From: Euglena gracilis | Taxonomy: Eukaryota | Length of the DNA stretch: 64,000 nt | Assembly: GCA_039621445.1 (NCBI GenBank) | Contig: CP154954.1 | Span: 49,207,847-49,271,846 of the forward strand | Direction of reading: 5' to 3' | In this document: positions 1-64,000 of the stretch, in pieces | Layout: the number at the start of each line of letters is the position of its first letter | Numbering within the stretch: position 1 is the first letter of the stretch | The notes under the pieces: generated by a model | Seen by the model: the letters and a program-made list of their open reading frames with translations, nothing else | Databases searched by the model: none | What the model was told of the DNA's origin: nothing | Translations under genes and position numbers: made by a program

Positions 1-3000
1 GGTGCAATTCCTGAAACTTCACATGACCTGGGAGACAAAGAGCACAGGTAGCAGCCGAGGGATCCCCTGGGCAACGCATGGGCCGGGTAGTGGCCAAATT
101 GTTAATGAGGACCTTCGACGATGACAACCTGTTTGGTTGGTACTACCGGTGGAGTCCAAAATTGGAGATAAAAAATTGATTAAAAATAACAATAACAATT
201 GGGCACTTTTCTTAAAATGATCCGGAAATATTTGGGAACCCAACCTGTGGAAATAGGCCTGGAAAAACTGGGTGGTCCCCTGCTTAAAAACATGATGCTG
301 AGACAGAATCAAACGCACGACCCTTTGGTCCTGCACCGAGCACACTGCAACTGAGCCATCAGCCTCTTTTCCTGAATTAATTAGATCAGAGTCCGAAAAA
401 TCGAAAACCAGAATACATCCAGAAAACAGCCATTTGGGATGTCTTTACCCAAATATGAGAGTTGAGCTTTGGATACCAGAAAATGGTCCATTGAAAAAAA
501 AAAACCTGTGGAGAGGAGAATGAAAAAAATAGAACCTGACCCTTAAAATGGAGAAAAAATGCTTTGGCGATTTTAGTCCAACCAACTCTTTCCCAACCAG
601 TTTCATACATGACCAATTTGAACCCGCCCCCAGGAACCCCCCCCCCAATTCAAGCCACGGGACCAGGGCAAAATCCAAATTTAATCACCCTAAAAATGCA
701 GGTAAAGAACAAGAAACGAATCCAACCAACCATGAGCAACAAAACGTCCCAAGTTGACAATCTTGCTCATTTTTTTGAGTCCGAAGGCAAGCATTTTACT
801 TAACAACCTGCTCCTCCCTTCCTTCATCGGAAAAAAAGCATTTTTTGTGGACCGTTAGGTCCAAATTAAAGCAAACCCTTCGAAATATCCAGTGAAACCA
901 AAAATCGAAGCAACGGGTTGCTTTAATTCTTTCAAATCTTTTTTAAAAAATTGAAGAGTTCATCAGTCATCAAATGCTTCTCGCATGCGGCCCACTTACC
1001 CCTAAGGGTGCTTTGAACGTCACTCCCTTACACTTCAATGAACGCTGCAGCTGGCAAAGGAAACGTTTGTCACGACAGACGGCCCCCGGCCCACGTCAGG
1101 CAGTGTGGCGCATGGGCAGCAGCGGTGCCTCACCGCCAACGCTGAGGTGTCTTGTCGACAAACGCGCCCGATGGGCCGGGCTGGTGTGAGAACCCTTTGG
1201 CTGGCGAGGGCCAGGGGGGTAGCGCCGCCGCAGGGCCCTTCATCGCACGCCGGCATCAACGGCGGCAGAAGGAAGCGTTACCGAGGGACAGGGGGAAAAG
1301 AAATGGTCGACACACCAGTCTCAAATTCAGTCAGTCAGTCAATCCGTTGCGTGCGGTTTCAACTTGGTTCGGACCCGCAGAAAGAGCTCCGCAAGGGGGC
1401 AGGTTGGTTTGACGGCGTTTCCTGTTGGGGGCCAGCCCACGAATGGGCTGCCGCAGGAGATTGGGCCATGAGAGGGTCGCCAAGGGCAACAGTAGTTTGG
1501 GTGGTTTTTGGTTCGGGCTCACACCGGGGTTCGCTTGCTTGGGCAGATGGGGGGAGGGGTGGGTCGGACCCCCTCTGGTCCAACAGGGGGGGCAACAATC
1601 TATGGAGATCCAGAATCCCAGTCACACCCAGTCCTGCCCAGTCACGCTCAGTCACGCTCACTCACAGCCAGGCGTCATACAGAATCCCAATGCTAGAAGA
1701 GCCTAAAGTTGGCCAAAAAGTGGCTAACAGTGGCTGAAAATGATTAAAATAATACTCAGAAACATCCATTGGTGGCCACAAATGGCCAAAGATGGCCAGA
1801 ACGACAGACAAAAGGGACAAAATAGGCCAAAAGTGGCCAGATGTGACTAAATATATCCAGTCACGCCCAGTCATGCTCAGTCACGCCCAGTCACACCCAG
1901 CCAGCGACGGGCCGAAAATTTTTGCACAAAAAATAGCGGCCAAAGAATGCCATTTTGTACACTTTTTGGGCAAAAAGAAATGACAAAGATGCCCAAAGTT
2001 TTCGGGGCAAAGCTCCCTGGTAGGTGGTGGCAGATGGGGGGCATTTTTTATTTGATTATTTTATTATTGTTTATTTATAAAATTATTTTCATTATTAAGG
2101 TGCCTGAAAAAAAAAACCCAAAAAAATCCCTGCCAAAATGCCTCAAAAAACCGAAAAAAAACCTTAAAAAATTATCCTGGAAAAATTTGCGAAATTTGAG
2201 CAAAAAAGACGTTGCAAATCTGAGCAAAAAACAAATCAACTCCATGGGGGAAAAAATGATTTCTTGCATCGCTGAAACATTGTCTTTCCACACCTCAAAG
2301 AAAAAATGGATTTTAAAACTTTTTGATTTTCATCCTGGACCAACATTGGTTCGATGCCTGGATGGATCTTTGACCGCCCTTGGAAAACAGATGACTGAAA
2401 TTTTTTTAAAAAAAATTCAAAAAAACCTTCAAACCCCTTAAAACACTTTTTTTAAAAAAACCTTTAAAACCCTGAAAAAAAATGAAATATTTTGCCTTAA
2501 AAAATTGTGCTTGGGGGTCCGGACCCCCCACTCCAGGGGGAGTGGTGTGTCACCCCCTCCCCCTCCCCCTTCTCTACCCTGTACACCCCACTTGTATCGA
2601 ACCCTGGCCCAAACGCCGTGGCCGACGGCCTTCGGCAGTGGGAAGGACGGGATGGGCTATAACGCGGTGTGCGGGGGAGGCCCCGGTGGGATGGACTGTG
2701 TGGAACATTTGTTGGTCCACAATTAAAAAACACAGACAGGAGCCAGCAGCATGACGGACCCCGTCGCCTTCACTCTCACTCAAAAACCAGTTAGCCACTG
2801 TTTTTTTGCAAAACCAATCAGTCACTACCCCCTCGGGGGGGGGGGGGTCGGCGACTCTGGAGTCCAATGGAAAGGGAAGCTTGACCACGACTGTGAAAAT
2901 AATGGCCTTGGATGTTTCCTGGACTTCGCCATCAGCTCACTTTTGTGATTCATGCTTTCTTTCTTTGCCCCCCCCCCCGGGCCAAAACCCAGTCAGTTCC

Positions 3001-3563
3001 TTTTTAAAAACCCTGTACCCCACCACAACCCCCAGGGGGGGAGGGGCGGGGTATTAAGTGAGAGGGGGAGGGGGTCCCCCCTGCCCCCTGGTAAAATCAC
3101 CGGCGCAAAGCGCCGGAATTTTATCTTTGAGAAGCTTCATAAAATGCCCAAGGTTCCGTTTTCAGGTACCTTTTCTCAATCAACAAAAAACAGAAAATAA
3201 AAACAAATCTGCCGGCACGAAGCGCCGGAAAAGAAAAATATTCGGTTCCATGATGAAGGGGTCCCCCCTCGGCTCTGGGGGGTCTGGATCACACCATTGC
3301 TTAGCGAAGGGGGGGGGTCACTTTCGACTCCGAAAAAACCAGTCAGTGACTTTTTTCGGCCGAGCAAGTCAGTCACTTTACCCCCCCGGGGGGGGGGGGG
3401 TCGGCCACTCAGGAAAACCAGTCACTTTTTGGCCTTTCAAGGCCATTTTTTGGCCAAATTTTTCTCCGGCACCTTCAGCGCCGGTTTTTGCCACTTTTTG
3501 CCGGTTTTGGCCACTCAGCCACTTTTGGGTGATTTCTGGCCTACCCCACCCCGGGGGGGGGGG

Positions 3564-3984
3564 CCGGGTTCGATATAAGGAGAGGGGGGGTCTGGACCCC
3601 CCCCGGTGGTCCGTCGGTCGGTGGTCCGGACCCCCCCTGCGGGCCAGGAGGGGGGGGGGTGGGGGGGGACACCCCCCCCACCTAAACAGGTGCGCGGTCA
3701 GGGTGACCGAAAATTTTTGACCCCCCAAAACGACCAAAAGTGCCATAGTGGGCACTTTTTGGGCAAAAATTGGCCAAAAATGCAAAAAAATTTCGGCGCA
3801 AAGCGCCGGAGGAAAAAATTGACCCTTTTTGGGGGGGGGGTCCCGGGTACCCCCCGAGGGTCGGTCCGGACCTCCCTTGCAGGTGGGGGGGGGAGGGTCC
3901 GGACCCCCCCTGCGGGCCAGGAGGGGGGGGGGGGGGGGACACCCCCCACCTAAACCATGTACGCCCTCCTTATATCGAACCCTG
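3564..3984. mobile_element. hAT-type MITE family A
   Basis: Same TIR (left end CCGGG) and body; inserted in a G-run (G8 both sides). Confidence 0.88.
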
Positions 3985-6042
3985 GGGGGGGGGGGTCACG
4001 GCCAAAAAACCAGTCAGTCACTCTGAAAAAAACCAGTCAGTCACCCCCCCTGGGGTGGGGTGGGACAGGTGTTAAGCAATGTTCTGGTCTGGACCCCCCT
4101 CAGGGGGAGGGGAGGTCTGACCCCCCCTCCATTAGGGGGAGGGGAGGGTGTACAAAACCAACGCTCACATAACACCCTGGGAGGGGTCGTTGTTCAGTTT
4201 CAAAAAAAAAACCAGTCAGTCATTTTCAAAAGCCAGTTCGAAAGCCAACCACTTCCTACAACCGCCGGCGATGGGTCACTTTGGCCACCCCACCCTCCCG
4301 GGGGGGGGGGGGGGTCTGGAGCCCAAAAAACCCAGTCAAGTCACCCGGGGGGGGGGGGGTCGGACACTGATTACCTGCCCCCCCTGGGCAATTGTCGCCA
4401 GGCTTCTTTTTAAGATCCCGGGGGGGGGGGTCCCCCCACCCACCCAGGGTGGCGCGGGACCCCCCCGGGGGGGGGGGGGGACCCCCCCCAAAATCGGGCC
4501 CGTAAAAGGCAATTCTCAAAAATTTTCGGCGCTTCGCGCCGAAAAGGTATACCCAGCGCCTCCGGCCCGGACCCACCCACCCACCCCCCTCCCCGGGGGG
4601 GGGGGGGTCAGGTGACTTAAAAAGGAGCCTGATTGTCGCGTGACAAATTGGGCAGCACAGAGGAGGGTGACAATTTCCCGGTGACAATTTGGCCGGCACA
4701 GAGGGGGGTGACAATTGCCCGGGGAATTGCCCGGGGGCGTCAATTGCCCTCCTATGCAAGCCACATTTAAACCAAATGACCAAGAACACCATCTGAAACA
4801 CAAATGAATGCAGGAAAAAAATGCAGCTATGGTTGTGATATTGTATGTGAAAGTTCTCAGCACGTTGTAAAGAAATAGAAGATCAATCGAGTTGTGTCAG
4901 TGAAAAGAAAGTTCACAGTGCAATACTGCAAACGGGGGGGGGTGACAAATTGAGTTGTATGGGAATCTCCGGGGGGGACCCCCCTTCCGAAACTAGGGGG
5001 GGTCCCCACCTGTCCCCTCCCCACCTGTCCCGATTCATGGTCATTTTTGGGCCATTTTGCCAAAATTTCATGTTGAGCCTCAAAAAAAGTCCTAAAATAC
5101 ACTCCCGGCGCGAAGCGCCGGAAAATTCTTTGCCCCCGCAGAGGAGGGGGAGGGAGGTGGGGAGGCCCTCTTCCGAAACTGGGGGGGGGGTGTGGGACCC
5201 CCACCACCTTACCCCCCTAGGGGGGGGGGGGTGACCCCCCCCTCACCACCTACCTCATGTCTGCGGAGCTTCCCATCCAACCCTGCTGAAGGGGGTGACA
5301 ATTTCCCGGGTTGACAAATTGGCCAGCACAGCCAGGGGTGACAATTGCCCGGGGGCATCAATTGCCAGGGGGGCATCAATTGCCCCGGGGGGGGGGGGGG
5401 GGGGGGAGTGATTGCACGGTCAGCAGTTAGAACATGTCCTTGAGAGGAAAAATCATCAGAACATCAGAAAGTACTCAATTCTCCAGAAGCCCTTGGGGGA
5501 AGCCCAAGATTGAAGATTGTTTCAGTGGTGCCAAGGAGAGCCCTTCTCCCCATACACATTGCAAACCCAAAGGGGGGAGGCATGGGGGGCAGGAAGGCAG
5601 GAAAGGCTGCCACCCGAGACCGACAAATGCTTCATATGGGGAACAAGGCTCTTAACAACGGCCCAGGTCGCCAGGGTGTTGAGGTCAACTGGTCCGAACC
5701 CATAAGCAGGGTTTGATGTTCACCCAGGAAAATCATGAACAGTCCTTTCAATACTTTACTTTGGAAGGAATGGCGTCACGAAGACGTGAAATGTGGTTCC
5801 ACAAATTCCCCTGCCGAAGCATCAGCCTTCCGGTGTCCCAGGATGTTATTACCTAAGCACATCAGAAAGAAATGCTTCAAAGCGGGGTGGGGGGTGGTCC
5901 TCCAATCAACCATGGGATACCCCTCTCCCCGGGTGTCCAGGGGAACCATTTTGGAGGTATGGAGTCCAAAAAAAAAGGTTCGGCACACAAAGCACAAAAC
6001 ATAGACAAAAAAATCAACAATAGGTGTTAGGGGGTGGAAATA

Positions 6043-6458
6043 CCATGCCCCCCCCCTTACTGTTCCCGTCCCGTGGCCCCCTTTTGGGTCCATGGGAACA
6101 GTGAGGGGGGGGAACAGTAAGGGGGGGGGGACGAACTCCCCCCCCCTTACTGTTCCCAAAGGCCATGAACCAACCAACCAAGTTAGAGCCAAAAGGCCAC
6201 CTAAAATGCCAAAATGAAACTTTTTTGGTTTACATGCTTGAAAATTGCACCTCCACAACATCCATTTTGGCATTAGGTTGGATTTTGGTGGGATGGAAAG
6301 CACCAAAAACCGACCAAAAAAATCCCCCTTTTTGCCTTGTGTTCCAAGAATCCTTTACAAAAAGTGCTATGACATTGTACTGTTCCCGTCCCCCCAATGG
6401 GAACAGTAAGGGGGGGGGAACAGTAAGGGGGGGGGAACAGTAAAGGGGGGGGGCATGG
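6043..6458. mobile_element. TA-flanked MITE (Tc1/mariner-like TSD)
   Basis: TIR CCATGCCCCCCCC-TTACTGTTCCC, TA on both sides; related pieces at 19620-19685 and 27215-27415. Confidence 0.8.
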
Positions 6459-7575
6459 TAGACACCCCCCTGGGGGTAACCCACTCCACTCGGCCCAATC
6501 CCCCCGGGGGAGGCGAACCCACCCACCCTCCCCCCCCCAACTCCTCCCCCCCCCCCAGCGGTCCAAAAAAAATCCCTGGCCCCCACTGCCTCGTCAGACA
6601 AATTCCTGGGACGGGAATTAAAATTTGCATTTCCGGCTGGGAGGTGCTGGCTTGGAAAAGATGCAGGCTGGCTGGCTCCCCCCCCCTCGGAGTAGGATGC
6701 CCTCTGGCTTCAGGAAACCCCCTATTCCAGTCTGTGGCTTGGATGTCCCTACTTGACTCCAACATGCTCAGTGCAGGGGCGGGGGATGCCAGGCCCACCT
6801 TGGGTGGAAATGGGCGAAAGAAGCGGGGAGGGGGGGGGGTGCACAAAAAGGGATTTAAAAAAAAACACAAAAACGCACAAAAAAAATGTCTGCAGAAACT
6901 TGGGCTCAGGGGGTTTCAAAAATTGGTAACATCTAAATTAGCTGTGGACATTTCTCAAGCTCGAAGAATGCTCTGATTTTTCTCGCAACAGGTGACAATT
7001 TTCCAACTTCTCAAGTCGGTGTGTTTGAGACATTTTGTTTATTTTAAATAAAAAAAACGCTCATTTAATGTGCCTTTCAAACTTCAAGGAAAGTTTTTCT
7101 GGCTTCAGTAACAAAAAAAGGAGATAAAATGTAGGGGGAAAACATTCACAAAACATTTTATAAACAAACTAGTGACATACCAATCATCAGTACCAAAGAG
7201 ACACCATTACACATCAAAGAGATGTCAAAGAACGGGGGAGACATCCAAACCTGAGCACAATCTAAACATGGGCTTCTGTGTTGTGACTCGAGAAAGGGCA
7301 TCGACATCAGCCTCTGGCTCCATTCACCATGAAGAAATGTATGGTGCATTGTGTTGCGTTCAGGTGGGCTGCCCAAAGAAATCCAGGAAACGTGGGAGAT
7401 CAAACGCCAGACGGAAAGGGGGGAAATGGAGAATTGAAACGAATTTGAAACGTTCATCATTTTGAATTCACCATTATTACCATTATTTGTAGCCACCGCT
7501 GATGGCATTGCCTCAACACGCTCTCGCATGCAGGTGAGGTTCAGGAAAGAAGCTGGCCCCCAGTTCGGCCAGGGG

Positions 7576-7796
7576 TCACCAGAGCACTCTCTCCGCCGCC
7601 ACGCAGATCGGGGCGTAGTGGCAGAGCTCGGCAAAGCGGTGGGCCCGGCGGGTGGACCTCCACGCCGGGAGGCACTTCGTGGCCGGGGCGAGGGGCGGGA
7701 GGGCCAGCTCGGCCTCCGGCAGGTTGGTCACGATCATTGCGATGTCGCCCACGCCGATCTCCTGCTCCGGGTCATGGCACACGCCCATGGGGGGTT
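7576..7796 (-). CDS. Probable terminal exon of an unidentified gene (PPMGVCHDPEQEIGVGDIAMIVTNLPEAELALPPLAP...RVLW*)
   Basis: Strong GC3 bias; preceded on the minus strand by CTG-CCAGC|A, a nonconventional 3' intron boundary. Confidence 0.5.
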
Positions 7797-9916
7797 GCTG
7801 GCAGTTCCACTTGGGGCTGTCCCACTTCAGACAAATTCTCGAGGAAATTCGTCCAGGACACCCCCAGTTGTCCAGTTGGAAAGTTTCCAATTGGAAAAAG
7901 GTGCTGGTTACAAAGTGCTGGCTGGACCCCCCCCCCCCGGGTCCCCTGCAGTCGGTGTCCGGGAGTGGGGGTCCAGCCGTTTACGGGCATCCAGTACAGC
8001 CAAAACATGTGCAGCCGGTGGGACCTCACTGGTACCCTGAAAAACTCCAAAACTGTTTTCAAAAACCCCTAAATCCAGCTGGGTGGCAATATTTCAGCCA
8101 AAAATTTGAGGCGAAAACCCCAATGTACCCTCAAGGACATCATTTTCGGCGACTTAGTCCCCTGTTGTGAAAAACTTGGTGCATAATGGTGATTTTTTCG
8201 ACTCAGCCTGGCTGCACTATGTACACCCCGGGAGGGGGATATTTTCGCGGAGTTTATCTGAGAACTGCTGGATATTAAAAAAAATAATAATAATAATCGC
8301 GGTGTGGCTGGATTGCTGGCCATATCCAGAAGTGAAGTTGTTCAAAACAACCATGTTTGAGGCCCATTCAAATCATTGGATACAGAGAAAAATAAGGCAA
8401 CAGGTTTGCCACACCAAAACAGATATACCGAAACAGATGACTATGCAACCCCCAAATCAGACCCACTTGGGATTTTGGGGGAAATGACCCAAAATGGGTT
8501 ATTTTTTTTGAAACGTTCAAAGCAGAACAAAATGTATCGTTCTGCGTCATAAACTGCCCATTTTCAGGTGCATGACCAATTTCATCGTTGATCTTAGGCG
8601 CCGCATCGCTTAAACTTAAGCACTTAAACCTTTTTCTTTATCGATGTGCGCAATTGCGCAAATGGACATTTTTTTTACAAAATCCTTGAACCGCCAACTG
8701 CACCTGGTGAAACAGCAATATGTAAGGTTCACACCTCACGATACAAATTATGAAACACAAAGGTCTCAAACTATCATCCTTACAAATGTATGATACGCCT
8801 GGAGCGACAAATTGGTGGCATTGTCCATGAAACAGGTGGGTTGTGCACCCTGGCGGGGGGGGGGGGGGATGCGCTGGACGGCCCTCGGGAAAAATGCGCA
8901 AAAATGCGCAAAAAAAATGCGCAAAAAATGCGCTGAGTTTGTGACATTCCTAAGGGAAAAAGGACTTAGAAAATTTTCCAACAGCAAACCCAAAATTAAA
9001 CCAAAATCACTAAAAAAGAGCTGAAATGAAGGCATTTTGGCCAAAAAAATGCATCACCAAGGCGTCACTCTCCGTTCACCATAACCAACAATGTGCCATG
9101 GTTGCCCCAAACTTGTGACCAGGGGAGTGGGATTCCCGCCTTGGTTGCGTGTCAATGTGGGGTCTCTGAAACCCCTCGTGTCCTCATCGTCATTGGATGA
9201 GTACCCATACCTCATCACCCAAGGGTTTTCTCTTATTCGATGAGCATGTGATTTGGGTGGAAAATGTACAAAAATGGCAAAATGTGCAAAATTGGGCAAA
9301 AAAAAAAAGCGCAAAAAGTGCGCAAAAATGGAAAATGTGCAAAATTGGGCAAAAAAATGCGCAAAAAAATGGAAAATGTGCAGAAACGGGGGGGAAATGC
9401 GCAAAAAAAAAATGCGCAAAAATACGCATTTTTGAAAAATTGACAAAAATGCGCAAAAAAATGCGCAAAAATGCGGAAAAATGCGCAACGCATTCCCCCC
9501 CCCCCCGCTCTGGTTGTCACGACTGTGGGTTTTGGTGTGTCCGTGCTGCCTGTAGCACGAGAGTCACTCGTGCAAATACAGCCGGCAAGCAGAAGGGGAA
9601 ATCGCCCAGGGAGGGATCTCTCAATTCAGTTGTGGGTGGGGGTGGTTGGGGAAACGGGGAGATGCACACCTGTTTGACGGCGACCAACTTTCCACCATTT
9701 GGACAATGTGACGTGCAGTTATATTAGGCGATGATTGTGGCATAAATAAAACTTTCCAGAACCACTTACACAAAGTGCACATGGCTGGTGTGCGCAAATA
9801 TGTGAATGGTCGATGTGCGATTTGCGCACATCAACCACTTGAAATTTGGAAATATACTCCACAGTTTTCTATATTACCACATGAAAAACAACACCTGCCT
9901 TTTCTTGGCTCTAGAA

Positions 9917-10478
9917 CAGGGGGGAGGGAAAAATGCAACTTGGCCCTTCAAATTATGCAAGTCAAAAAAATGCAAAAAAATGCAAAAAAAATGCAAAAAA
10001 ATGCAAAAAAAATGCAACTTGCAAAAAAACCCTGAGAAAACCCTGAGAAAAGGCTGGAATGTAACAGAGTTGCTGCCAATAATCCATAGACATGTGATAA
10101 TGCCGGTGTATACCTGTCAATGATTCACAAAGAAGACCTCCTGGAAGACAACACTGAGACCCCAAAAACCCCAGGCAACTGCAGAGGGACCAGAGACAAA
10201 ACATGACATTGGCGACCAACTGCAAAAAAGTTTTCCAGGACAAAATATTTTTTGCAAAAAATGCAAAAAAAATGCAAAAAATGCAAAAAAAATGCAAAAA
10301 ATGCAAAGAAAATGCAAAAAAATGCAAACATATGGCGACCAACTACAAAAAAAAATTTCCGGGTCAAAATATTTTATGCAAAAAAATGCAAAGAAATGCA
10401 AAAAAATGCAAATTCCGGAAAAACCCGATTATGCAAAAAAATGCAAATTATGCAAGTTGCATTTTTTCCCTCCCCCTG
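9917..10478. mobile_element. hAT-type MITE family C with (AAAAATGC)n subterminal repeats
   Basis: TIR CAGGGGG(G)AGGGAAAAATGCAACTTG; perfect TSD CTCTAGAA. Confidence 0.92.
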
Positions 10479-11586
10479 CTCTAGAAGAAAAGGTTTGGGC
10501 AAATATTTTGAACGGGTAAACCCCCCCCCTCTTACAACCCCCTTCCACTGAGAAACCCCCCCACTTGTAAACCCCCCCTCAGGCCGACCAACCAAGCCGG
10601 GACTTGCAACCCCCCCCCCCCCCGGGAAGAAAAATGAAAGCCACCGGGGACAATTTTTTTCAGCCACAAACCGCCCAAAAATTGATTTTGGTAAATTTTT
10701 TGAGACCGACCACCATCGAAAATTGCCAATTTGAGGGGTCATTTTGGGGGTTGAACAATTCCGGGACCTATAAACCCCCCTCGGCCAACCAACCAAACCG
10801 GATCCTATTGATCCCGACGGGTTTATAAGTGGGCGGGGTTACCATTTGCAATGTGCGACAAAGAACGGTGGCTTGTAAATGGACTTTTGTTTGACCTCCG
10901 TATTCTGGAGTGCTCTTCATTTTTACAGTTGACGTGCGCACTTGCACACACCAATCATTGTGGACGCAAATCTTTTGAAACTGTGGTGAAAGAATTCTGT
11001 TTTTGGGAACTGGGAATTCATTAGAACCCACCATATGACAGGAGAAAGTTTTGTCTGCTTCATGAGCAGGTGTGTATGTCTTATTTCCAACCCACACGAC
11101 CGATCGTTTTCACGTCCTCGGTTTGAAATTGCCCGTGATTTCTGGACGCTTTTCTTCAAAAATAACGAGGTCCAGAATTTCAAAATTACGCATGTGTAAT
11201 CTTCCAGATGCCTCAGCCAAGAATCATTTGTCCATTTGTACCACAAGGATACCTCATTTTTTTCTCAGACAACATGCAACACACCAGTTTCTTGTGCACA
11301 ATATCCGGGCCAGGCCCATGTGGAAACTGTAGACCACTAGTAAAGGGCCCACCGCCAGCACGTCGCGGCACACGTGCAACAGCACCGTTTGGGCAATGGG
11401 TGGACCTCGAAACCCCCGCCACTTGCCCCTGGTTTGCGTTTTGCAGCAACAGTCACATCAGTTGACGATATTGATTCACTTAAGCATCCACAAGGCCGTC
11501 ATCAGCCCCCACCTGTCACTGGGCCAGAATCAGCCCCAGAAAAAGCCTCGTGTGGAGGAAAAGCGTGTGACAGCTGAAGTTGCACA

Positions 11587-11904
11587 CATGCTTGTGCTTA
11601 CCAACCGGGGGGGGGGGGGAGGGGGGGGGGGTGCTATAGGGTGCCTGCCCCTAGCAGGCACACCCCCCCCGGGGGGGGGGATAGGGGTCCGGGCCGGACC
11701 CAGAAAATTTTCATTGAAAATGGCCTTTTCCGGGCCCCCGGCGCCTTCGGCGCCGGGGTTGGAGGGGGGTGCCTGCTAGGGGCAGGCACCCCCCAAAACC
11801 CCACCCCCCCCCGGGGGGGGGGGGCGGATCGAGTGCTATGGGGTGCCTGCCCCTAGCACCCACCCCCCCCCCGTGGGGTAGGCACCCGACTAAGCACAAG
11901 CCTG
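11587..11904. mobile_element. hAT-type MITE family B
   Basis: TIR CA(T/G)GCTTGTGCTTA; perfect TSD GTTGCACA; internal GGTGCCTGCCCCTAGC repeats. Confidence 0.92.
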
Positions 11905-12885
11905 GTTGCACACCCCAAGGAGCCATTGTAGGTGGTGTTTGGGGTCGTTCTGTCTGAAATTTTACTATTGTGGTCGGTGTGCGCGACACGTCGTCATGGT
12001 GTGCCCATTTCGCACTCCGACGACGTCCATCTTTACGGTCATTACAGTCTGTGAAGGTGTGCAAACGCCGACCACGTGCGCATTTTCGCAAACCGACCAC
12101 ACTTTTTTATTTCGACCTGGTACTTGCATTTGATACATGTGTTTTTTAATGCATTTATGTCTGTTTTCAGAGAAAAGCTGCGTCGTAAAGCCCTTCCAGT
12201 TATTGTTATTTCAAAAGGCTCAATGCAGCGATGCCTGTTCATGTGCCATGATACTTGATTGCACCCCTTTGTACAAAGGTGCCTCAGGTCGGTTTTCGCA
12301 AATGCGCACATATTGACGGTGTGTGCATTTGCGCAAATCGACCTCATATTCCGTAGAGTGGTCGCTGTGTGAAATTGCGCACATCGACATTCTTTCTTGT
12401 CCAAAAGATGGCTGCAATGAATCATTCCAGTGAAATTTGGTTTGGCATCCTAACCTCCCATCCTGGTTCCCTGCGCTCTGGCTGACATCCAAAAACACAG
12501 GTCCGAGGCCGGCAAAAAAAAAAACAAAACAGTGCGTCAAAATCCCCCAAGGGGACCAGCCAGGGCCGCCAACAATCGGTGAGGAGAGCCGTATGCACAA
12601 AATGGGGGGAGGCGGCACCGGAGTTTTGGTGTTTTCTCAGTTTGGGGGGGGCAGGTCTGGGGGTCTTTCATTCCGACGGAAAACAGCAAAAACAAAAACA
12701 CAGAGAGCCGGGGCCAAAAACGAGAAATTCCCTGCATTTTGTCCAATCCTGCTGCCTCTCGCTCTCACCCCTTGCAACACCAGCGTCAAAGTGGCTTTTG
12801 GTCGATGTGCGAAGTTGCTCAAATGGACCAAAAAAAGCTTAAGTGCGAGATGTGCCGCCTAAGTTGATGCACTCACGGCAAACGT

Positions 12886-13570
12886 TCATGCCAGGCTCAC
12901 AGAAGCACCCCACACGCGGTATGTAGCGTTGATTTGCAGGACGATGACCACCCGGCCGTGTTCATCTTGCAGGCACAAACAGGGTTCGATATAAGGAGAG
13001 GAGGGGGGTGGTCCGGACCCCCCCCTGCGGGCCAGGAGGGGGGGGGGACACCCCCCCCACCTAAACAGTGGCGCGGTCAGGGTGAAAATCGCGCCGGGCC
13101 GAAAATTTTTGACCCCCCAAATCGACCAAAAGTGCCATTTTGGGCACTTTTTGCGCAAAAATTGGCCAAAAATGCAAAAAAAATTCGGCGCGAAGCGCCG
13201 GAGGAAAAAATTGATCCTTTTTGGGGGGGTCCCGGGTACCCCCCCAGGGTCGGTCCGGACCCCCCTGGCAGGTGGGGGGGGGGGGGGCCCCCCCCGGGGG
13301 GCCAGGAGGGGGGGGGGGGGGGGGACACCCCCACCTAAACCATGTACGCCCTCCTTATATCGAACCCTGGGCACAAATCGGTACAACTCAGCTCCGGCAT
13401 CCGCAGGATGCGCAGCGCCACACACATGATGCGTCCACTGACAAGGCCCCCATTGGTGCAGGTGACGAAGGCGCGGTCCCCAGGGGCAACCAACCAACAC
13501 CCTCGCCGCACTCCGGTGCATAGCTGCCTCGGGGTCGAATGCTTTCCACTTTGCAAGTCCCTTTGAACAC
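12886..13570 (-). CDS. Coding-like exon(s) interrupted by a MITE (possibly part of the F-box gene)
   Basis: Removing 13372-12975 gives a continuous GC3-rich frame ...QRDLQSGKHSTPRQLCTGVRRGCWLVAPGDRAFVTCTNGGLVSGRIMCVALRILRMPELSCTDLC|LQDEHGRVVIVLQINATYRVWGASVSLA*; no domain recognised. Confidence 0.55.
12980..13369. mobile_element. hAT-type MITE family A
   Basis: TIR CAGGGTTCGATATAAGGAG; perfect TSD GGCACAAA (12972-79 / 13370-77). Confidence 0.92.
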
Positions 13571-13915
13571 TCAGGAAAGAACAGCCTTTGAAAGTAAACA
13601 CCCAGCACTCCAAAGAACTCTTTGTTCAATCACATCACAAAAAAAGAACTGCTGCCAAATTTTGCAAAAAAAAACTGCCAGCCAGGCTTTTGCTCAAGGG
13701 GGTCCACTGTTTAGACATTTTTATAGACACTGGGGGAAAAAAACACCAGCTGGACCCCGCTGCCCTGGGGGAGGGGGGGTTCCGGGTCCCCCCCCCAATG
13801 AAAATCCCTCCGGCGCTGTGCGCCGGGTGGAAAAAAGGTTTTAACACTGCTTTGTGACTGATTCTTTCAAAAAAAACCCAAAAATGACAGTCCGAAAAAA
13901 AATTTTGCTTTGTGC

Positions 13916-14765
13916 GGGGTTTACCACCGGTTCGTGCTAGGAAGCCTGAAATCCGGTTCGTGAGTGTTCGTGATTGTTCGTGATTGTTCGTGATTGTTCG
14001 TGCTTCCAAAAAACCGCCCGGTTTTCCATTTTCCTTGGCAAAAAGTTATTCTTCTTGTGCTTTGGTTTCTTGTGCCTCTTTTAATCAACATATTCAGGTC
14101 AATGGGGAAAGCAAAAGAGGCTTGGAAGATGCACTGCAAAGCAACGAAAAATCAGTGCCAACGTATCATCAAGCAGACTGTGAGATCAGCAATTTTCTGC
14201 CTCTTTGGGGCAGGTTGTTCGTTGGGAACCTGACACCGAAGGACAAAAATACACCTTTTGAAAAACACAAAATACCTCCATATCACGTTTGGGTGCATCC
14301 ATCAATTCACCTAAAAGACCAGGGTTTTCCACAATCTTTGGTTTGCGAAGGAGGTTGTCCTTGCGAGTTGACGATGAAACATGTCGCTTTGCATATGTCT
14401 TCTCGGCCCAGTGCACTGAAACATGGCAAACACTGCACCACATTTCTGAACCTCTCACTTCCATCACTCCACCAAACTGAAAAAGGTGACAAAAAGGGGG
14501 GAAATCAAACAAGATAGATATGACACCTGGGCAGCATGCTTTTGAGGAGTCATTTTGCCACCTCCTTCCATGATCTTTTCTCTTTGGTTAATTGAGCAAC
14601 ACCGTCATTCTCAGAAAAAGACATTTCTGCAAGGGTGACGAAAAAATTCGGTTCGTGATTGTTCGTGATTGTTCGTGATTGTTCGTGATTTTGCCAAAGT
14701 CCCAAGTTTGTGATGGTTCGTGATTGTTCGTGATTGTTCGTGGCACGAACCGGTGAAAAACCCTG
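13916..14765 (-). mobile_element. Internally deleted hAT-type DNA transposon with transposase remnant
   Basis: 8-bp TSD CTTTGTGC (13908-15 / 14766-73); TIR CAGGGTTTTTCACCGGTTCGTGC (left copy degenerate); subterminal (GTTCGTGATT)n arrays at both ends; encodes a zinc-finger remnant. Confidence 0.8.
14150..14571 (-). pseudogene. Truncated hAT transposase N-terminus with CGGBP1-like zinc finger, containing GT-AG introns
   Basis: MEGGGKMTPQKHAAQ | GT-AG intron 14526-14477 | FGGVMEVRGSEMWCSVCHVSVHWAEKTYAKRHVSSSTRKDN...DME | second GT-AG intron ~14275-14230 | VPNEQPAPKRQKIADL. It resembles the CGGBP1 finger (TPxxxxxEFGG...LFCxxC...HLxSxTH) as recalled, not searched. Confidence 0.7.
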
Positions 14766-15049
14766 CTTTGTGCTGGTCAGTTGGAAAAAATTCCTAGCCC
14801 TGCTAGCAGCCACTAGGCCCACTGGGGGGAGGGTGTCCACTTGCCAAATTTGGACTGCCCGCCCCCCCCTTGTTGTACGACCGGGTTCCTGCAACCTGTG
14901 ACCGGGGGGTGGTCATAAATGAGGGGGCGGTCATAGGTAAGGTGGTGTCCAATTTTTCGCAACCTGCAACCTGTGACGGGGGGGGGTGCTCTGGGGTGCC
15001 TGCCCATAGCAGGCACCCCCCCCCCGGTGTTTCCCAGTGCCGACCCAGC

Positions 15050-15343
15050 CATGCTTTTGCTTGCCAACCGGGGGGGGGGGGGGGGTGTGGGTGCTATAGG
15101 GTGCCTGCCCCTAGCAGGCACACCCCCCCCGGGGGGGATAGGGGTCCGGGCCGGACCCAGAAAATTTTCATTGAAAATGGCCTTTTCCGGGCCCCCGGCG
15201 CCGAAGGCGCCGGGGTCGGAGGGGGGTGCCTGCTAGGGGCAGGCACCCCCCAAAACCCTACCCCCCCCCCCCGGGGGGGGTGCCTGCCCCTAGCACCCAC
15301 CCCCCCCCCCCGTGGGGTAGGCACCCGACTAAGCACAAGCCTG
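15050..15343. mobile_element. hAT-type MITE family B
   Basis: Same TIR and body; perfect TSD GACCCAGC. Confidence 0.92.
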
Positions 15344-15429
15344 GACCCAGCCAATTTCCCTTTGAAAATGGCCATTTTCGGGCCCTGGCACCTTCGGCGC
15401 TGGGGGGGGGGTGCTCTAGCACCACCCAC

Positions 15430-15596
15430 CAGGGTTCGATATAAGGACAGGTGGGGGGGGGTGGCCCGGACCCCCCCACCCGGGCAAGGCGGGGGGGGGG
15501 GGGTGGGGGGGACACCCCCCCCCACCTAAACAGGTGTGCGGTCAGGGTGGCCGAATTCGCGCCGGGCCGAAAATTTTTGACCCCCCAAACTTCGAC

Positions 15597-15639
<43 letters not shown>

Positions 15640-15894
15640 AAAAAAAAAAACAAAAAGTGCCATTTTTGGGGCACTTTTTTGTGGCAAAAAATGTGGCCAC
15701 ATGCAAAAAAATTTCGGCGGCAAAGGCGCCGGAGGAAAAATTGAACGCCTTTTTGGGGGGGTCCCCCCGGGAAACCCCCCCGAGGGTCGGTCCGGACCCC
15801 CCTGGCAGGTGGGGGGGGGGTGGTCCGGACCCCTCCATGCGGGCCAGGAGGGGGGGAGCCTAAACCATGTACGCCCTCCTTATATCAAACCCTG
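15430..15894. mobile_element. hAT-type MITE family A
   Basis: Same TIR and body; perfect TSD CCACCCAC; internal poly-A expansion 15598-15650. Confidence 0.92.
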
Positions 15895-16405
15895 CCACCC
15901 ACCCCAAAACACGACCCCCCCCCCAGACAGAACGGGCAGGCCTGGTGGGGGGAGTCGACCACCCCAACCTGGGAGGTGGGGGGGGGGGTCGAACCCCCCC
16001 ACCCACCACAGCATTTTCATGAATTTCTTTTAACAAATCCACCCGGCGCTGAAGGCGCTGGGGAAAACTTTTGGGGGTTGAAAATTGCTGAATTGTGATC
16101 TCCCGGAAATACGGGAGGAGGAGGTGGGGGGGTCCGCCATACAGGGGGTGGGGGGGGTCGACCCCCCCCCCCCCCCCCCGGCTGTTTGGCGATTCCCGTT
16201 TTTGCCCTGTCCGGGGGGGGTCGAAAGTGGTAGAAGTGTACACTTCCTCAAACAGAAGCCTGGATGGGAAGATGATAACAGTGGTGATGATGACGATGAG
16301 ATGGGATTGATGGGTTTGGGAATGGGAGCAAATATATTGTCATTTGCTTCAGGATGGGAACCACAAATCAGTTCCTTGATCCAGAAAAAAAAAACAGCTC
16401 TGCGC

Positions 16406-16507
16406 GAGTCCCCTCTTCCCAAGCACGGCACACGCAGCTGAGCCCACAGACTGCATCCGTTGTCAAAAAGTTCAGCAAATGCTGAAACACATCCGATGGC
16501 AAAGCCA
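16406..16507 (-). CDS. F-box domain exon (ALPSDVFQHLLNFLTTDAVCGLSCVCRAWEEGT)
   Basis: Reverse-strand translation (not in the ORF track) fits the F-box consensus LPxE/DhhxxIhxxLxxxxhxxhSxVCRxW. It is flanked by TTG+5 nt and C|GCG-CAG nonconventional boundaries. Confidence 0.75.
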
Positions 16508-19500
16508 ATGGTCAAGGTAAAGCATTTGCTTCAAACACAAGGGGTTGCATTGGACTGGATATCATCATCTGGCCTTGGGGGGGTTCAAGAATCATTTCTC
16601 CGGGTTGGGTAAACCATGTCCCCCCCATGTAAGACCCCCTTTGGGAGTCAAAATCCTTGGAGGGTTCTTATATGGGGGGGTGGTCGTGGGCAAAGGGAGG
16701 GGGGTCTTTTATTTGTCTTGGGAGGCATGGTAACAGGAAGCAAGACTGGGGCTCATAGCAAAAGCTGTGTTGAGATCCATGGCTGACAGTGCTGCGCGGG
16801 TGCCCAGGCCCTGAAAAGGAAAGCACAATGGGGGTGTACGGGTCGCGGGGGAAATCGCGGTGGGGTCGAAGGGGTGTTTGCGGGGGGAACGTGGCAGTTT
16901 TCACGGGTCACGTGTGACCTGTGTGACCTCACATACAACGTCATATGTGACGTATTTTTGGACCTTTGGGTCCAACAATAGATCTAATTTGGAATTTGCC
17001 ACAAATTTTTGGCAATTTTGATTCCTAATTTGTGTGCCAATTCATAATTTGGGAGCCATTTTTGGCTCCCACTGGGATCCGGAAATCCTGCATGCGTGGG
17101 TCGCGGGGGGTCGCGGGGTGTGGTAGCAGGGGGCGGGGGGTGTCGCAGGGGGGGTCGCGGGGGGTACACCCCCAGTGAAATAAGGAAAGAGAATGGCATA
17201 TCTTCGTGCAAAGGGGTTTATGTGATAGTTGCAATCAGATTCAACTGAGTGAGAGGTGCTAGCTGGCTGGCTGGGTGGGCCAGCTTTGGGAATTACCCTC
17301 ACCCCCCCCCCCCTCAAAGTGGCCGCCCTCCAGGCCCCGTGGGAACCCAAAACGGCCACTCTGGGCGGGCGGGGGGGGGGGGGCAATTTGGGGGGTCAAA
17401 CTCTGGCCTTCGGCGCCAAAAGAAAGCAGCCACTTTGATGGGGGGGTAAACCAAAATTTGCCAAAAGAATTTGGCCACTTTGGGGGGGGGGGTGAGGGAA
17501 GCATCCCCCCCCAAGCTGTTCTCGTCCCCAAGACCCTTGACGGCCAATGGGAATAGCTCAGGGGGGGGGGGTCCAAGGAAAGATGAAAATTCTAGATTGA
17601 GATCTGCATGCCGATATACATGGGCATGCATATACATGGGAATTTTTTGAGAAAACAGCAATGCCCAGGCTGTTATAATTACGATGATTATAAGCTAATA
17701 CCAAAAACCTGGGGGAGATCTTCCCCCCCCCCTTTTTTCTCCCCTGGTTTTCCATTTATGCATATATTATCACAGATTTTTCTGACCATGACCCGATGTC
17801 CCACCACAGCAGCAACAGTTCCACCCCCACTCCCCCTCCCCCGACCCCTCCGACCCCCCCCCAGGCCCCCTCACGCTCTCCCCACCGTCGTCCCCCGAGG
17901 CCCCAGCTACTGGCACCCCCCCCCCGTTCCACAACGAGGACCCCGCCCAGACCACCCAGCTGGCCCAAAAACAAGAAGCATTTTCCCTGGGGGATGGCAT
18001 AATCTGGGCGGTTGGTTTGTTTTTTATGTGTTTGTTTTGGTCTGTTCCCTCTCTGAAGTTCTTCCTGCTGAAGTCCCCCCCAACCCCGACTCCACCTCTC
18101 CCCCCGCCCATCCTGGTCGGACGCCGACCATTCCCTGCCCCCACCCCCGGCTTCCCTTCCCCCCCCCCTACCCCCCCCCCCCCCGCGGGCCCCCAGGGTG
18201 GCTCCCCCCCCCCCCCCGCCAGTCCCAGCATCCCACCCCACCAGTCCCCGCAGCCCGGCCCCCGCCACCCCCACCAGCCAGCCCCCTGCCAGCCCCACCA
18301 GCAGCCAGCACCCCAGCCAGTCCCAGTCCTCCACCCGCCGCCGCGACCAGCTGCTCCCGCACCTCCACTCGTTGGGGCAGTGCGGGGGCTGCGGGGCGCA
18401 GCTGCTGAAGGGGGGCCACAACCGGCAGTTGTTTATTTGCCAGGAGTTGGACCAGTGGGAAAACAAAACAAAACCCTTTGTTTACACCTAGCGTCCGAAA
18501 TGTTGCCCACGGCCAACAAAAGGAGGCTAGGCGCGCCGCTCGGGGGGGGGTCCGGCCCCCCCCGCCCCCCCCCCCCCCGCAGCCCCTGCGCGGCCACCCG
18601 CGCGGCCGATCGCCCCCCCCTGGCCCCCCCCCCACCCCCCACTGTGCCTAGCATAGCCAAGAAAAAAATTTTTGGTGAAAAAATCGCGATTTTTTGAGGT
18701 CCAAAAATGACCAAAAATGACCATTTTCGGACACAAAATGGCAAATTTGGGGGCCGCGCGCTCTGCGCGCGGCCAAAAAAGCACTTTTTGGTCAAAAATG
18801 GCCCAAAAATGGCAAAAAATGACCACTTTTTGGACCCGAAAATCACCGATCTTAGGATGCGTTCCGCCCGCGCGGCCGCCCTCGGACCCCCCCCCCCCAC
18901 CCCCCCCCCTCCCCCCCCGCGCGGCCGCCCGCGGCGCTCCCCCCCCCAGCCCCCCCCTGCTGTGCCTAGCCTCCAAAATATTTGCCCAGCGCCCACAAAA
19001 AATTTGCCCAGAGCTGTCAAAAATTTTTGCACTCCGCTGCCAAAAATATTTGCACTTGCTAAAAAAATGTTTGCCCTCCGTCATTTAATTTTTGCACAAT
19101 GAAAAAAAACCTTTCAGATGCACCGGTGCTTGCAGATGAATTCTCTATATCGAGAACTGTGTCCCAAACGCCGGTTCGGGCGGGAAACCTGTGCCTAGGA
19201 CGCCGGTTCGGGCGGTAGCCCGAACCGGCGTCCTAGGCACAGGTTTCCCGCCCGAACCGGCGTTTGGGACACAGTTTTTGAAACCGTGTATTGGGGGCTC
19301 TGGTTTCACGCCCGAACCGGCGGCCGAGGAATCACGGCCAATTTCGCCCAAAACACCCATGTTTGGGGATGTGCAAAAATGGCAAAATGTGCAAATTTGG
19401 GCAAAAATGCGCAAAAAAAATGCGCAAATATGGAAAATGTGCAAAATTGGGCAAAAAAATGCGCAAAAAATGCGCAAAAAAAATGGAAAATGTGCAGAAA

Positions 19501-20059
19501 CGGGGGGGGGGGGAAATGTGCAAAAAAATGCGCAAAATGTGCAAAAAATGCGCATTTTTGAAAAAAATTGACAAAAATGCGCAAAAATGCGGAAAAATGC
19601 GCAGCACATTCCCTCCCTGCTTACTGTTCCTGTCCCGTGGCCCCCTTTTGGGTCCATGGGAACAGTAAGGGGGGGGGGCATGGTATTTCCGGGGGGGCTC
19701 CCAACCCGAATTTGGGCCGCTGGTTGGATTTGAGTTGTTGGCTGGCTGGACCCCCAGGATTGGCTATGACGATCCCAAAGGTCGGGCCGACCATTGGCTA
19801 TGGCTACCGACCCCCCCATATAAGACCCCCCCCCTGGGATTTTGTCTCCCGAGGGGGGTCTTAAATGGGGGGGGGGGGCATGGTATGCCATGGTCGGCCC
19901 GACCTCCGGGATCGTCATGCCAATCATCCACCCGGAGCCCCCCACGGCACCCCGGATTTCCAGATTTCTCCACTTTTCAGGACATTCTCTCCACTAATGA
20001 GGCAAATGACGCTTTCCTTTGACCGGAAAACGAAGTCGAAGGGAGATCAGGCAGTAGAC

Positions 20060-20440
20060 TTTGGTCATTTTGACCCCTCTCCCCCCTCCCCTATGGTAAA
20101 GTTCACCGTTTGAAAGTTCACCGGAAGGTCCCGGACCCTCTCCCCCCCCCCTGCCTAACCCATCGGTGAACTTCACTGGTGAAGTTCACCATGAGCACTT
20201 TTTTGGCCAAAAATGGCCGAAAATGACATTTTTGGGCAAGTTTTCGGAAATTTTCGATTAAATTCCATGAAGCATCAACCTCAAAATGACCATTTTGAAA
20301 GGAAAGGTGCAAAATTTCACCCATGAAAATTTCACCCCCAACCATCAAAACGGTGAAGTTCACCGGTGAACTTCACTAGTGAACTTCACCGCCGAAAGTA
20401 CCCCCCGAACGGTGAACGTTCACCGGTGAAGTTCACCGGA
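20060..20440. repeat. Interspersed element with GGTGAA(C/G)TTCACC palindromic motifs
   Basis: Reverse complement of 31250-31600; a third copy at ~28190-28560. Confidence 0.8.
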
Positions 20441-21921
20441 CCGGGGAGTCCACAGCCCCCCCCCCCCCCCCCCCTACAGCCTAACCTCCAAGGATCCTGA
20501 TTCTCCTTTCCACCTATCAAACATTCTATCAAAATTGGTGGGGGGGTACACGGGCTTTGTCCTGAGCCCTGTGTAGGGGTACACGGGCTTTGTCCGGAGC
20601 GTAGCTCCGGACAAAGCCCGTGTACCCCTACACAGGGCTCAGGACAAAGCCCGTGTACCCCCCCACCAATTTTATAAGCCCGTGTACCCCCCCCCCCTCC
20701 GGATTTGGACAAAGCCCGTGGACCCCCTACAGCGGCCATGTAGCGACCGTTGGCCTATTTTTTCCTTTCCACGGCTATGATGCTCCCACAGCTCGTTAAC
20801 GCGGCCGAGTCGGCTCTCCCGCTCCTGCCCGCACTTGATGATTTCCTAAGGGACCTGGAGAGAGGTTTGGAATCCTTGACCTGGAAATTTTTCAGGGCCG
20901 CATATGCCTTTTTTATATTTTTTACGCTCCCCTCTACTACAAAAAAGGGGTGGCGGACGCCGGTTCTGTCCAAAACCCGGCGTTCCGGACGCCGGTTCCG
21001 TCCGAAGGACGGAACCGGCGTCCGGAACGCCGGGTTTTGGACAGAACCGGCGTCCGCCACCCCTTGTTTAAAGCGGCGTTTTAGAGACGCCGGGTTCAGG
21101 ACAGAACCGGCGTCCTCACCCTTCGGTCAAAGGACACTCCCAGGACCAATCGCCGACCACTTATCTGCAATGTCACGCCACTTTGCATTTCACCAAATTC
21201 CGGCGATCGCGAGGGTATTTCTGGCTGTGTCGATCGTCCTGGTACAAACTCACCCCTCAATTGAAAGCTCTTTTCATCAGACGACTGGCGATCACCACCA
21301 AATTCAGCCACGCCGCCTGGAGCTCTTACTTTTTGTCACTGGGAAATCCTAATTTCACAACTCTGGTGCCCCCGGAACCCCTCAGGTGGTTGATTCGAAG
21401 AGAAAAAACGTTTCTGTAAGGTTTATTAAGCATCTCAAACCAAAAATTACTGAAAATCACCACACATTTCGACTCAGATTCTGGCCGATCCGACGATCGC
21501 GAGCGTATCTCGGGCTGCGTGCAACGTTAGGGTACCAAGTTACCCCTCGATCGAAAGCTCTTTTCAACAGACGACCAGCGGTGGTCATCAGATCTTTCCA
21601 CGATGCACGGTACTCTATTTCAAAATCTGGGCCAATTTTCACCAAATTTGGATATCCACCCCACTGGTCCCCAAATGGCAAAATTCATTGTCCTAGATGG
21701 TTGAAACAGTCATACCAGCACCTTAGGGCCACTTTTGGGCACTTTTCGTGACATTTTTAGGAATGAAAACCGGACGCGGGGTTTTGGACAAAACCGGCGT
21801 TCCTAACGCCGGGTTTTAGGACAGAACCGGCGTCCGGAAAACCCGTGGGGGGGGACGCCGGTTCTGTCCTGAACCCGGCGTCTCAAACGCCGGTTTAGGA
21901 TGAGGAACAGCTGCCTCAAAA

Positions 21922-22460
21922 GTGTCCCCAAAAAGTGTTGTGTCAGCTGACTCTGCCGTCAAAATTTGCGAGAATGGGGGCTGGAAAACGCAAAATTTGG
22001 ATGAGTACATGGTTGCCTTTGCAAAGTGGACCCTCTGTGCGGAATGCCGGTCAACACGGAACCCAAAATTGTGGCGGTCAAGGCAAACCGGAAAGTGCTG
22101 TGTGAGGAGGCTGGAGTGCCCATGTATGAATGGGCACCCTCGACTCTGACCACTAACATGAATGCGCTCGCGGTGCTCCAAAAGCATGGCAGGCCAGAGC
22201 GACAGATCGTTCCAAAGGCAAAGAGGCAATTTCCAAATTTTGTACGTTTTTATGACAATGCTGCTTCGCGGCACTTACAGACAAAAGCCCAAGCCCCAGA
22301 GGTGAACGTTCTGGCCGATTCTGACCTGCTGGAAATGCACGCCAAAACGCGCTGGGATTCCTGGTTCGAGGTTCAAAGGTACAACATCCTGGTGTTGTTG
22401 TGCAGCCTCGGCCAACGCCAAGAGTCGCTCAAATTGCTGCGCGTGGGAAATTTTCACCTG
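21922..22460 (+). pseudogene. Possible tyrosine-recombinase (Crypton/DIRS-VIPER/TATE-like) remnant inside a TIR-bounded element
   Basis: Two overlapping frames; ends in YNILVLLCSLGQRQESLKLLRVGNF, resembling YR box I (hhhhxxxGxRxxEhxxLxxxD/N); truncated by repeats. Confidence 0.4.
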
Positions 22461-23879
22461 CGCATTGCAGTTTTCACTTTCGGGGGGGGGGTACACAGGG
22501 CTCAGGACAAAGCCCGTGTACCCCCACACGGGGCTCAGGACAAAGCCCGTGTACCCCCCCTCCCGCTAAAGCCTGCATAGGGGTCCACGGGCTTTGTCCA
22601 AATCCGGAGGGGGGGGTACACGGGCTTAAGCCAAAATTTGGATTGATCCCACCAACAACACCCTCACCCCCCCCCCAAGTGGGAGGGGAGACACTTTGGG
22701 GCGGGGTCAAATTTCGTCCTTCGGCGCCTTTGCGCTGAAGGACGAAACCAAATTGCGTCCTTGGAGCGGAAAGAAAATGACCACAGGGGTGATGAACTAA
22801 AATTGCCAAAATTTTTGGCCGCTTTCGGGGGGGGGGGGCACTTTAAGGGGGGGTGAGGGTGGTTGTGGAAATTGATGAAAAATGGTAAGAGCAAAGAGCT
22901 GGCTCTGTTTCCTATGCTGCCCCTGGAACAAACACCATCTGAAAGGAAAAGGTTAGGAAATCAACCAAAAATCTATTATCTCATTGCATGATGGGATGGG
23001 GGGCATGCAACTGACCTGTGTCTCTTATCAAACACCTTGGAGTTGAGTTTGTCGAACATGCAACTCGAGGTTGACACATGGCTTTCCTTTGGTCAGGAAG
23101 CACCTTCTTCTTAACTTCCATGCATCTCTCCGGTTGGTCTCTTTGAAACTCTCTGTCGCCCAACATCTTTGAAGCCATGAGAAATGGAAAGGTCATTGAT
23201 TCAAAGTTGCTGCGGAGAGAACGATGATTGCACAAGGGGGGGGGGTCCTGTGGGACCCCCTGTCGAGTTGTGAACTCAACCAAATTCGAGTTCGCGGGTG
23301 GCCGGGGTCTGGACTGGTCAAGTACATGGGGGGGGGGGGGGGCTCGCGGGACCCTGTCGAGCTCCGAACTCAACCAGACAAGGGGGGGAGGGGGTAGTAT
23401 TGGGACCAGAACCCTCCAAAGTGGTTTTTGGGAACGGGCGCCTGAATGGAAATCAATTGGCCCACCCACCACAGTATTCCGAAAATCGAATGGCCAATAT
23501 GGCCCATGTTACAAATCCCAACACCCAAAGGCCAACCAAGGGGGGAATTTTGTGGGGGGGGGGTGACTGTGAGTTTTTTTTTTGGATGTGGAAAATGAAA
23601 CTTTTGGTTTTAAGACTTTTGCCTTTTAGAGCTTTTTGAGCTTTGGGATTTTTTTTTGCCTTTCGGAGCTATGGAGGCAAGACACGGCGGGAGGGGGGGG
23701 GGGGGGGGGGGGGGGGGGTGGGGGGGTTGGGGGGGTCCGAGGGCAGCCGGGTGATTTTCGGGTCCAAAAAGTGGTCATTTTTGGCCATTTCGGGCCATTT
23801 TTGAGCAAAAAAAATTTTTGGGGGGCTGCCGGGGAGCGCAGCCCCCAAATTTTGCCATTTTTCTATGCCCCCCCCCATA

Positions 23880-24060
23880 CCACCCCCCCCCCCTTTATTG
23901 TCCCCCCCCCTTTATTGTCCCTGGGCCCCGGCCGACGGGGGGTTTTTTTGGCCCGGCCAATGAAATTCCTTTGGTACCCCTTTATTGTCCCCCCCCCTTT
24001 ATTGTCCGGTCGGGCCTCCTGGGGGCAGGTCGGTGGGACAATAAAGGGGGGGGGGGGTGG
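23880..24060. mobile_element. TA-flanked MITE family G nested in another MITE
   Basis: TIR CCACCCCCCC..TTATTGTCCC, TA both sides; second copy at 37599-37774. Confidence 0.85.
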
Positions 24061-27000
24061 TATAAGACCCCCCCTCGGGAGCCAAAATCCCAAGGGGGGG
24101 TCTTATGGGGGGTCGGCACGCCGTGGCGAGGGGTCCGGCTAGGGGGGGGGGGAGGGGGGGTTTTGGCGTTTTTTTGGCGTGGCGAGGGGGTCCCGGATGG
24201 GGGGGGGGTGCGCGGGGGTTTGCCAAGAAAATTTTCTTTGGCGGGCCTGACATGGCGTGGCGAGGGGGTCTGAAAAGGGGGGGGAGGGGGGGTAAAATGG
24301 CGTGGCGAGGGGGTCGGTGAGGGGGGGGGGGAGGGGTGTGCCGACCCCCCTATATGGGGGGAGGTCGGTCCCGGCCAAAGAGCCGGCCTTCGGCCGGCCA
24401 GGGGGGGGTCTTATATGGGGGGGGCATGGTATGTCCAAAAATGGTCATTTTTGACCATTTTTGGCCTCAAGAAAGTCGAGATTTTTTCGCGAAAATTTTT
24501 TCTTGGGCATGCTAGGCACAATGGGGGGTCGAGGGGGGGCGAGCGGCCGCGCAGGGGCCTCGGGTCCCCCCCCCCCAGAGCGGCATGCCTAGCCCCCTGT
24601 GGTTTTGTCCCCCAAAAGATCTTCCTCATTTCCGTCCAGGCGGTTCAGTCAAAAATGAAATTCAAGACAGGCGTGCGGGCCAAACAAAATAGATTTAGTA
24701 GGGGCGCCCGGCCGCTTGCATGGCACGGCGCCCCTACTCTGAATCTGTCGGTGCCGGTAGGTTTTGTATGAAAACAAAGTGATGTTTGTTCAAAAAAAAA
24801 CGCCGTTTGTTAAAAAATTTTGAAACCCGTTGAAAATAGAAAATAGAAAATGGAAAAAAAACCGAAAACGCAATTTGCCTTTTCCCATCTTTGTCAAGGT
24901 GGTTTCAACATATAAAAAAAAGCCCCCGAGATTTTGGAAAAAAAATTTGAAAAGTGTGTAAGTTACATTTCAATTTCTTACATTGAGAACTCAACTTTTC
25001 ATTGAATTTTGACGTCGCTACTGTCTCGCCGCCCTTCGGCACAAGTCTAGAACTCATGGGTCGGAAGGGGCGAAAATCTTCCTTTTTTTAATTTTGGGAG
25101 CACATGCATCTTGACTTGGCTTCTAAAATCAAATATTTAAAAAGCACACCATTTCCGTTGTCAAATTTGGCTCTTTTTGGGGAAGCTTTTTTTTAAAAAA
25201 AACGCATCATCGTCCAGCCGCCCTTTGGGCAACGGTGGTTTTGGAGGTAACCTCATCACTACACTCTTTTTTGAAATCCCAAAACACAAACTTATGGATT
25301 AGTGCCATGATGTCCAAAATTGCCACATTTTTTTTGTCGCATGCAGTGCCATCTTTCAAAAAAAAAACGCTACTATCTCGCCGCCCGAAGTGCGGCAAAA
25401 AAAAAACTTGGCCTAGTCAAGGATCTCGCCCCCCCCCAAAACCACTTCAACACCACCCTCCCCCATCGCCTACTCTCCCTTAAAAGAACCCTCGGCCACC
25501 ATGCGGGGGGGGTCCATTTTCAATGTTGAGGGTCAAGGGGGGGTGCTGACCCAAGACCAGTTTTAAGGGGGATGGAAGGATCGAAGAAGTTAAAATGAGG
25601 AAGCCGTCAGAGTATTGGATAAGAAGGGAGAAACACACGCATTTTTCCATCAATTAAAAAGGTGAGGTGGGGTCAGAAGGGGAGAACGAATGTTGAAGTT
25701 TCCATGAGGTTGAAAAATCCAGGACAGATGGCTTCCCAAAAAGATAAAAAATAAGGCAATTTTTTTGGGCCACATTTAAGTGTAATGTTGCCGAATCCCT
25801 CAACATCCGGCCAGATGCACCTCCGCCTTCTTCAACCACGTTACACTGCGTATTTCCTAACAACAACCAAGCCAAAGCACTTGGACGCTTTGAGAGCCCC
25901 AGGACATCTTGCAGGGCAAAGGCTGTGATGTTGGTGTATTCCCATGCGTCGTGGCGTTGGATCACCCCCAAAACTTTCGAATGAATTTTTCATCCCTCGG
26001 GGGATGAAAAAATGACACCACATTTCTCGCCAAGATCGAAAGGGGAATCCCATTCTCGCAAAACATCACACCCCACCCCCCAACACAAGATCTCCAATCT
26101 ACATTTTCCAACCAAGATTTGGTGACATTAAATACAGCTCCAAATATCCCACTACTTTGCAAGACTGAGAGGTGTGGGACTTGTCCCATACCCGGACCAA
26201 GGGAATGGGTCAAGGGTGTGATAAAGGAAATTTGTTGACCCCCCAACTTGCCCCATACGCGGGCTGTGCTGGGCCGGGATGTAGGACAAGATTGGTGGAT
26301 GGTCAGGAGGTTTGGCTGGCACCCTGGCACCCTCCACAGACCGTGGCAGAACAAGAATTGAACACTCTTCTGGTGGTGGGATCGCTGCAAATATTGCCCG
26401 ACCCGCAGCTGGGGCACCTCATTGTGTAAAAATTGAATTTGAACAACTTTTGACAATGTATTCTGTCTGCAGCTCCAATGTTTTGAAGGTATCTTTAAGA
26501 GAGTATGATCAAAAGAGAAGCCGCGAATCCATTTGCCAACCCAAAGTCTTTACCTTCTGTGGATGATGAAGAGGTTTCAGCATGGACAACTCCGACAACT
26601 GAAAAGGGGCGTGCCGCGGCTGAGCGGAATCGAGGTGCAAGAGAAAATCGTGTTCAGATGGGTTCTTAGTTTCCACCCTGACTTGCATGTCCACAAATCC
26701 CTTGTGGAGTGAAAATTCAGTATTGAGTAAGTTGAGTACGTTTGCTATGGCAACTGCCATGGAGGTTCAGGCGGGTTCGGTTGGTGGGAGGGATCCCAAG
26801 GGGGAGTATTTTTTGTTGGGAGGGAGGGGGGGGGCTGTCATGGAATGGGGAGGTCGGCCAGAGGAGACCAGGCAGAGGGGGGGGGGGGTGCTGCGGCGCG
26901 CCGTTTTGAAGGGGGCTTCCAGCCGGGGCGCGCACGCAGTGCGCGGGCCATATTTTGGCAGAAAATTTGGTAATTTTTCGGGTGGACAGCAAATTCTGGC

Positions 27001-27667
27001 CGCGTTTGGTGAAAATGGGGGTCCCCTTGCCATTGCTGCAACCCCCCTCTCCGAGGGCATGAAGGGGCAACAATGGAGACTAGGTGTGCCATTTGCCAAA
27101 GGCCCTGACCCCCCTCCCCCCTCGCGCCACGGCGCCGGGTAGCAGAATTTTTGACTCCGCTCAAAATGGAGATGCAGATGGCCACCAGGCTGTTTTTTTT
27201 TAGTTGCAATTTTGCAGTATGTGAACCAAAGAGGGTTCATTTTGGCACTTTAGGTGGCCTTTTGGGTTTAATTCGGTCGGTTAGTTCATGGCCCATGGGA
27301 ACAGTAGGGGGGGGGGGGGAGCCCCCCCCCCCCCCCTTACGGTTCCCCCCCCATACTGTTCCCATGGACCCAAAAGGGGGCCACGGGACGGGAATAGTAA
27401 GGGGGGGGCATGGTAGTCGGCCGACTACCACAACCCCCCCCCCAGTCTACCACCATGCGCCACCCCCCCCCCCCGTTGTCGTTCCCATAGACCATGAACT
27501 GACCAACCAAATTAGACCCAAAAGGCCACCTGAAATGCCAAACAAAGCTTTTGAAAATTGCACCTGCACAACATCCATTTTGGTGTTGGTTTGGACCCAG
27601 GGGGCAGGGGGGTCCTGAGGGCCAGTACGCAGGCCGGGGGGGGGGGGGTCCTGTTGCCGCCTCAGTC

Positions 27668-27920
27668 GGTCGACCGGTACTTGTCTGTTATCGTACGACG
27701 GACCCCTTTTTGGTTATGGTACGACACCCTTTTTTTTGGGTTATTTCGGGTTAATTTAAGGAATAGGGTTAGGTGCGCACATGCACGTTTGCGCTACATG
27801 GCCACGTTGCGCAACATGCATGTGCGCACCTATTCCTTTAAATAACCCTAAAAATAAGTGTCGTACCATAACCAAAAGGGGGGGGTCCGTCGTACGATAA
27901 CAGACAAGTACCGGTCGACC
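27668..27920. repeat. ~250-bp foldback/palindromic element
   Basis: Arms GGTCGACCGGTACTTGTCTGTTATCGTACGACGGACCCC...GGTGCGCACATGC are near-perfect reverse complements. Confidence 0.88.
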
Positions 27921-28559
27921 CAACAATGGGTCGACCGACCCTCGGACGGCCAACAAGGGTCGACAAGACGGGGCTCCCTTGTGTTACCCTCTTCAGGGGG
28001 GGGAGACAAATCCCTTTTGTTGCTCAACTGTACGAGGGCCCCATAATCCCTTGTGTCACTTTTTGACCCATGAAATTTTCGAGACATGGGCCATTTGTGT
28101 GTTGGACTGTTGCAGGGCAGAACCGGAAACGGCCAAACAGCCAGGGTGGTATGTGGGGGGGGGGGGGGGCGACCACCCCCATCAAAACGGTGAAGTTCAC
28201 CGGGGGGGTCTGCAGCCCCCCTTTGTTGCACTAAGGCTTCTTGTCTGTTTATGGCCGGCGCTAACTTCTGCCGGGGGGGGGGGTCTGCCGCCCCCCCCCC
28301 CCCCCCCGTGCTGCCTGACCTCCAAGGGCCACCCACCTGGTGAATCTTTGATGGGTGAAATTTTGCTCCTTTTCCTCTCAAAATGGTCATTTTGAGGTTG
28401 ATGCTTAATGGAATTTTATCGAAATCTCCGACAACTTGCCCAAAAAGTCATTTTTGGCCATTTTTTGGCCCAAAAAAGTGCTCTCGTGGGGAACTTCACC
28501 GGTGAAGTTCACCGTTGGGGTTGGCAGAGGGGGGGGGTTGGGACCACCCGGTGAACTTT

Positions 28560-31077
28560 CTGATACGAAAACTGTGTCCAGAACGCCGGTTTGGGCGTGA
28601 AGCCGTGTTTCAGAACGCTGGTTCGGGCTGCCGCCCGAACCGGCGTTCTGGACACAGTTGTTGAAACCAGGGGCTCTGGCTTCACGCCCGAACCGGCGTT
28701 CAAGGAATCACGGCCAATTTCGTCCTGAAAACCCAGTTTCTGAACATTTTTGAGCATTTTTGGGCTCCTTTGGGCTCATGGCCATGTCGATCGGCCGATT
28801 GAAGTTTTCACAGGTCTGGTGCCTTGATACCCATCGATCAAAAGCTTTTTTCAAGGGCTTTTGACAGATGGCCACAGGATTCAGCCATTATGCACACAGC
28901 GCTTATTTTCAGCAATTGTGCATCCAAAATATGACATCTTATTTGTGAAATCCCACACCTCAGGTGCTATACAGCATATCAATCGAAAGCTCTCCCTGAG
29001 ACCTTTCGCTTGGTACCCACACTGCATAGCGCCCTGAAAATTGCTGATCGCATGTTCCGACCCTTTTCGCAAATTCCAAAATCCACTGTTCACACCTGCC
29101 ATGTTGCCCCTTGATCGATAGCCCTTCTCAAGGGCTTTCAGCAGATGGCCTTAGATTTCAGCCGTGCTATGGTACTCTATTTCACAAAATCGCCAAATTT
29201 GGCCAAATGGAAATTATTGCACAAAATACCTTAATTTCTGGCCAAATACACTAAAAAACTGCTCAGATATGATTGCACATGCCTACAAAGCCTTTTGGAC
29301 ACTTTTTGGCACTTTTTGTTTTGGGTCCCTCGGACGCCGACTTCCCGCTCAAACCGGCGTTCTGGATGCCGGCTCGGCGCAGAGTGCCATGTTGCCATGT
29401 TGCCCTAACCCTACTCCTTCAAATAACCCCATAGGACCAAAAATAGGGTGTCGTGTGATAACCAAAAGGAAGGGGTCGATCGTGCGATGACAGATAAGTA
29501 CCCTAAAAACTACCAATTTTTAAACCTGAATGTTTTGAGTTATATAGATATTTTTTGTGAAAAAGGTGGTTTTCCATCAAAAAATCATGTATTTTGGGTT
29601 CATTTTGCAAATAAAATTTCAAAAAAAATTTCCCGGCAAAAATTCCCGGTTTTTTTTTGCAAAATTGGTGAAAGTGCTGCCCCCCCCCCTATTTGTCACG
29701 GCTCTAGGTGGTAGACTGGGGGGGGGGGGGAGGGGGGGGTGGGCCGACTAGTCCGCCGACCAATTGGGTGGTAGCTAGTCGGCGAGACGGGGGGGGGGGG
29801 GGGGTAGTGGGTAGTCGGCGGACTAGTCGGCCGACTACCCACTCTAATGTACTAACGGGTCAAAACCGCCGACTTTTAAGCCCCCCCCATGTAGAAAATT
29901 AGTCGGTGGCTAGTCGGTGGTCATAAAAATGGTCTGTGGCAGGTCCAAATCACCCGGAAATGGTCCGGATGGATCCAAATAAGTGCCTTACACCAACATA
30001 AACATCCCCAGATGGAAATCTTGGTCGGTGGGGTTCGGTGGGCCCTTGATGGGGGTCCGGAGTGGTAAAAACCAATGATGAAACAGGGATTACATGAAAA
30101 TCCTTTAGAAATGCAAGCATTCTGCATCACGACAGGCTGAAACCGTGTCTGGGGGCTCCGGTTTCATGCCCGAACCGGCGTCTGGGACGCCGGTTCGGGC
30201 GGGAAATTTCTGCGCCGAACCGGCGTCCCAGACGCCGGTTCGGGCGTGAAAACGGCGTCTCGGGGACCCAAAATAAAAAGTGCCAAAAAGTGTCCAAAAG
30301 GGCTTGTAGACAGGTGGCATTCATTTTTTAGCAGTTTTTGGGTGGTCTTGGGCAAAAAATTGTGGTTTTTTGAGCAAAAATTTCCTTTTGGCCAATTTTG
30401 GAGAATTTCTGAAATAGAATACCACGCAGCACGGCAGAAATCTAAGGCCATCTGCTGAAAGCCCTTGAGAAGAGCTTTCGATCGATGGGCAACATGGCAG
30501 CTGAAAAGTGGAATTTCAGATATGCAAATGGGGTCCGAAAAATGCGGAAAAATGCGATCGCTGATTTTGAGGGCGCTTTGCAATCTGGCTGAGTTCTGTG
30601 GGTACCAAGCGAAAGGTGTTGGCGAGACCTTTCGTTTGATATGCAATATGCAACCTGAGCAATGGGATTTGACAAATTAGGATGTCAAATTTTGGAATAC
30701 ACGATCGCTGAAAATAAGCGCTGCATGCATTATGGCCGAATCCTGTGGCCATCTGTCGAAAGCCCTTTAAAAGAGCTTTCGATTAATGGGCAACATGCTT
30801 TCATAAGTATGAAATCTGCCATTTTTGACCGGCCGCCCATTTGGGCCAAAAATGCCCAAAACTGCCCCAAACATGGGTATTTTGGGCGAAATTGGCCGTG
30901 ATTCCCTAGCCGCCGGTTCGGGCATGAAACCGGAGCCCCCTAGCCACGGTTTCAAAAACTGTGTCCCAAACGCCGGTTCGGGCGGGAAACCTGTGCCTAG
31001 GCTACCGCCCGAACCGGCGTCCCAGGCACAGGTTTCCCGCCCGAACCGGCGTCTGGGACACAGTTCTCGATATAGAA
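28560..31077. mobile_element. Two inverted copies of an ~0.8-0.9-kb interspersed element rich in CCCGAACCGGCGTC motifs
   Basis: 28560-29380 is the diverged reverse complement of 30135-31077; 19145-19370 is the reverse complement of ~30860-31077; related motifs at 20957-21897. Confidence 0.75.
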
Positions 31078-31751
31078 AACTCCCCCCTCCACCCCCATCC
31101 GAGCCTCAGATAACAAAATCCCTTCTGTGTTGGCCACATACTCGGGGGCTAAGTCGTTTTGTGGCTCACTTTGGCATAGGCGGGGGGGGGTCCCCCCCCC
31201 CCCCCCCCCCGGAGGTTAGGCAGTACGGGGGGGGGGGGTGGACCCCCCCCGGTGAACTTCACCGGTGAACGTTCACTGGGGGGGGGGGTACTTTCGGCGG
31301 TGAAGTTCACCGGTGAACTTCACTGTTTTGATGGTTGGGGGTGAATTTTTCATGGGTGAAATTTTGCTCCTTTCCTCTTAAAATGGTCATTTTGAGGTTG
31401 ATGGTTCATGGAATTTAATCGAAATTTCCGAAAACTTGCCCAAAATGTCATTTTCGGCCATTTTTGGCCAAAAAAAGTGCTCTTGTGGTGAAGTTCACCG
31501 TTGGGTTAGGCAGAGGGGGGGTCCGGGACCCCCTGGTGAACTTTCAAACGGTGAACTTCACCATAGGGGGGGGAGGGGGGGTCAAAATGACCAAAGTCTG
31601 ATCTCCCCCCCGCACCCCCCCCAAATAACAAAATCCCTTCTATGTTGGCAACATACTTGGAGGGCTAAGTCCTTTTTGTTAAAAACCTATTTTCTGGGCC
31701 CGACGCCTGTCTTGAAATTCTACTGACATTAACGGATTTCAGGCTGAAATT

Positions 31752-31903
31752 GTTTATGTCGGTCGATTTCCATTCAGGCGCCCGTTTATGTCAGTCAATT
31801 TCCATTCAGGCGCCCGTTTATGTAAGTCGATTTCCATTCAGGCGCCCGTTTATGACAGTCGATTTCCATTCAGGCGCCCGTTTATGAAAGTCGATTTCCA
31901 TTC
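31752..31903 (+). repeat. 32-bp minisatellite, ~5 units
   Basis: GTTTATG-NNN-GTCGATTTCCATTCAGGCGCCC. Confidence 0.92.
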
Positions 31904-32617
31904 CATTGAAATCTGTTGCTAGTCAGATTGGGAATTTGTAGTGATTTTTTGGACATTTTGTATTTCCATTTTTTTCGACATTTTTGGTCCTATGGGGTTG
32001 TGGAGGAGTTATGGATCAGACAAAAAACCAAATTTTGTGGCCAGGTGATCACAGCTGGCTGAACTTTGGATGGAACAGACGGAAGGACGGTACTTAAGAT
32101 TATTATTTTCTGGATCTTCAGAAAAAGCATTCGGCATATTTGTCCTGAACCAGTTGTCATCACTGGTCATCTAAAAGAAAAGCTTTCGGGTGAGGAGTTA
32201 TTTGGCAATGTCAACCCTATTTTCTGGGCTCGACGCCTGTATTGCAATTATATTGACATCATCGGATTTCGGGCCAAGGCTGTGTTCATAGCAAAAGGCT
32301 GTGTTCATGGCTTTGGTCAAAATCTGTGTTTGTAATAAAACGCAGACTCTGGCCTGAGTCTCTGTTTCGAAGCGCTGAGTCTGTTATTCGGCCTGAGTCT
32401 GCGTTTCGAAACGCAGACTCGGGTCAGAGTCTGCGTTTAAGAAGCAGTTCTTGATATAGAGATTGAAAAAAAGAAAAAAGCATTCCGAAAAAAAGAGACA
32501 AAATGTTGGTCGACATTAACAGGTTTCAGGCTGAAACTGAAAATGTCCCAAAACGGAACAAAAAGGCATTCAAAAAAGGAAACAAAAGGTTGGTCGATTT
32601 CCAAGACATCGGAAACC

Positions 32618-32779
32618 GTTTATGTCCGTCGATTTCCATTCAGGCGCCCGTTTATGACAGTCGATTTCCATTCAGGCGCCCGTTTATGTCAGTCGATTTC
32701 CATTCAGGCGCCCGTTTATGAAAGTCGATTTCCATTCAGGCGCCGTTTATGTCAGTCGATTTCCATTCAGGCGCCCGTT
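32618..32779 (+). repeat. 32-bp minisatellite, ~5 units
   Basis: Same unit as 31752-31903. Confidence 0.92.
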
Positions 32780-35700
32780 AATGGGCCAAAAACCACTTTT
32801 TTGACCATATTTCCGTCCAGGCGGTTCGGTCGAATGAATATCAAGACAGGCGTCGGGCCCAGACAAAATAGGTTTTAGAAAAATCGACCGAGACTAACAG
32901 ATTCAGCAGGGGCGCCGCGCGGCTCGCTTCGCTCGCTCGCGCCCGGCGCCCCTGCTGATCTGTCAGTGTCGGTCGATTTTTGTATAGAAATTTTGGCATA
33001 GGCAGGGGGGGGTGGGCTCCGCCCCCCCCCCCGCACCCCCCCCCCTCAAATAACAAAATCCCTTCTATGTTGGCAATATACTTGGAAGTCCTTTTTGTGC
33101 AAATTTTGACTTATATTGAAAATCCAATGGGGAGAGGTGTTCTTTTGCCAAAAGTGGCCCAAAATGGACATTTTGCCCCCAGTTTTTTTGCATATTCACC
33201 CCCGATTGGGGGGGTTCTGGAGCCATTTGGGTGGGTTTTGACTGGTGATGAGGTGATTTGGACAAACGTTTTTTCTCGGGGGGGGGGCTTAAAAGTCGGC
33301 GAGACTGGCCCGAAACTACATTAGAGTGGGTGGTCGGCCGACTACACCCCCCCCCCCCCCGTCTCGCCGACTAGCTGCCGACCAGGCCCAATCGGCCGAC
33401 CAGTTGGGTGGTCGGCCGACCACCCGCTACCCCCCCCCCAGTCTACCGTCTGCCACAATTTGTCACCCCCTTTGGGCTCCTCTGGACCCTAGGTGACAAT
33501 AAGAGGGGGGTGGCAATTGGGGGGGTGGGTTGCCAGTAATCCACCCCCCCCATTTGTTTTTGTTTTTTGGCACACATTCAGCACGCCTGGAAAAAAAATA
33601 CTCAGCGCGCATGTGGTTTCTTTAGGATTACCCCACCCCCTAATTGTCACCTTTTGGGGGGACAAAGGGGGGAGGTGACGGTATGTGAAAATGAGGATTT
33701 GTCACCAGAATTCCCTATCATTGAGTTTTTGACGTCCCCCCCCCCTGCTTCCTTGTTTTCATATCTTGAAAGGTTTGTTGTATTCTAAAGTTTTCCACCC
33801 ACCGAACCTTTCTGCTGCCGTCCAAGTTGCTGTTCGTATAAGACCCATGACAAAAGCTGAACAGCTCTCTTCTCTTCTGAATCCTTGTTGCCAGAAGAAC
33901 TCCTGGTGAAAAACACCTTCTGACTCGTGAGTGTCTATTTGTGGGGGAAGTGCATTTCGAGTTGTGTTGTCTGTCAGTGTTGAGGTTCGCCCCAGACAGG
34001 TGGGTCATGCGTTTCTGGAGCCGTGCTGGGAGTTCCTGTTTTGCTCTGGACCAAAAATCGCTTCAAGGCCAAGCATTGTGGGGGTCTTTTGGGGGGGACC
34101 CCCAGGGCAGAACGGGAATCGACCGAACAGCCAGGGTGGTGGGTGGGGGGGTCGACCCCCCCCCCACCCCCTGCATGGTGGGGGGGTCGACCCCCCCCCA
34201 CCACCTCTTCCCGCATTTCCGGGAGCACCAATTTTTGGACCCGAAAAAAAATTTCCGGCGCCTTTGGCGCCGAGTGTTTTTTTGACCCATTTTGGGACCC
34301 ATATAGGGGGTCCCCCCAAAAACCACCCAAAACCCCATTTTTTCGCACCTTCCAAAAATTCGACATTTTCTCAAAATGTTGATTTTGAGAGGTTTTTGAA
34401 GCGAACAATGCCATTGAAAGTCCAAAAAAGTTCAACGAGAAAAAATGTCAGTAAAATTTGGCTGTGCCAAAATTTCGTCCACTTTTTTTGACCTTGTTTT
34501 TTTCACCCCCCCCCCTCCTAAAAAGTACCAATTTTTAGGACGGAAAATTTTGAGATTTTTTGTGAAAATTTGTGGTTTTCCATCAAAAAATCATGTGTTT
34601 TGGGTTCATTTTTCAAAAAATTTTCAAAATTTTTCTGGCCAAAATCCCCGTTTCCCCGAAATCGGTGAAAATGCTGTGGTGGGTGGGGGGGTCGACCCCC
34701 CCCCACCAGGCCTTCCCATTCTGCCCTGGGGACCCCTCCAAAGAAGCGTCCCTCCTACAGCTGGTGCCCTCTGTTCTTGGAACAGTTTGACAAACTCCAC
34801 AAAGAAACAACAGCTTTTATGAAGTGCTTCAACAGAATTCCCCAACTTTTTGACAGGGTCGTTGGAACAAAACAACATATTGTTTGATAGTTTTGATATA
34901 ATTCACAAAGCATCCTGAGTGCCAAAAACCGACATGTCTAAATTCTTTGTCAGTTTTATTTTTGAAAACATTTCAGAAACGCTGTCCAAAAGTTCCAAAA
35001 ACCTCTTCTCTGGAGTTTCATTCAAAATCCCAATCCGTTTCAACAACAAGGGCATTAGCTGTAAGAAGTTGTTCAAATGGTGCAGGTCTTCCCTGCCCCC
35101 CTCCGAAGGGTTTTTTTTTTGGCTTGTGCCACCCCCCACATTTTTGGGTTCTGCACCCCCACTTGGCATAATAGGGGGGGGGATGACCCGCGCGAAATAA
35201 GTGGGGATGGCTTATGTCGTGGGGATTGAACAACCAGTGGTCATTTTCCACCCAGAAATCACCAGTCTCCTCAATTACGCTGCAATTCTCCAGTTGGAAG
35301 TTTCAGGGGTTCCTTGTAGAGGAAAAGCTGCCCTGATGGTGGTATTGCAGAAGGTGCAATTGTTGCAGATGGCCATTTCGGTGTCAAAACAACTCGAGTT
35401 GGGGAACCCCCGAAAGAGTTTGTCTACAAGCAAGTCTCCATTTCTTTTGGAAAAAAATTCTTTTGTCCAATGTGACACCGACACACAGGGGAGGTCGACC
35501 CCCCGACCTGCCGGGGGGAGGGGTCTGGGACCCCCTACTCCCCCCCCCCAGGGCCCAGGGGGTGGGCAAGGTATAAGTGACCATCCCCCCGGCTGAGAGG
35601 GGATTCGACACCCCCCCTCAACTAAATTTTTTCTTCCCCGGCGCTCCGTATGTTTTTATCATCATTTTGTTGAAAAAAACTCCTGAAAACGCAATTTTGG

Positions 35701-36533
35701 ACACTTTTTGAAATCCCTCAAAAATAGTTTCCGGCGCTTCCAATAAATTTTTGACATTGACATTTTTTGGGTCGAATCCTCAAATTGAGATTTTCAAACT
35801 TTTTTTTAAATACGCCTGAAAATTCGGACTTTGGCACAAAAATTCGGAATATCCAGCATTTTTGTCAAAAAAGTCTTTTGCAAACCGTTTTTCCTAGGAA
35901 CTTTGATGATGTTCTTTTTTTAAAAAAAAACAATCCCAACCTTGATTTCGGGGATTCCCAAATAGCCCCCCCCCCCCATATTGTTCCCATCGGGCATCGG
36001 CTTGGGTGAGGGCCATTATTCTTGGGCACTGTTTTGAGTCAGGAGTGTTATTTTAGGCTAGGTGGGCACTATTTTCATATGGAGATTGGAATTGTAAAAC
36101 AGTAGGATGGATGGAGGAGTTCAGATTTGCGGATATGAAATCTTATTACATTATTGTATTTTTTAGTTTCATTGTAATTTTTTTATCATTATTATCACAT
36201 CATCATCATCATTAATCATTGTTGTTGCTGTTGTTGTTATATTATTATTGTATTACTCCAGGAGATACCAGCACCTGCAAACGGACTTTTGTGAATATCA
36301 GATCCAAACAGATGGGATTGAGATGGTGCCAGAGGAGGGATGGAAAAGGGTTCCCAAATGACAATCCGTATTGTTGTGCACAATGAAACTTAGCCGAGGC
36401 AACCACGCTGAAATATGAAGCTGGGGGGGGGCGGGCTTTAAAACTGGGAGAAGAATTAAATTGGCCAGGCCACGGTCAGTTGCTGAAGAGCAAGGGCCCC
36501 CTGACCAATTTTTTTTTGAACGTCCCTGTTTCA

Positions 36534-36660
36534 AATGGAGATTTGGCAACGATTACGTCTTCGACAGCGGGCAAGAAGAGGTTTGGGATTGCATCGGAAA
36601 GCCAATGCTGGCAGATGCCTATGATGGCTATAATGTGACTCTCTTTGCCTATGGGCAAAC
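36534..36660 (+). CDS. Kinesin exon: [42 protein letters not shown]
   Basis: Kinesin motif [12 protein letters not shown]; the 5' boundary is inferred from CTG+5 nt and is uncertain. Confidence 0.88.
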
Positions 36661-39600
36661 AATCAAGGCTGTTCCATTTCTGCAATGTTTAATCTTTTCT
36701 TCTTCCTTTCTTTCCATCAGTCTATTCAGTCTGGATCATTTGGGTCAAAGTTCAACAGGATTGGATGGTTTCACCTCATTTGACACCAAAAATCACCGTT
36801 TTCCCCCAAGGGAAACAGTTCTAAGCTTTGAGAAACGTGAGTGTTGTTTCAAAAACCTCTTAATCGCATTTCTTTGCCGTAGTTCTATGTCATTTTCATT
36901 TTTCAGAAAAGTTTTGGAGGATTTGGGGGGGATTTGGAGCCGGGGTGATTCTGTGGAATAAAACAGCACAGACGGATGGACCCAAAGTTTATGAGTGAAA
37001 AGGGAGCTCAGCAAGCTAAATTCAAAGAAGAAGTTGGGCTCAGCAAGCAAAAAATGTATGAAAATTCAAAATTCAACGCGGGAGGAAAAGGAGCGCCTGG
37101 GTGGTACATTAAATTGACAGCTTTTCGACATTGATTTGGTTTGGCTCGATCTGGGGCAGGTGCCTGCCAAAAGGCATCCCGAATACATACCACCAACAAC
37201 ACCCCCAGTGATTTCCATCCGAAAACGCTAATTTTCCCGCTTTGGGGAAACTTCAGAGGCCCATCAAGCACTGGGTTAACTTTGAGGAAAGAAGCAGGTG
37301 CTTCTGTGAAAATGAACACAAACGAGCCATCTGGCTTTCACAACAACACATATTTTTTTGTTTTTGTTTTTTGATACGATATATTTCTTACGGGTATGAA
37401 TCCCCCAGTTCCCACCGGAATGGCCCTGCCCACAGGGTCTGGTAAGACATACAGCATTATGGGGGAGGAAGACAGGGTTTGACAAAAGGATCTTTTTACT
37501 CGGGACCTGCTTGGGGACACAATTGACCACAGAACTGGGTGCTGCCTCCCCAGGTCCAAAAAAACCCCAGGGCAGGTGATTGGGTATCCCCCCATGTACC
37601 ACCCCCCCCATATTGTCCCCCCCCCCATATTGTCCCTCGGCCCGGCCGACGAGGGGTTTTTTTGGCTCGGTCAATGAAATTTCCTTTGGTACCCCCATAT
37701 TGTCCCCCCCCCCATATTGTCCCGTCGGGCCTCCTGGGGAGAGGTCGGTGGGACAATATGGGGGGGGGGGGTGGTAATTGAACCCCCCCCCCTGGTCATT
37801 GACCCCCTGGGCTGTTGAGATTGCATCCCCATAGTTGGCTCCGTGCGGAATAATGGCCATGCTACTTCTGGAGGTCGGGCCGACCTAGGTCGTGCCGACC
37901 ATTGGCCATGGCTTATCGACCTCTGGAGGTCAGGCCGACCAGGTCGGCCGACCCCCCCCTTTTGGAAATTTGAGGCCCCCCCCCCTCAAAAAATTTGATT
38001 CTCTTATTTCAATTCGAAATGAATGTAAACACATCTGAATGTCCTTAAAAACGTCAAAAAACGTCCCAAATTCAAAAAAAATTGTGGAAAACGGCTAACT
38101 CAGGTGAGATACATGACCAATGACAAAAATTCCTTTGGTGTGCAATGCCCAAACCCTAACCCTGACCCTGACCCTAACCCTAACCCTAACCCAGCTCTTT
38201 CATCCCATATTGAAAAAAAAAATTGAAAAACGCGAACTTAGTCGGCCTACGGCCTCCTCCGGGGGGGGGGGGGCGTAAGCCCCACCCCCCCCCCCGGACC
38301 CCCCGGTTTAAAATAACAAAATCCCCTTGTGTGTGCAAGACAAGGATGGCCAAAACGCGCGTTCTTTGTGCTAACTTAGTCGGATTTCAGTGACGGTCGG
38401 ATAGCAAACAAGTATCTTCTTTGAGGCCAGAAAAATTTTTGATGTGTGTAGCCGGCTGTTCAGAAACGTGATAAATTGGCCCCTTCAAGGTACCAGCTAC
38501 CCCAAAGAGCCGCCCAACTAGGGTTAATACACATGGGGGGACCCTCGCTCGGCGCCTCGCTCGGGTCCCCCCATGTTTTTAACCCTAATTGGGCGGCTCT
38601 TTGGGTTCGCTGGGTACCTTGTAGAGACCAATCTAACAACGTTGAGCGGGAAATGTTCTGCTGTTTGGATAAGAATCGTAACCCTGACCCTACTCCTTCA
38701 AATAACGTCAGAAAATCTTTTTTACCACAGGTTGATGCCATCAGGAATTCTTTTTATGCTAAAATTGCACTTTTTATGCTCCACAGGGTTTGGCCAAGGG
38801 TTTGGATGCTTTTGAAAAGGAAAACCATTGAGGTCGTTTCTATCGACCTTGTGATCGTCCCGACCTCCAATTGGTTTGGGCCGACCATATGGTCGGTAAC
38901 CCAAACAGGTCGGGCCGACCAGGTCGGCCCGACCTACAGTCAAAAGTCCTTTGAAAAAGGGGGGGGGGTAATGCAGTACAGTGGTGTTTTCTGTCGACCT
39001 CCAGAACTAGCATGGCCAATATTCTGCCCGGGGCCCCCATAGTTGGCCCCCTCTTCTGTTGGGCCAACCGACCGCGAAAAAAGTTACAGGTTCAAAAATG
39101 CACTTTCAGGAATGTTTTCCCCACAGAAATGTGTTTTTTGACAGACGATTTTTTGATCAGACGAGCACACTTGAGGAAGTTGGGGACCCAGATGCTTTTT
39201 TTGCTTTTTTGGATTATTCATCCAGATGTGGAATGTCAGCCCAAGTATGGGGAAAGTGACCCTCCTGAACTGTTGGGTCCAACTTGACCCCCGAGCTTGA
39301 CCCCCCTCCGCTGTTAGGCCCAACTTGACCGGTCAATAACATGAAGGGGGGGGTATTAACCCCCCTCCTCCCCGGGATATTACCATGCCTGAGAACTTGT
39401 CAGGGCCCTGCCCGGGAAACTTTTGGGTCCCCAGGAAGGGCCAATGTGTCATAATTTGGGATTTACTTAGCCGGACCCTCACGTGGGTCCAGCCAGCCAG
39501 CACCTTTTTTCCAGCCAACTGCAAGGCTGTACAGGAGCTCCTGAAACCCAATGTGGTGGGGGGGGGGGTCGACCCCCCACCCCCATCCTCAGGTATAGAT

Positions 39601-42600
39601 GGAAAGCCCATCGGTTCATATTGAGTTTGGTGAAATGTGTGAACAAAAATATGCAAAAATCCGCTTACCCCCCCCCCTCAAAGAGCACCGTCCAAAGTGG
39701 CCAAAAAATATTGGCAAATTTGGGTTTACCCCCCCTCAAACTTTTTCCTTCGGCACCAAAAGCGCCAAGGCCAAAATTGCCCCAAGAAAGCAATTTTTTT
39801 TTTACCGACTGGTGCCCCCGGGGGGGGGGGGTGAGTTCGTGGGGACCCAGAAATTTTTCATTGAAAATGGCCTTTTCCGGGCCCCCGGCACCTTCGGCAC
39901 CAGGGTCGAAGGGGGTGCCTGCCCAAAAACCCGACCCCCCTGGGGGGGGGGGGTTCGGATGGGTGCTCTTGGGTGCCTGGCACCCACCCCCCCGTGGGGT
40001 AGGCCCCAACGGAAAAAAGCCTGCCCCCCACAAAGTGTCCCCCCCCCAGCGTGGCCATTTTGGGTCCCACGGTGCCTCGAGGGTAGCCACTTTGGGGGTG
40101 AGGGCACATGCGCACTTTTCTTGAGACTTTTTTGAGACTTGGAAAACTTTCAGGAAGGCCTGGACCCTTGGACATTTCTTCAAACAGTGACTAAAAAAGA
40201 AATGGAAAAAGCGGCCCAAAGTGGCAAAAAATGGCTTGAAATGACCTCAACTTGCCAAAAAAAAAAATAAAAAAAAGTTGGCCCAATTGGCAAAGAAGGT
40301 CCACAGCGCGGAGGGGGTTCCCCCCAACCACCCCCCCCCTGGGGGGGGGGTCGGGGGGGGGGGCTGGTCCCGGAGGACCAGCAGCCCGACACCCCCCTGG
40401 CCCTGGGGGGTAAGGTGGGGGGGTATCTGCTGGGGTTCGATATGAGGAGGGTGTACGGGGTTTAGGTGGGGTGCCCTCCTGGGACCAGAGGAGGGGTCCG
40501 GACCGACCCCAGGGGCGTGCCCGGGACCCCCCCAAAAGGTCAATTTTTTCCTTCTGGCGCTTCGCACCGTAAAATTTTTTGGCCTTTCTGACAAAAAATA
40601 CTTGCCCAGAATGTGTCCAAAATGGCACATTTGCAATTTTGGGGGTCAAAAATCTCGGCCCAGCGCTTTATGCCAGACTGAAATCGGTCACCCAGACTGT
40701 GCCACAATTAAGTCGGGACCCCCCCCCTGCTGGATCGGAGGGGGATCCGACCCACCGTCCCCTCCCTCCATGGCAAGTTCCAAAAATAGCTAATTTTTTT
40801 CTTCCAGTGCTGCGCGCCAATAAATAAACAAGAAATGCCATTTTCCCTTCACTTTTGAGAATATTCCTGTTTTGCTTTGGTGTTTTTCTGCATTAAAAGG
40901 TTTTGAAAACCGTTCAAAAATGAGCATCTTTGGATTTATTTTCAAAGAGGAATCAGGCTTCGGCCTGGTATCTGGCTGGCCCTTTGCCAGTCCAACAAAA
41001 ATTTTCCTGGCCCCCTTCAGTTGGAGGGGGGGTGCGACCGACCCACCCACCCCCCTCTGTGTTGGGAGGGGTGGTCAGGACCCCCCTCAAGGCTTCCCAC
41101 ACATCCCTGCCCATCCTGCTGGGTGGGGGGGGACGACCCCCCCCCCTCACCAGGCTTTCCCGGGCTTCCGGGGGGTGCCCATTTAAAGTCAATTTTTTTC
41201 TTCGGCACCGAATAAATTTTCCCTTCGGTGCTGTAGTGGGTGGGTAGAGGTCAACCCCCCCCACCAGGCCTTCCGTACGGCCCTGGCCGGCTCCCCCCCG
41301 TGGATGAGGGGCTCGGGGGGTGTGGGCTATTGTGCTGGACCCGGGTTGTACCCCCCCCCCTCCCCCTTGACCACTGACCACCCCGTATTTGCCAACCCCC
41401 CCCCCCAATCGGGGGTTGCGTACAACCCGCGATTGGCGATGACCTCACAAAGCAGGGTTTTTTGGGGCATCGGGTCATACGACCCCCTGGTCGGGGAATT
41501 GCAGGTCAGGGGCTTTGTTGCTCCCCCCCCCTAGTTTTTCACATTGGGTGTTCTTCTGTGAGCCCCAGTTCAGCAAGCGTCTCTGAGGAAAAGGGGTGCT
41601 TGCCAGCAAGCCCAGAATTCTACAGGAGCCAGCCCAAATTTCAAGCTCTGCCCAGCAGCCACTGGGTCGCAGGGGGCAAGGGGGGGGGTCGAATTACTGG
41701 TGATTTGACCAGGTCGCCATACCATGACCACATCATTGTCGCTATACCATGACCAATGGTCTCCAGCAACCATCAAAAATCCCATGGCCAATTTTTCTGT
41801 TCTGCCCCAAAACCCCCCCCCCCCCCCGGGATGAACGGGAATAAAAACAGGAATTGCTGCAACCGTATTTGCCCCCCCCCCCCCCAACCTGCAGTCAAAC
41901 CCTGGAGGAGGGGTTCCCTGGCCTGATTCCCCGGTTCGTCAGTGCCATGATGGGGATGGCCCAGGACAAGCTTCAGGCAGACTCAACCCTCTCTGTGAAG
42001 AGCATGAACCTCCTTGGCATTTTTAATTTTTTGTTTTTTTCAAAAAGTTGAATTTTGAATTAAATAAATTAATTTTAAAACCACAAGATTAGTATTCAGT
42101 ATTCCACACCAGTGCCATGGAGGTTTATGGCCCGCTCACGATGGAGTACATTGAGATCTATAACGAAAAGATTCGTGATTTGCTTGAAAGAAGGAAACCA
42201 GGACAAGTTGAGTTAAGTGAGCTGTTCAAGAGACACCACAAGCTTATTTTTTCTAGTTTTTTTGTTAAATTTCTTATTTAATACTGTTAAAAAATAAGCT
42301 GCTGAAATTATATACATATGTGTATTTTTTAAAAATAATATTTTCTTGTTGACAGCTTCTGGTCATTGCCGTGTCAGCCACATCATCACGCCCTGTTTTG
42401 TTTGAAGCGCATGGACCAGACTTATTTTCAGGAAGCCCCCCCGGGGGTGTGGCAGGGGGGTGGGGTGAGGCATTTTCGACCCTCCACCAGGGGTGGGTCA
42501 CCGAAGGCACCAGGGCCCGAAAATGTCCATTATCAAGGGGGGAAATTGATTGGGTCGGCCTAGGCCAAGACCCAAAGGACCCCCCAGGGTATTTGCTATG

Positions 42601-43429
42601 CCGCCACAGGGGTTGGTCAAAAGAAGCCTGCATGGACAATTTGACCTCAAGTGCCTCAAGTGCAGTCAACTGTGGCAATTTTTAGATAAAATCGAATTTG
42701 AAAATTGTGACCAACAAAAATGTTTGAAATAATGGGTGGTGCTTTCATGCCCAGCTTGATTTACCATGAACCCCCCTCTAAATGACCCCCCATCCCAATG
42801 ACCATTTGGGGTGGGGGCCCTTTTGGGTGCGGAAGTCCCCCCTAAGTGAACCCCTTTCCCCTAGATGACTCTTTGGAGGACATGGACCAATATCAACAAG
42901 GTCAGAAGGGGTTGATGATAAATGAATAACATCCTCCCTGCCATTTGAGACGTTTTTTTTTTGTGGACTCTCTTGCGACCGGCCCTGCATGAAACAAAAG
43001 ACCACCGGGTTTTTGTGGAGGGAGTGTCGGTGCACACCATCTTGACACTTGAACGGGTGAACACACTGCTGGCCAAGGGTTTTGCACAGCGGCAGACTTC
43101 AGAAACAAATATGAACGAAAAGTCTTCACGGTCTCATGCCGTTGTTATCTTTCGCTTGGCACAACTCAGGGAACGTTGCCCGTGTTCATTGGAAATTTGT
43201 GGTATCAAGCCTCTATTTTGTCATCTTTTGATCTTTTCTGAATTTGCTTTTTTTCCAACTCGCAAAATTGGTCCCGACAGAACGAAATGATGGGGTGATA
43301 TTGGCACCTCCACCTCGCATCATAGATCCTCTAAGATTTTTGGATTTGGCAAATTAACAAACCAACCAACCAACCAACCAACCAACCAACCAACCAACAA
43401 ACAAATAAACAAGCAAACAAACAAACAAA

Positions 43430-43517
<88 letters not shown>

Positions 43518-46500
43518 ACACCACACCACACCAAAGCCCATCCAGCGTCAAAAAACAAGCTTTGATGATAATTGCATGTGAATTGCGGAAGAACTTGTCG
43601 GCCAGGATCATTTATTTCCTCTTGCGTTCTCGCGTCAATTTGTCAGCAATGTTGTTCACAAAAGTCTCGTGAAAAGATTACCCCTCCATTGTTTTGTGTC
43701 TGACCATCAATCCAAGCGTTGTGTGGGGCAGCAGTCCCTGGGGACAACCCACGACCCTCCCAACCCAGAAGCGCGCGACGTAGAGAGTACCATTTGTATT
43801 GTGGACCTTGCAGGCAGTGAGCGCCAGAGCAAGACTGGGTCCTCAGGAGACCGCTTTGAAGAGGCACGGAGGATTAACCTCTCCCTGTTGACCCTCAGCC
43901 AAGCTGTTCTTTTGAAGGTGAGGGCAACAACCCCCCCCCCTCCCCACAGGTGCGCAGGGTGGGGGTTTCATCCAGGGTAGGGGACCACCTGCCAGGTGTC
44001 CAGCCAGAACCACGTGGGAATACCCGAAACCCTGCGGGTGGTGGGGGGATCAACCCCCCCAACCCCCATCCTGGTGGGGGGTCGCACCCCCCCCCCCAGG
44101 CTTCTTTGTATTTCTGGGTGTGCATTTTTGGGTCAACGTTTTCTTTTGGTGCCAAAGGAATCTTTCCAGGGTGCATTGAAATGAAAATATCCAGTTTAAC
44201 CAAGCTGTGTCCCTTGAAAAAAATTTCGGCACATAACCAAACGACTATGAAGCCCTGCGGTTGGTGGTGGGGCAACAGGTTTAATAGTATTTTCTGAGAA
44301 AGTTTGCCCAGGAAGTGTCGCAAAAAATTCTTTTTGGGGTTTGTTTTTGTGGTACAATTTTTTTCGGCTCAGTGGCTCCCCCATGCCTAAAATGGTCCAA
44401 TTTGGCTTCCTAACCCCCACCCCCTGCCTCATTGCCCCCCCCCCCCCCCGGCTGTTGGGGCCAACATGCCCCCACCTCCCCAAGTTGCCCCCCCCCCCCC
44501 CGGCTGTTGGGGGCGAAATGTACCCCCTTTTTTTTTTTGAGGCAATTTTGGCTTGGCGGCTTGTTGGCCCCCCTCCCCCCTTCGTGTCACCCAACCCCCT
44601 TTGCCATAAAGCACCAGGGGGCACAAACCAGAAGGAAAATATAAAACCTGTTGTCGATGACAAGCTCACCCAGCCCCCAGGGTCCAGTACATGGCAGGTA
44701 GAGTGGGGGGCCTGCACCATGATTCACTTAGTTGACCCCAAAGCTGCCCAAGTTTTTCTGAAAATGCGCAACACTCCCCCATGAGAGGTTGACCCACCCA
44801 CCCACCCATCCTTTTTCAAAAAAAAAATAATTGTGCCCAGCATTCAGTGGGGAAGGCTGCACTGGCCCCAGGGTTGTATGGGAAGCTCCGCAGACATGAG
44901 GTAGGTGGTGGGGGGTCACCCCCCCCCTAGAGGGGTAAGGTGGTAGGGGGGGGTCCCTCCACCCCCCCCCAGTTTCGGAAGGGGGGTCCCCCCCTCCCCC
45001 CTCCCCCCTCCCCCTCCTCTGCAGGGGCAAAAAAAAATTTCCGGCGCTTCGCGCCGGGGGTGTATTTTAGGACTTTTTTGGAGGCTCAACATGAAATTTT
45101 GGCAAAATGGCCAAAAATGACCACAAATCGGTATAGGTGGGGTTGCATGGAAATCAAAGCACTGTTAGATAAGGCATTTTAAGGGCTTCAATTTAGGTAT
45201 TGGACATTTCTTTTGATTCCCCACCATTTTTGAGAAATTTCAGAAAAATTGACCTTTTGACTCCAAAAAGCGGTCGAAATTTTCGGCGACCGAAAACTGG
45301 AGGTAGGAGGGGGGTCCCCCCACCCCCCCCCTCCCAGTTTCGGAAGGGGGGTCCCCCACCCCCCCCCCTCGGAGATTCCCAAACAACCCTGACTGGCCCG
45401 GACCATGTTGGCCCCAACAGGCCAGGGAGCCTGCTTCGGGGGGGGGGGGGGGCATGTTCACTCTAATTGGGGAACTTTGGGGGTTAAAAATGACAAACAC
45501 ATTCGAGCGTTTTGCGGATCCCACTGGGGTCACCCCGGCAGCCAGCATGACCGGAGCATGACCGGTTGCTTGAGAATTCCCATTGCCCTTCAAAATGGCT
45601 TTCAGAAAACGGAAAACCCCTCTGGGTTGGCCGAGGACAGCCTGCCTTGGGCCGTGCGCTGAACTCATTTTCTGAAGGCAAGGGGCCACCGGGCACTCCC
45701 TCTTTTCGGCACTGTCTCGAACCTTGTTTTCTTTTGGTGGAAAAAGATGTATGAATCAGATTTGAATGTGGTGTTCATCATTCATTGTATTGATGGAGTT
45801 CAGCCCACCAGCAGGTATCCAGTTGGTTTGATTTCTGAAAAATTTTGCGTTGCATGAGCAGGGTGTGAGGGGTCGCTGCAAATCATCAATAGCAGAAGGT
45901 TTCCACCATTTCCCACCCCCCCTGGGGAGTATTTGCCTGGTTGCAAGGAGGGATAGCAGTAGATATTCATTTATCCAACTTTTTTTTAATGCGCTATGCA
46001 TTCACCACATTTTGTATGCATTCACAAATTCTTTTTCTTTTGTTGGTTATTTGCTCACCCACTGCACTGGCACTGGATAATGAGGGCAGTAGTGCAGGCA
46101 GATGGCATGGTTTTAGAAATGGACGGGTGCTGCCGTTGCGCGAGTCCAAATTGACGCGGTTGCTGTCTGAGAGTTTCGGTGGGAACTCGAGGACTTGGAT
46201 GCTGGCCTGTGTCAGCCCCAGCATGTACAACTACATCGAGACCGTCTCCACTTTGTCCAGCAGGCTCCGCAAACAAAGCTCTCCGGGCACGCTGGGGGAA
46301 AATGGGAAGTTCTGCCCTGGTTTCAAAAGGCTTGGGTTCCTTCCGTATTCGTTGAGCTCTGCTGCGTGCAACGTACGCGTCTTCGGCAAAGAACATCATC
46401 AACCATGCAAAGGTCAACGCTTTGCAGCAGAAGCTTGAGTTGCAGCCAGGCTGTTTTGTTTGAGGGCAAGAAGGAAGGCATTTCGGCCTCCATGTTCCAG

Positions 46501-49500
46501 AATGTGCTGGGGACATAGACGTACCCCCCCCCCTTTGCCCACCAACCACCCCTGAATAACGACCACCCCCCGGTTGGGGGTTGCAGGTCAGGGGGTGCGT
46601 ACGACCACCTCCCTGATCGGGGGTTGTCGGTGGCTTTGGAAACTGGTTTGTTTTTGGCATCTAATCGTACGACCCCCTGGTCGGGGGTTGCAGGTTGGGG
46701 GGCGTGTACGCCCCCCCCCCCTGTTGGGGGAGTAACTTGGGTGGCTTGACTCGCACGTTGATTTTTGCACTGCTCCCAAGCGCAATGTTGCAATCTTTTT
46801 GAAACCCGGCGGTGAAATCCACCCTTTTGCCCTTTGGTCCCACCGAGAACCTCTACAATGGCACGTTCATTTGGTGGTCTTTTTGGCCGGTGCACCATGT
46901 TGAAAAAAGTCCAAAACCCCGGGTTTGAACTCTGGGGCACGTGATTTCTCCCAAAAAGGGCCGTTGTGATTCCCCCATTGTGATTCCCTTGTTTTGAAGC
47001 TTTGACTGTTTTCCCCAGATGGTGCTACGCAGGCTGGGTGAATTTTGGCCCTTTTTGTTGCTTTTTTTTTTAGGCTGTGCGATGTCCGTGTGGGGTTGCC
47101 TGCTGAGGCGCCCAGAGGGTGGACTCTGCACACACGTTGTGAAAAAGGTGGAAACCCGGTGTGCCAGGGAGTTGTGATCCCTGGGTGCTTGAAGCGCGAG
47201 GAGCGGTACACTGGGAACCACCCAGGTAGAGGGGTTGGGGGGGTTGGATTGAGGGGAAGCACGTTCAAGCTCACCTATTGCGTATGTGCGCAATGGATAA
47301 CTGTTGCGCATGTGCGCATGGTAAACGGAAGCCCCTGATCTTATGGGTTCTCTCTCTGGCATGTTATGGTGTGTCAGGAGCAGGCTTGTGCTTAGTCGGG
47401 TGCCTACCCCGCGGGGGGGGGTGCTAGGGGCAGGCATCCCATAGCACCCGATCCGACCCCCCCCCCCAGGGGGGTACGGGGGGGGGTAGGGTTTTGGGGG
47501 GTGCCTGCCCCTAGCGGGCACCCCCTCCGACCCCGGCGCCGAACGCGCTGGGGGCCCGGAAAAGGCCATTTTGAATGAAAATTTTCTGGGTCCCCCCCGG
47601 ACCCCTATCCCCCCCAGGGGCGGTGTGCCTGCTAGGGGCAGGCACCCCATAGCACCCACCCTCCCCCCCCCGGTTGGTAAGCACAAGCATGGTCAGGAGA
47701 CCCTCTCTGCACGGCCAGTGTTGGGCTTGGTGAGGAAATTTGTTTCGCCGATAGAAATGCAATCTTTATACATACACAAGCGTGCCCATTGCGCAGATGC
47801 GCAATGAACATGTTAACGTATGAATTCTTATAATTGCCAAGTGCGCAATGATCACCCACATGTAGAATTAAAAAAGCTAACATCGCCGATGCGCAATGTG
47901 TTTCATTTTTTGTGAAAAGAATTGTTGTGCAACTGCACAATGGAGTCCCCTCGTTTCATTTCCTGGCGCTTTGGGTTCATGCACACGGGGCCTTGGCAGC
48001 CTGTGCCTTCAAACCGTGGTGTTCCAAGTCGTTGTTTTCGCCCCCAGTCCCGGGGGTGCAGGGTCACACCAATTCGGTGAACCTGGGGCCTCGGTGTTTG
48101 AATACAGAATTTTTTGGGACATTGCACATCGGCGCAAGCTTACAGTCACTTTCACAGCTAAATGCGAGTTAGGCTGCCTAACTTGTAGGAACCCGGGGGG
48201 GGGGGTAGGATGTATTGACACGCTGTCTTGGATGGGGAGTAATGCATTTCCCTGCACTTTTATTATCATCATCATTGGTCTTATATTTTAACTTTAACCC
48301 TTTTTGAGTAATAATTTTCATTTTCCTTTTTGGAGGTTGTTGTTTTCTGGAAACAGTTCCAAAATCATGCTGGGACAGCAAAAATTTTTGATTCATTCAA
48401 TGTATTTGACTCCAGCTTATGACATTAAATGAATTTTGTTTCGAACTTGGCCTGGCTTGAGTCCGCCTTGAGCAGGGGCCTATTTATATTTAAGCAGCAC
48501 ATGATGGCAACCCTGGCCACCCACAAAATTTGGAGTGTGCACGTAATCAATTCCCCCACTGTACGTGGTGTGTGTGTGTGTGTGTGTATAGATAGATAGG
48601 AAGATATGGATGTATTTGTGTGTTGGGGCCATATTTTTTTTCCATGGCAGGAAAAATCTGATATTGGAGATGTGGGTTGGTTACCAAAATGCCCTGATTG
48701 CAACAGTTGCGGAAGCAATATGCTCAGCTGGAAGAATTGTGGTCAAGGCGCACCCTTCTGCTTGCTGCATCTGATTTGTGGCCTCATTTAAAACAGTGCA
48801 TTGCACAGGCCCATCAGTCCTGTTGCCGATCTCAAAAACGCGCTCTCAAAATTTGCTCAGCCAATTTTCATTTTTTTTTTCAGGATTTTGATGGGCAACC
48901 AGCAGTTCTGCGATTGGGAGGGGACAGGCTCTACGGGAATCCCTGAAACCCCAAGGCGACCCCATGTTTCAGGCGAGCTGATTTTTAGGTCAAAAGTTTT
49001 CTTTGGCGCCGAAGGAATTTTCTTTTGCTCGGTTCTGCGGGGAGTCGCCCACCTCCCAAACCCCCAACCAGGCCTTCCCATTCCGCTGGAGGGGGGGGGC
49101 TTGTGCAAGCTCTTTTTCAGGAAGGTCGCACCCTCGGAGGGTGCTATGGGCAGGCAGGGGAGTACAACAGCATTTTTTTTAGGATTGGGACCCTGGGGGG
49201 ATTGGGTGGCAAACAAAAAGAAACTGTGGCAAATGCAAAGAAAAAATTGTGTTGCAGAAAAGTGCTGTTGACACGGGGGGGGGGTGTCAACGACACGCCG
49301 TGTCAACAACAAGGGGGGGTAACCCCCCCCTCCCGGGAGAACCACTCAGCGGCTGGGGCATCGGGCTGAGTGGTTCTCTGGGGGGGTTACCCCTCCCCCT
49401 TGTTGTTGCCACGGGATGTCGTTGACACCCCCCCTGTGTCAACGGCACTTTTCTGCAACATATTTTTTTTGGTGAAATATGAGAGGTCCAATCATGGAGG

Positions 49501-52500
49501 CCATTTGCTGGTGCGGTCTGTTTTTTTTTTATGGGATTGTGCCGTTGGCACGGCTATGTCGTTGACCCCCACCCCCGTGTCAATGGCACTTTCCTGGAAC
49601 ATTGGCGTGCCAACCAGGGAATTTCTTAAGCCGGCGGGCACCCTACCCCCCCGGGTGGGGTCCAGCCAGCCAGCAGCTCAAATCCAGCCAGCAGCCCAAA
49701 TTCGGGCTGGGAGCCCCCCCCCCCCCCGGGGGTCGACTGAAATCGGCTCCAGCCCAGCCGGAGGCCGGGCCAGCTGGCCGCAGGCTTGGCCAGCCAACTG
49801 GGCTGCCCAGCTCACATATCCATGCATTTTTCCCCCTCACCACAGCTTCCTCCATCACAGCCCCCCAGCCTTGATCTAGCTCCATCCATCAAAATGTCGA
49901 AAATGGCAAATCTGTGTTAGAAAATTTTGTTTTTCATCGACCCAGCCCAGCCCAGCCCAGCCCCCAGCCCTGGACCCCCCCTCCCCCCCACCCCCCCCCG
50001 GGGGGGTGTCCAGCCAGCAGCTCATTTCCAGCCAGCAGCCTTTTTGCCAGCCGGAGGCTGGACCCCCCCCCCCCCGGGTGGGGGCTTTAAGAAATTCCCT
50101 GGTGCCAACGAAAGGGGAGGGGGCTCAACTTTCGGCGCAAAGCGTCGAAAACTTTTTTGGACCCCAGAAGTTAACCCCCCCCCCCAAAAGTGGGGCCTGG
50201 GGACCCTGGGGGGGGGCAAGGGGGCGTTCGATATTGATTTGCCAGGTCCTACCCACTCATCTTCCCCTCGGCATGCTGCAACCCTGCAAGTCTCACCCCC
50301 ACCACATTTTGCCTCCCCCTTGGGCTTGAATGTGCCACTTCTGCCCCCCCCCCCCAACGCCGGGCTGTGTCGTGGCGGCACCACACCGAGAAGGAGAAGT
50401 CGAAGCAGCAGCAGATGGAGCTGCAGGAGCGGGCGAAGCAGATCCAGACGCTGCGGGAGGAGGTGGAGGCGCTGAAGGCCCAACTGGAGGCCAGGGCGCG
50501 GGCGGGGGTTGCAGGTGTGTTCGGCGCGAGGGGCCGAATTGTTTTCCAACCCGCCTCCCCCAAGCAACCTCGAAAATTGAACCTGCAAAGGTTCAAAATT
50601 GCAATGAGTCCAAAATTAATTATCATCAAAATCCACATCAAATCATGATGAAAATTCGACGGAGGCGGGAAAAAAAACATTTTTTTGGCCAACTTTCGGC
50701 TGCGCGTTTCACGTCGTGCAACCGACAAGAGGAGTTCAAGTCACAGGAGTTCAAGTCGCAGGTCAGGGGTCCAGGGCGAGAAAAAGACTGACCCCCACCG
50801 CAGGAATTGGTTCCCCTTGCAACGATCAAACTTTGGCAGCCTCCCACTATCCGGCCCGTGGGTCGTTAAGTACTTCCAGGGGGGGGGGATGGTGAAACCC
50901 GGGTCCGACTGTCGGGAAAATTCGGGGTTATTTTTTGGAATAGGGTTAGGTGCACGACCGGATTCCCGGATGCTTCCCCTGTTGGGGACTTGAGGGTAAA
51001 GTTCAGCCGGCTTGCGGAACGATCTTTGGGGAATTTGTGTCGATTTTGGGCAATTTTGGCGGAAACATGTGATTCCAAAATCCTTCCCAGAACGGAACCG
51101 GCCGAACTTGGTCCCCAAAAAGTCCCAATTTTGGGCGCGCCAATCCTCACCCTAACGCTATTCCCAACATTAAGGGGGAACCCTCCCCGGGTCCGCCACC
51201 GGTGACCCGGAATCCGCGCGGTTTTCCGGCGCCGCGGGACCGAAAAGTCGAAAAGCGGGCCCGGGTCCCACCATCTGCCCCCCCCCCTGGAAGTATTTAA
51301 CGACCCGCGGGCCGGATAGTGGGAGGCTGCCCTCACTTTATCTGGCACACACACTGGGTGCCACTTTACAGCTACCCGCTGGGCCAACTTTGCATTGTGG
51401 AAAACCCCACAACTGACCCCCTCAAGCAGGCCTGCTGACCTAAGTCTGGCAGGCTTGGTGGCCACAAACACAGCTACCCCCCCCCCCCATGCCAATGAAC
51501 TCCCTTGCCCAATGAACAGGGGGATATCGGGACCGTCCAGCTTGTCACTTTTTACAGCAGTTCAAATGCCCGCGCAGCCTATGCCCCATGGACAGCTCGC
51601 CTGCACCGTGGAGATTGTCATTTTAGCGTTCATTGGGCTTGCGGGGCGGCACGCAGTGCAGGATGAAGGCACAGCCAGAGAAGCCAAATGCTGGGGAATG
51701 GTTCCTGGAAAGGGAGCATCCAGATCGAAAGATGAAAGATCAACGGCTCATGTCCACATGACCCCCACATGTGTGGGGCCCCTCCAACTTGTCCTATGTA
51801 ATGTCTAATTTCACTAAAAATTTTTTTGGGGGGTTGCATCCCAGAAAATACCACGACCCCCCCTCAAATGACCCCCCCCCCCTAAGTGGTCCTCCGGGGT
51901 CCGGTTGGAACATGAACATTTTTTTCAAAATCAAAATGGGCATAAAACACTCATTTTGTTTGAAAATTTTCCGAAAAAAATTTTGATCTGATGGAAAAAA
52001 TGGTGGGTTGCCTGTACTCGAGCTAAGTTGTGTCCTCATTGAGCGGATTTCTGCCGGGGCCGTACTGGCGGTGGGGCGGGGCTGGGGAGGGCGTCCCCCC
52101 CCCCCCGGCGCAGCGCCCTGCGGCTGGGCCGGCCCGCCCGGCCGCTGGAGAAGGGGGCCCCGCTGTTTGTGGGCCGCGCCAAGCTCAGCCTCCGCAACAT
52201 CATCCAGCAGGTGAGCAGCTACAACACGCTGCCCCTCATGCCGAGGGCCGGGCCTGGCCAGGCCGGGCATCCATGCCACACCACAGCCCGACCCGCCCCC
52301 CCCTGAGAGGCCCGGCCCTCCCGGCCAACGGACAACCTGGAGAACGACGGGGCGGCGCTGATGGTGAACACGTTCCCGGTGGTGGACAAGGAGCGTGGGC
52401 ACATCGAGTACGAGACAGTGGAGGAGGGGCTCGCCGCGCTGCTGGGGAAGCGGCTGGTCCAGGCGGCAGGCGGTGGAGTTTCCGTGACGCTGGGTGGGTG

Positions 52501-52519
52501 GGTGCTTGTGGGTGGGTGG

Positions 52520-52562
<43 letters not shown>

Positions 52563-54039
52563 CGTTACACGTTGTGTGTTGTGTGCGTGCATGCATGTGT
52601 TGCGTTTGTGTGCGCGCGCGTGACAATAACCTGGGGTTCACACCCAAATGCACAATACACACACACAATCAGGCTGTATTTTAGTCGGGTGCCGACCCCA
52701 CCCAGGGGGGGGGGGGTAGGGCACTCGGCCAAAAGTGCCCAGCAGGCATTCCGGCACCGAAGGCTCAAAGAAGGCCTAAACCCGCCCCCCCCCCCCAATA
52801 GAAGCGCGGGGCCGCTTCAAGTGCAGGGTCCAAATAAAAGCGCACCCCCAGCTTCGAAGGCGGCGGTCCACTACAAGCGCACCCCCCATTTTGATGAGAT
52901 TTTTAAAGGAAATAAACAAAAATCGGGCAGGAAGGGTCCAAATAGAAGCGCACCCCCCGCCGCCAGAGTCGGCAGTCCGCTACGGGTGGGGGGGGAATTG
53001 GATGCCGAAAAAATTGATTGGGAAAAAATTGGCGTACAGAAATCCTGCGAAATTTTTCCGGCCCTTTTTTTGAAAATCCTGCCTCAAAATTTTCAAAATC
53101 GCCCCTTTTTCCAGTCATCTTGCAAAAAAAAACCTGCCAATTTTTTCCGGGCCATTTTCAGGGTTGGCACCAATTTTTTCGGCTTCCAATTTTGTCGATT
53201 CTAATCTAGCTTCAATCCCCCCCCCCGGTATAAGCGCACCTGCGCTTCCATTGGGGAGGGGGGGTTTATTTTCTAGGAAAATGGCCTATTCTCTGAGGAA
53301 AGTTCCTGGGCACAGGCCGAAATCCGACCTCCCCCCCCAGGGGGAGGGTAGTGCCTGCCTGGGTAGGCACTCAAGGGCACTCCGGAACCCCCTGGGGTTG
53401 GTAAAAGAAACAGAATACACACAACACTCATACACACACAACAGACACAACCATACCATTCATTGCTCCACACCTGTCCCACCCCACCCCTGGGGGGGTG
53501 ACTGACTGATTTTTCAGAGTGACTGACTGGTTTTCTGGCCAAGAACCCCCCCCCCCCCCGGGTGGGGGTGTGGGGTAGGCCCGAAAATAAAACAGTGGCC
53601 GGCCTGGTGCCAAAGGCGCGGAAATTTTTTGGATTTTTTGAGACTTTTTGGCAAATGTTCATTGCCTCTTCCTCATTATTCAAGAGTGGCCGATCCCCCC
53701 AGGGGAGGTAAAGTGACTGACTGGTTGTTGTTTTTTTTGAAAAAATGACTGACTGGTTTTTTCAGAGTGGAAAGTGCCCCCCCCCCCCGGGGTCGTTAAG
53801 CAATGGTATGAACACAACACACACACACACAACGCACAACTCACACAACACACAACACACATACACACAACACACATACACACACAACGCACAACACACA
53901 ACACACAAGACGCACGCACACACACAACACACAACACACACGCAAAAACACATATGATGCACAACACACACGCATCTCACATACACGCACACTCACACAA
54001 TACACGCAAAACACGCACACAACACAGAAACACAAACAC

Positions 54040-54078
<39 letters not shown>

Positions 54079-55947
54079 GCACAACCCACCACCCACAGCC
54101 ACACCCACCCACTCACCCACCCACCCACCCCTGGGCGGGTGCGCCCCCCCCCCTGCCACCAACTGTTCAAGAAAAGAAACCTCTGGTGGGAAGCGTTTTG
54201 ATTCCACGCCTGCAACCTCCTTGTAAACGGCTGGTCGGCGGGAGAATGAGATTTCTTTTTTATTTCTGGTGCAAAGTGTTGACATTGTCCTCTGGTCCTA
54301 AACCCATCCCTGCGTCCACGACAGTTGCCGCGGCATGTGCCGCAGCCTGCCCCCTGCCCGGGACCTGGTGGTCCATGTGATCTCCGCCAAGAACCTGCCA
54401 CAGCAGTACAGCTCCCGGGTGTACTGCAAGTACGTCTTCAAGTACAAGGAGCGGCAGGTGTTTCAGAGCGACATCAAACAGGACACATGTGGCTGGACAA
54501 ATGCCTTTGTGGCGCCGCAGGCCGGAAAAGCTGGATTCACAGGTGTTGGATACAAGAAGGGTGTCATGGCGTTAGGATGGGGGCTGTCCCCCATCCTTTT
54601 TGGCATTGTGCAACAGAATTTTTTACGTTTCGGCCGCTTTTGGGCAACCATTTCTGGGGTGATTCTCACCACACAAACTGGGCCAGAAGCGAAAGTTAGC
54701 GCCGGCTATAAACAGACAAGAAGCCTTAGTCCAACTGCCCCCCCCCCCCCATGTCCAACGACCCCCCTATGTCCAACGACCACCCCCCCGGTCAGAGGAC
54801 ACCTTTTCGGAGGTTTGATGTTTTTTTTTGCAGGTGTGTGAAAACCAGAGGTTTGCCAGCCCTGAAAGGCTTTTCTTCCGCCCTTGTCAAGGATGTCAGT
54901 TTTGGGTGCTATTTGAGTAAATGTTTGTTGACAGGGCTGGAAATGGAGGCGCGAAGCGCCAGAAGGAAAATTTTGACCTGTTTGGGGAGGTTTCGGAAAA
55001 CTTTTTTTTCCCGACCCCGTGTCCAACGACCACCCCCCCGGTCAGAGGACACCTTTTTGGTCAGTACCCTATGTCCAACGACCGCCCCCCCCCGGTCAGA
55101 GGACAGAGGTTACCGGTCATTGGACATTGGGGGGGGAGGGTAGGGGTGGTGGGTGATTCGAGAGTGGGTGGGTGGGTTGCGACCGCTGGACCCCCCCCCC
55201 CCGGGTTGGGCTGCGCCATGGTCAGATTTTGGCGCTTTGGGTGGATGGGCGATGGTCCAAGGATGCTAGAAATCACTTTTTCCCCCGAAGTTGACCCGTT
55301 TTGGGGGGGGGTCAAAGTATGACCAATTTTTTCGTCCATTTTTTGTGTGAATTTTTCATTAAATGTGCTGGGACGGGAGTTTTTTTCCCCGTTAAGGACC
55401 GTCCTGCAGCCAGCGAATTTGTCCAACCTTTTTTTTGCATTTCTGTCCCTCCAAATGTAAGGGGTTTAATGAGTTTCACATTTTGGTTTCGCTTTTTTTG
55501 CGCATTTTTCCATTTTTTTTTGCCGCATTTTTTTTTTGTTTTCTGGCACATCTTTCGTATTTCACTCAATTTTTCGCATTTTTGACTGTTTTTTTTTGAA
55601 AAAAATTTGAATTGTTTTGTCACATTTTTCTTACAATTCCATATTTTTCTTGTAAATTTGGTGCCATGTTGCATGTTTTTGGGTACTTTTTTGTGTTTTA
55701 TTTGCGGGTTTCCTCTCAGATCAACACATTTTGCACATTTTTTTCTGTGGCCGGGCTAGCGCACCCCCCCCCCCTCAAGATGTGGTTGTGGCATTTGTCC
55801 GGGGCTGACCCCGAGTTCGATTTCAAAAAACGGTTCGCGTGGAGCGATCTGACATCGGAGCAAGCTGACTACCTGATGAGCGACAATGTCCTGACGTTCG
55901 AGGTCATTGGCCATCCCGCCGGAGACAGCAGCACTGTGGTGGAGTGA
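36534..55947 (+). CDS. Kinesin motor protein gene (kinesin-3/KIF28-KLP-6-like architecture), 15 exons, 5' end not found; ~523 aa reconstructed
   Basis: Hand-spliced exons 36534-36660, 37434-37469, 41910-42000, 42135-42223, 42981-43163, 43746-43896, 45650-45690, 46135-46254, 46370-46443, 48702-48740, 50380-50488, 52126-52239, 52327-52456, 54362-54490, 55807-55947 join in frame. They give all kinesin motifs in order: [13 protein letters not shown] (P-loop), [27 protein letters not shown] (switch I), VDLAGSER (switch II), [44 protein letters not shown] coiled coil and a C2-like tail follow. Confidence 0.93.
37434..37469 (+). CDS. Kinesin micro-exon (P-loop) [11 protein letters not shown]
   Basis: Completes the GQTGSGKT Walker A motif in frame with the previous exon. 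Confidence 0.9.
37599..37774. mobile_element. TA-flanked MITE family G (inside kinesin intron 2)
   Basis: Same TIR and body as 23880-24060; TA both sides. Confidence 0.85.
38151..38192 (-). repeat. Short interstitial telomere-like (TTAGGG/TCAGGG)n
   Basis: CCCTAA/CCCTGA hexamers, ~6-7 units. Confidence 0.8.
38489..38618. repeat. ~130-bp hairpin element
   Basis: GGTACC..CCCAAAGAGCCGCCCAA.TAGGGTTAA..ACATGGGGGGACCC mirrored on the right arm. Confidence 0.82.
41910..42000 (+). CDS. Kinesin exon [30 protein letters not shown]
   Basis: GLIPR motif; in-frame joins on both sides. Confidence 0.88.
42135..42223 (+). CDS. Kinesin exon [29 protein letters not shown]
   Basis: EIYNExIRDLL motif. Confidence 0.9.
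42981..43163 (+). CDS. Kinesin exon with switch I ([14 protein letters not shown]...[16 protein letters not shown])
   Basis: NxxSSRSH motif; overlaps ORF 42961..43290. Confidence 0.92.
43357..43531. repeat. Compound microsatellite (AACC)n(AAAC)n(AC)n
   Basis: Direct reading. Confidence 0.95.
43746..43896 (+). CDS. Kinesin exon with switch II ([14 protein letters not shown]...INLSLLTL)
   Basis: DLAGSER motif; overlaps ORF 43669..43980. Confidence 0.92.
44869..45391. mobile_element. hAT-type MITE family J (inside a kinesin intron)
   Basis: TIR CAGGGTTGT(A/T)TGGGAA; perfect TSD ACTGGCCC; a related inverted copy lies at ~4950-5285. Confidence 0.9.
45650..45690 (+). CDS. Kinesin micro-exon [13 protein letters not shown]
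   Basis: Continues SLLTL-GxxxxxL helix in frame; flanking intron stems fit the +4/-6 register. Confidence 0.78.
46135..46254 (+). CDS. Kinesin exon [39 protein letters not shown]
   Basis: RxSKLTRLL/GGNSRT microtubule-binding motif. Confidence 0.9.
46370..46443 (+). CDS. Kinesin exon [24 protein letters not shown] (end of motor, neck)
   Basis: Matches the YAxxAKxIxNxAxVN neck-linker pattern of N-kinesins. Confidence 0.88.
47381..47691. mobile_element. hAT-type MITE family B (opposite orientation, inside a kinesin intron)
   Basis: Same TIR; perfect TSD GTCAGGAG. Confidence 0.92.
48702..48740 (+). CDS. Kinesin coiled-coil micro-exon [12 protein letters not shown]
   Basis: In-frame with both neighbours; bounded by CTG+5 nt and 3 nt+CAA. 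Confidence 0.75.
49250..49460. repeat. ~210-bp foldback palindrome
   Basis: TGTTGCAGAAAAGTGC.GTTGACAC...GAGAACCACTCAGC mirrored by GCTGAGTGGTTCTC...GTGTCAAC.GCACTTTTCTGCAACA. Confidence 0.88.
49615..50101. mobile_element. hAT-type MITE family K (inside a kinesin intron)
   Basis: TIR CAGGGAATTTCTTAA; perfect TSD GTGCCAAC; internal CCAGCCAGC repeats; a related end lies at 60511. Confidence 0.9.
50380..50488 (+). CDS. Kinesin coiled-coil exon [35 protein letters not shown]
   Basis: GC3-rich codons, heptad-like composition, in-frame joins. Confidence 0.85.
50835..51331. mobile_element. MITE with ~50-bp TIRs
   Basis: GGCAGCCTCCCACTATCCGGCCCG..GGTCGTTAA.TACTTCCAGGGG inverted at both ends; imperfect flanking repeat CAAACTTT/CTCACTTT. 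Confidence 0.8.
52126..52239 (+). CDS. Kinesin tail exon [37 protein letters not shown]
   Basis: GC3-rich and in frame; upstream intron stem CAGGGCGC/GCGCCCTG. Confidence 0.8.
52327..52456 (+). CDS. Kinesin tail exon [43 protein letters not shown]
   Basis: GC3-rich; the preceding 87-nt intron has a perfect 13-bp stem GAGGGCCGGGCCT/AGGCCCGGCCCTC. Confidence 0.82.
53810..54130. repeat. Degenerate (CA)n microsatellite
   Basis: Direct reading; (GT)n tracts also at 52523-52620 and 62936-63010. Confidence 0.9.
54362..54490 (+). CDS. Kinesin C2-like tail exon [43 protein letters not shown]
   Basis: C2-type LxVxVxxAxNLP...YCK pattern. Confidence 0.85.
55807..55947 (+). CDS. Probable terminal kinesin exon [46 protein letters not shown]
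   Basis: C2-type (N/D)PxF...LxFEV pattern; stop at 55945-55947 (a further intron before the stop is not excluded). Confidence 0.8.
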   Translation, partial: DPEFDFKKRFAWSDLTSEQADYLMSDNVLTFEVIGHPAGDSSTVVE

Positions 55948-57099
55948 GGGGCTGACCGCTGTTTGCACTCTGCCTCCCGACGGCCACAGCACCCTCTCCC
56001 ATCGAACGTTCCGCGCCAGGGGCTGTTGTGGGCCTGGTTCGGATTCAAACCGTCTCCCCGAGCACATCGCCCTCCCTGAAGTCTTGACCTGTTCTCCTTC
56101 CTGTTCGGAGACAGCTTCCATGTGAGGAAAGGAATTGAAGTCCACAGATGAGAAAACGAATGCAATGGCAGATGAGACATTTCCTACGAGAAAATGGTGG
56201 TGGGTTTTCTGTGGGGTCGGGGTTGAGTTGAAGACAAGCGGATTTGCCAACAATGTTTGGGGCCCCCGGGGCCCCGGCTCACCTCAAACCCAGAAGCGTG
56301 TTGTGGGCACCCCAGCGGCAAGCGCGCCAGGAGGCGGGAAAACAACCCAACCATTTTTGTCTCAGCCCCGGGCCCACGGACTTGTGTTTTGACCGCACCC
56401 GATGGGTCTTCCACACCTCCTTCCCCCAGGCTTGGTCAGCTTCAACCATGCCTTCTTAAACGCAACTGAAAAAATCCAGATTTTATTTTGTCTGTGTGTG
56501 TTTTTTTTTCTTTGAAAAGTCAAAAAATAAAAAAGTTGGGGACAGGGAACATCATTTTCCTGTCCCATGCACATCCGGAGGCAACACATTGGGTTCTGGA
56601 TCAAACCAAAAAGGAACTGATTGAGGCTGAGGTGAACACAGGATTTTTTGTGTCTACACGTTGTGCATGGAGCTGCGTCTCTTCAATGGTGGTTCCTCCG
56701 AATGAATGCAGTCAACAACCTAGCTGTCCGCCACCACCCAACATGGTGCGTTGGCCGGACCGGTTGCACGGTTCGCCACCTGCCTCCCCATCGTAACGTC
56801 GTCGGCCATACCCTCCTTCAATGGAGCAGAAGTCGATTTCATGTGATTCCCTCTGTAGACTTAACACTTGATTTCCACTCCTGTGGTGACTCCTGTCTTG
56901 TTGCAGTTCTTTGAAAATTGCGAAATGCCTTTTTTTTTGCCCCAGTGGAGATTTCTTTTGGAAAAAGTGTCAGAGAGCGTTTCTGCGGGCTTGAAGGAGG
57001 GGTTTTTGGTGGCCAGATGCTCTTTTTTGAAGAACATTGTTTGGCATTTTTTGTGCAATTTCAGCTTCCACACAACTCAAGTGCCACTGGGGTCCAGCC

Positions 57100-57380
57100 C
57101 AGGCTTGTGCTGAGTCAGATACCTACCAAACGGGGGGGGGTGTGCTAGGGGCAGGCACCCCATAGCACCCGATCCGACCCCCCCCCCCCCGCCGGGGGGA
57201 CCGGGGGACCCCTGGGGGGGGGTTAGGGTTTTGGGGGGTGCCTGCCCCTAGCAGGCACCCCCCTCCAACCCCGGCAAGGCCATTTTCAATGAAAAATTTT
57301 TGGGTCCCCCCGGACCCCCTCCCCAGCGGGGTGTGCCTGCTAGGGGCAGGCACCCTATAGCACCCACCCCTATAGCACCT
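57100..57380. mobile_element. Truncated family B MITE
   Basis: Begins CAGGCTTGTGCT and shares the body with 47381-47691; the other end is missing. Confidence 0.75.
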
Positions 57381-59008
57381 CCCCTCCGGAGAGGGGGCGT
57401 CCGGAGACCACCCCTCTGGAACCAAAGGTGTTAATTTCCCTGGCGCTTTGCGCCGGAAATCTTATGTTTTTTTTTTATCTGTTCATTTATGCCTTAACCC
57501 AAACACCTACCCCCCCCCCCAGGGTTAAAGGTTTTTCTGCGTGTACTTTGTCAACCCACCCACCCACCCACCCCCCCAGCCAAAGTCGACCGAATTCATT
57601 GGAAAAAATTTCCGGCCCGGCCTTCGATGAGGCAAAAGACTGTCCCATGGCGCACCCCACCGCCCTGGGGTTGCAGACCCAACCCACCCACCAACTCTCG
57701 AAACCCCCCCTGGGTATCCCACAGGTGTCTATGTATCTATCCCCCCCCGGAAGGATGCCGTCGATCCCCCTGCCAGGGGCTTCAAAAACTGACTCAAAAT
57801 CGCATTTTCAGACCATCCAGACCATAGCTTCACTTCGTGGCCTCTGGGTGGCACTTTTTCCTGGGCCCGGAAAACCCACCCACCCACCCACGACCAGGGT
57901 GTGACGTAGAGCTGAGATCTTTGGGAGACCACCCCGGCCCGGCCCGGCCTGCCAGCGGCCCAGCGGCGCGGCCCAGCCCAGCCCGGCCGGCGGCCCAGCC
58001 CGGCCAGCGGCCGGCGCTCGTTTTCAGTTCAAAAAACACTTTTTTTTAGGTCCGGGAGGTCCAAAAACATCGTTTTGGGCAAAAAAAAATTTTCGATGTT
58101 TTTCGACTTTTTTTTACCCGAAAATGACCCAAAATCCATTGGTTTCAGGGCAAAAACGGGGGTCCGGGGATCAAAAAACGGTCATTTTTCGGCCGAAAAA
58201 TACATTTTTCGGGTCCGGGAGGTCAAAAAACATGGTTTTGGGCAAAAGGTCGGGCCTCCCACCCAGGGGGGGCATGGGGGGGGGTCTGGGTCGGAATTTT
58301 TTTTTTCGCTCAAAAACACTTTTTTTGATGTTCAAAGTGTTTTTGAGCGAAAAAATTTTTTCAAAATTTTGGGTCCCGACCTGCCTCCCGACCCGACCCC
58401 CCCTCCCCTCGCCCAGCCGCCCTCACACCCCTAAAGGGGTCCCTGAATACCCAAAAATGGCCCAAAATCGCACAACCAGGCCCCGGGAACCTCAAAAAAC
58501 GGTTAACCCCCCCCCCCTAAACCTCATGATTGACCCCCTGGTTTGGGTCCCAACTCCCCGTCTAGCCCGAGATACGGCCAAATTACGGTTTCGGGCCCCG
58601 AACAGGCCCGAAATGGCCAAAACTGGCAAAACTGGCCCAAAACCACAAAACGGCCGTATCTTGGGCTGGGCGAGGAGTTGGCCCAAACCGCGCATACCGA
58701 TCGATCGGGCGTCCCAAAGTTGTGGAAGGAGGTCCTCTTACTTTTTCTCAACTCCGCAGCGTTTTCAAGATATTTTGAATTTTTCGATTTTTTGACCCCA
58801 AAATGACCCTGCAATTTCCCCGGAAAAAAAAAACGGTTTTTTTTTGCTCGGGCCATATCTCCGGACCGGCGGGGAGTTGCGGGTAACCTAAAGGCTCCGG
58901 AGATACTAGGGATCGTCCCCTAACCTGTGGGCTATTCACTTTGGGGGCCACAAAATCCAGTCACATCGATAATTCCGGGTTTTCCGGACATACCAAGGGG
59001 CGGGGGGG

Positions 59009-59454
59009 CAGGGGGGGGGAAATGCAACTTGCATAATTTGCATTTTTTTTGCATAATCAGGCTTTCCCGAAATTTGCATTTTTTGCATTTTTTTGCATTT
59101 TTTTTCATAAAATATTTTTGTAGTTGGTTGCCGCCGTATGTTTGGATTTTTTTGCTTTTTTTTTTTATTTTTTACATAAAATATTTTGCCCTTGAAAAAA
59201 AAATTGTTGTTGGTTGGCATATGTTTGGATTTTTTTGCATTTTTTTTGCGTTTTTTTGCATAAAAATATTTTGCCCTGGAAATTTTTTTTGATTTTAGGC
59301 AGCAAAGCTCTGTCATATTCCAGCTTTTTCTCAAGGTTTTCATGCAAGTTGCATTTTTTTTTCATTTTTTACATTTTTTTGCTTTTTTTTGCATTTTTTT
59401 GCATTTTTTTGACTTGCATAATTTGAAGGCCCAAGTTGCATTCCCCCCCCCCTG
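59009..59454. mobile_element. hAT-type MITE family C (reverse orientation)
   Basis: Same TIR and body; near-TSD GCGGGGGG. Confidence 0.85.
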
Positions 59455-62400
59455 GCGGGGGGGCCCCTCACTCAGTACAGTTCGGGGAGCTCGCTTATTA
59501 AACCAAATTTCTGGCCAGCCAAGGAACGTCCAGGGGTCCTCAACGAACTTTCTGAGGCAAATTTTTTGTCCGACAGAAGCCTGAAAAGTCAACTTAATTG
59601 TTCTTTTTTTTCCAGCAGCCCCAATCACCAAGGCTGCAACGCTGGCATTTTTCAAGGTCGTTATTATTGGTCAGTTGGAATGAAAAATGCCAATGCCAAT
59701 TGTAAAAGTGTGGCAGTTTGCTCATTCTTTTGTATCGTAGCAGGTTCGAGGACATACAATTTTTTTACCCCCCCCCCGAACTCCCTCCACTCTTCGAAAA
59801 ACCAGTTCGGCACTTTTTTCGGGAAACCAGGCAGTCACTACCCACCCCAGGGGGGTCGTCGGCCACTCTAGAATCCAAAGGAAATTTGACCAAAAACATG
59901 AAAAAAAAATGGCCCAAAAAATTTCCTGCACCTTCGGTGCCGGGTCATTTTAGTAGTTTTTTTGCTGACCCCTCCGGGGGGGGGGGGAGGTCTGGGCCAA
60001 AAACCAATCAGTCACTCTGAAAAAGCCAGTCATCCACCCCCCGGGGGGATGGGGTCGGCCAGTGACTAAGTGATTGTATTTTCCAGGATTCCAGTAAAAT
60101 CACCCCCCCACATCTGCAGCCATGCCCACACCCACAACCAGACAACCACCCACACCCCTCCACCAACCTAGCCACTGCTCACTCCCTCCCCCTGCCAGTG
60201 CCCCCCCCCCCCCAAACTTTCAACTCTGTCTGTGACCCTGAACTGCAGTGCTCGCTGCATATAGGGCCACTGACCCAGCGAACCGCATCCCCAGCGCCGA
60301 TATGCCGCGGGTGTCCGTTTGCCGGCCGTCACACCAGCAATAACATTTTGGTGGTCAGATATGTGTTTTTCTGGCTTGCTGGGATTCCCTGCAAATGAAC
60401 CTTGCCTGTTTGTTTGTGTCGTGTTTGATGACGGAGAACATTGGGATAAATGAATTCTTTCTCAGCGGGATTTTTTCCCACATCTTTTCACAGGTTATTG
60501 AACTGTTTTGCAGGGATTCCTTAAGCCGGCGGAGACCCAACCCACAGAGGAGGGGTCCAGTCAGCCAGCACGTTTTTATCAGCGAGCAGCTCCCAGCCAG
60601 GCTGCTGATCCCAAACACAGTTGGGGCCAGCCTAGCGAAGCTGGCCACGCTGGACCAAAAAACTTTTCGGCGCGAGTGCCGAAGTTTTTCAGAAAATGAG
60701 AGCCAAGGGTTGGGCGTTTTGTGCATTTTCGGAAGTTGACATTTAACATTTTCACGTTTGTGTGCAATTTCCAATCATGTGCAATTTATCGCATTTTTTT
60801 TCGCCTTGAATTTTTTCAGCACATTTTTTCCATTTTGGTGTTTTTTTGTCATTTATCATTTTTTTGTGCATTTTGGACAACATTTCATAATTTTGCATTT
60901 TTGCATTTTTGCATTTTTGAAAATTTTTGACTTTTTAAGCTTGTATTTTCGTCATAGTACCATATAATTCTTGTAAATTTGTTGCTGTTTTCCATTTTCA
61001 TGACTCTTGTGCTCTTCCTGTCAGATTCTGCACATTTTTGCGCATTTTTTTTTTGGAAAAAATGTACATTTTTTTGTGCATTTTGTGCATTTTTGACTGG
61101 TCAAGGTTGGCCAAAAAGTGGCATTTTTAAAGTGTTTTTGGTTTTTTAACCCCAAATTTTATGGGATCCGGTTTGATGATAAAACAGTCTTCATAAGTTG
61201 GTGTTTTCTTGAACCGAGGCTCAGTGGGTTCCCGGAAAAGTTCCACAAGGATGCCATTATGAATAATTCTCCCCAGAGGATGTACGATTTATTCCTCTCC
61301 CACAAAGAGGTATTCACCCTTGGGAGCCCTGGAGGAATTTACAATTCAACTTTTTTTTTTTGAGTTTTTGAGTGGTTTTGAGTTTGATTTGCGTGTTTTG
61401 ACAACGAAGGCCCACGTTGTTTTCACCCCCAGCTGAAGGATGGGGGTGTAATTGTGAGGAGGTGCAGGTTTCCTATGTCGGTTTATGTGCTATTTATATC
61501 TGTTCAGGTGCTATTCCAGTCGGATATTCTCAAGCCAGCGCCATATCCTGCACAGGTGGGGTTTGCAGGTGATTGGCCACAGCATGGACCCACCCATGGC
61601 GTTTCCATATTTCGCAGTGCCCATCAGCACAAAAGCCTCCAACCCCCAGCCACAAATTCTGTTCACCAACAGGGCGGTCCTTAAGGGACAGGAAAGTTTT
61701 TTTTATTATTTTCTTACGGACAGCCCCCCTTTCGGGCAAACTGGACCTGAACGGGGTCCCAAACTAAAAAGTCCAAAAAGCACATTTTTTGATGATTTGG
61801 GTGGATGGGCGATGGTCCAAGGATGCCAAGATTCAGTTTTTTCCCTGATGTCGACCTGTTGTCACCGAAGAATGCCCTGTGTGCTGGGCAGCGGAGTTTT
61901 TTTTTTCCCTTAAGGACCGCCCTGCTCACCAACTCATAAATGAACTCTCAATCTCAAAAACAAACAACAATCACAGCACACACCCAAGCTGTTGATGTCA
62001 GCCTACTCTGGCCCGACGGCCGATGGCCGTACATTGGCGCTCAGCATGAGGCATCTGGATCCAGCATTATCCGTGCTACCACAGGGAGTGCTGCAAACCA
62101 CAGGGAGTGTTGCACACATTGATCTGTCTCTGGTCCAAATCCAGGTGCCTCATTGTCCCCGTGAGCCCCTGCGCTTTCGCCGAGGATCCCACTGCTCCCG
62201 CCCGCCTGACGCTTTATGATAGTGGCACTCTTACCACACACACACCTTTCGCATGGATTGCACATGTGCACCAGAGACTTTTTTTTATAAGTGTGCTTAC
62301 CCAGGGGGGAAGGGGAGGCTGGGTGGGTGGGTCCACCCCCCCCCCCCCCCAGGGGGTCGGGCCAAGCACGCCGCCCAAGGTGGGATTCCCTTCTATTTTT

Positions 62401-62630
62401 GGCACGAAACAATTTCTTGGGACCTCAAAATTGACCCCAAAAGTTGGTTTCCCGAGCCCCCCCCCCCCAAGCCCCCCAGGGGTGGGTGGGCAGGTCTTGA
62501 CTCCCCCCCCCCCAGGTCCTGGAAAAGCCTCTGAGGCACACACACACACAAAGCACACAAACTCCCAATCCATAGACATTTCCACCCACGCCCACACTTC
62601 AAACACGGCCATCCTCACCTGTGCACAAAG

Positions 62631-62974
62631 TCAATGGCCCCCTCGGCAGACAGCCGAAAGGGGCCTCAGCTGCGCCGGCTGCCCAGCTGCGATTTCCCTC
62701 TTGCTTTCTGCCAGGGATGGTTGCTGGAGGCCTGCTGTCCTTGCCGGTTCTTGTATCAAATATGTTTGTCTCACATTTCCTAATGGACCTTTGTCACTCA
62801 GAGCAACATGTCTGGATTTTCCGCTGTTGGTTTTGTTGGTTGTGGAAGAAATCGTGCCTGTTTCGTTGCAGGCTGCAGGTAACCACTTTTTACAGTGAAA
62901 GGGTTTTGTGTTGTGTGTTTTTGTCTGTCGGTCAAGGTGTGTGTAAGTGTGTGTGTGTGCGTGCGTGCGTGTGC

Positions 62975-63013
<39 letters not shown>

Positions 63014-63115
63014 GGTATGCGTGTGGGAATTGTCCCGACCTGGAATTGCCCAATGCACCACTCCACGTGCGTGATTTTGGCGGAATATGCAAAACTGGCC
63101 TTTGCCTTTGCACTA
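62631..63115 (-). CDS. Possible exons of a further minus-strand gene (low-complexity product)
   Basis: Non-repetitive open stretches 63115-~63046 and 62870-62631, separated by a (CA)n-containing segment with CAGGT/ACCTG ends; no recognisable domain. Confidence 0.25.
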
Positions 63116-64000
63116 TTGCCAGCTGATGAAAAATGAATACTAGCAGCTCTCTGCGTGACACGTTGCACTCCGCCCTTCTGTTCTTTCACCATGGGGGTGC
63201 AGTGTCATTTTGCTAGTGGGGCGCAATGGGCAGAGCAGAAATAATGAGCAGAATGAGACATCATCTTCCCTCGCGTTATTTTTATCTCTCGCTTGCACTG
63301 CACTCTTCATTGCGAACCCGCAATGTCAACCCGTGGTTTACACAATTTACCCCCCCCCCCCGTAAAAGAAAGAACGCTCTTTTTTTTAAAAAAAATCTGT
63401 CGAGTCGGACTTCCAGGGGGGGTCTGACTTTTGGGCTTTGGAGGTCCGGCTGCCGGGGTCATCTGCCTCGCCAGATCTATTGCGGCCGGTCGTGTTTGAG
63501 GCCACATCCCAAGCCCCCCATCCCTGCGCCCCGGTCTGCGCCCTCACACCTCCTCCCCCCTCTTTGGTGACTTTGGGCCGTGGAGGCGCTGACCGCTGGC
63601 CAGGCGTCTTTCCCCCCCAACCCTGGCCGCCCAAAGGTATTTCCGATTTGTGAGCCACATGGGATTCTACCCCCCGTCTGTCTGTCGTCCTGCCAGCCGG
63701 CACCTTTTTGGCACCTTGCTCAGGGCTCAGAGCAGAGGACCATTATTCAGGTTGCCGGACCACCTTTTTGGTCGACTGAAATGAAACGTTGGGTATCGCT
63801 TTGTCCAGTGGGATCAGCCCATAAACTTTCAATTGCAAAGTGCAAAAAAAATTCTGGGAAATTTTGCAGAGTCTTCCTACGAACGCTCGAAATGGTTTCA
63901 AAATATGATTTGAGGCGGGTTGAAAGTGAGGTTTGCACCAGAATGATGTATCCCCCAGAGTATGCCCCCCAACCGTTTGGGTTTGGGAAAATAGGATGTG

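Follow-up and report, generated by a model that had tools for sequence, protein, structure and literature searches.

hAT-like MITEs with 8-bp target-site duplications and the nonconventional introns of a kinesin gene in Euglena gracilis: a candidate intron-generating system

The 64,000-nt window of Euglena gracilis nuclear DNA analysed here (positions 49,207,847 to 49,271,846 of contig CP154954.1, assembly GCA_039621445.1) carries a gene for a protein with a kinesin motor and a C2 domain, which has 17 introns in its coding sequence and one more in the 3'UTR. Its exon chain was obtained by mapping a 611-aa transcript-derived protein, P0001 (eukprot EG_transcript_6461; precomputed Pfam domains PF00225, PF16796 and PF00168), and the translation of the spliced coding sequence, also 611 aa long, has two mismatches to it. 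Joints in two small-share RNA-like contig sets and two raw RNA-seq runs of the same species confirm 14 introns (4 to 17) with lengths exactly as predicted and 52-111 joint reads each in run X21. Introns 1-3 come from protein-level mapping only; the placement of RNA reads covered a 20-kb stretch without these introns and without the MITE cluster at 9917-15894. Intron 18 is based on an RNA loose end at 56102 (52 reads, run X21) that is continued at 56740. The gene and its introns, all on the + strand, are listed below; a slash before a lower-case letter marks the 3' junction, slide is the nucleotide-level slide range of the RNA joint, and in register means exon, N3 + helix ... helix + N5, exon.

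26505-55947, +, kinesin + C2 gene, coding sequence in 18 exons
Exons 1-6, +: 26505-26651, 33820-33858, 35335-35427, 36551-36660, 37434-37469, 41910-41999
Exons 7-12, +: 42134-42223, 42981-43163, 43746-43896, 45650-45690, 46135-46254, 46370-46443
Exons 13-18, +: 48702-48740, 50380-50488, 52126-52239, 52327-52456, 54362-54490, 55807-55947
26652-33819, +, intron 1, 7168 nt, GTT CAG...CTG CTGCC/g, in register
33859-35334, +, intron 2, 1476 nt, helix CAGCT/AGCTG, spacer sum 7 (exception), contains MITE 34103-34728
35428-36550, +, intron 3, 1123 nt, AAG CAAGTCTCCATTT...AAATGGAGATTTG GCAAC/g, 13-bp helix, in register
36661-37433, +, intron 4, 773 nt, AAT CAA...CTG CCCAC/a, CA/TG core only, slide 3
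37470-41909, +, intron 5, 4440 nt, AGA CAGGGTTTGAC...GTCAAACCCTG GAGGA/g, slide 6
42000-42133, +, intron 6, 134 nt, terminal helix of about 18 bp, spacer sum 7 (exception), slide 1
42224-42980, +, intron 7, 757 nt, GTT CAAGAGA...TCTCTTG CGACC/g, in register
43164-43745, +, intron 8, 582 nt, ACT CAGGGA...TCCCTG GGGAC/a, in register
43897-45649, +, intron 9, 1753 nt, AGC CAA...CTG CCTTG/g, unambiguous joint (slide 0), contains MITE 44869-45391
45691-46134, +, intron 10, 444 nt, GGG CAC...GTG CTGCC/g, in register
46255-46369, +, intron 11, 115 nt, GTC CAGCAG...CTGCTG CGTGC/a, unambiguous joint (slide 0)
46444-48701, +, intron 12, 2258 nt, AGC CAGG...CCTG ATTGC/a, contains MITE 47381-47691
48741-50379, +, intron 13, 1639 nt, GGT CAA...GTG GCGGC/a, unambiguous joint (slide 0), contains MITE 49615-50101
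50489-52125, +, intron 14, 1637 nt, GGC CAGGGCGC...GCGCCCTG CGGCT/g, in register
52240-52326, +, intron 15, 87 nt, GCC GAGGGCCGGG...CCCGGCCCTC CCGGCC/a, N3 + N6 with GAG/CTC (exception), unambiguous joint (slide 0)
52457-54361, +, intron 16, 1905 nt, GTC CAGGCGGCAGG...CCTGCCCCCTG CCCGG/g, inverted repeat 11/12, contains element 53452-53810
54491-55806, +, intron 17, 1316 nt, GGC TGGACAAATGCC...GGCATTTGTCCG GGGCT/g, 12-bp helix, in register
56103-56739, +, intron 18 (3'UTR), 637 nt, GTT CGG...CCG + 9 nt (exception)

None of the 18 introns has GT-AG borders, and GT/GC...AG occurs in 0/17 coding-sequence introns in any allowed register that fits the RNA joints; intron 18 reads GT..CC. A preliminary description of this DNA had placed 12 of 14 kinesin introns in a register of 3 nt + stem ... 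stem + 5 nt and expected transcript junctions to lie there. The same proportion holds among the RNA-confirmed introns, the register falling inside the slide range in 12 of 14, with introns 6 and 15 as the two that depart from it. When introns 1-3 and the 3'UTR intron are added and variant helices included (CAA/TTG, CAC/GTG, TGG/CCG and the bare CA/TG core), 14/18 are in register, and the remaining four have spacer sums other than 8 (7 in introns 2 and 6, 9 in intron 15, 12 in intron 18). Four junctions are unambiguous, and the three of them that are in register (introns 9, 11 and 13) lie exactly at N3-CA./.TG-N5. The strict published code, N3CDG/CH'GN5-6 followed by a purine, is satisfied by 7/18 introns. 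In 18/18 introns a purine opens the intron and a purine also opens the downstream exon, against a window background of 50% purine, as expected if the two junctions were two copies of one target position. Terminal pairing is extensive: at least 9 of 12 bases are complementary in 11/17 introns, as compared with 0.65% of random CA..TG pairs, and the z-scores of the intron-end duplexes range from -0.2 to -7.2, reaching -3 or lower in 9/17. By their non-GT-AG borders, terminal pairing and downstream purine, the kinesin introns fit the euglenid nonconventional type. Introns of this type are excised as full-length circular RNA, later than conventional introns; among the 15 RNA joints listed, out of a larger number with 91 more, there was no back-joint of such a circle. 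According to the portions of the experimental work drawn on here (Nomura et al. 2025, PMC12501133), exactly 3 nt precede CAG at the 5' end, CTG is followed by a 3' spacer of 5 nt, 6 being tolerated, and the introns are still spliced after knock-in to a foreign exon. At intron 3, an RNA loose end at 36542 bears the letters of the upstream exon.

Beside the gene and inside its introns lie short elements with terminal inverted repeats, given below (no strand assigned except where stated).

3564-3984, MITE family B copy, 421 bp, left end CCGGG, flanks are G runs and uninformative
4399-4631, MITE, 233 bp, CAGGCTTC...GGAGCCTG, TSD ATTGTCGC (8/8)
9917-10478, MITE family C, 562 bp, CAGGGGGGAGGG...CCCTCCCCCTG, TSD CTCTAGAA, related copy at 59009-59454
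11587-11904, MITE family A, 318 bp, CATGCTTGTGCTTA...TAAGCACAAGCCTG, TSD GTTGCACA
12980-13369, MITE family B, 390 bp, inverted repeat 19/20 (CAGGGTTCGATATAAGGAG), TSD GGCACAAA
13916-14765, MITE, 850 bp, right end ...CCCTG, left end degenerate (GGGGTTT), direct repeat CTTTGTGC
15050-15343, MITE family A, 294 bp, TSD GACCCAGC
15430-15894, MITE family B, 465 bp, TSD CCACCCAC
34103-34728, MITE, 626 bp, CAGGGCAGAA...TTCTGCCCTG, TSD GGGACCCC, nested in intron 2
44869-45391, MITE family D, 523 bp, inverted repeat 18/20, TSD ACTGGCCC, nested in intron 9
47381-47691, MITE family A, inverted relative to 11587, 311 bp, TSD GTCAGGAG, nested in intron 12
49615-50101, MITE family E, 487 bp, CAGGGAATTTCTTAA, TSD GTGCCAAC, nested in intron 13
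53452-53810, TIR element, 359 bp, CATACCATT..., flank identity 7/8, nested in intron 16
59009-59454, MITE family C copy, 446 bp, inverted repeat 19/20, low-complexity flanks
61670-61924, MITE, 255 bp, CAGGGCGGTCCTTAAGGG, inverted repeat 19/20, flank identity 7/8

All nine perfect 8-bp target-site duplications (TSDs) of the preliminary description were found as direct pairs around elements of 294-850 bp, and two more perfect-TSD elements (4399-4631 and 34103-34728) bring the elements with exact 8/8 flanks to 11; of three 7/8 pairs, two are listed as elements. The ends were described earlier as CAG(GG)...(CC)CTG; eight of the nine original elements end CA(G/T)...C(T/A)TG, and the left end of the CTTTGTGC element is degenerate (GGGG...). 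An unbiased scan considered 1084 CA./.TG inverted-repeat pairs, each complementary at 11 or more of 14 bases; nine of them had exact 8/8 flanks and three had 7/8, compared with none and one in a control in which the right flank was shifted by 20 nt. Exact flank repeats of 9 or more were found in 0/1084 pairs, and other TSD lengths were without enrichment. The 18-22-mer of the family B terminus matched 17 metagenomic loci, with nothing else of the element, and these matches were judged to be due to chance.

hAT elements are characterised by an 8-bp TSD, YARNG termini and the target preference NTNNNNAN, as given in the consulted part of PMC3014272. Termini in families B, C, D and E and in the elements at 34103 and 61670 read CAGGG, which conforms to YARNG, and the TSDs show a bias toward T2 or A7 (11/22 positions, binomial P=0.007, with small n). 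Family A and the element at 4399, with CAGGC or CATGC, deviate by a C at position 5. The same part of that source describes non-autonomous hAT families of lizards that start CAGGGG, CAGTG or TAGGC, as well as the two target patterns NTCTAGAN and NTNNNNAN; one TSD in the window is CTCTAGAA. Unlike a complete hAT system, the 64-kb window shows no transposase or autonomous copy: Pfam matched 0/20 ORFs (10 long ORFs taken from the whole window, 10 from intron 5), and the window gave no Rfam match. The elements thus look hAT-like, the superfamily being assigned from structure alone, and the earlier identification as hAT holds for TSD length, for the CAGGG/CAGGC termini and for the T2/A7 bias, but not for position 5 of family A and 4399. 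They would be mobilised by a hAT transposase, an enzyme with a BED finger, a DDE or RNase H-like core and a hAT dimerisation domain, from an element with the same termini. We regard it as quite improbable that they belong to another superfamily with TSDs of about 8 bp, such as Merlin or P-like elements, in which case the hAT label would be wrong and the arithmetic discussed below would still hold. In its favour, no hAT transposase was seen among the window ORFs, and our literature search found no DNA transposons reported for E. gracilis other than Merlin transposases with 8-bp TSDs, in the part of PMC8101967 that we draw on. According to that part, however, Merlin families including those of E. 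gracilis all start with 5'-GG; the Merlin TSD length of 8-9 bp fits the window elements and the termini do not, as these start with CA directly after perfect 8-bp repeats, and both termini and target bias match the YARNG and NTNNNNAN hallmarks of hAT (PMC3014272, in part).

The two sets of features meet in a simple sum, already pointed out in the preliminary description and upheld here on the basis of the published 3/5 rule (PMC12501133, in part): the 3-nt and 5-nt spacers of the introns add up to 8, the length of one TSD. When the 11 perfect-TSD MITEs are read as N3 + element + N5, each reading removes the element plus 8 nt. Exact CAG...CTG is present in seven of the 11, and for five of these one strand or both also provide the purine that the code demands; the + strand of the family E MITE at 49615-50101 satisfies the full published intron code; the CAT/CAG terminus of family A fails it. 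Among the introns, intron 5 stands closest to a MITE. It has a perfect 11-bp terminal inverted repeat (11/11, CAGGGTTTGAC), and, in the comparison of intron stems with MITE termini that had been proposed earlier as a check, its 5' 18-mer is identical to the family B terminus at 16/18 positions (two mismatches), where 0.08 window-wide hits are expected at no more than three mismatches and more than one was obtained in 0/100 shuffles. We rely on this expectation and shuffle test, as the general null for terminus similarity was contaminated by sampled real MITE ends. The 8-mers that flank intron 5 (GAGGAAGA/GAGGAGGG) are identical at 6/8 positions, as are those of intron 12 (GTTGCAGC/ATTGCAAC). 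After CA(G/A), the next two bases are GG or GC in 15/28 CA-starting intron termini and 25/27 MITE termini, against a background of 13%.

An excess of identity between flanking 8-mers, which the preliminary description had put forward as a check, is present in this one gene and its small sample: mean identity is 3.57 in the 14 in-register introns vs 2.50 in cross-pairs, and 3.41 vs 2.47 when all 17 coding-sequence introns are taken (permutation P=0.0037 in each case). Matches are raised at offsets -5..+2 (50/112) relative to about 3.7-4.1 per position elsewhere, and the windows -6..+1 and -4..+3 likewise total 50, so that by offset alone -5..+2 is not distinguished from its neighbours. Identity is 3 or less in 6/14 in-register introns, and most introns have no TSD relic. 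Intron 6 combines a long, MITE-like helix with flanks identical at only 2/8 positions at the splice register (some 1/8 around the ends of the helix, as judged by eye), which implies that scarless insertion with an 8-bp TSD cannot account for all introns. For the small introns there is no second copy within the window, no intron is a full-length family copy in the 64 kb, and only the terminus of intron 5 is family-related. The lack of other copies of the small introns, together with one intron bin at almost no RNA-contig depth, indicates that most introns are not recognisable family members. The MITEs seen lie in non-coding DNA and inside introns, and none lies in an exon of the window.

On balance, we slightly favour the view that two groups of sequences sharing one kind of structure occur in the window: young hAT-type MITEs and the nonconventional introns of the kinesin gene. 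The MITEs, with CAGG(G/C)...(G/C)CCTG termini and an 8-bp TSD, would be non-autonomous hAT-type DNA transposons, young and present in multiple copies; the terminal helix of the introns runs from 3 nt inside the 5' junction to 5 nt short of the 3' junction. It is also somewhat probable that insertion of such MITEs, followed by their scarless removal from RNA, generates introns that then decay. An element landing in a transcribed exon would fold its terminal inverted repeats into a helix read by the nonconventional splicing machinery, and a cut 3 nt upstream and 5 nt downstream of that helix would remove the element together with 3+5 = 8 nt, exactly one TSD copy, restoring the mRNA without a scar for either orientation of the insert. 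Insertions of this sort would be near-neutral and could become fixed as introns, which in the course of decay might lose everything but the CA/TG core of the helix, the spacing and the junction purine. The splicing enzyme could be a helix-measuring endonuclease plus a ligase. Descent of the introns as a class from MITEs such as those in the window is suggested by the terminus and flanks of intron 5, by the excess of 8-mer identity over cross-pairs and by the purines at both junctions, all from one gene and with small n. The intron-generating system that the preliminary description had proposed is therefore supported in part, being in line with the arithmetic, the intron 5 terminus, the 8-mer excess and the purines, but not with the four introns whose spacer sums are off.

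Other origins of the introns have to be considered. The sum 3+5=8 could be a numerical accident between ordinary hAT-type MITEs and unrelated introns, the latter arising from conventional introns with a changed mechanism or from break-repair insertions that leave short direct repeats, with introns and MITEs each needing a terminal inverted repeat for reasons of their own. hAT-type termini start with CAG in many organisms, and stability alone would favour CAGG in GC-rich helices. Such an accident would also accommodate the scarcity of TSD relics, the four exceptions to the arithmetic and the peak of the match excess at offsets -2..0, which resembles generic short junction repeats; in E. agilis, short direct repeats occur at 84.4% of all introns, conventional ones included (PMC12501133, in part). 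We nevertheless consider it unlikely: it is improbable that the identity of CAG/CTG, the position of the helix and a spacer sum as long as the TSD should coincide, intron 5 has 16 of 18 terminal bases in common with a MITE family, and the permutation test already takes out effects of the junction consensus. With a similarly low probability, the splicing system could be older and independent, acting as a filter through which hAT-like MITEs, as the one class of transposon whose ends and TSD happen to fit, survive in genes; they would then supply some young introns, such as intron 5, while the bulk arose otherwise. That only intron 5 (and weakly introns 12 and 9) looks element-derived agrees with a filter, as do the variants (TGG/CCG, GAG/CTC, N6 or N9 spacers) and the location of the observed MITEs, which is intronic or otherwise non-coding. 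In contrast, intron and MITE termini share the extended CAGG(G/C) bias, which together with the purine at both junctions of 18/18 introns speaks for MITEs as a source. A bolder generalization of the source model, which we put forward tentatively and hold to be rather less probable than not, is that nonconventional splicing as such would be the RNA-level scarless excision of hAT-type transposons, in which the hairpin of the TIRs is read, the cut offsets sum to the 8-bp stagger of the transposase, hundreds of thousands of introns are decayed hAT MITEs, and Y/R at both junctions is the duplicated target site.

How euglenid nonconventional introns arose and how they are excised has been an open question since the 1990s, and papers from 2018 and 2025 still call their origin unclear. 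Our analysis names a concrete transposon type and a quantitative link, in that the experimentally fixed 3-nt and 5-nt spacers sum to the 8-bp duplication. MITE ends and an 8-base duplication that fit the intron cutting rule offer a testable route to intron birth, turning the general idea of a MITE-like origin into predictions checkable with available genomes and an available knock-in assay: that young introns are family members, that direct repeats peak at 8 nt in one register, and that a MITE with its duplication splices cleanly out of a reporter exon. If true, the link would explain both the single consensus at the two junctions and the harmless spread of introns in coding sequence.

Much of the frame is in print. 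The portions of the euglenid papers used here (PMC3935182, PMC11282704, PMC12501133) describe, as is also the case in the kinesin gene, non-GT-AG borders, a terminal helix and Y/R at both junctions; they further report CAG at +4..+6 and CTG at -8..-6 in the helix, short direct TSD-like repeats and the code N3-CDG...CH'G-N5-6 before R, and propose a MITE-like origin, naming in those portions no transposon family, superfamily or TSD length. Milanowski et al. 2014 state that, up to then, euglenids had yielded no identified transposable element (PMC3935182). On the question, raised in the preliminary description, of whether the TSD arithmetic has been described, we found this frame (MITE origin, TIRs as CAG/CTG, TSD-like repeats, the N3/N5 code) but no paper that connects the nonconventional introns of euglenids with hAT or with a duplication of 8 bp, although supplements (e.g., direct-repeat lengths, PMC12501133) and subscription journals could contain one. 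The introners of Micromonas and Aureococcus (Huff, Zilberman and Roy 2016, as related in part of PMC11282704) are similar in that a non-autonomous DNA transposon becomes an intron at insertion, with the TSD as part of the splice geometry and excision restoring the exon. They differ in being spliceosomal, with one splice site supplied by the element and the second recruited from a TSD of 3 nt, whereas in the system proposed here both cuts would be measured from the RNA helix, the 8-bp TSD would provide the spacers only, and the machinery is probably not the U2 spliceosome. The noncanonical introns of Amoebophrya and Fritillaria, which derive from transposons, according to the same part of PMC11282704, also have TIRs, TSDs, non-GT-AG borders and multiple copies; in Amoebophrya, however, TSDs are 3-5 nt long, removal is ascribed to an altered spliceosome and no fixed 3/5 helix offset is described. 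Compared with the euglenid literature, the window adds concrete families with 8-bp TSDs and CAGG termini beside and inside the introns, a spacer sum tied to TSD length, and one intron that has a family terminus.

Knock-in experiments described in the available text of Nomura et al. (2025, PMC12501133) show that a euglenid nonconventional intron needs a 5' spacer of 3 nt and has a 3' spacer of 5 nt (6 nt being accepted as well), that CAG/CTG pairing is required, that a purine begins the downstream exon, and that such introns are spliced out of a foreign exon too. It follows from the 3/5 spacer rule that a CAG...CTG element with an 8-bp target-site duplication (TSD) would be removed as element plus 8 nt, leaving no scar. 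This 3 + 5 = 8 arithmetic, put forward in the preliminary description, was borne out by computation for 11/11 perfect-duplication elements of the window. Exact CAG...CTG ends occur in seven of the 11; in five of these, at least one strand also offers the purine.

The nine 8-mers listed in that description are all present as direct pairs around small non-autonomous inverted-repeat elements (MITEs) of 294-850 bp, one of which, 13916-14765, has a degenerate left end. An independent scan, seeded on inverted repeats and not on duplications (CA./.TG pairs with at least 11/14 complementary bases), gave 1084 pairs, with flanks identical at 8/8 positions in nine and at 7/8 in three, versus none and one, respectively, in a control with the right flank moved 20 nt. 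Exact flank repeats of 5, 6 and 7 nt were found in two pairs each, and repeats of 9 nt or more in none of the 1084. Perfect 8-bp duplications surround 11 elements, including the low-complexity-armed element starting at 9917 and the degenerate-ended one at 13916; two of them (4399-4631 and 34103-34728) are additions to the earlier list. The window's self-comparison, like the earlier estimate, gives at least six repeat families, in which copies share 77-88% identity and have different duplications:

MITE family A: copies starting at 11587, 15050 and 47381
MITE family B: copies starting at 12980, 15430 and 3564
MITE family C: copies starting at 9917 and 59009
MITE family D: 44869
MITE family E: 49615
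Other MITEs: singletons

RNA contigs cover the MITE bins tens of times more deeply than the exons, as expected of multi-copy transcribed repeats. Six TSD-flanked MITEs lie within 6 kb (9917-15894) upstream of the kinesin gene; this cluster may mark a local hotspot of insertion or a large intron belonging to an unseen gene.

The window DNA is GC-balanced, rich in repeats and eukaryotic. Because the translation of one exon matches P0001 (eukprot EG_transcript_6461, 611 aa) at 100% identity, and the precomputed Pfam families of P0001 are kinesin motor, microtubule binding and C2, the locus is, judging from sequence, a Euglena gracilis-type nuclear kinesin gene. The model below was obtained by chaining exact words and enumerating junctions:

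26505-55947, plus strand: kinesin CDS, 18 exons and 17 introns (i1-i17)
56103-56739: 3'UTR intron i18, defined by 52 reads of RNA-seq run X21 that break off at 56102 and resume at 56740

Joined at the chosen registers, the exons encode a product of 611 aa, followed by a stop, that departs from P0001 at two residues (T174M and R192K). RNA-like contig sets X1 and X3 and raw RNA-seq runs X21 and X24 were mapped to 36300-56299, where RNA joints confirmed the 14 introns i4-i17 (52-111 joint reads per intron in X21); i1-i3 were placed by protein mapping alone. The confirmed introns measure 773, 4440, 134, 757, 582, 1753 and 444 nt (i4-i10) and 115, 2258, 1639, 1637, 87, 1905 and 1316 nt (i11-i17), and the freedom in junction placement (slide) is, in order, 3, 6, 1, 1, 1, 0, 3, 0, 5, 0, 2, 0, 2 and 2 nt. 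About half of the X21 raw RNA reads carry another base at exonic positions 43782, 43845, 46159, 46379, 52357, 54400, 55830, 55866 and 55917, which suggests two expressed kinesin alleles or near-identical paralogues.

None of the introns of this gene has GT-AG borders. The earlier count of 12/14 introns in the register exon, 3 nt, helix ... helix, 5 nt, exon (N3/N5) was reproduced within the allowed slides of the RNA-confirmed introns. At the four unambiguous (slide-0) junctions, i9, i11 and i13 lie exactly at N3-CA./.TG-N5 and i15 reads N3-GAG...CTC-N6. Overall the register fits 14/18 introns, with CAG/CTG helices in seven, CAA/TTG in two, CAC/GTG in one, TGG/CCG in one and the CA/TG core alone in three; in the exceptions the spacers add up to 7 (i2), 7 (i6), 9 (i15) and 12 (i18). 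The last, with a CGG..CCG helix plus 7 bp and then a 3' spacer of 9 nt, is a nonconventional intron falling outside the N3/N5-6 rule. The strict code derived from E. agilis, N3CDG/CH'GN5|R, is satisfied by 7/18 introns, and complementarity at the intron ends reaches at least 9/12 in 11/17, versus 0.65% of random CA..TG pairs. A pyrimidine is the last exon base in 13/18 introns and the last intron base in 15/18.

Several introns harbour further repeats. Five (i2, i9, i12, i13 and i16) contain a nested element. In the 7.2-kb i1, 28557-29383 and 30209-31078 form a large inverted duplication with a foldback structure (arms of ~870 bp, ~75% identity), and other repeats in i1 also occur at 19138-20489. 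Many RNA reads run into other sequence at both ends of a ~63-nt segment of i17 (54674-54736; 41-65 loose-end reads per side), which carries a fixed T>C at 54707, has a related stretch within 27851-28447 (i1) and no match in Rfam; the segment is apparently a short repeat expressed at a high level from another part of the genome. Introns i8 and i16 and the sequence downstream of the gene contain long microsatellites of the (AC)n/(GT)n type (43332-43565, 52455-52590, 53812-54157 and 62886-63043), and reads seem to break off at some of them.

The proposal that such introns were generated by MITE insertion is partly supported: the terminus of i5 and an excess of flanking 8-mer identity speak for it, but four of the 18 introns are off-register and none in the 64-kb window is, by self-comparison, a full-length family copy. 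Intron i5 was detected as a terminal-inverted-repeat element by a blind inverted-repeat scan. Its ends read AGA|CAGGGTTTGAC...GTCAAACCCTG|GAGGA, its flanking 8-mers, GAGGAAGA and GAGGAGGG, are identical at 6/8 positions, and its 5' 18-mer differs from the family B terminus by two mismatches, where 0.08 matches at three or fewer mismatches are expected in the whole window. The mean number of matching positions between flanking 8-mers is 3.57 in the 14 in-register introns versus 2.50 in cross-pairs, which have the junction consensus in common (permutation P=0.0037; one gene), and 3.41 versus 2.47 in all 17 CDS introns; all the descent statistics come from the single kinesin gene. A purine is both the first intron base (18/18) and the first downstream exon base (18/18), as duplication of a single target position predicts. 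GG or GC follows CA(G/A) at 15/28 intron termini and 25/27 MITE termini, against a background of 13%. The four off-register introns, as they stand, cannot be scarless 8-bp-TSD insertions. In i6 a long helix is found, yet in the splice register the flanks agree at just 2/8 positions (near the helix ends, ~1/8 by visual count); 8-mer identity is 3 or less in 6/14 in-register introns, and 8-mer windows moved by one base score equally high. No MITE was found in an exon in the window.

The observation that intron geometry matches the MITE duplications is confirmed. A MITE-like origin of nonconventional introns was proposed in 2014 (PMC3935182, available text) and restated in 2018, 2024 and 2025; the consulted portion of the 2024 review already treats CAG/CTG as terminal inverted repeats and describes the repeats at the junctions as TSD-like (PMC11282704), and the 3/5 rule has been in print since 2025 (PMC12501133). 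In the main texts of the open literature searched, we found for these introns neither a named transposon family or superfamily nor the 8-bp length or an equation of 3 + 5 with the duplication. The proposed interpretation is a specific, testable refinement of the published hypothesis and introduces no new category.

Structure points to hAT-like elements. Most families have CAGGG termini, those of family A and the element at 4399 reading CAGGC or CATGC, and at TSD positions 2 and 7, T and A, respectively, account for 11/22 cases (P=0.007). The hAT hallmarks, in the available text of PMC3014272, are YARNG termini, a TSD of 8 bp and target sites that include NTCTAGAN and NTNNNNAN. Since no transposase was found (20 ORFs, 0 Pfam matches), the designation stays a structural call. 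The family B terminus (GGGTTCGATAT..., 12980-12997 and other copies) has 17 exact 18-mer matches in unrelated metagenome contigs; no other part of the element matched there, and the matches were judged to be chance. In the literature searched, we found reports of a single DNA transposon superfamily in E. gracilis, Merlin. According to the available text of PMC8101967, it likewise makes 8-bp duplications, and its termini begin 5'-GG in all families. Merlin identity is unlikely for the window elements: they share the 8-bp duplication but do not begin 5'-GG.

Follow-up and report, generated by a model that had tools for sequence, protein, structure and literature searches.

A MITE that probably serves as a nonconventional intron in an F-box gene of Euglena gracilis

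The window, the whole 64-kb stretch of Euglena gracilis DNA that was analysed, belongs to a nuclear contig and holds on its minus strand a gene predicted to encode an F-box protein. One coding exon of this gene is interrupted by a MITE. The gene is laid out as follows; identities refer to P0001 (Euglena longa by its EukProt name) and P0002 (in EukProt a Euglena gracilis transcript product), and RNA depths to the RNA-seq runs X21 and X22.

7576–7777, minus strand: last coding exon, with the stop TGA at 7576–7578; GC3 0.93; identical to the C-terminal part of P0002
7778–12910, minus strand: downstream intron, 5133 nt; loose ends of reads at 12911; 7-nt direct repeat GCGTGTG at both junctions
12911–12974, minus strand: downstream half of the interrupted exon (LQDEHGRVVIVLQINATYRV); RNA depth 48–65 per bin; 91% identical to P0001
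12975–13372, minus strand: nonconventional intron, 398 nt, GCC-CAG...CTG-TTTGT, followed by exon G; defined by RNA depth and a loose-end junction, its border placed by the splicing code in the available text of PMC12501133
13373–13513, minus strand: upstream half of the interrupted exon (...VRRGCWLVAPGDRAF...SCTDLC); RNA depth 55–82 (X21, X22); 90% identical to P0001
13514–16405, minus strand: upstream intron, 2892 nt, nonconventional, starting GCG-CAG and ending ATG-CACCG before exon G; loose ends of reads at 13513
16406–16511, minus strand: F-box exon, from Pfam; 82% identical to P0001; 5′ border provisional

The F-box exon (16407–16511, minus strand) scores above the Pfam cut-offs for both PF12937 F-box-like (26.6 bits, cut-off 24.3) and PF00646 F-box (26.5 bits, cut-off 20.5). 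On its 5′ side, an in-frame stop occupies 16512–16514 and homology starts at 16502. The gene start was not located: tblastn of P0001 residues 1–52 matched nothing, and reading 16480–17400 gave neither a 5′ exon nor a start codon. Joined by coordinates, the pieces of the spliced RNA are open in one of six frames, which spans 170 codons and ends at the TGA of the last exon. GC3 of this frame is 0.77 and, by piece from the F-box exon on, 0.57, 0.72, 0.71, and 0.93, while GC of the flanking introns is 0.48–0.53. The first-pass annotation of this DNA had proposed that removal of the MITE with one flanking repeat fuses two GC3-rich frames. The frame does fuse when the 398 nt at 12975–13372 are removed, and the flanking pieces have the GC3 values 0.72 and 0.71 given above; the fused frame, however, codes no further than ...ATYRV, and the trailing W of the proposed frame is intronic because the next intron starts at 12910.

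P0001 is collinear with all four exon pieces in tblastn (82, 90, 91, and 65% identity) and contiguous at ...SCTDLCLQDE... across the insertion site, thus providing the protein homolog of the fused frame on which the earlier proposal had been made to depend. The 47-residue piece adjoining the MITE matches P0001 at 89% identity; the accession prefix of this protein is used for E. longa in the accessible part of 10.1101/573709. A HMMER search with P0001 yielded three proteins, including P0002, which is identical to residues 65–170 of the spliced frame at 106/106 positions. Within P0002, the MITE junction falls between residues 18 and 19 and the following one at residues 39/40, which makes this protein independent transcript evidence of the joined form. 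It begins at an internal methionine and lacks the F-box part, a short N-terminus that would be explicable by retention of the upstream intron or by truncation of the contig. Protein searches with the F-box exon found only the E. longa protein and no E. gracilis entry that includes the N-terminal portion. The last exon gave no match in a word-index protein search, reflecting the sensitivity limit of that search, as P0002 was later recovered by full HMMER.

The interrupting element itself consists of the following parts.

12972–12979, no strand assigned: target-site duplication copy 1, GGCACAAA on the plus and TTTGTGCC on the minus strand; 8/8
12980–12998, plus strand: left terminal inverted repeat CAGGGTTCGATATAAGGAG, complementary at 19/19 positions to 13351–13369
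12980–13369, no strand assigned: MITE body, 390 bp, non-coding, from repeat analysis
13351–13369, minus strand: right terminal inverted repeat, 19 nt, 100% complementary to the left one
13370–13377, no strand assigned: target-site duplication copy 2, identical to copy 1 at 8/8 positions

On the minus strand these parts follow one another as ...CCGA-TTTGTGCC-CAGGGTTCGATATAAGGAG...CTCCTTATATCGAACCCTG-TTTGTGCC-TGCAAG.... The MITE is thus shorter than 1 kb and without coding capacity, with an A/T-rich centre and subterminal parts rich in G/C homopolymers; together with one duplication copy it amounts to the 398 nt of 12975–13372. The perfect terminal repeat and the perfect target-site duplication noticed in the first-pass annotation are both borne out, as is the stop at 13335 that the upstream frame would reach if the MITE were retained (ORF 13335–13625). 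Scans of 12500–13900 for tRNAs and tandem repeats detected nothing, and GGTTCGA within the terminal repeat was rejected as part of a tRNA-like gene on the basis of the empty tRNA scan. Rfam found 0 families over the whole 64-kb window. A 247-residue ORF (12886–13629) runs through the MITE; its reading as an exon was discarded, since the upstream frame stops immediately after the junction on removal and RNA leaves the MITE uncovered.

The exonic MITE belongs to a dispersed family, of which the window contains two further full copies.

3564–3984, no strand assigned: family copy A, 421 bp; G runs on both flanks, fitting an 8-bp GGGGGGGG duplication
15430–15894, no strand assigned: family copy C, 465 bp; perfect 8-bp duplication CCACCCAC; inside the upstream intron

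The terminal 19-mer occurs eight times in the 64-kb window (≤3 mismatches) and 0 times in 100 shuffles. All three full copies carry 8-bp duplications (GGCACAAA, CCACCCAC, and the G run), and their flanks differ. Over aligned bases, copies A and C are 95.5% and 93.5% identical to the exonic copy (~93–95.5%, with many indels); with gaps counted, blastn gives 87% and ~78–81%, and additionally reports family fragments at 1904–2016, 2565–2606, and 40433–40666. With a divergence of ~4.5–6.5% and many indels, the family is not extremely young. Highly similar copies in non-coding contexts had been taken as a sign of recent mobility; both copies exist and are non-coding, copy C, however, sits within an intron of the very same gene.

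The family has company. A scan of the whole window for CAG...CTG inverted-repeat pairs spaced 40–3000 bp found an 8-bp flanking duplication (≤1 mismatch) at 7 of 88 pairs, six of them perfect; no such duplication occurred among 97 pairs of the reversed sequence or in 30 shuffles. All seven elements start with CAGG, and at least five different terminal sequences are represented; therefore, several MITE families with a common transposition signature are present in the window. None of them provides a second exonic case, as removal of the other six elements or of copy A fuses only low-complexity frames. In the DNA run X2, word depth on the MITE reaches 1.2–1.6 million, ~10^4-fold that of the flanks, which is not a copy number and indicates no more than that the family is very abundant. 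Two lone matches to the 19-mer in a metagenome scan had no partner repeat and were taken as chance.

An 8-bp target-site duplication combined with a CAG-type terminus is a hallmark of hAT elements, the termini of which are of the YARNG type. By its hallmarks only (CAGGG...CCCTG termini and 8-bp duplication), the MITE would be placed in the hAT superfamily. With hAT-superfamily MITEs it shares the 8-bp duplication, short terminal inverted repeats starting with CAG, small size, lack of coding sequence, and high copy number. It differs from them in that neither an autonomous partner nor a transposase was found in the window, where ten of the 16 ORFs with at least 220 residues were tested and gave no Pfam match.

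For 12000–14400, the fate of the MITE in RNA was followed in the raw reads of three RNA-seq runs with the same species label (X21, X22, and X24; two studies), and the DNA run X2 was compared over the same interval. The libraries are apparently unstranded, with equal mate directions, and X21 depths are both directions summed. The RNA runs, the transcriptome of P0002, the DNA run X2, and the assembly are all different samples. In X21, depth is ~65 on 12891–12971 and ~82 and 63 on 13377–13538, compared with ~0.5–3 on the MITE body at 12972–13214 and 0 on 13539–13700; X22 displays a similar pattern, and X24 is shallower. Loose ends at 12911 (67 reads in X21 and 51 in X22, agreement 0.99–1.0) continue uniquely at 7748–7777, and those at 13513 (74 reads in X21, 61 in X22, and 11 in X24, agreement 1.0) continue uniquely at 16406–16435. 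Depth and loose ends together therefore identify 12911–13513 as one exon that is interrupted by the MITE and whose joined neighbours lie at distances of 5.1 kb and 2.9 kb.

Six X22 reads that match from 13370 onward are preceded by a 17-mer unique to 12955–12971 and thus carry the empty-site junction, keeping one duplication copy and no element. The MITE is absent from mature RNA exactly at the predicted junction, as established by these loose-end reads, the depth profile, and P0002. The first-pass annotation had staked its reading on transcription of the locus, on loss of the MITE from the transcripts, and on this very junction: RNA was found in all three runs, retention is next to none, and the junction was seen to the base.

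Some signal remains over the right part of the element. X21 depth is 26–37 in the bins covering 13215–13376, where reads break in G/C homopolymers and show low-agreement loose ends at 13291 and 13305–13308. At base 13362, the variant found in other family copies is present in 8/10 X21 reads and 5/5 X22 reads; most of these reads do not derive from the locus. At most two X21 reads at 13362 could represent an unspliced transcript, and no read in X21, X22, or X24 stems necessarily from unspliced pre-mRNA of the locus. Back-joined reads were absent from the joints listed for the three runs. A plus-strand transcript was ruled out by the minus-strand F-box frame and by the 3/5 asymmetry of the upstream intron.

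PMC12501133 (Nomura et al, 2025) used knock-in experiments in E. gracilis to define a code for nonconventional splicing, which in its available text comprises a spacer of exactly 3 nt upstream of CAG, a 5-nt spacer downstream of CTG (6 nt being tolerated), a purine as the first exon base, and pairing adjoining the motifs. Fully synthetic introns built on this code were spliced like natural nonconventional ones, as described in the same portion of that work. At the F-box locus, GCC precedes CAG on the minus strand (13372–13367), CTG is followed by the 5 nt TTTGT ending at 12975, and the downstream exon opens with the purine G at 12974. The ends pair via the 19-nt perfect repeat with an end duplex of −42.3 kcal/mol; the fold of the whole intron has z = −6.0, and its termini are closed in both the MFE and the centroid structure. 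GT-AG is absent at all nine border placements permitted by the 8-bp repeat, across which the intron border can slide with the mRNA unchanged. At the borders set by the code, depth, the six junction reads, and P0002 agree that the sequence is missing from mature mRNA, the RNA and DNA samples being different ones.

The two spacers, 3 + 5 nt, add up to 8 and thus to the length of the duplication, which is why removal between these borders takes out the element plus one duplication copy. On the opposite strand, the sequence reads AAA-CAG...CTG-GGCAC followed by A, and the same arithmetic applies. We propose that a non-autonomous hAT-like MITE inserted into a coding exon of the F-box gene and that its terminal repeats would pair in the pre-mRNA to form a stem of ~21 bp. 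The nonconventional machinery would then cut 3 nt upstream of CAG and 5 nt downstream of CTG, and excision of the element with exactly one duplication copy would restore the pre-insertion reading frame. Accommodated in this way, a MITE insertion would act as an intron from the moment of landing, and either orientation would qualify provided that the duplication has a purine at position 6. The fit to the published code points to removal at the RNA level through the nonconventional pathway. The initial annotation had left the choice between intron gain and a gene-killing insertion; the MITE-free mRNA junction, P0002, and the E. longa homolog support the intron, and we consider it very probable that the MITE is a working intron at this locus.

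The neighbouring introns of the gene offer two points of comparison. The upstream intron (13514–16405) conforms to the 3/5 spacing on the minus strand alone, with one imperfect motif base; 4/8 of its duplication-equivalent positions are matched, and its stem is imperfect. Its sequence suggests an intron of the same type as the MITE intron but of greater age. At no slide position does the downstream intron (7778–12910) show GT-AG or the CAG/CTG code.

How long ago the MITE became an intron is a separate matter. The first-pass annotation spoke of a newborn intron, and a recent gain is plausible, though undated. The MITE could alternatively be an old, fixed nonconventional intron whose perfect ends have been kept by splicing selection, a reading we judge unlikely but still worth perhaps one part in four of our belief. 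Pairing near CAG and CTG is needed for splicing according to the available text of PMC12501133, so the perfect terminal repeat gives no date; moreover, the duplication offers only 8 informative bases, the window copies have diverged to the extent described above, and no empty site, orthologous or allelic, was seen in the DNA of the window and of X2. An old age is made less likely by the 3-nt and 5-nt spacers, which are constrained in length and nevertheless match the exon copies at 8/8 positions, and by the degraded ends of the neighbouring nonconventional intron. Further, the family divergence of ~5% looks small compared with the amino-acid divergence of 9–35% from E. longa in this gene, which suggests that the gain followed the species split.

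Considerably less probable is an insertion polymorphism, in which the sequenced genome would carry an unspliced, gene-disrupting MITE while an empty-site strain, allele, or paralog would have furnished the RNA reads and the reference transcript. The different origins of the RNA and DNA samples and the lack of an unambiguous unspliced read from the locus would agree with such a scenario, as would the strain-specific nonconventional introns within a Euglena species described in the accessible portion of PMC4770533. The MITE is, however, present in both DNA sources, the window and X2. X2 contigs bridge both of its ends (12838–13000 at depth 112.6 and 13348–13941 at depth 131.4, unique flanks at 120–138), extending 21–22 nt into the MITE and thus staying below the 31-nt bridging criterion. 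The contig 13348–13941 starts 22 nt inside the MITE and runs unbroken across the junction into the flank at full single-copy depth; because contigs break at branch points, an empty allele in X2 is unlikely. The joined form, in turn, occurs in three RNA runs of two studies and in an independent transcriptome, and base differences between RNA and window inside the exon are absent from the listed ones. Finally, the MITE conforms in every item to the code whose synthetic introns, in the available text of PMC12501133, were spliced normally in E. gracilis.

That no transposon was involved at all, and that double-strand-break repair or another process created a nonconventional intron with merely MITE-like repeats, is barely credible: 8-nt direct repeats at a recent E. 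agilis gapC intron have been interpreted in this way (PMC4770533, in its available text), but break repair yields no dispersed copies with terminal inverted repeats, whereas here 64 kb contain at least three copies of a ~400-bp sequence, the 8-bp duplication differing from copy to copy, alongside fragments and with element words ~10,000-fold deeper than the flanks in X2 (not a copy number).

The gapC case nevertheless resembles the MITE intron. Intron 4 of gapC in E. agilis ACOI 323 is a recently gained, strain-specific nonconventional intron with 8-nt junction repeats; the accessible portion of PMC4770533 attributes it to double-strand-break repair and reports no repeated family. By analogy, the F-box locus suggests that gapC-type 8-nt repeats may be better explained by a transposon than by break repair. 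Euglenid nonconventional introns in general (Milanowski et al, 2014, 2016; PMC12501133), as characterised in the available texts, resemble the MITE intron in having CAG at +4 to +6, CTG at −8 to −6, 3-nt and 5-nt spacers, an exon-start purine, a terminal stem, no GT-AG, and junction repeats, and in being removed from mRNA. They differ in that the intron described here can be recognised as belonging to a dispersed multi-copy MITE family, the 8-bp duplications of which are intact. As far as their available texts extend, a MITE origin appears only as a hypothesis, with no family named, in PMC3935182, PMC4770533, PMC6221363, PMC11170887, PMC11282704, PMC12501133, and PMC12621601. Nowhere in the main text of these accounts, in the same extent and supplements aside, are the 3 + 5 spacers linked to an 8-bp duplication, and the corresponding portions of PMC12501133 and the review PMC11282704 contain no “8-bp”, “hAT”, or “duplication” in such a sense. 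The terms “MITE”, “hAT”, and “intron” are absent from the main text of the E. gracilis genome paper PMC11252322. Within this literature, to which supplements and subscription journals do not belong, we found no concrete, named MITE family that serves as a nonconventional intron, and an earlier description may exist.

Introners, said to have been recognised by Huff and colleagues in 2016, are reportedly MITE-derived spliceosomal introns. In the introners of Micromonas, Aureococcus, and dinoflagellates, among others (PMC11282704, available text), as at the F-box locus, a non-autonomous transposon becomes an intron, and the duplication helps to set the borders such that the frame is restored. In contrast, introners have GT-AG-type sites and depend on the spliceosome, whereas the MITE intron lacks GT-AG and its borders are measured from the CAG/CTG stem. 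Moreover, introners are defined by many near-identical introns in unrelated genes, compared with one exonic copy in 64 kb here.

According to the available text of PMC12501133, 71.8% of all E. agilis introns are nonconventional. Against this background, we regard a broader proposition as evenly balanced between true and false, namely that euglenid nonconventional introns in general would be insertions of hAT-like MITEs with CAG...CTG ends and 8-bp duplications, and that their code would amount to footprint-free excision at the RNA level, the element leaving with one duplication copy because 3 + 5 = 8. Insertions into transcribed exons would then be born as introns in either orientation, a purine at position 6 of the duplication being the sole condition, and both the family described here, with its word depth of ~10^4-fold that of the flanks, and its siblings would be still-active “nonconventional introners”.

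The idea of a MITE origin dates from 2013–2014, and the origin of Euglena nonconventional introns is still described as unclear. The F-box locus supplies an actual element, a MITE in a conserved coding exon with MITE-free mRNA at the predicted borders. It also gives the rule of 3-nt and 5-nt spacers a simple reason, their sum being the duplication length, and the same link accounts for most nonconventional introns being “slidable”. This is a single locus, and its value lies in making a decade-old hypothesis directly testable genome-wide.

The exon carrying the 390-bp MITE (12980-13369) is linked by RNA-supported introns to the rest of the F-box gene on its upstream and downstream sides:

13514-16405, minus strand: upstream nonconventional intron, 2.9 kb, RNA-supported
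7778-12910, minus strand: downstream intron, 5.1 kb, RNA-supported

The upstream intron displays the ends GCG-CAG...ATG-CACCG, followed by G, and harbors a nested MITE copy (15430-15894) of the same family as the exonic MITE. Within this copy, the alignment reveals an internal poly-A expansion of ~50 nt (15600-15650) that is missing from the other two copies. The downstream intron is flanked by a 7-nt direct repeat, GCGTGTG, which is present at both junctions. Because neither GT-AG nor the CAG/CTG code occurs at any of the slide positions, this intron is nonconventional and lies outside the published signature (3 nt, CAG, paired stem, CTG, 5 nt, purine; PMC12501133).

RNA reads connect exon 13373-13513 to the F-box exon. 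By contrast, P0002, the public E. gracilis protein and a transcript product, has no F-box part and begins with an internal Met shortly before the MITE insertion point. The reference transcript may have retained the upstream intron or may be truncated. On the 5' side of the F-box exon (minus strand), an in-frame TGA (16512-16514) precedes the first residue shared with E. longa by no more than 3-4 codons and therefore confines the 5' border of this exon to about 10 nt. This stretch (16500-16514) contains no AG and no CTG-type acceptor. The N-terminal exon, whose E. longa counterpart encodes about 50 aa, was not detected in the window.

In the size-fractionated library X24, read depth on the element (12972-13376; about 1-8) is similar to that on the exon (about 1.5-8). 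In contrast, element and exon depths are not similar in the two standard libraries, X21 and X22. The X24 signal on the element could derive from excised intron RNA or from transcripts of other copies.

Five more MITE-like elements of 233-626 bp reside in the window, each with CAGG... termini and an 8-bp target-site duplication:

4399-4631: MITE-like element
34103-34728: MITE-like element
44869-45391: MITE-like element
49615-50101: MITE-like element
61670-61924: MITE-like element

In-silico removal of these five elements fused no convincing coding frame. Their target-site duplications are perfect in four cases and contain one mismatch in the fifth, and the CAGG... termini differ in sequence. 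Consequently, the elements represent several sibling families with a common insertion signature.

Follow-up and report, generated by a model that had tools for sequence, protein, structure and literature searches.

Transposon-like ends and exon-junction repeats of a nonconventional kinesin intron of Euglena gracilis

Huff et al. reportedly described in 2016 introners, spliceosomal introns of transposon origin, in Micromonas, Aureococcus and dinoflagellates. Introners are non-autonomous elements with terminal inverted repeats (TIRs) and target-site duplications (TSDs) that enter exons and leave the mRNA, the TSD helping to restore the exon; they form many families in an ongoing process, and they depend on the spliceosome, which uses GT/AG-type sites taken over from the element and its TSD (PMC11282704). 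The introner elements of Amoebophrya are non-canonical introns in which inverted repeats of 8-20 nt form a hairpin that joins the exon ends; direct repeats of 3-5 nt extend over their junctions, and they have no family-specific inverted-repeat motif (PMC7789003). The nonconventional (NC) introns of euglenids are described as removed independently of the spliceosome and released as full-length circular RNA (cited in PMC11282704, PMC12501133), and the code 5'-N3CDG/CH'GN5-6|R has been given for them (PMC12501133; Nomura et al. 2025). A recently gained NC intron in gapC of E. agilis carries 8-nt direct repeats, and Milanowski et al. 2016 proposed gain through the repair of a double-strand break, by way of staggered ends or microhomology (PMC4770533). 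The origin of NC introns and the reason for their 3/5 nt offsets have been in question since the 1990s; the idea that they derive from MITEs (miniature inverted-repeat transposable elements) goes back to 2014, and in 2025 it was still regarded as unsettled. Here we consider one NC intron of EG_transcript_6461, which most likely, at a probability of about 0.62, began as the insertion of a non-autonomous hAT-like DNA transposon.

Mapping of the protein P0001 onto the window, the whole stretch of 64 kb of DNA that was analysed, delimited a kinesin gene of 18 coding exons (26505-55944), in which the intron is coding intron 5 and not intron 2, as an earlier note had named it. An RNA joint at 37463>41904 skips 4440 nt, with a 6-nt slide that comes from the direct repeat GGAGGA. 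This joint was present in 60 raw RNA-seq reads of X21 (33+27, with 48 start places), in one X15 contig and in one X16 contig, and had depth 0 in the DNA run X1, where single-copy contigs crossed both junctions of the intron. Among the slidable boundaries 37470/41909 was set as the border pair, since it alone fits the N3-CAG/CTG-N5|R code. The borders read AGA-CAG…CTG-GAGGA|G and the layout is 3 nt, CAG, a perfect 11-bp stem, CTG, 5 nt and then a purine; the sequence is a euglenid NC intron that is spliced from the kinesin mRNA. Over the 17 introns of the gene, GT/GC-AG borders occurred in 0 of the 68 allowed boundary solutions, and the strict NC code was found in 7 introns. No back-joint across the intron ends, a sign of a circle, was among the joints listed, and ORFs of at least 140 aa within the intron contained no Pfam domain.

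Like the euglenid NC introns described before (Milanowski et al. 2014, 2016; Nomura et al. 2025), this intron has non-GT-AG borders, a terminal stem, a downstream purine, CAG at +4 to +6, CTG at -8 to -6 and a short slidable direct repeat. In itself it is no different from them, and what is added here is an end that resembles a specific multi-copy MITE family. Compared with introners, Euglena would use the NC, non-spliceosomal route, with the TIR stem as guide and fixed offsets of 3 + 5 nt that equal the TSD length; compared with Amoebophrya it shows an 8-nt repeat and a common CAGGG end, and it belongs to Euglenozoa rather than Alveolata.

The MITE family in question, family A, comprises three aligned copies and a degraded one in the window, with a 19-bp TIR and TSDs at different sites. 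Its ends read CAGGGTTCGAT at 12980, 13369(-), 15430 and 3984(-), with the variant CAGGGTTTGAT at 15894(-). The window contains about ten CAG…CTG elements with 8-bp TSDs (Table 1), most of them starting with CAGGG, as do the elements with clear TIRs; the same pentamer opens family A and four other TSD-flanked families. We scanned for inverted-repeat pairs with exact 8-nt ends and scored their flanks for an 8-nt match. Flanks of at least 7/8 were found in 5 of 71 CAG-ended pairs (4 perfect) and in 22 of 7813 other-ended pairs, of which 4 were perfect (3 palindromic, 1 A/T-rich). Among all CAG…CTG pairs there were 8 perfect flanks, versus 2, 0 and 3 in shifted controls; the CAG…CTG scan that gave the low-confidence candidate inside the kinesin intron would yield about 1-3 perfect 8/8 flanks by chance.

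Table 1. Features of the kinesin intron, of family A and of other CAG-ended elements (positions in the window)
Feature	Position	Strand	Details
Kinesin coding exon 5	37434..37469	+	Mapped protein P0001; RNA joints on both sides; Pfam kinesin positions 84-96
Left 8-mer GAGGAAGA	37465..37472	+	Putative left TSD copy, with 5 nt in the exon and 3 nt in the intron
NC intron, 4440 nt, kinesin coding intron 5	37470..41909	+	RNA joint; N3-CAG/CTG-N5|R code
5' stem arm CAGGGTTTGAC	37473..37483	+	First 19 nt 15/19 to family A TIR
3' stem arm GTCAAACCCTG	41894..41904	+	Exact complement of 5' arm; as TIR 12/19 to family A
Right 8-mer GAGGAGGG	41905..41912	+	Putative right TSD copy, with 5 nt in the intron and 3 nt in the exon
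Kinesin coding exon 6	41910..41999	+	RNA joint; mapped protein P0001
Candidate element nested in the intron, low confidence	39590..41109		TSD CCCATCCT, perfect 8-bp; TIR 8/12
Degraded copy of family A within the intron	40433..40666	-	Alignment; 75-90% identity to the three intact copies (blastn)
Intact family A MITE, 390 bp, 19-bp perfect TIR	12980..13369	-	TSD GGCACAAA, perfect, 12972-12979 + 13370-13377
Family A copy	15430..15894		TSD CCACCCAC, perfect
Family A copy in G run	3564..3984		TSD GGGGGGGG, uninformative
CAGGGCAGAA… element in kinesin intron 2	34103..34728		TSD GGGACCCC, 8/8
CAGGGTTGT… element in kinesin intron 9	44869..45391		TSD ACTGGCCC, 8/8
CAGGGAATTTCTTAA… element in kinesin intron 13	49615..50101		TSD GTGCCAAC, 8/8
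CAGGGCGGTCCTTAAGGGA… element, 19-bp TIR	61670..61924		TSD TTCACCAA/CTCACCAA, 7/8
CAGGCT… element, TIR 11/12	4399..4631		TSD ATTGTCGC, 8/8
CAGGGGGG… element, TIR 9/12 ungapped	9917..10478		TSD CTCTAGAA, 8/8

The intron stem consists of 11 consecutive Watson-Crick pairs, and the duplex energy of the intron ends was -23.8 kcal/mol versus -12.6 (sd 5.5) for mismatched intron ends. The earlier note had called this stem close to the family A TIR, and scoring of all 2077 CAG sites bore this out: the 5' end was the top non-family match, the next-best non-family sites reaching 13 of 19 positions, and the binomial P of its 12/16 matches past the fixed CAG was 3.8e-5. The score of the 3' end was reached by 33 of the 2077 sites. 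The comparison supports, as far as sequence can tell, a likeness of the intron ends to a real MITE family beyond chance. Past the first 19 nt the intron is no member of family A itself, as blastn gave no family A similarity there for its ends, which were single-copy at 95% identity in the DNA run X1. At 4440 nt it is also larger than a MITE (usually <1 kb), part of this length being nested repeats.

Selection for the splicing code alone could yield CAG…CTG stems. On that explanation the intron has no transposon origin, its stem arose from the needs of NC splicing, the MITE families look like introns by coincidence or because an element persists in genes only if it mimics the code, and the junction repeats stem from another mode of gain, such as break repair or microhomology. 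Experiments have shown that splicing requires both the stem and the CAG/CTG motif (PMC12501133), the direct repeats of 8 nt at a newly gained intron were taken as break repair (PMC4770533), and the single-copy ends that lose family A similarity past 19 nt fit such convergence as well. However, the 15/19 agreement includes 6/8 matches outside the 11-bp stem, which selection on the stem does not explain because these positions are unpaired with the intron 3' end. Against it stand also the near-exclusive association of perfect 8-bp duplications with CAG ends, the register of the repeats, which equals the family-specific 8 nt and the sum 3+5=8, and the flank data below. We consider convergence an unlikely account, though one to be taken seriously.

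The flanking 8-mers were recounted as putative TSDs, and the values of the earlier note held for the intron itself (GAGGAAGA/GAGGAGGG, 6/8), for intron 46444-48701 (GTTGCAGC/ATTGCAAC, 6/8) and for intron 43897-45649 (5/8). Its tally of 43/96 (44.8%) over 12 introns was right in its share and not in its count, which is 50/112 (44.6%) over 14 introns in N3/N5 register. The control, in which the left 8-mer of one intron was paired with the right 8-mer of another, gave 31% (permutation p=0.0037), so that the excess is specific to each intron and reflects no general junction preference, a further point against convergence. When junction positions 5 and 6 were left out the excess stayed (34/84, p=0.015). 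With the exon boundary as anchor and the full set of 17 introns, flanks matched at 58/136 positions versus the same control (p=0.003), and at 52/128 when the intron under study was removed (p=0.018). A TSD-like signal is thus supported gene-wide in kinesin, also with the junction positions excluded. The 6/8 match taken alone was not significant, with P=0.013 for any given intron and P=0.21 that one or more of the 17 would show it. The interpretation in the earlier note is partly supported.

These numbers also bear on the idea that both the family A likeness and the 6/8 flanks are coincidences picked out from a genome rich in repeats and in G/C runs, with the gene-wide excess as small-sample noise. 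The tests draw on the 17 introns of a single gene, the corrected P for this one intron is 0.21, and several MITE families set against 34 intron ends offer many openings for a good match; an 11-mer search with one mismatch allowed gave 14 matches versus 6.6 expected, 1 of 100 shuffles reaching 14. Yet p lay between 0.003 and 0.018 in four variants of the permutation test, and no other non-family site of the 2077 reached 15/19. In addition, CAGGG was enriched at the intron ends, where it was found at 9 of 34, that is at 9 of the 18 ends starting with CAG, versus 12.9% of CAG sites with GG next (p=1.6e-4, the two ends of one intron not being independent). Chance is therefore, in our judgement, a very improbable explanation.

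We also considered an ancient intron whose ends were replaced, a family-A-like element having inserted in or beside it and its TIRs having become the splicing stem. Nested CAGGG elements do occur in kinesin introns 2, 9 and 13, and the intron under study contains a candidate element of 1.5 kb as well as a degraded copy of family A. The flanking 8-mers nevertheless lie exactly at the exon junctions, in the 8-nt register of an exon insertion, and an insertion inside an old intron would not place a TSD on coding sequence. We regard this history as the least credible of all, with hardly any probability.

An age series from intact MITE to decayed intron, which the earlier note had proposed, found no support. 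Over the 14 introns flank identity was not correlated with stem length (Spearman rho=-0.005, p=0.99) or with duplex energy (rho=0.28, p=0.34), a result that convergence would also accommodate. The intact end of the proposed series does exist, in family A copies with perfect 8-bp TSDs, one of them inside coding sequence. As splicing requires the stem, selection should keep it; stem perfection is therefore ill suited to measure age, and the lack of a correlation says little for or against the series.

The insertion origin that we infer would have run as follows. An element with CAGGG…CCCTG ends and an 8-bp TSD would have inserted into the exon at the target GAGGAGGG. In the pre-mRNA the former TIR arms would pair as the 11-bp stem and draw the junctions together, and the NC machinery would cut at two fixed points, one 3 nt ahead of CAG and the other 5 nt past CTG, the chemistry of this excision being our inference too. 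Since 3+5=8, the element and one TSD copy would be removed exactly and the pre-insertion frame restored, to read …GGG GAG GAG GGG TTC…. The three bases of the left copy that lie within the intron would since have drifted from GGG to AGA, nested repeats would later have filled the interior, and selection for splicing would have kept the stem perfect.

Non-autonomous elements of the hAT superfamily (Ac/Ds type) have an 8-bp TSD and short TIRs that open with a YARNG-type pentamer. Maize Ds elements were reportedly found by Giroux et al. in 1994 to be able to be spliced from transcripts (cited in PMC3935182). Family A and the other CAG-ended elements carry a TSD of the hAT length, and the CAGGG ends in the window fit the YARNG-type motif. 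The hAT target preference nTnnnnAn is only weakly visible (9/20 positions, p=0.03). In contrast to hAT, an autonomous partner with a hAT transposase was not found within the 64-kb window, where none of 108 ORFs of at least 140 aa had a transposase domain. The name hAT-like is thus drawn from TSD length and the terminal motif, and other superfamilies with 8-bp TSDs remain candidates.

The intact family A copy at 12980-13369 sits within the coding part of a gene on the minus strand. In that orientation it reads GCC-CAG…CTG-TTTGT|G, which fits the NC splicing code, and the Euglena longa orthologue P0011 reads straight through the coding sequence that the copy breaks. An E. gracilis transcript protein for this gene was not found. 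Judged by its reading, this copy appears to interrupt the coding sequence exactly as an NC intron would.

The window offers named families that combine intron-like ends with 8-bp TSDs, a copy that lies inside coding sequence, and a numerical tie of TSD length to splicing offsets, which together make the MITE hypothesis directly testable; in the literature searched, neither the concrete element families nor the TSD arithmetic seems to have been described before. Tentatively, and with somewhat less than even confidence, we suggest that NC splicing may be an RNA-level eraser for CAGGG-ended hAT-like elements, that most NC introns may be their fossils and that family A may be a recently active 'NC introner'. 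On this suggestion the offsets 3+5 equal the 8-bp TSD, so that exon insertions would be removed exactly and be phenotypically silent. NC introns make up about 70% of E. agilis introns, and family A could then be used to watch intron birth. If it is true, euglenids would be a case in which the co-evolution of a non-spliceosomal RNA excision system and a transposon class has given rise to the highest known share of non-canonical introns.

The DNA of the window is nuclear and belongs to Euglena gracilis. A 61-aa exon translation was 100% identical to eukprot:EG_transcript_6461 (P0001), a transcript-derived protein of 611 aa with a kinesin motor and a C2 domain, and mapping of P0001 onto the window gave a kinesin gene with 18 coding exons. 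None of the 68 allowed boundary solutions for its 17 coding introns had GT/GC-AG borders; all 17 are nonconventional (NC) introns. Their register was N3/N5 in 14 cases, N3/N4 in two and N3/N6 in one, and seven of the 17 carried the strict CAG-CTG code. The 10 introns outside this strict published code had degenerate stem starts (CAA…TTG, CAT…ATG, CAC…GTG, GAG…CTC, TGG…CCG) or an off-register spacer. Introns and flanks contained long microsatellites of (CA)n, (CAAA)n and (GT)n, and homopolymers of G or C, 10-25 nt long, recurred throughout the window. The data consisted of the 64 kb window and one mapping of public reads. RNA read evidence covers 36300-43300, with kinesin introns 8-17, the second gene and the microsatellite from 43332 lying outside that span.

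The earlier note had described a 'kinesin intron 2' that still looks like a transposon. Its status as an intron was confirmed by an RNA joint (37463>41904, 4440 nt skipped), while its number had to be changed, as it is coding intron 5 of the 18-exon gene. Support for the joint came from 33+27 raw reads of RNA run X21 and from a single contig in each of the RNA runs X15 and X16; it can slide by 6 nt since GGAGGA is present at both junctions. It was absent from DNA run X1, whose single-copy contigs cross both junctions. Both 11-nt stem arms reported previously were present, and the flanking 8-mers GAGGAAGA and GAGGAGGG were indeed identical at six of eight positions. Nine boundaries fit the protein at this intron; one of them, 37470/41909, reads AGA-CAG…CTG-GAGGA|G and fits exactly the NC intron code 5'-N3CDG/CH'GN5-6|R as given in the accessible part of PMC12501133. 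Kinesin intron 5 is an ordinary member of this known class. Summed contig depths in X1 ranged from 1e3 to 4e5 over 37470-41447 vs ~70 for the flanking exons, so repeats of very high copy number make up the interior; the first ~150 nt and the last ~460 nt are near single-copy. Within the intron lie a degraded copy of family A (a family of MITEs, miniature inverted-repeat transposable elements), a candidate 1.5-kb element and a telomere-like (CCCTAA/CCCTGA)n run.

Family A is a genuine family of MITEs, with three copies that align over their full length and share the 19-bp terminal inverted repeat (TIR) CAGGGTTCGATATAAGGAG, and two of them have informative perfect 8-bp target-site duplications (TSDs), GGCACAAA and CCACCCAC. 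Of the 2077 CAG sites in the window, all of which were scored with the 19-mer, seven reached at least 15/19. Six were family A ends and the seventh was the 5' end of kinesin intron 5 (15/19), the next best sites scoring 13. The likeness between stem and family A TIR put forward in the earlier note holds at the 5' end and is weaker at the 3' end (12/19). Beyond the 11-bp stem, six of the next eight positions of the 5' end are those of family A, and because these positions are unpaired with the 3' end, selection on the stem leaves them unexplained. Further inside the intron ends there was no resemblance to family A. Kinesin intron 5 does not belong to family A and is related to it at most. Solo family-A-like ends for which no partner was found (16/19 at 2606) are probably truncated copies. 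Matches to the 19-nt TIR in metagenomes were confined to two loci, both of which had one end and lacked an inverted counterpart, and were rejected as chance.

The flanks of the kinesin introns carry a TSD-like signal. Each 8-mer preceding the 5' stem was compared with the 8-mer that follows the 3' stem, and in the control the left 8-mer of one intron was paired with the right 8-mer of another, which retains all positional preferences including the pyrimidine|purine junction rule. The hand tally of 43/96 in the earlier note became 50/112 on recounting over the 14 in-register introns, and the signal above chance stood (mismatched-pair control 31%, permutation p=0.0037). With positions 5 and 6 dropped, 34/84 positions matched (p=0.015), so the excess did not fall to background level once the junction positions were excluded. 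Anchoring on exon boundaries gave 58/136 for all 17 introns (p=0.003) and 52/128 when kinesin intron 5 was left out (p=0.018), and the mean exact slide length was 2.0 nt vs 1.1 in the control (p=0.006). The 6/8 match of kinesin intron 5 alone is unremarkable (P=0.013; 0.21 for one or more of the 17). The second gene was kept out of these statistics (first intron 4/8, MITE 8/8). An age series from intact MITE to decayed intron, as previously suggested, was not borne out by Spearman correlation of flank identity with stem length (rho=-0.005) or duplex energy (rho=0.28, p=0.34), and intron length gave a non-significant trend alone (rho=0.48, p=0.08). Since the stem is under selection, a test of stem against flank is weak either way.

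Perfect 8-bp flanking duplications accompany CAG…CTG ends across the window. In a scan for inverted-repeat pairs whose 8-nt ends match exactly at a spacing of 60-3000 bp, 8/8 flanks were found in 4/71 CAG-ended pairs, with 7/8 in one more of the 71, vs 4/7813 pairs with other ends, of which three were palindromic repeat extensions and one was A/T-rich. When all CAG…CTG pairs were scanned less strictly, eight flanks were perfect, vs 2, 0 and 3 in shifted controls. The elements in the window with clear TIRs start with CAGGG, and three different CAGGG-ended elements are nested in kinesin introns, which shows how these introns grow. CAGGG was present at 9/34 kinesin intron ends, half of those starting with CAG, the two ends of an intron not being independent; GG follows CAG at 12.9% of the CAG sites in the window. 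The hAT superfamily is known for 8-bp TSDs combined with CAGGG ends. The CAGGG-ended elements are putatively hAT-like; a Pfam search of 108 window ORFs of at least 140 aa detected no transposase domain, the kinesin domain being the sole match. Any autonomous partner element would be expected to have CAGGGTTCGAT-type ends. Scanning the window for Rfam families and tRNAs gave no matches.

Coordinates of features in the window
Feature	Position	Strand	Remark
Kinesin gene	26505-55944	+	18 coding exons
Kinesin intron 5	37470-41909	+	4440 nt
5' stem arm	37473-37483		CAGGGTTTGAC
3' stem arm	41894-41904		GTCAAACCCTG
Telomere-like run	38142-38199		in kinesin intron 5
Candidate 1.5-kb element	39590-41109		in kinesin intron 5
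Degraded family A copy	40433-40666		in kinesin intron 5
Nested CAGGG-ended element	34103-34728		kinesin intron 2, perfect 8-bp TSD
Nested CAGGG-ended element	44869-45391		kinesin intron 9, perfect 8-bp TSD
Nested CAGGG-ended element	49615-50101		kinesin intron 13, perfect 8-bp TSD
Family A copy	3564-3984
Family A copy	12980-13369		12972-13377 with TSD
Family A copy	15430-15894
Solo family-A-like end	2596-2606	-
Solo family-A-like end	5275-5285	-
Solo family-A-like end	5707-5717	+
Second-gene exon (approximate)	16502-16404	-	82% identity to P0011
Second-gene exon (approximate)	13517-13371	-	90% identity to P0011
Second-gene exon (approximate)	12978-12913	-	91% identity to P0011
Second-gene exon (approximate)	7785-7579	-	65% identity to P0011
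Second-gene third intron	7786-12918	-	7/8 direct repeat
Microsatellites	43332-43565, 52500-52560, 53800-54150, 62900-63010

One intact family A copy (12980-13369) interrupts the coding sequence of a second gene. The ORF beside it led to P0011, a transcript-derived protein labeled GGOE01007656.1.p1; GGOE01 accessions denote Euglena longa transcripts (bioRxiv 10.1101/573709, accessible part), and P0011 is the E. longa orthologue of this minus-strand gene, whose exons are collinear with it. P0011 reads …PELSCTDLC|LQDE… without interruption across the insertion site. On the gene strand the insertion reads …GA TTTGTGCC [CAGGG…CCCTG] TTTGTGCC TGCAAG…, so that the element with its perfect 8-bp TSD precisely interrupts the coding sequence, and taking out the element together with 8 nt in silico gives back T-D-L-C-L-Q. 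The sequence of the copy also fits the NC code on the minus strand, reading GCC-CAG…CTG-TTTGT|G over a perfect stem of 19 bp, and it may represent the 'intact' stage postulated in the earlier note. Searches of E. gracilis transcript proteins of 45-144 aa and of 145-2000 aa yielded none for this gene. P0011 had a weak, sub-threshold F-box match; a Sushi-repeat identity of the ORF, based on short repeated matches, was dropped once the orthologue appeared. The third intron of the gene shows a 7/8 direct repeat at its junctions (CGCGTGTG/GGCGTGTG) and was left out of all counts, as an orthologue of 65% identity leaves its exact register ambiguous.

We propose that an element with an 8-bp TSD would insert into an exon and its TIRs would pair in the transcript, whereupon the NC machinery would cut 3 nt outside the stem at the 5' side and 5 nt outside at the 3' side, removing the element with one duplicate and restoring the original message. 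Restoration would be exact because 3+5=8 is the length of the TSD, an arithmetic that combines the offsets published in PMC12501133 (accessible part) with the TSD length measured here. Both junctions would show the same pyrimidine|purine pattern because each falls at one and the same place in the duplicated 8-mer. Such insertion would also explain why 8-nt direct repeats occur at a gapC intron that E. agilis gained recently, for which the authors, in the portion of PMC4770533 available, preferred break repair. The direction may be either way: MITEs may have given rise to introns, or they may persist in genes by mimicking a pre-existing code.

In 2014, when euglenid transposons were unknown, NC introns were proposed to stem from MITEs (PMC3935182), TSD-like repeats were mentioned in a 2024 review (PMC11282704), and the 2025 E. 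agilis study found 84% of introns 'slidable' and called their origin unclear (PMC12501133), each according to the accessible text. The literature covered, with subscription-only papers and supplements outside its scope, contained the hypothesis and no paper naming euglenid MITE families, an 8-bp TSD, a coding-sequence copy or 3+5=8. Relevant distributions of direct-repeat length may already exist in Table S3 of PMC4770533 and in the datasets and slide-distance figures of PMC12501133. The evidence around kinesin intron 5 makes the old hypothesis of a MITE origin testable.
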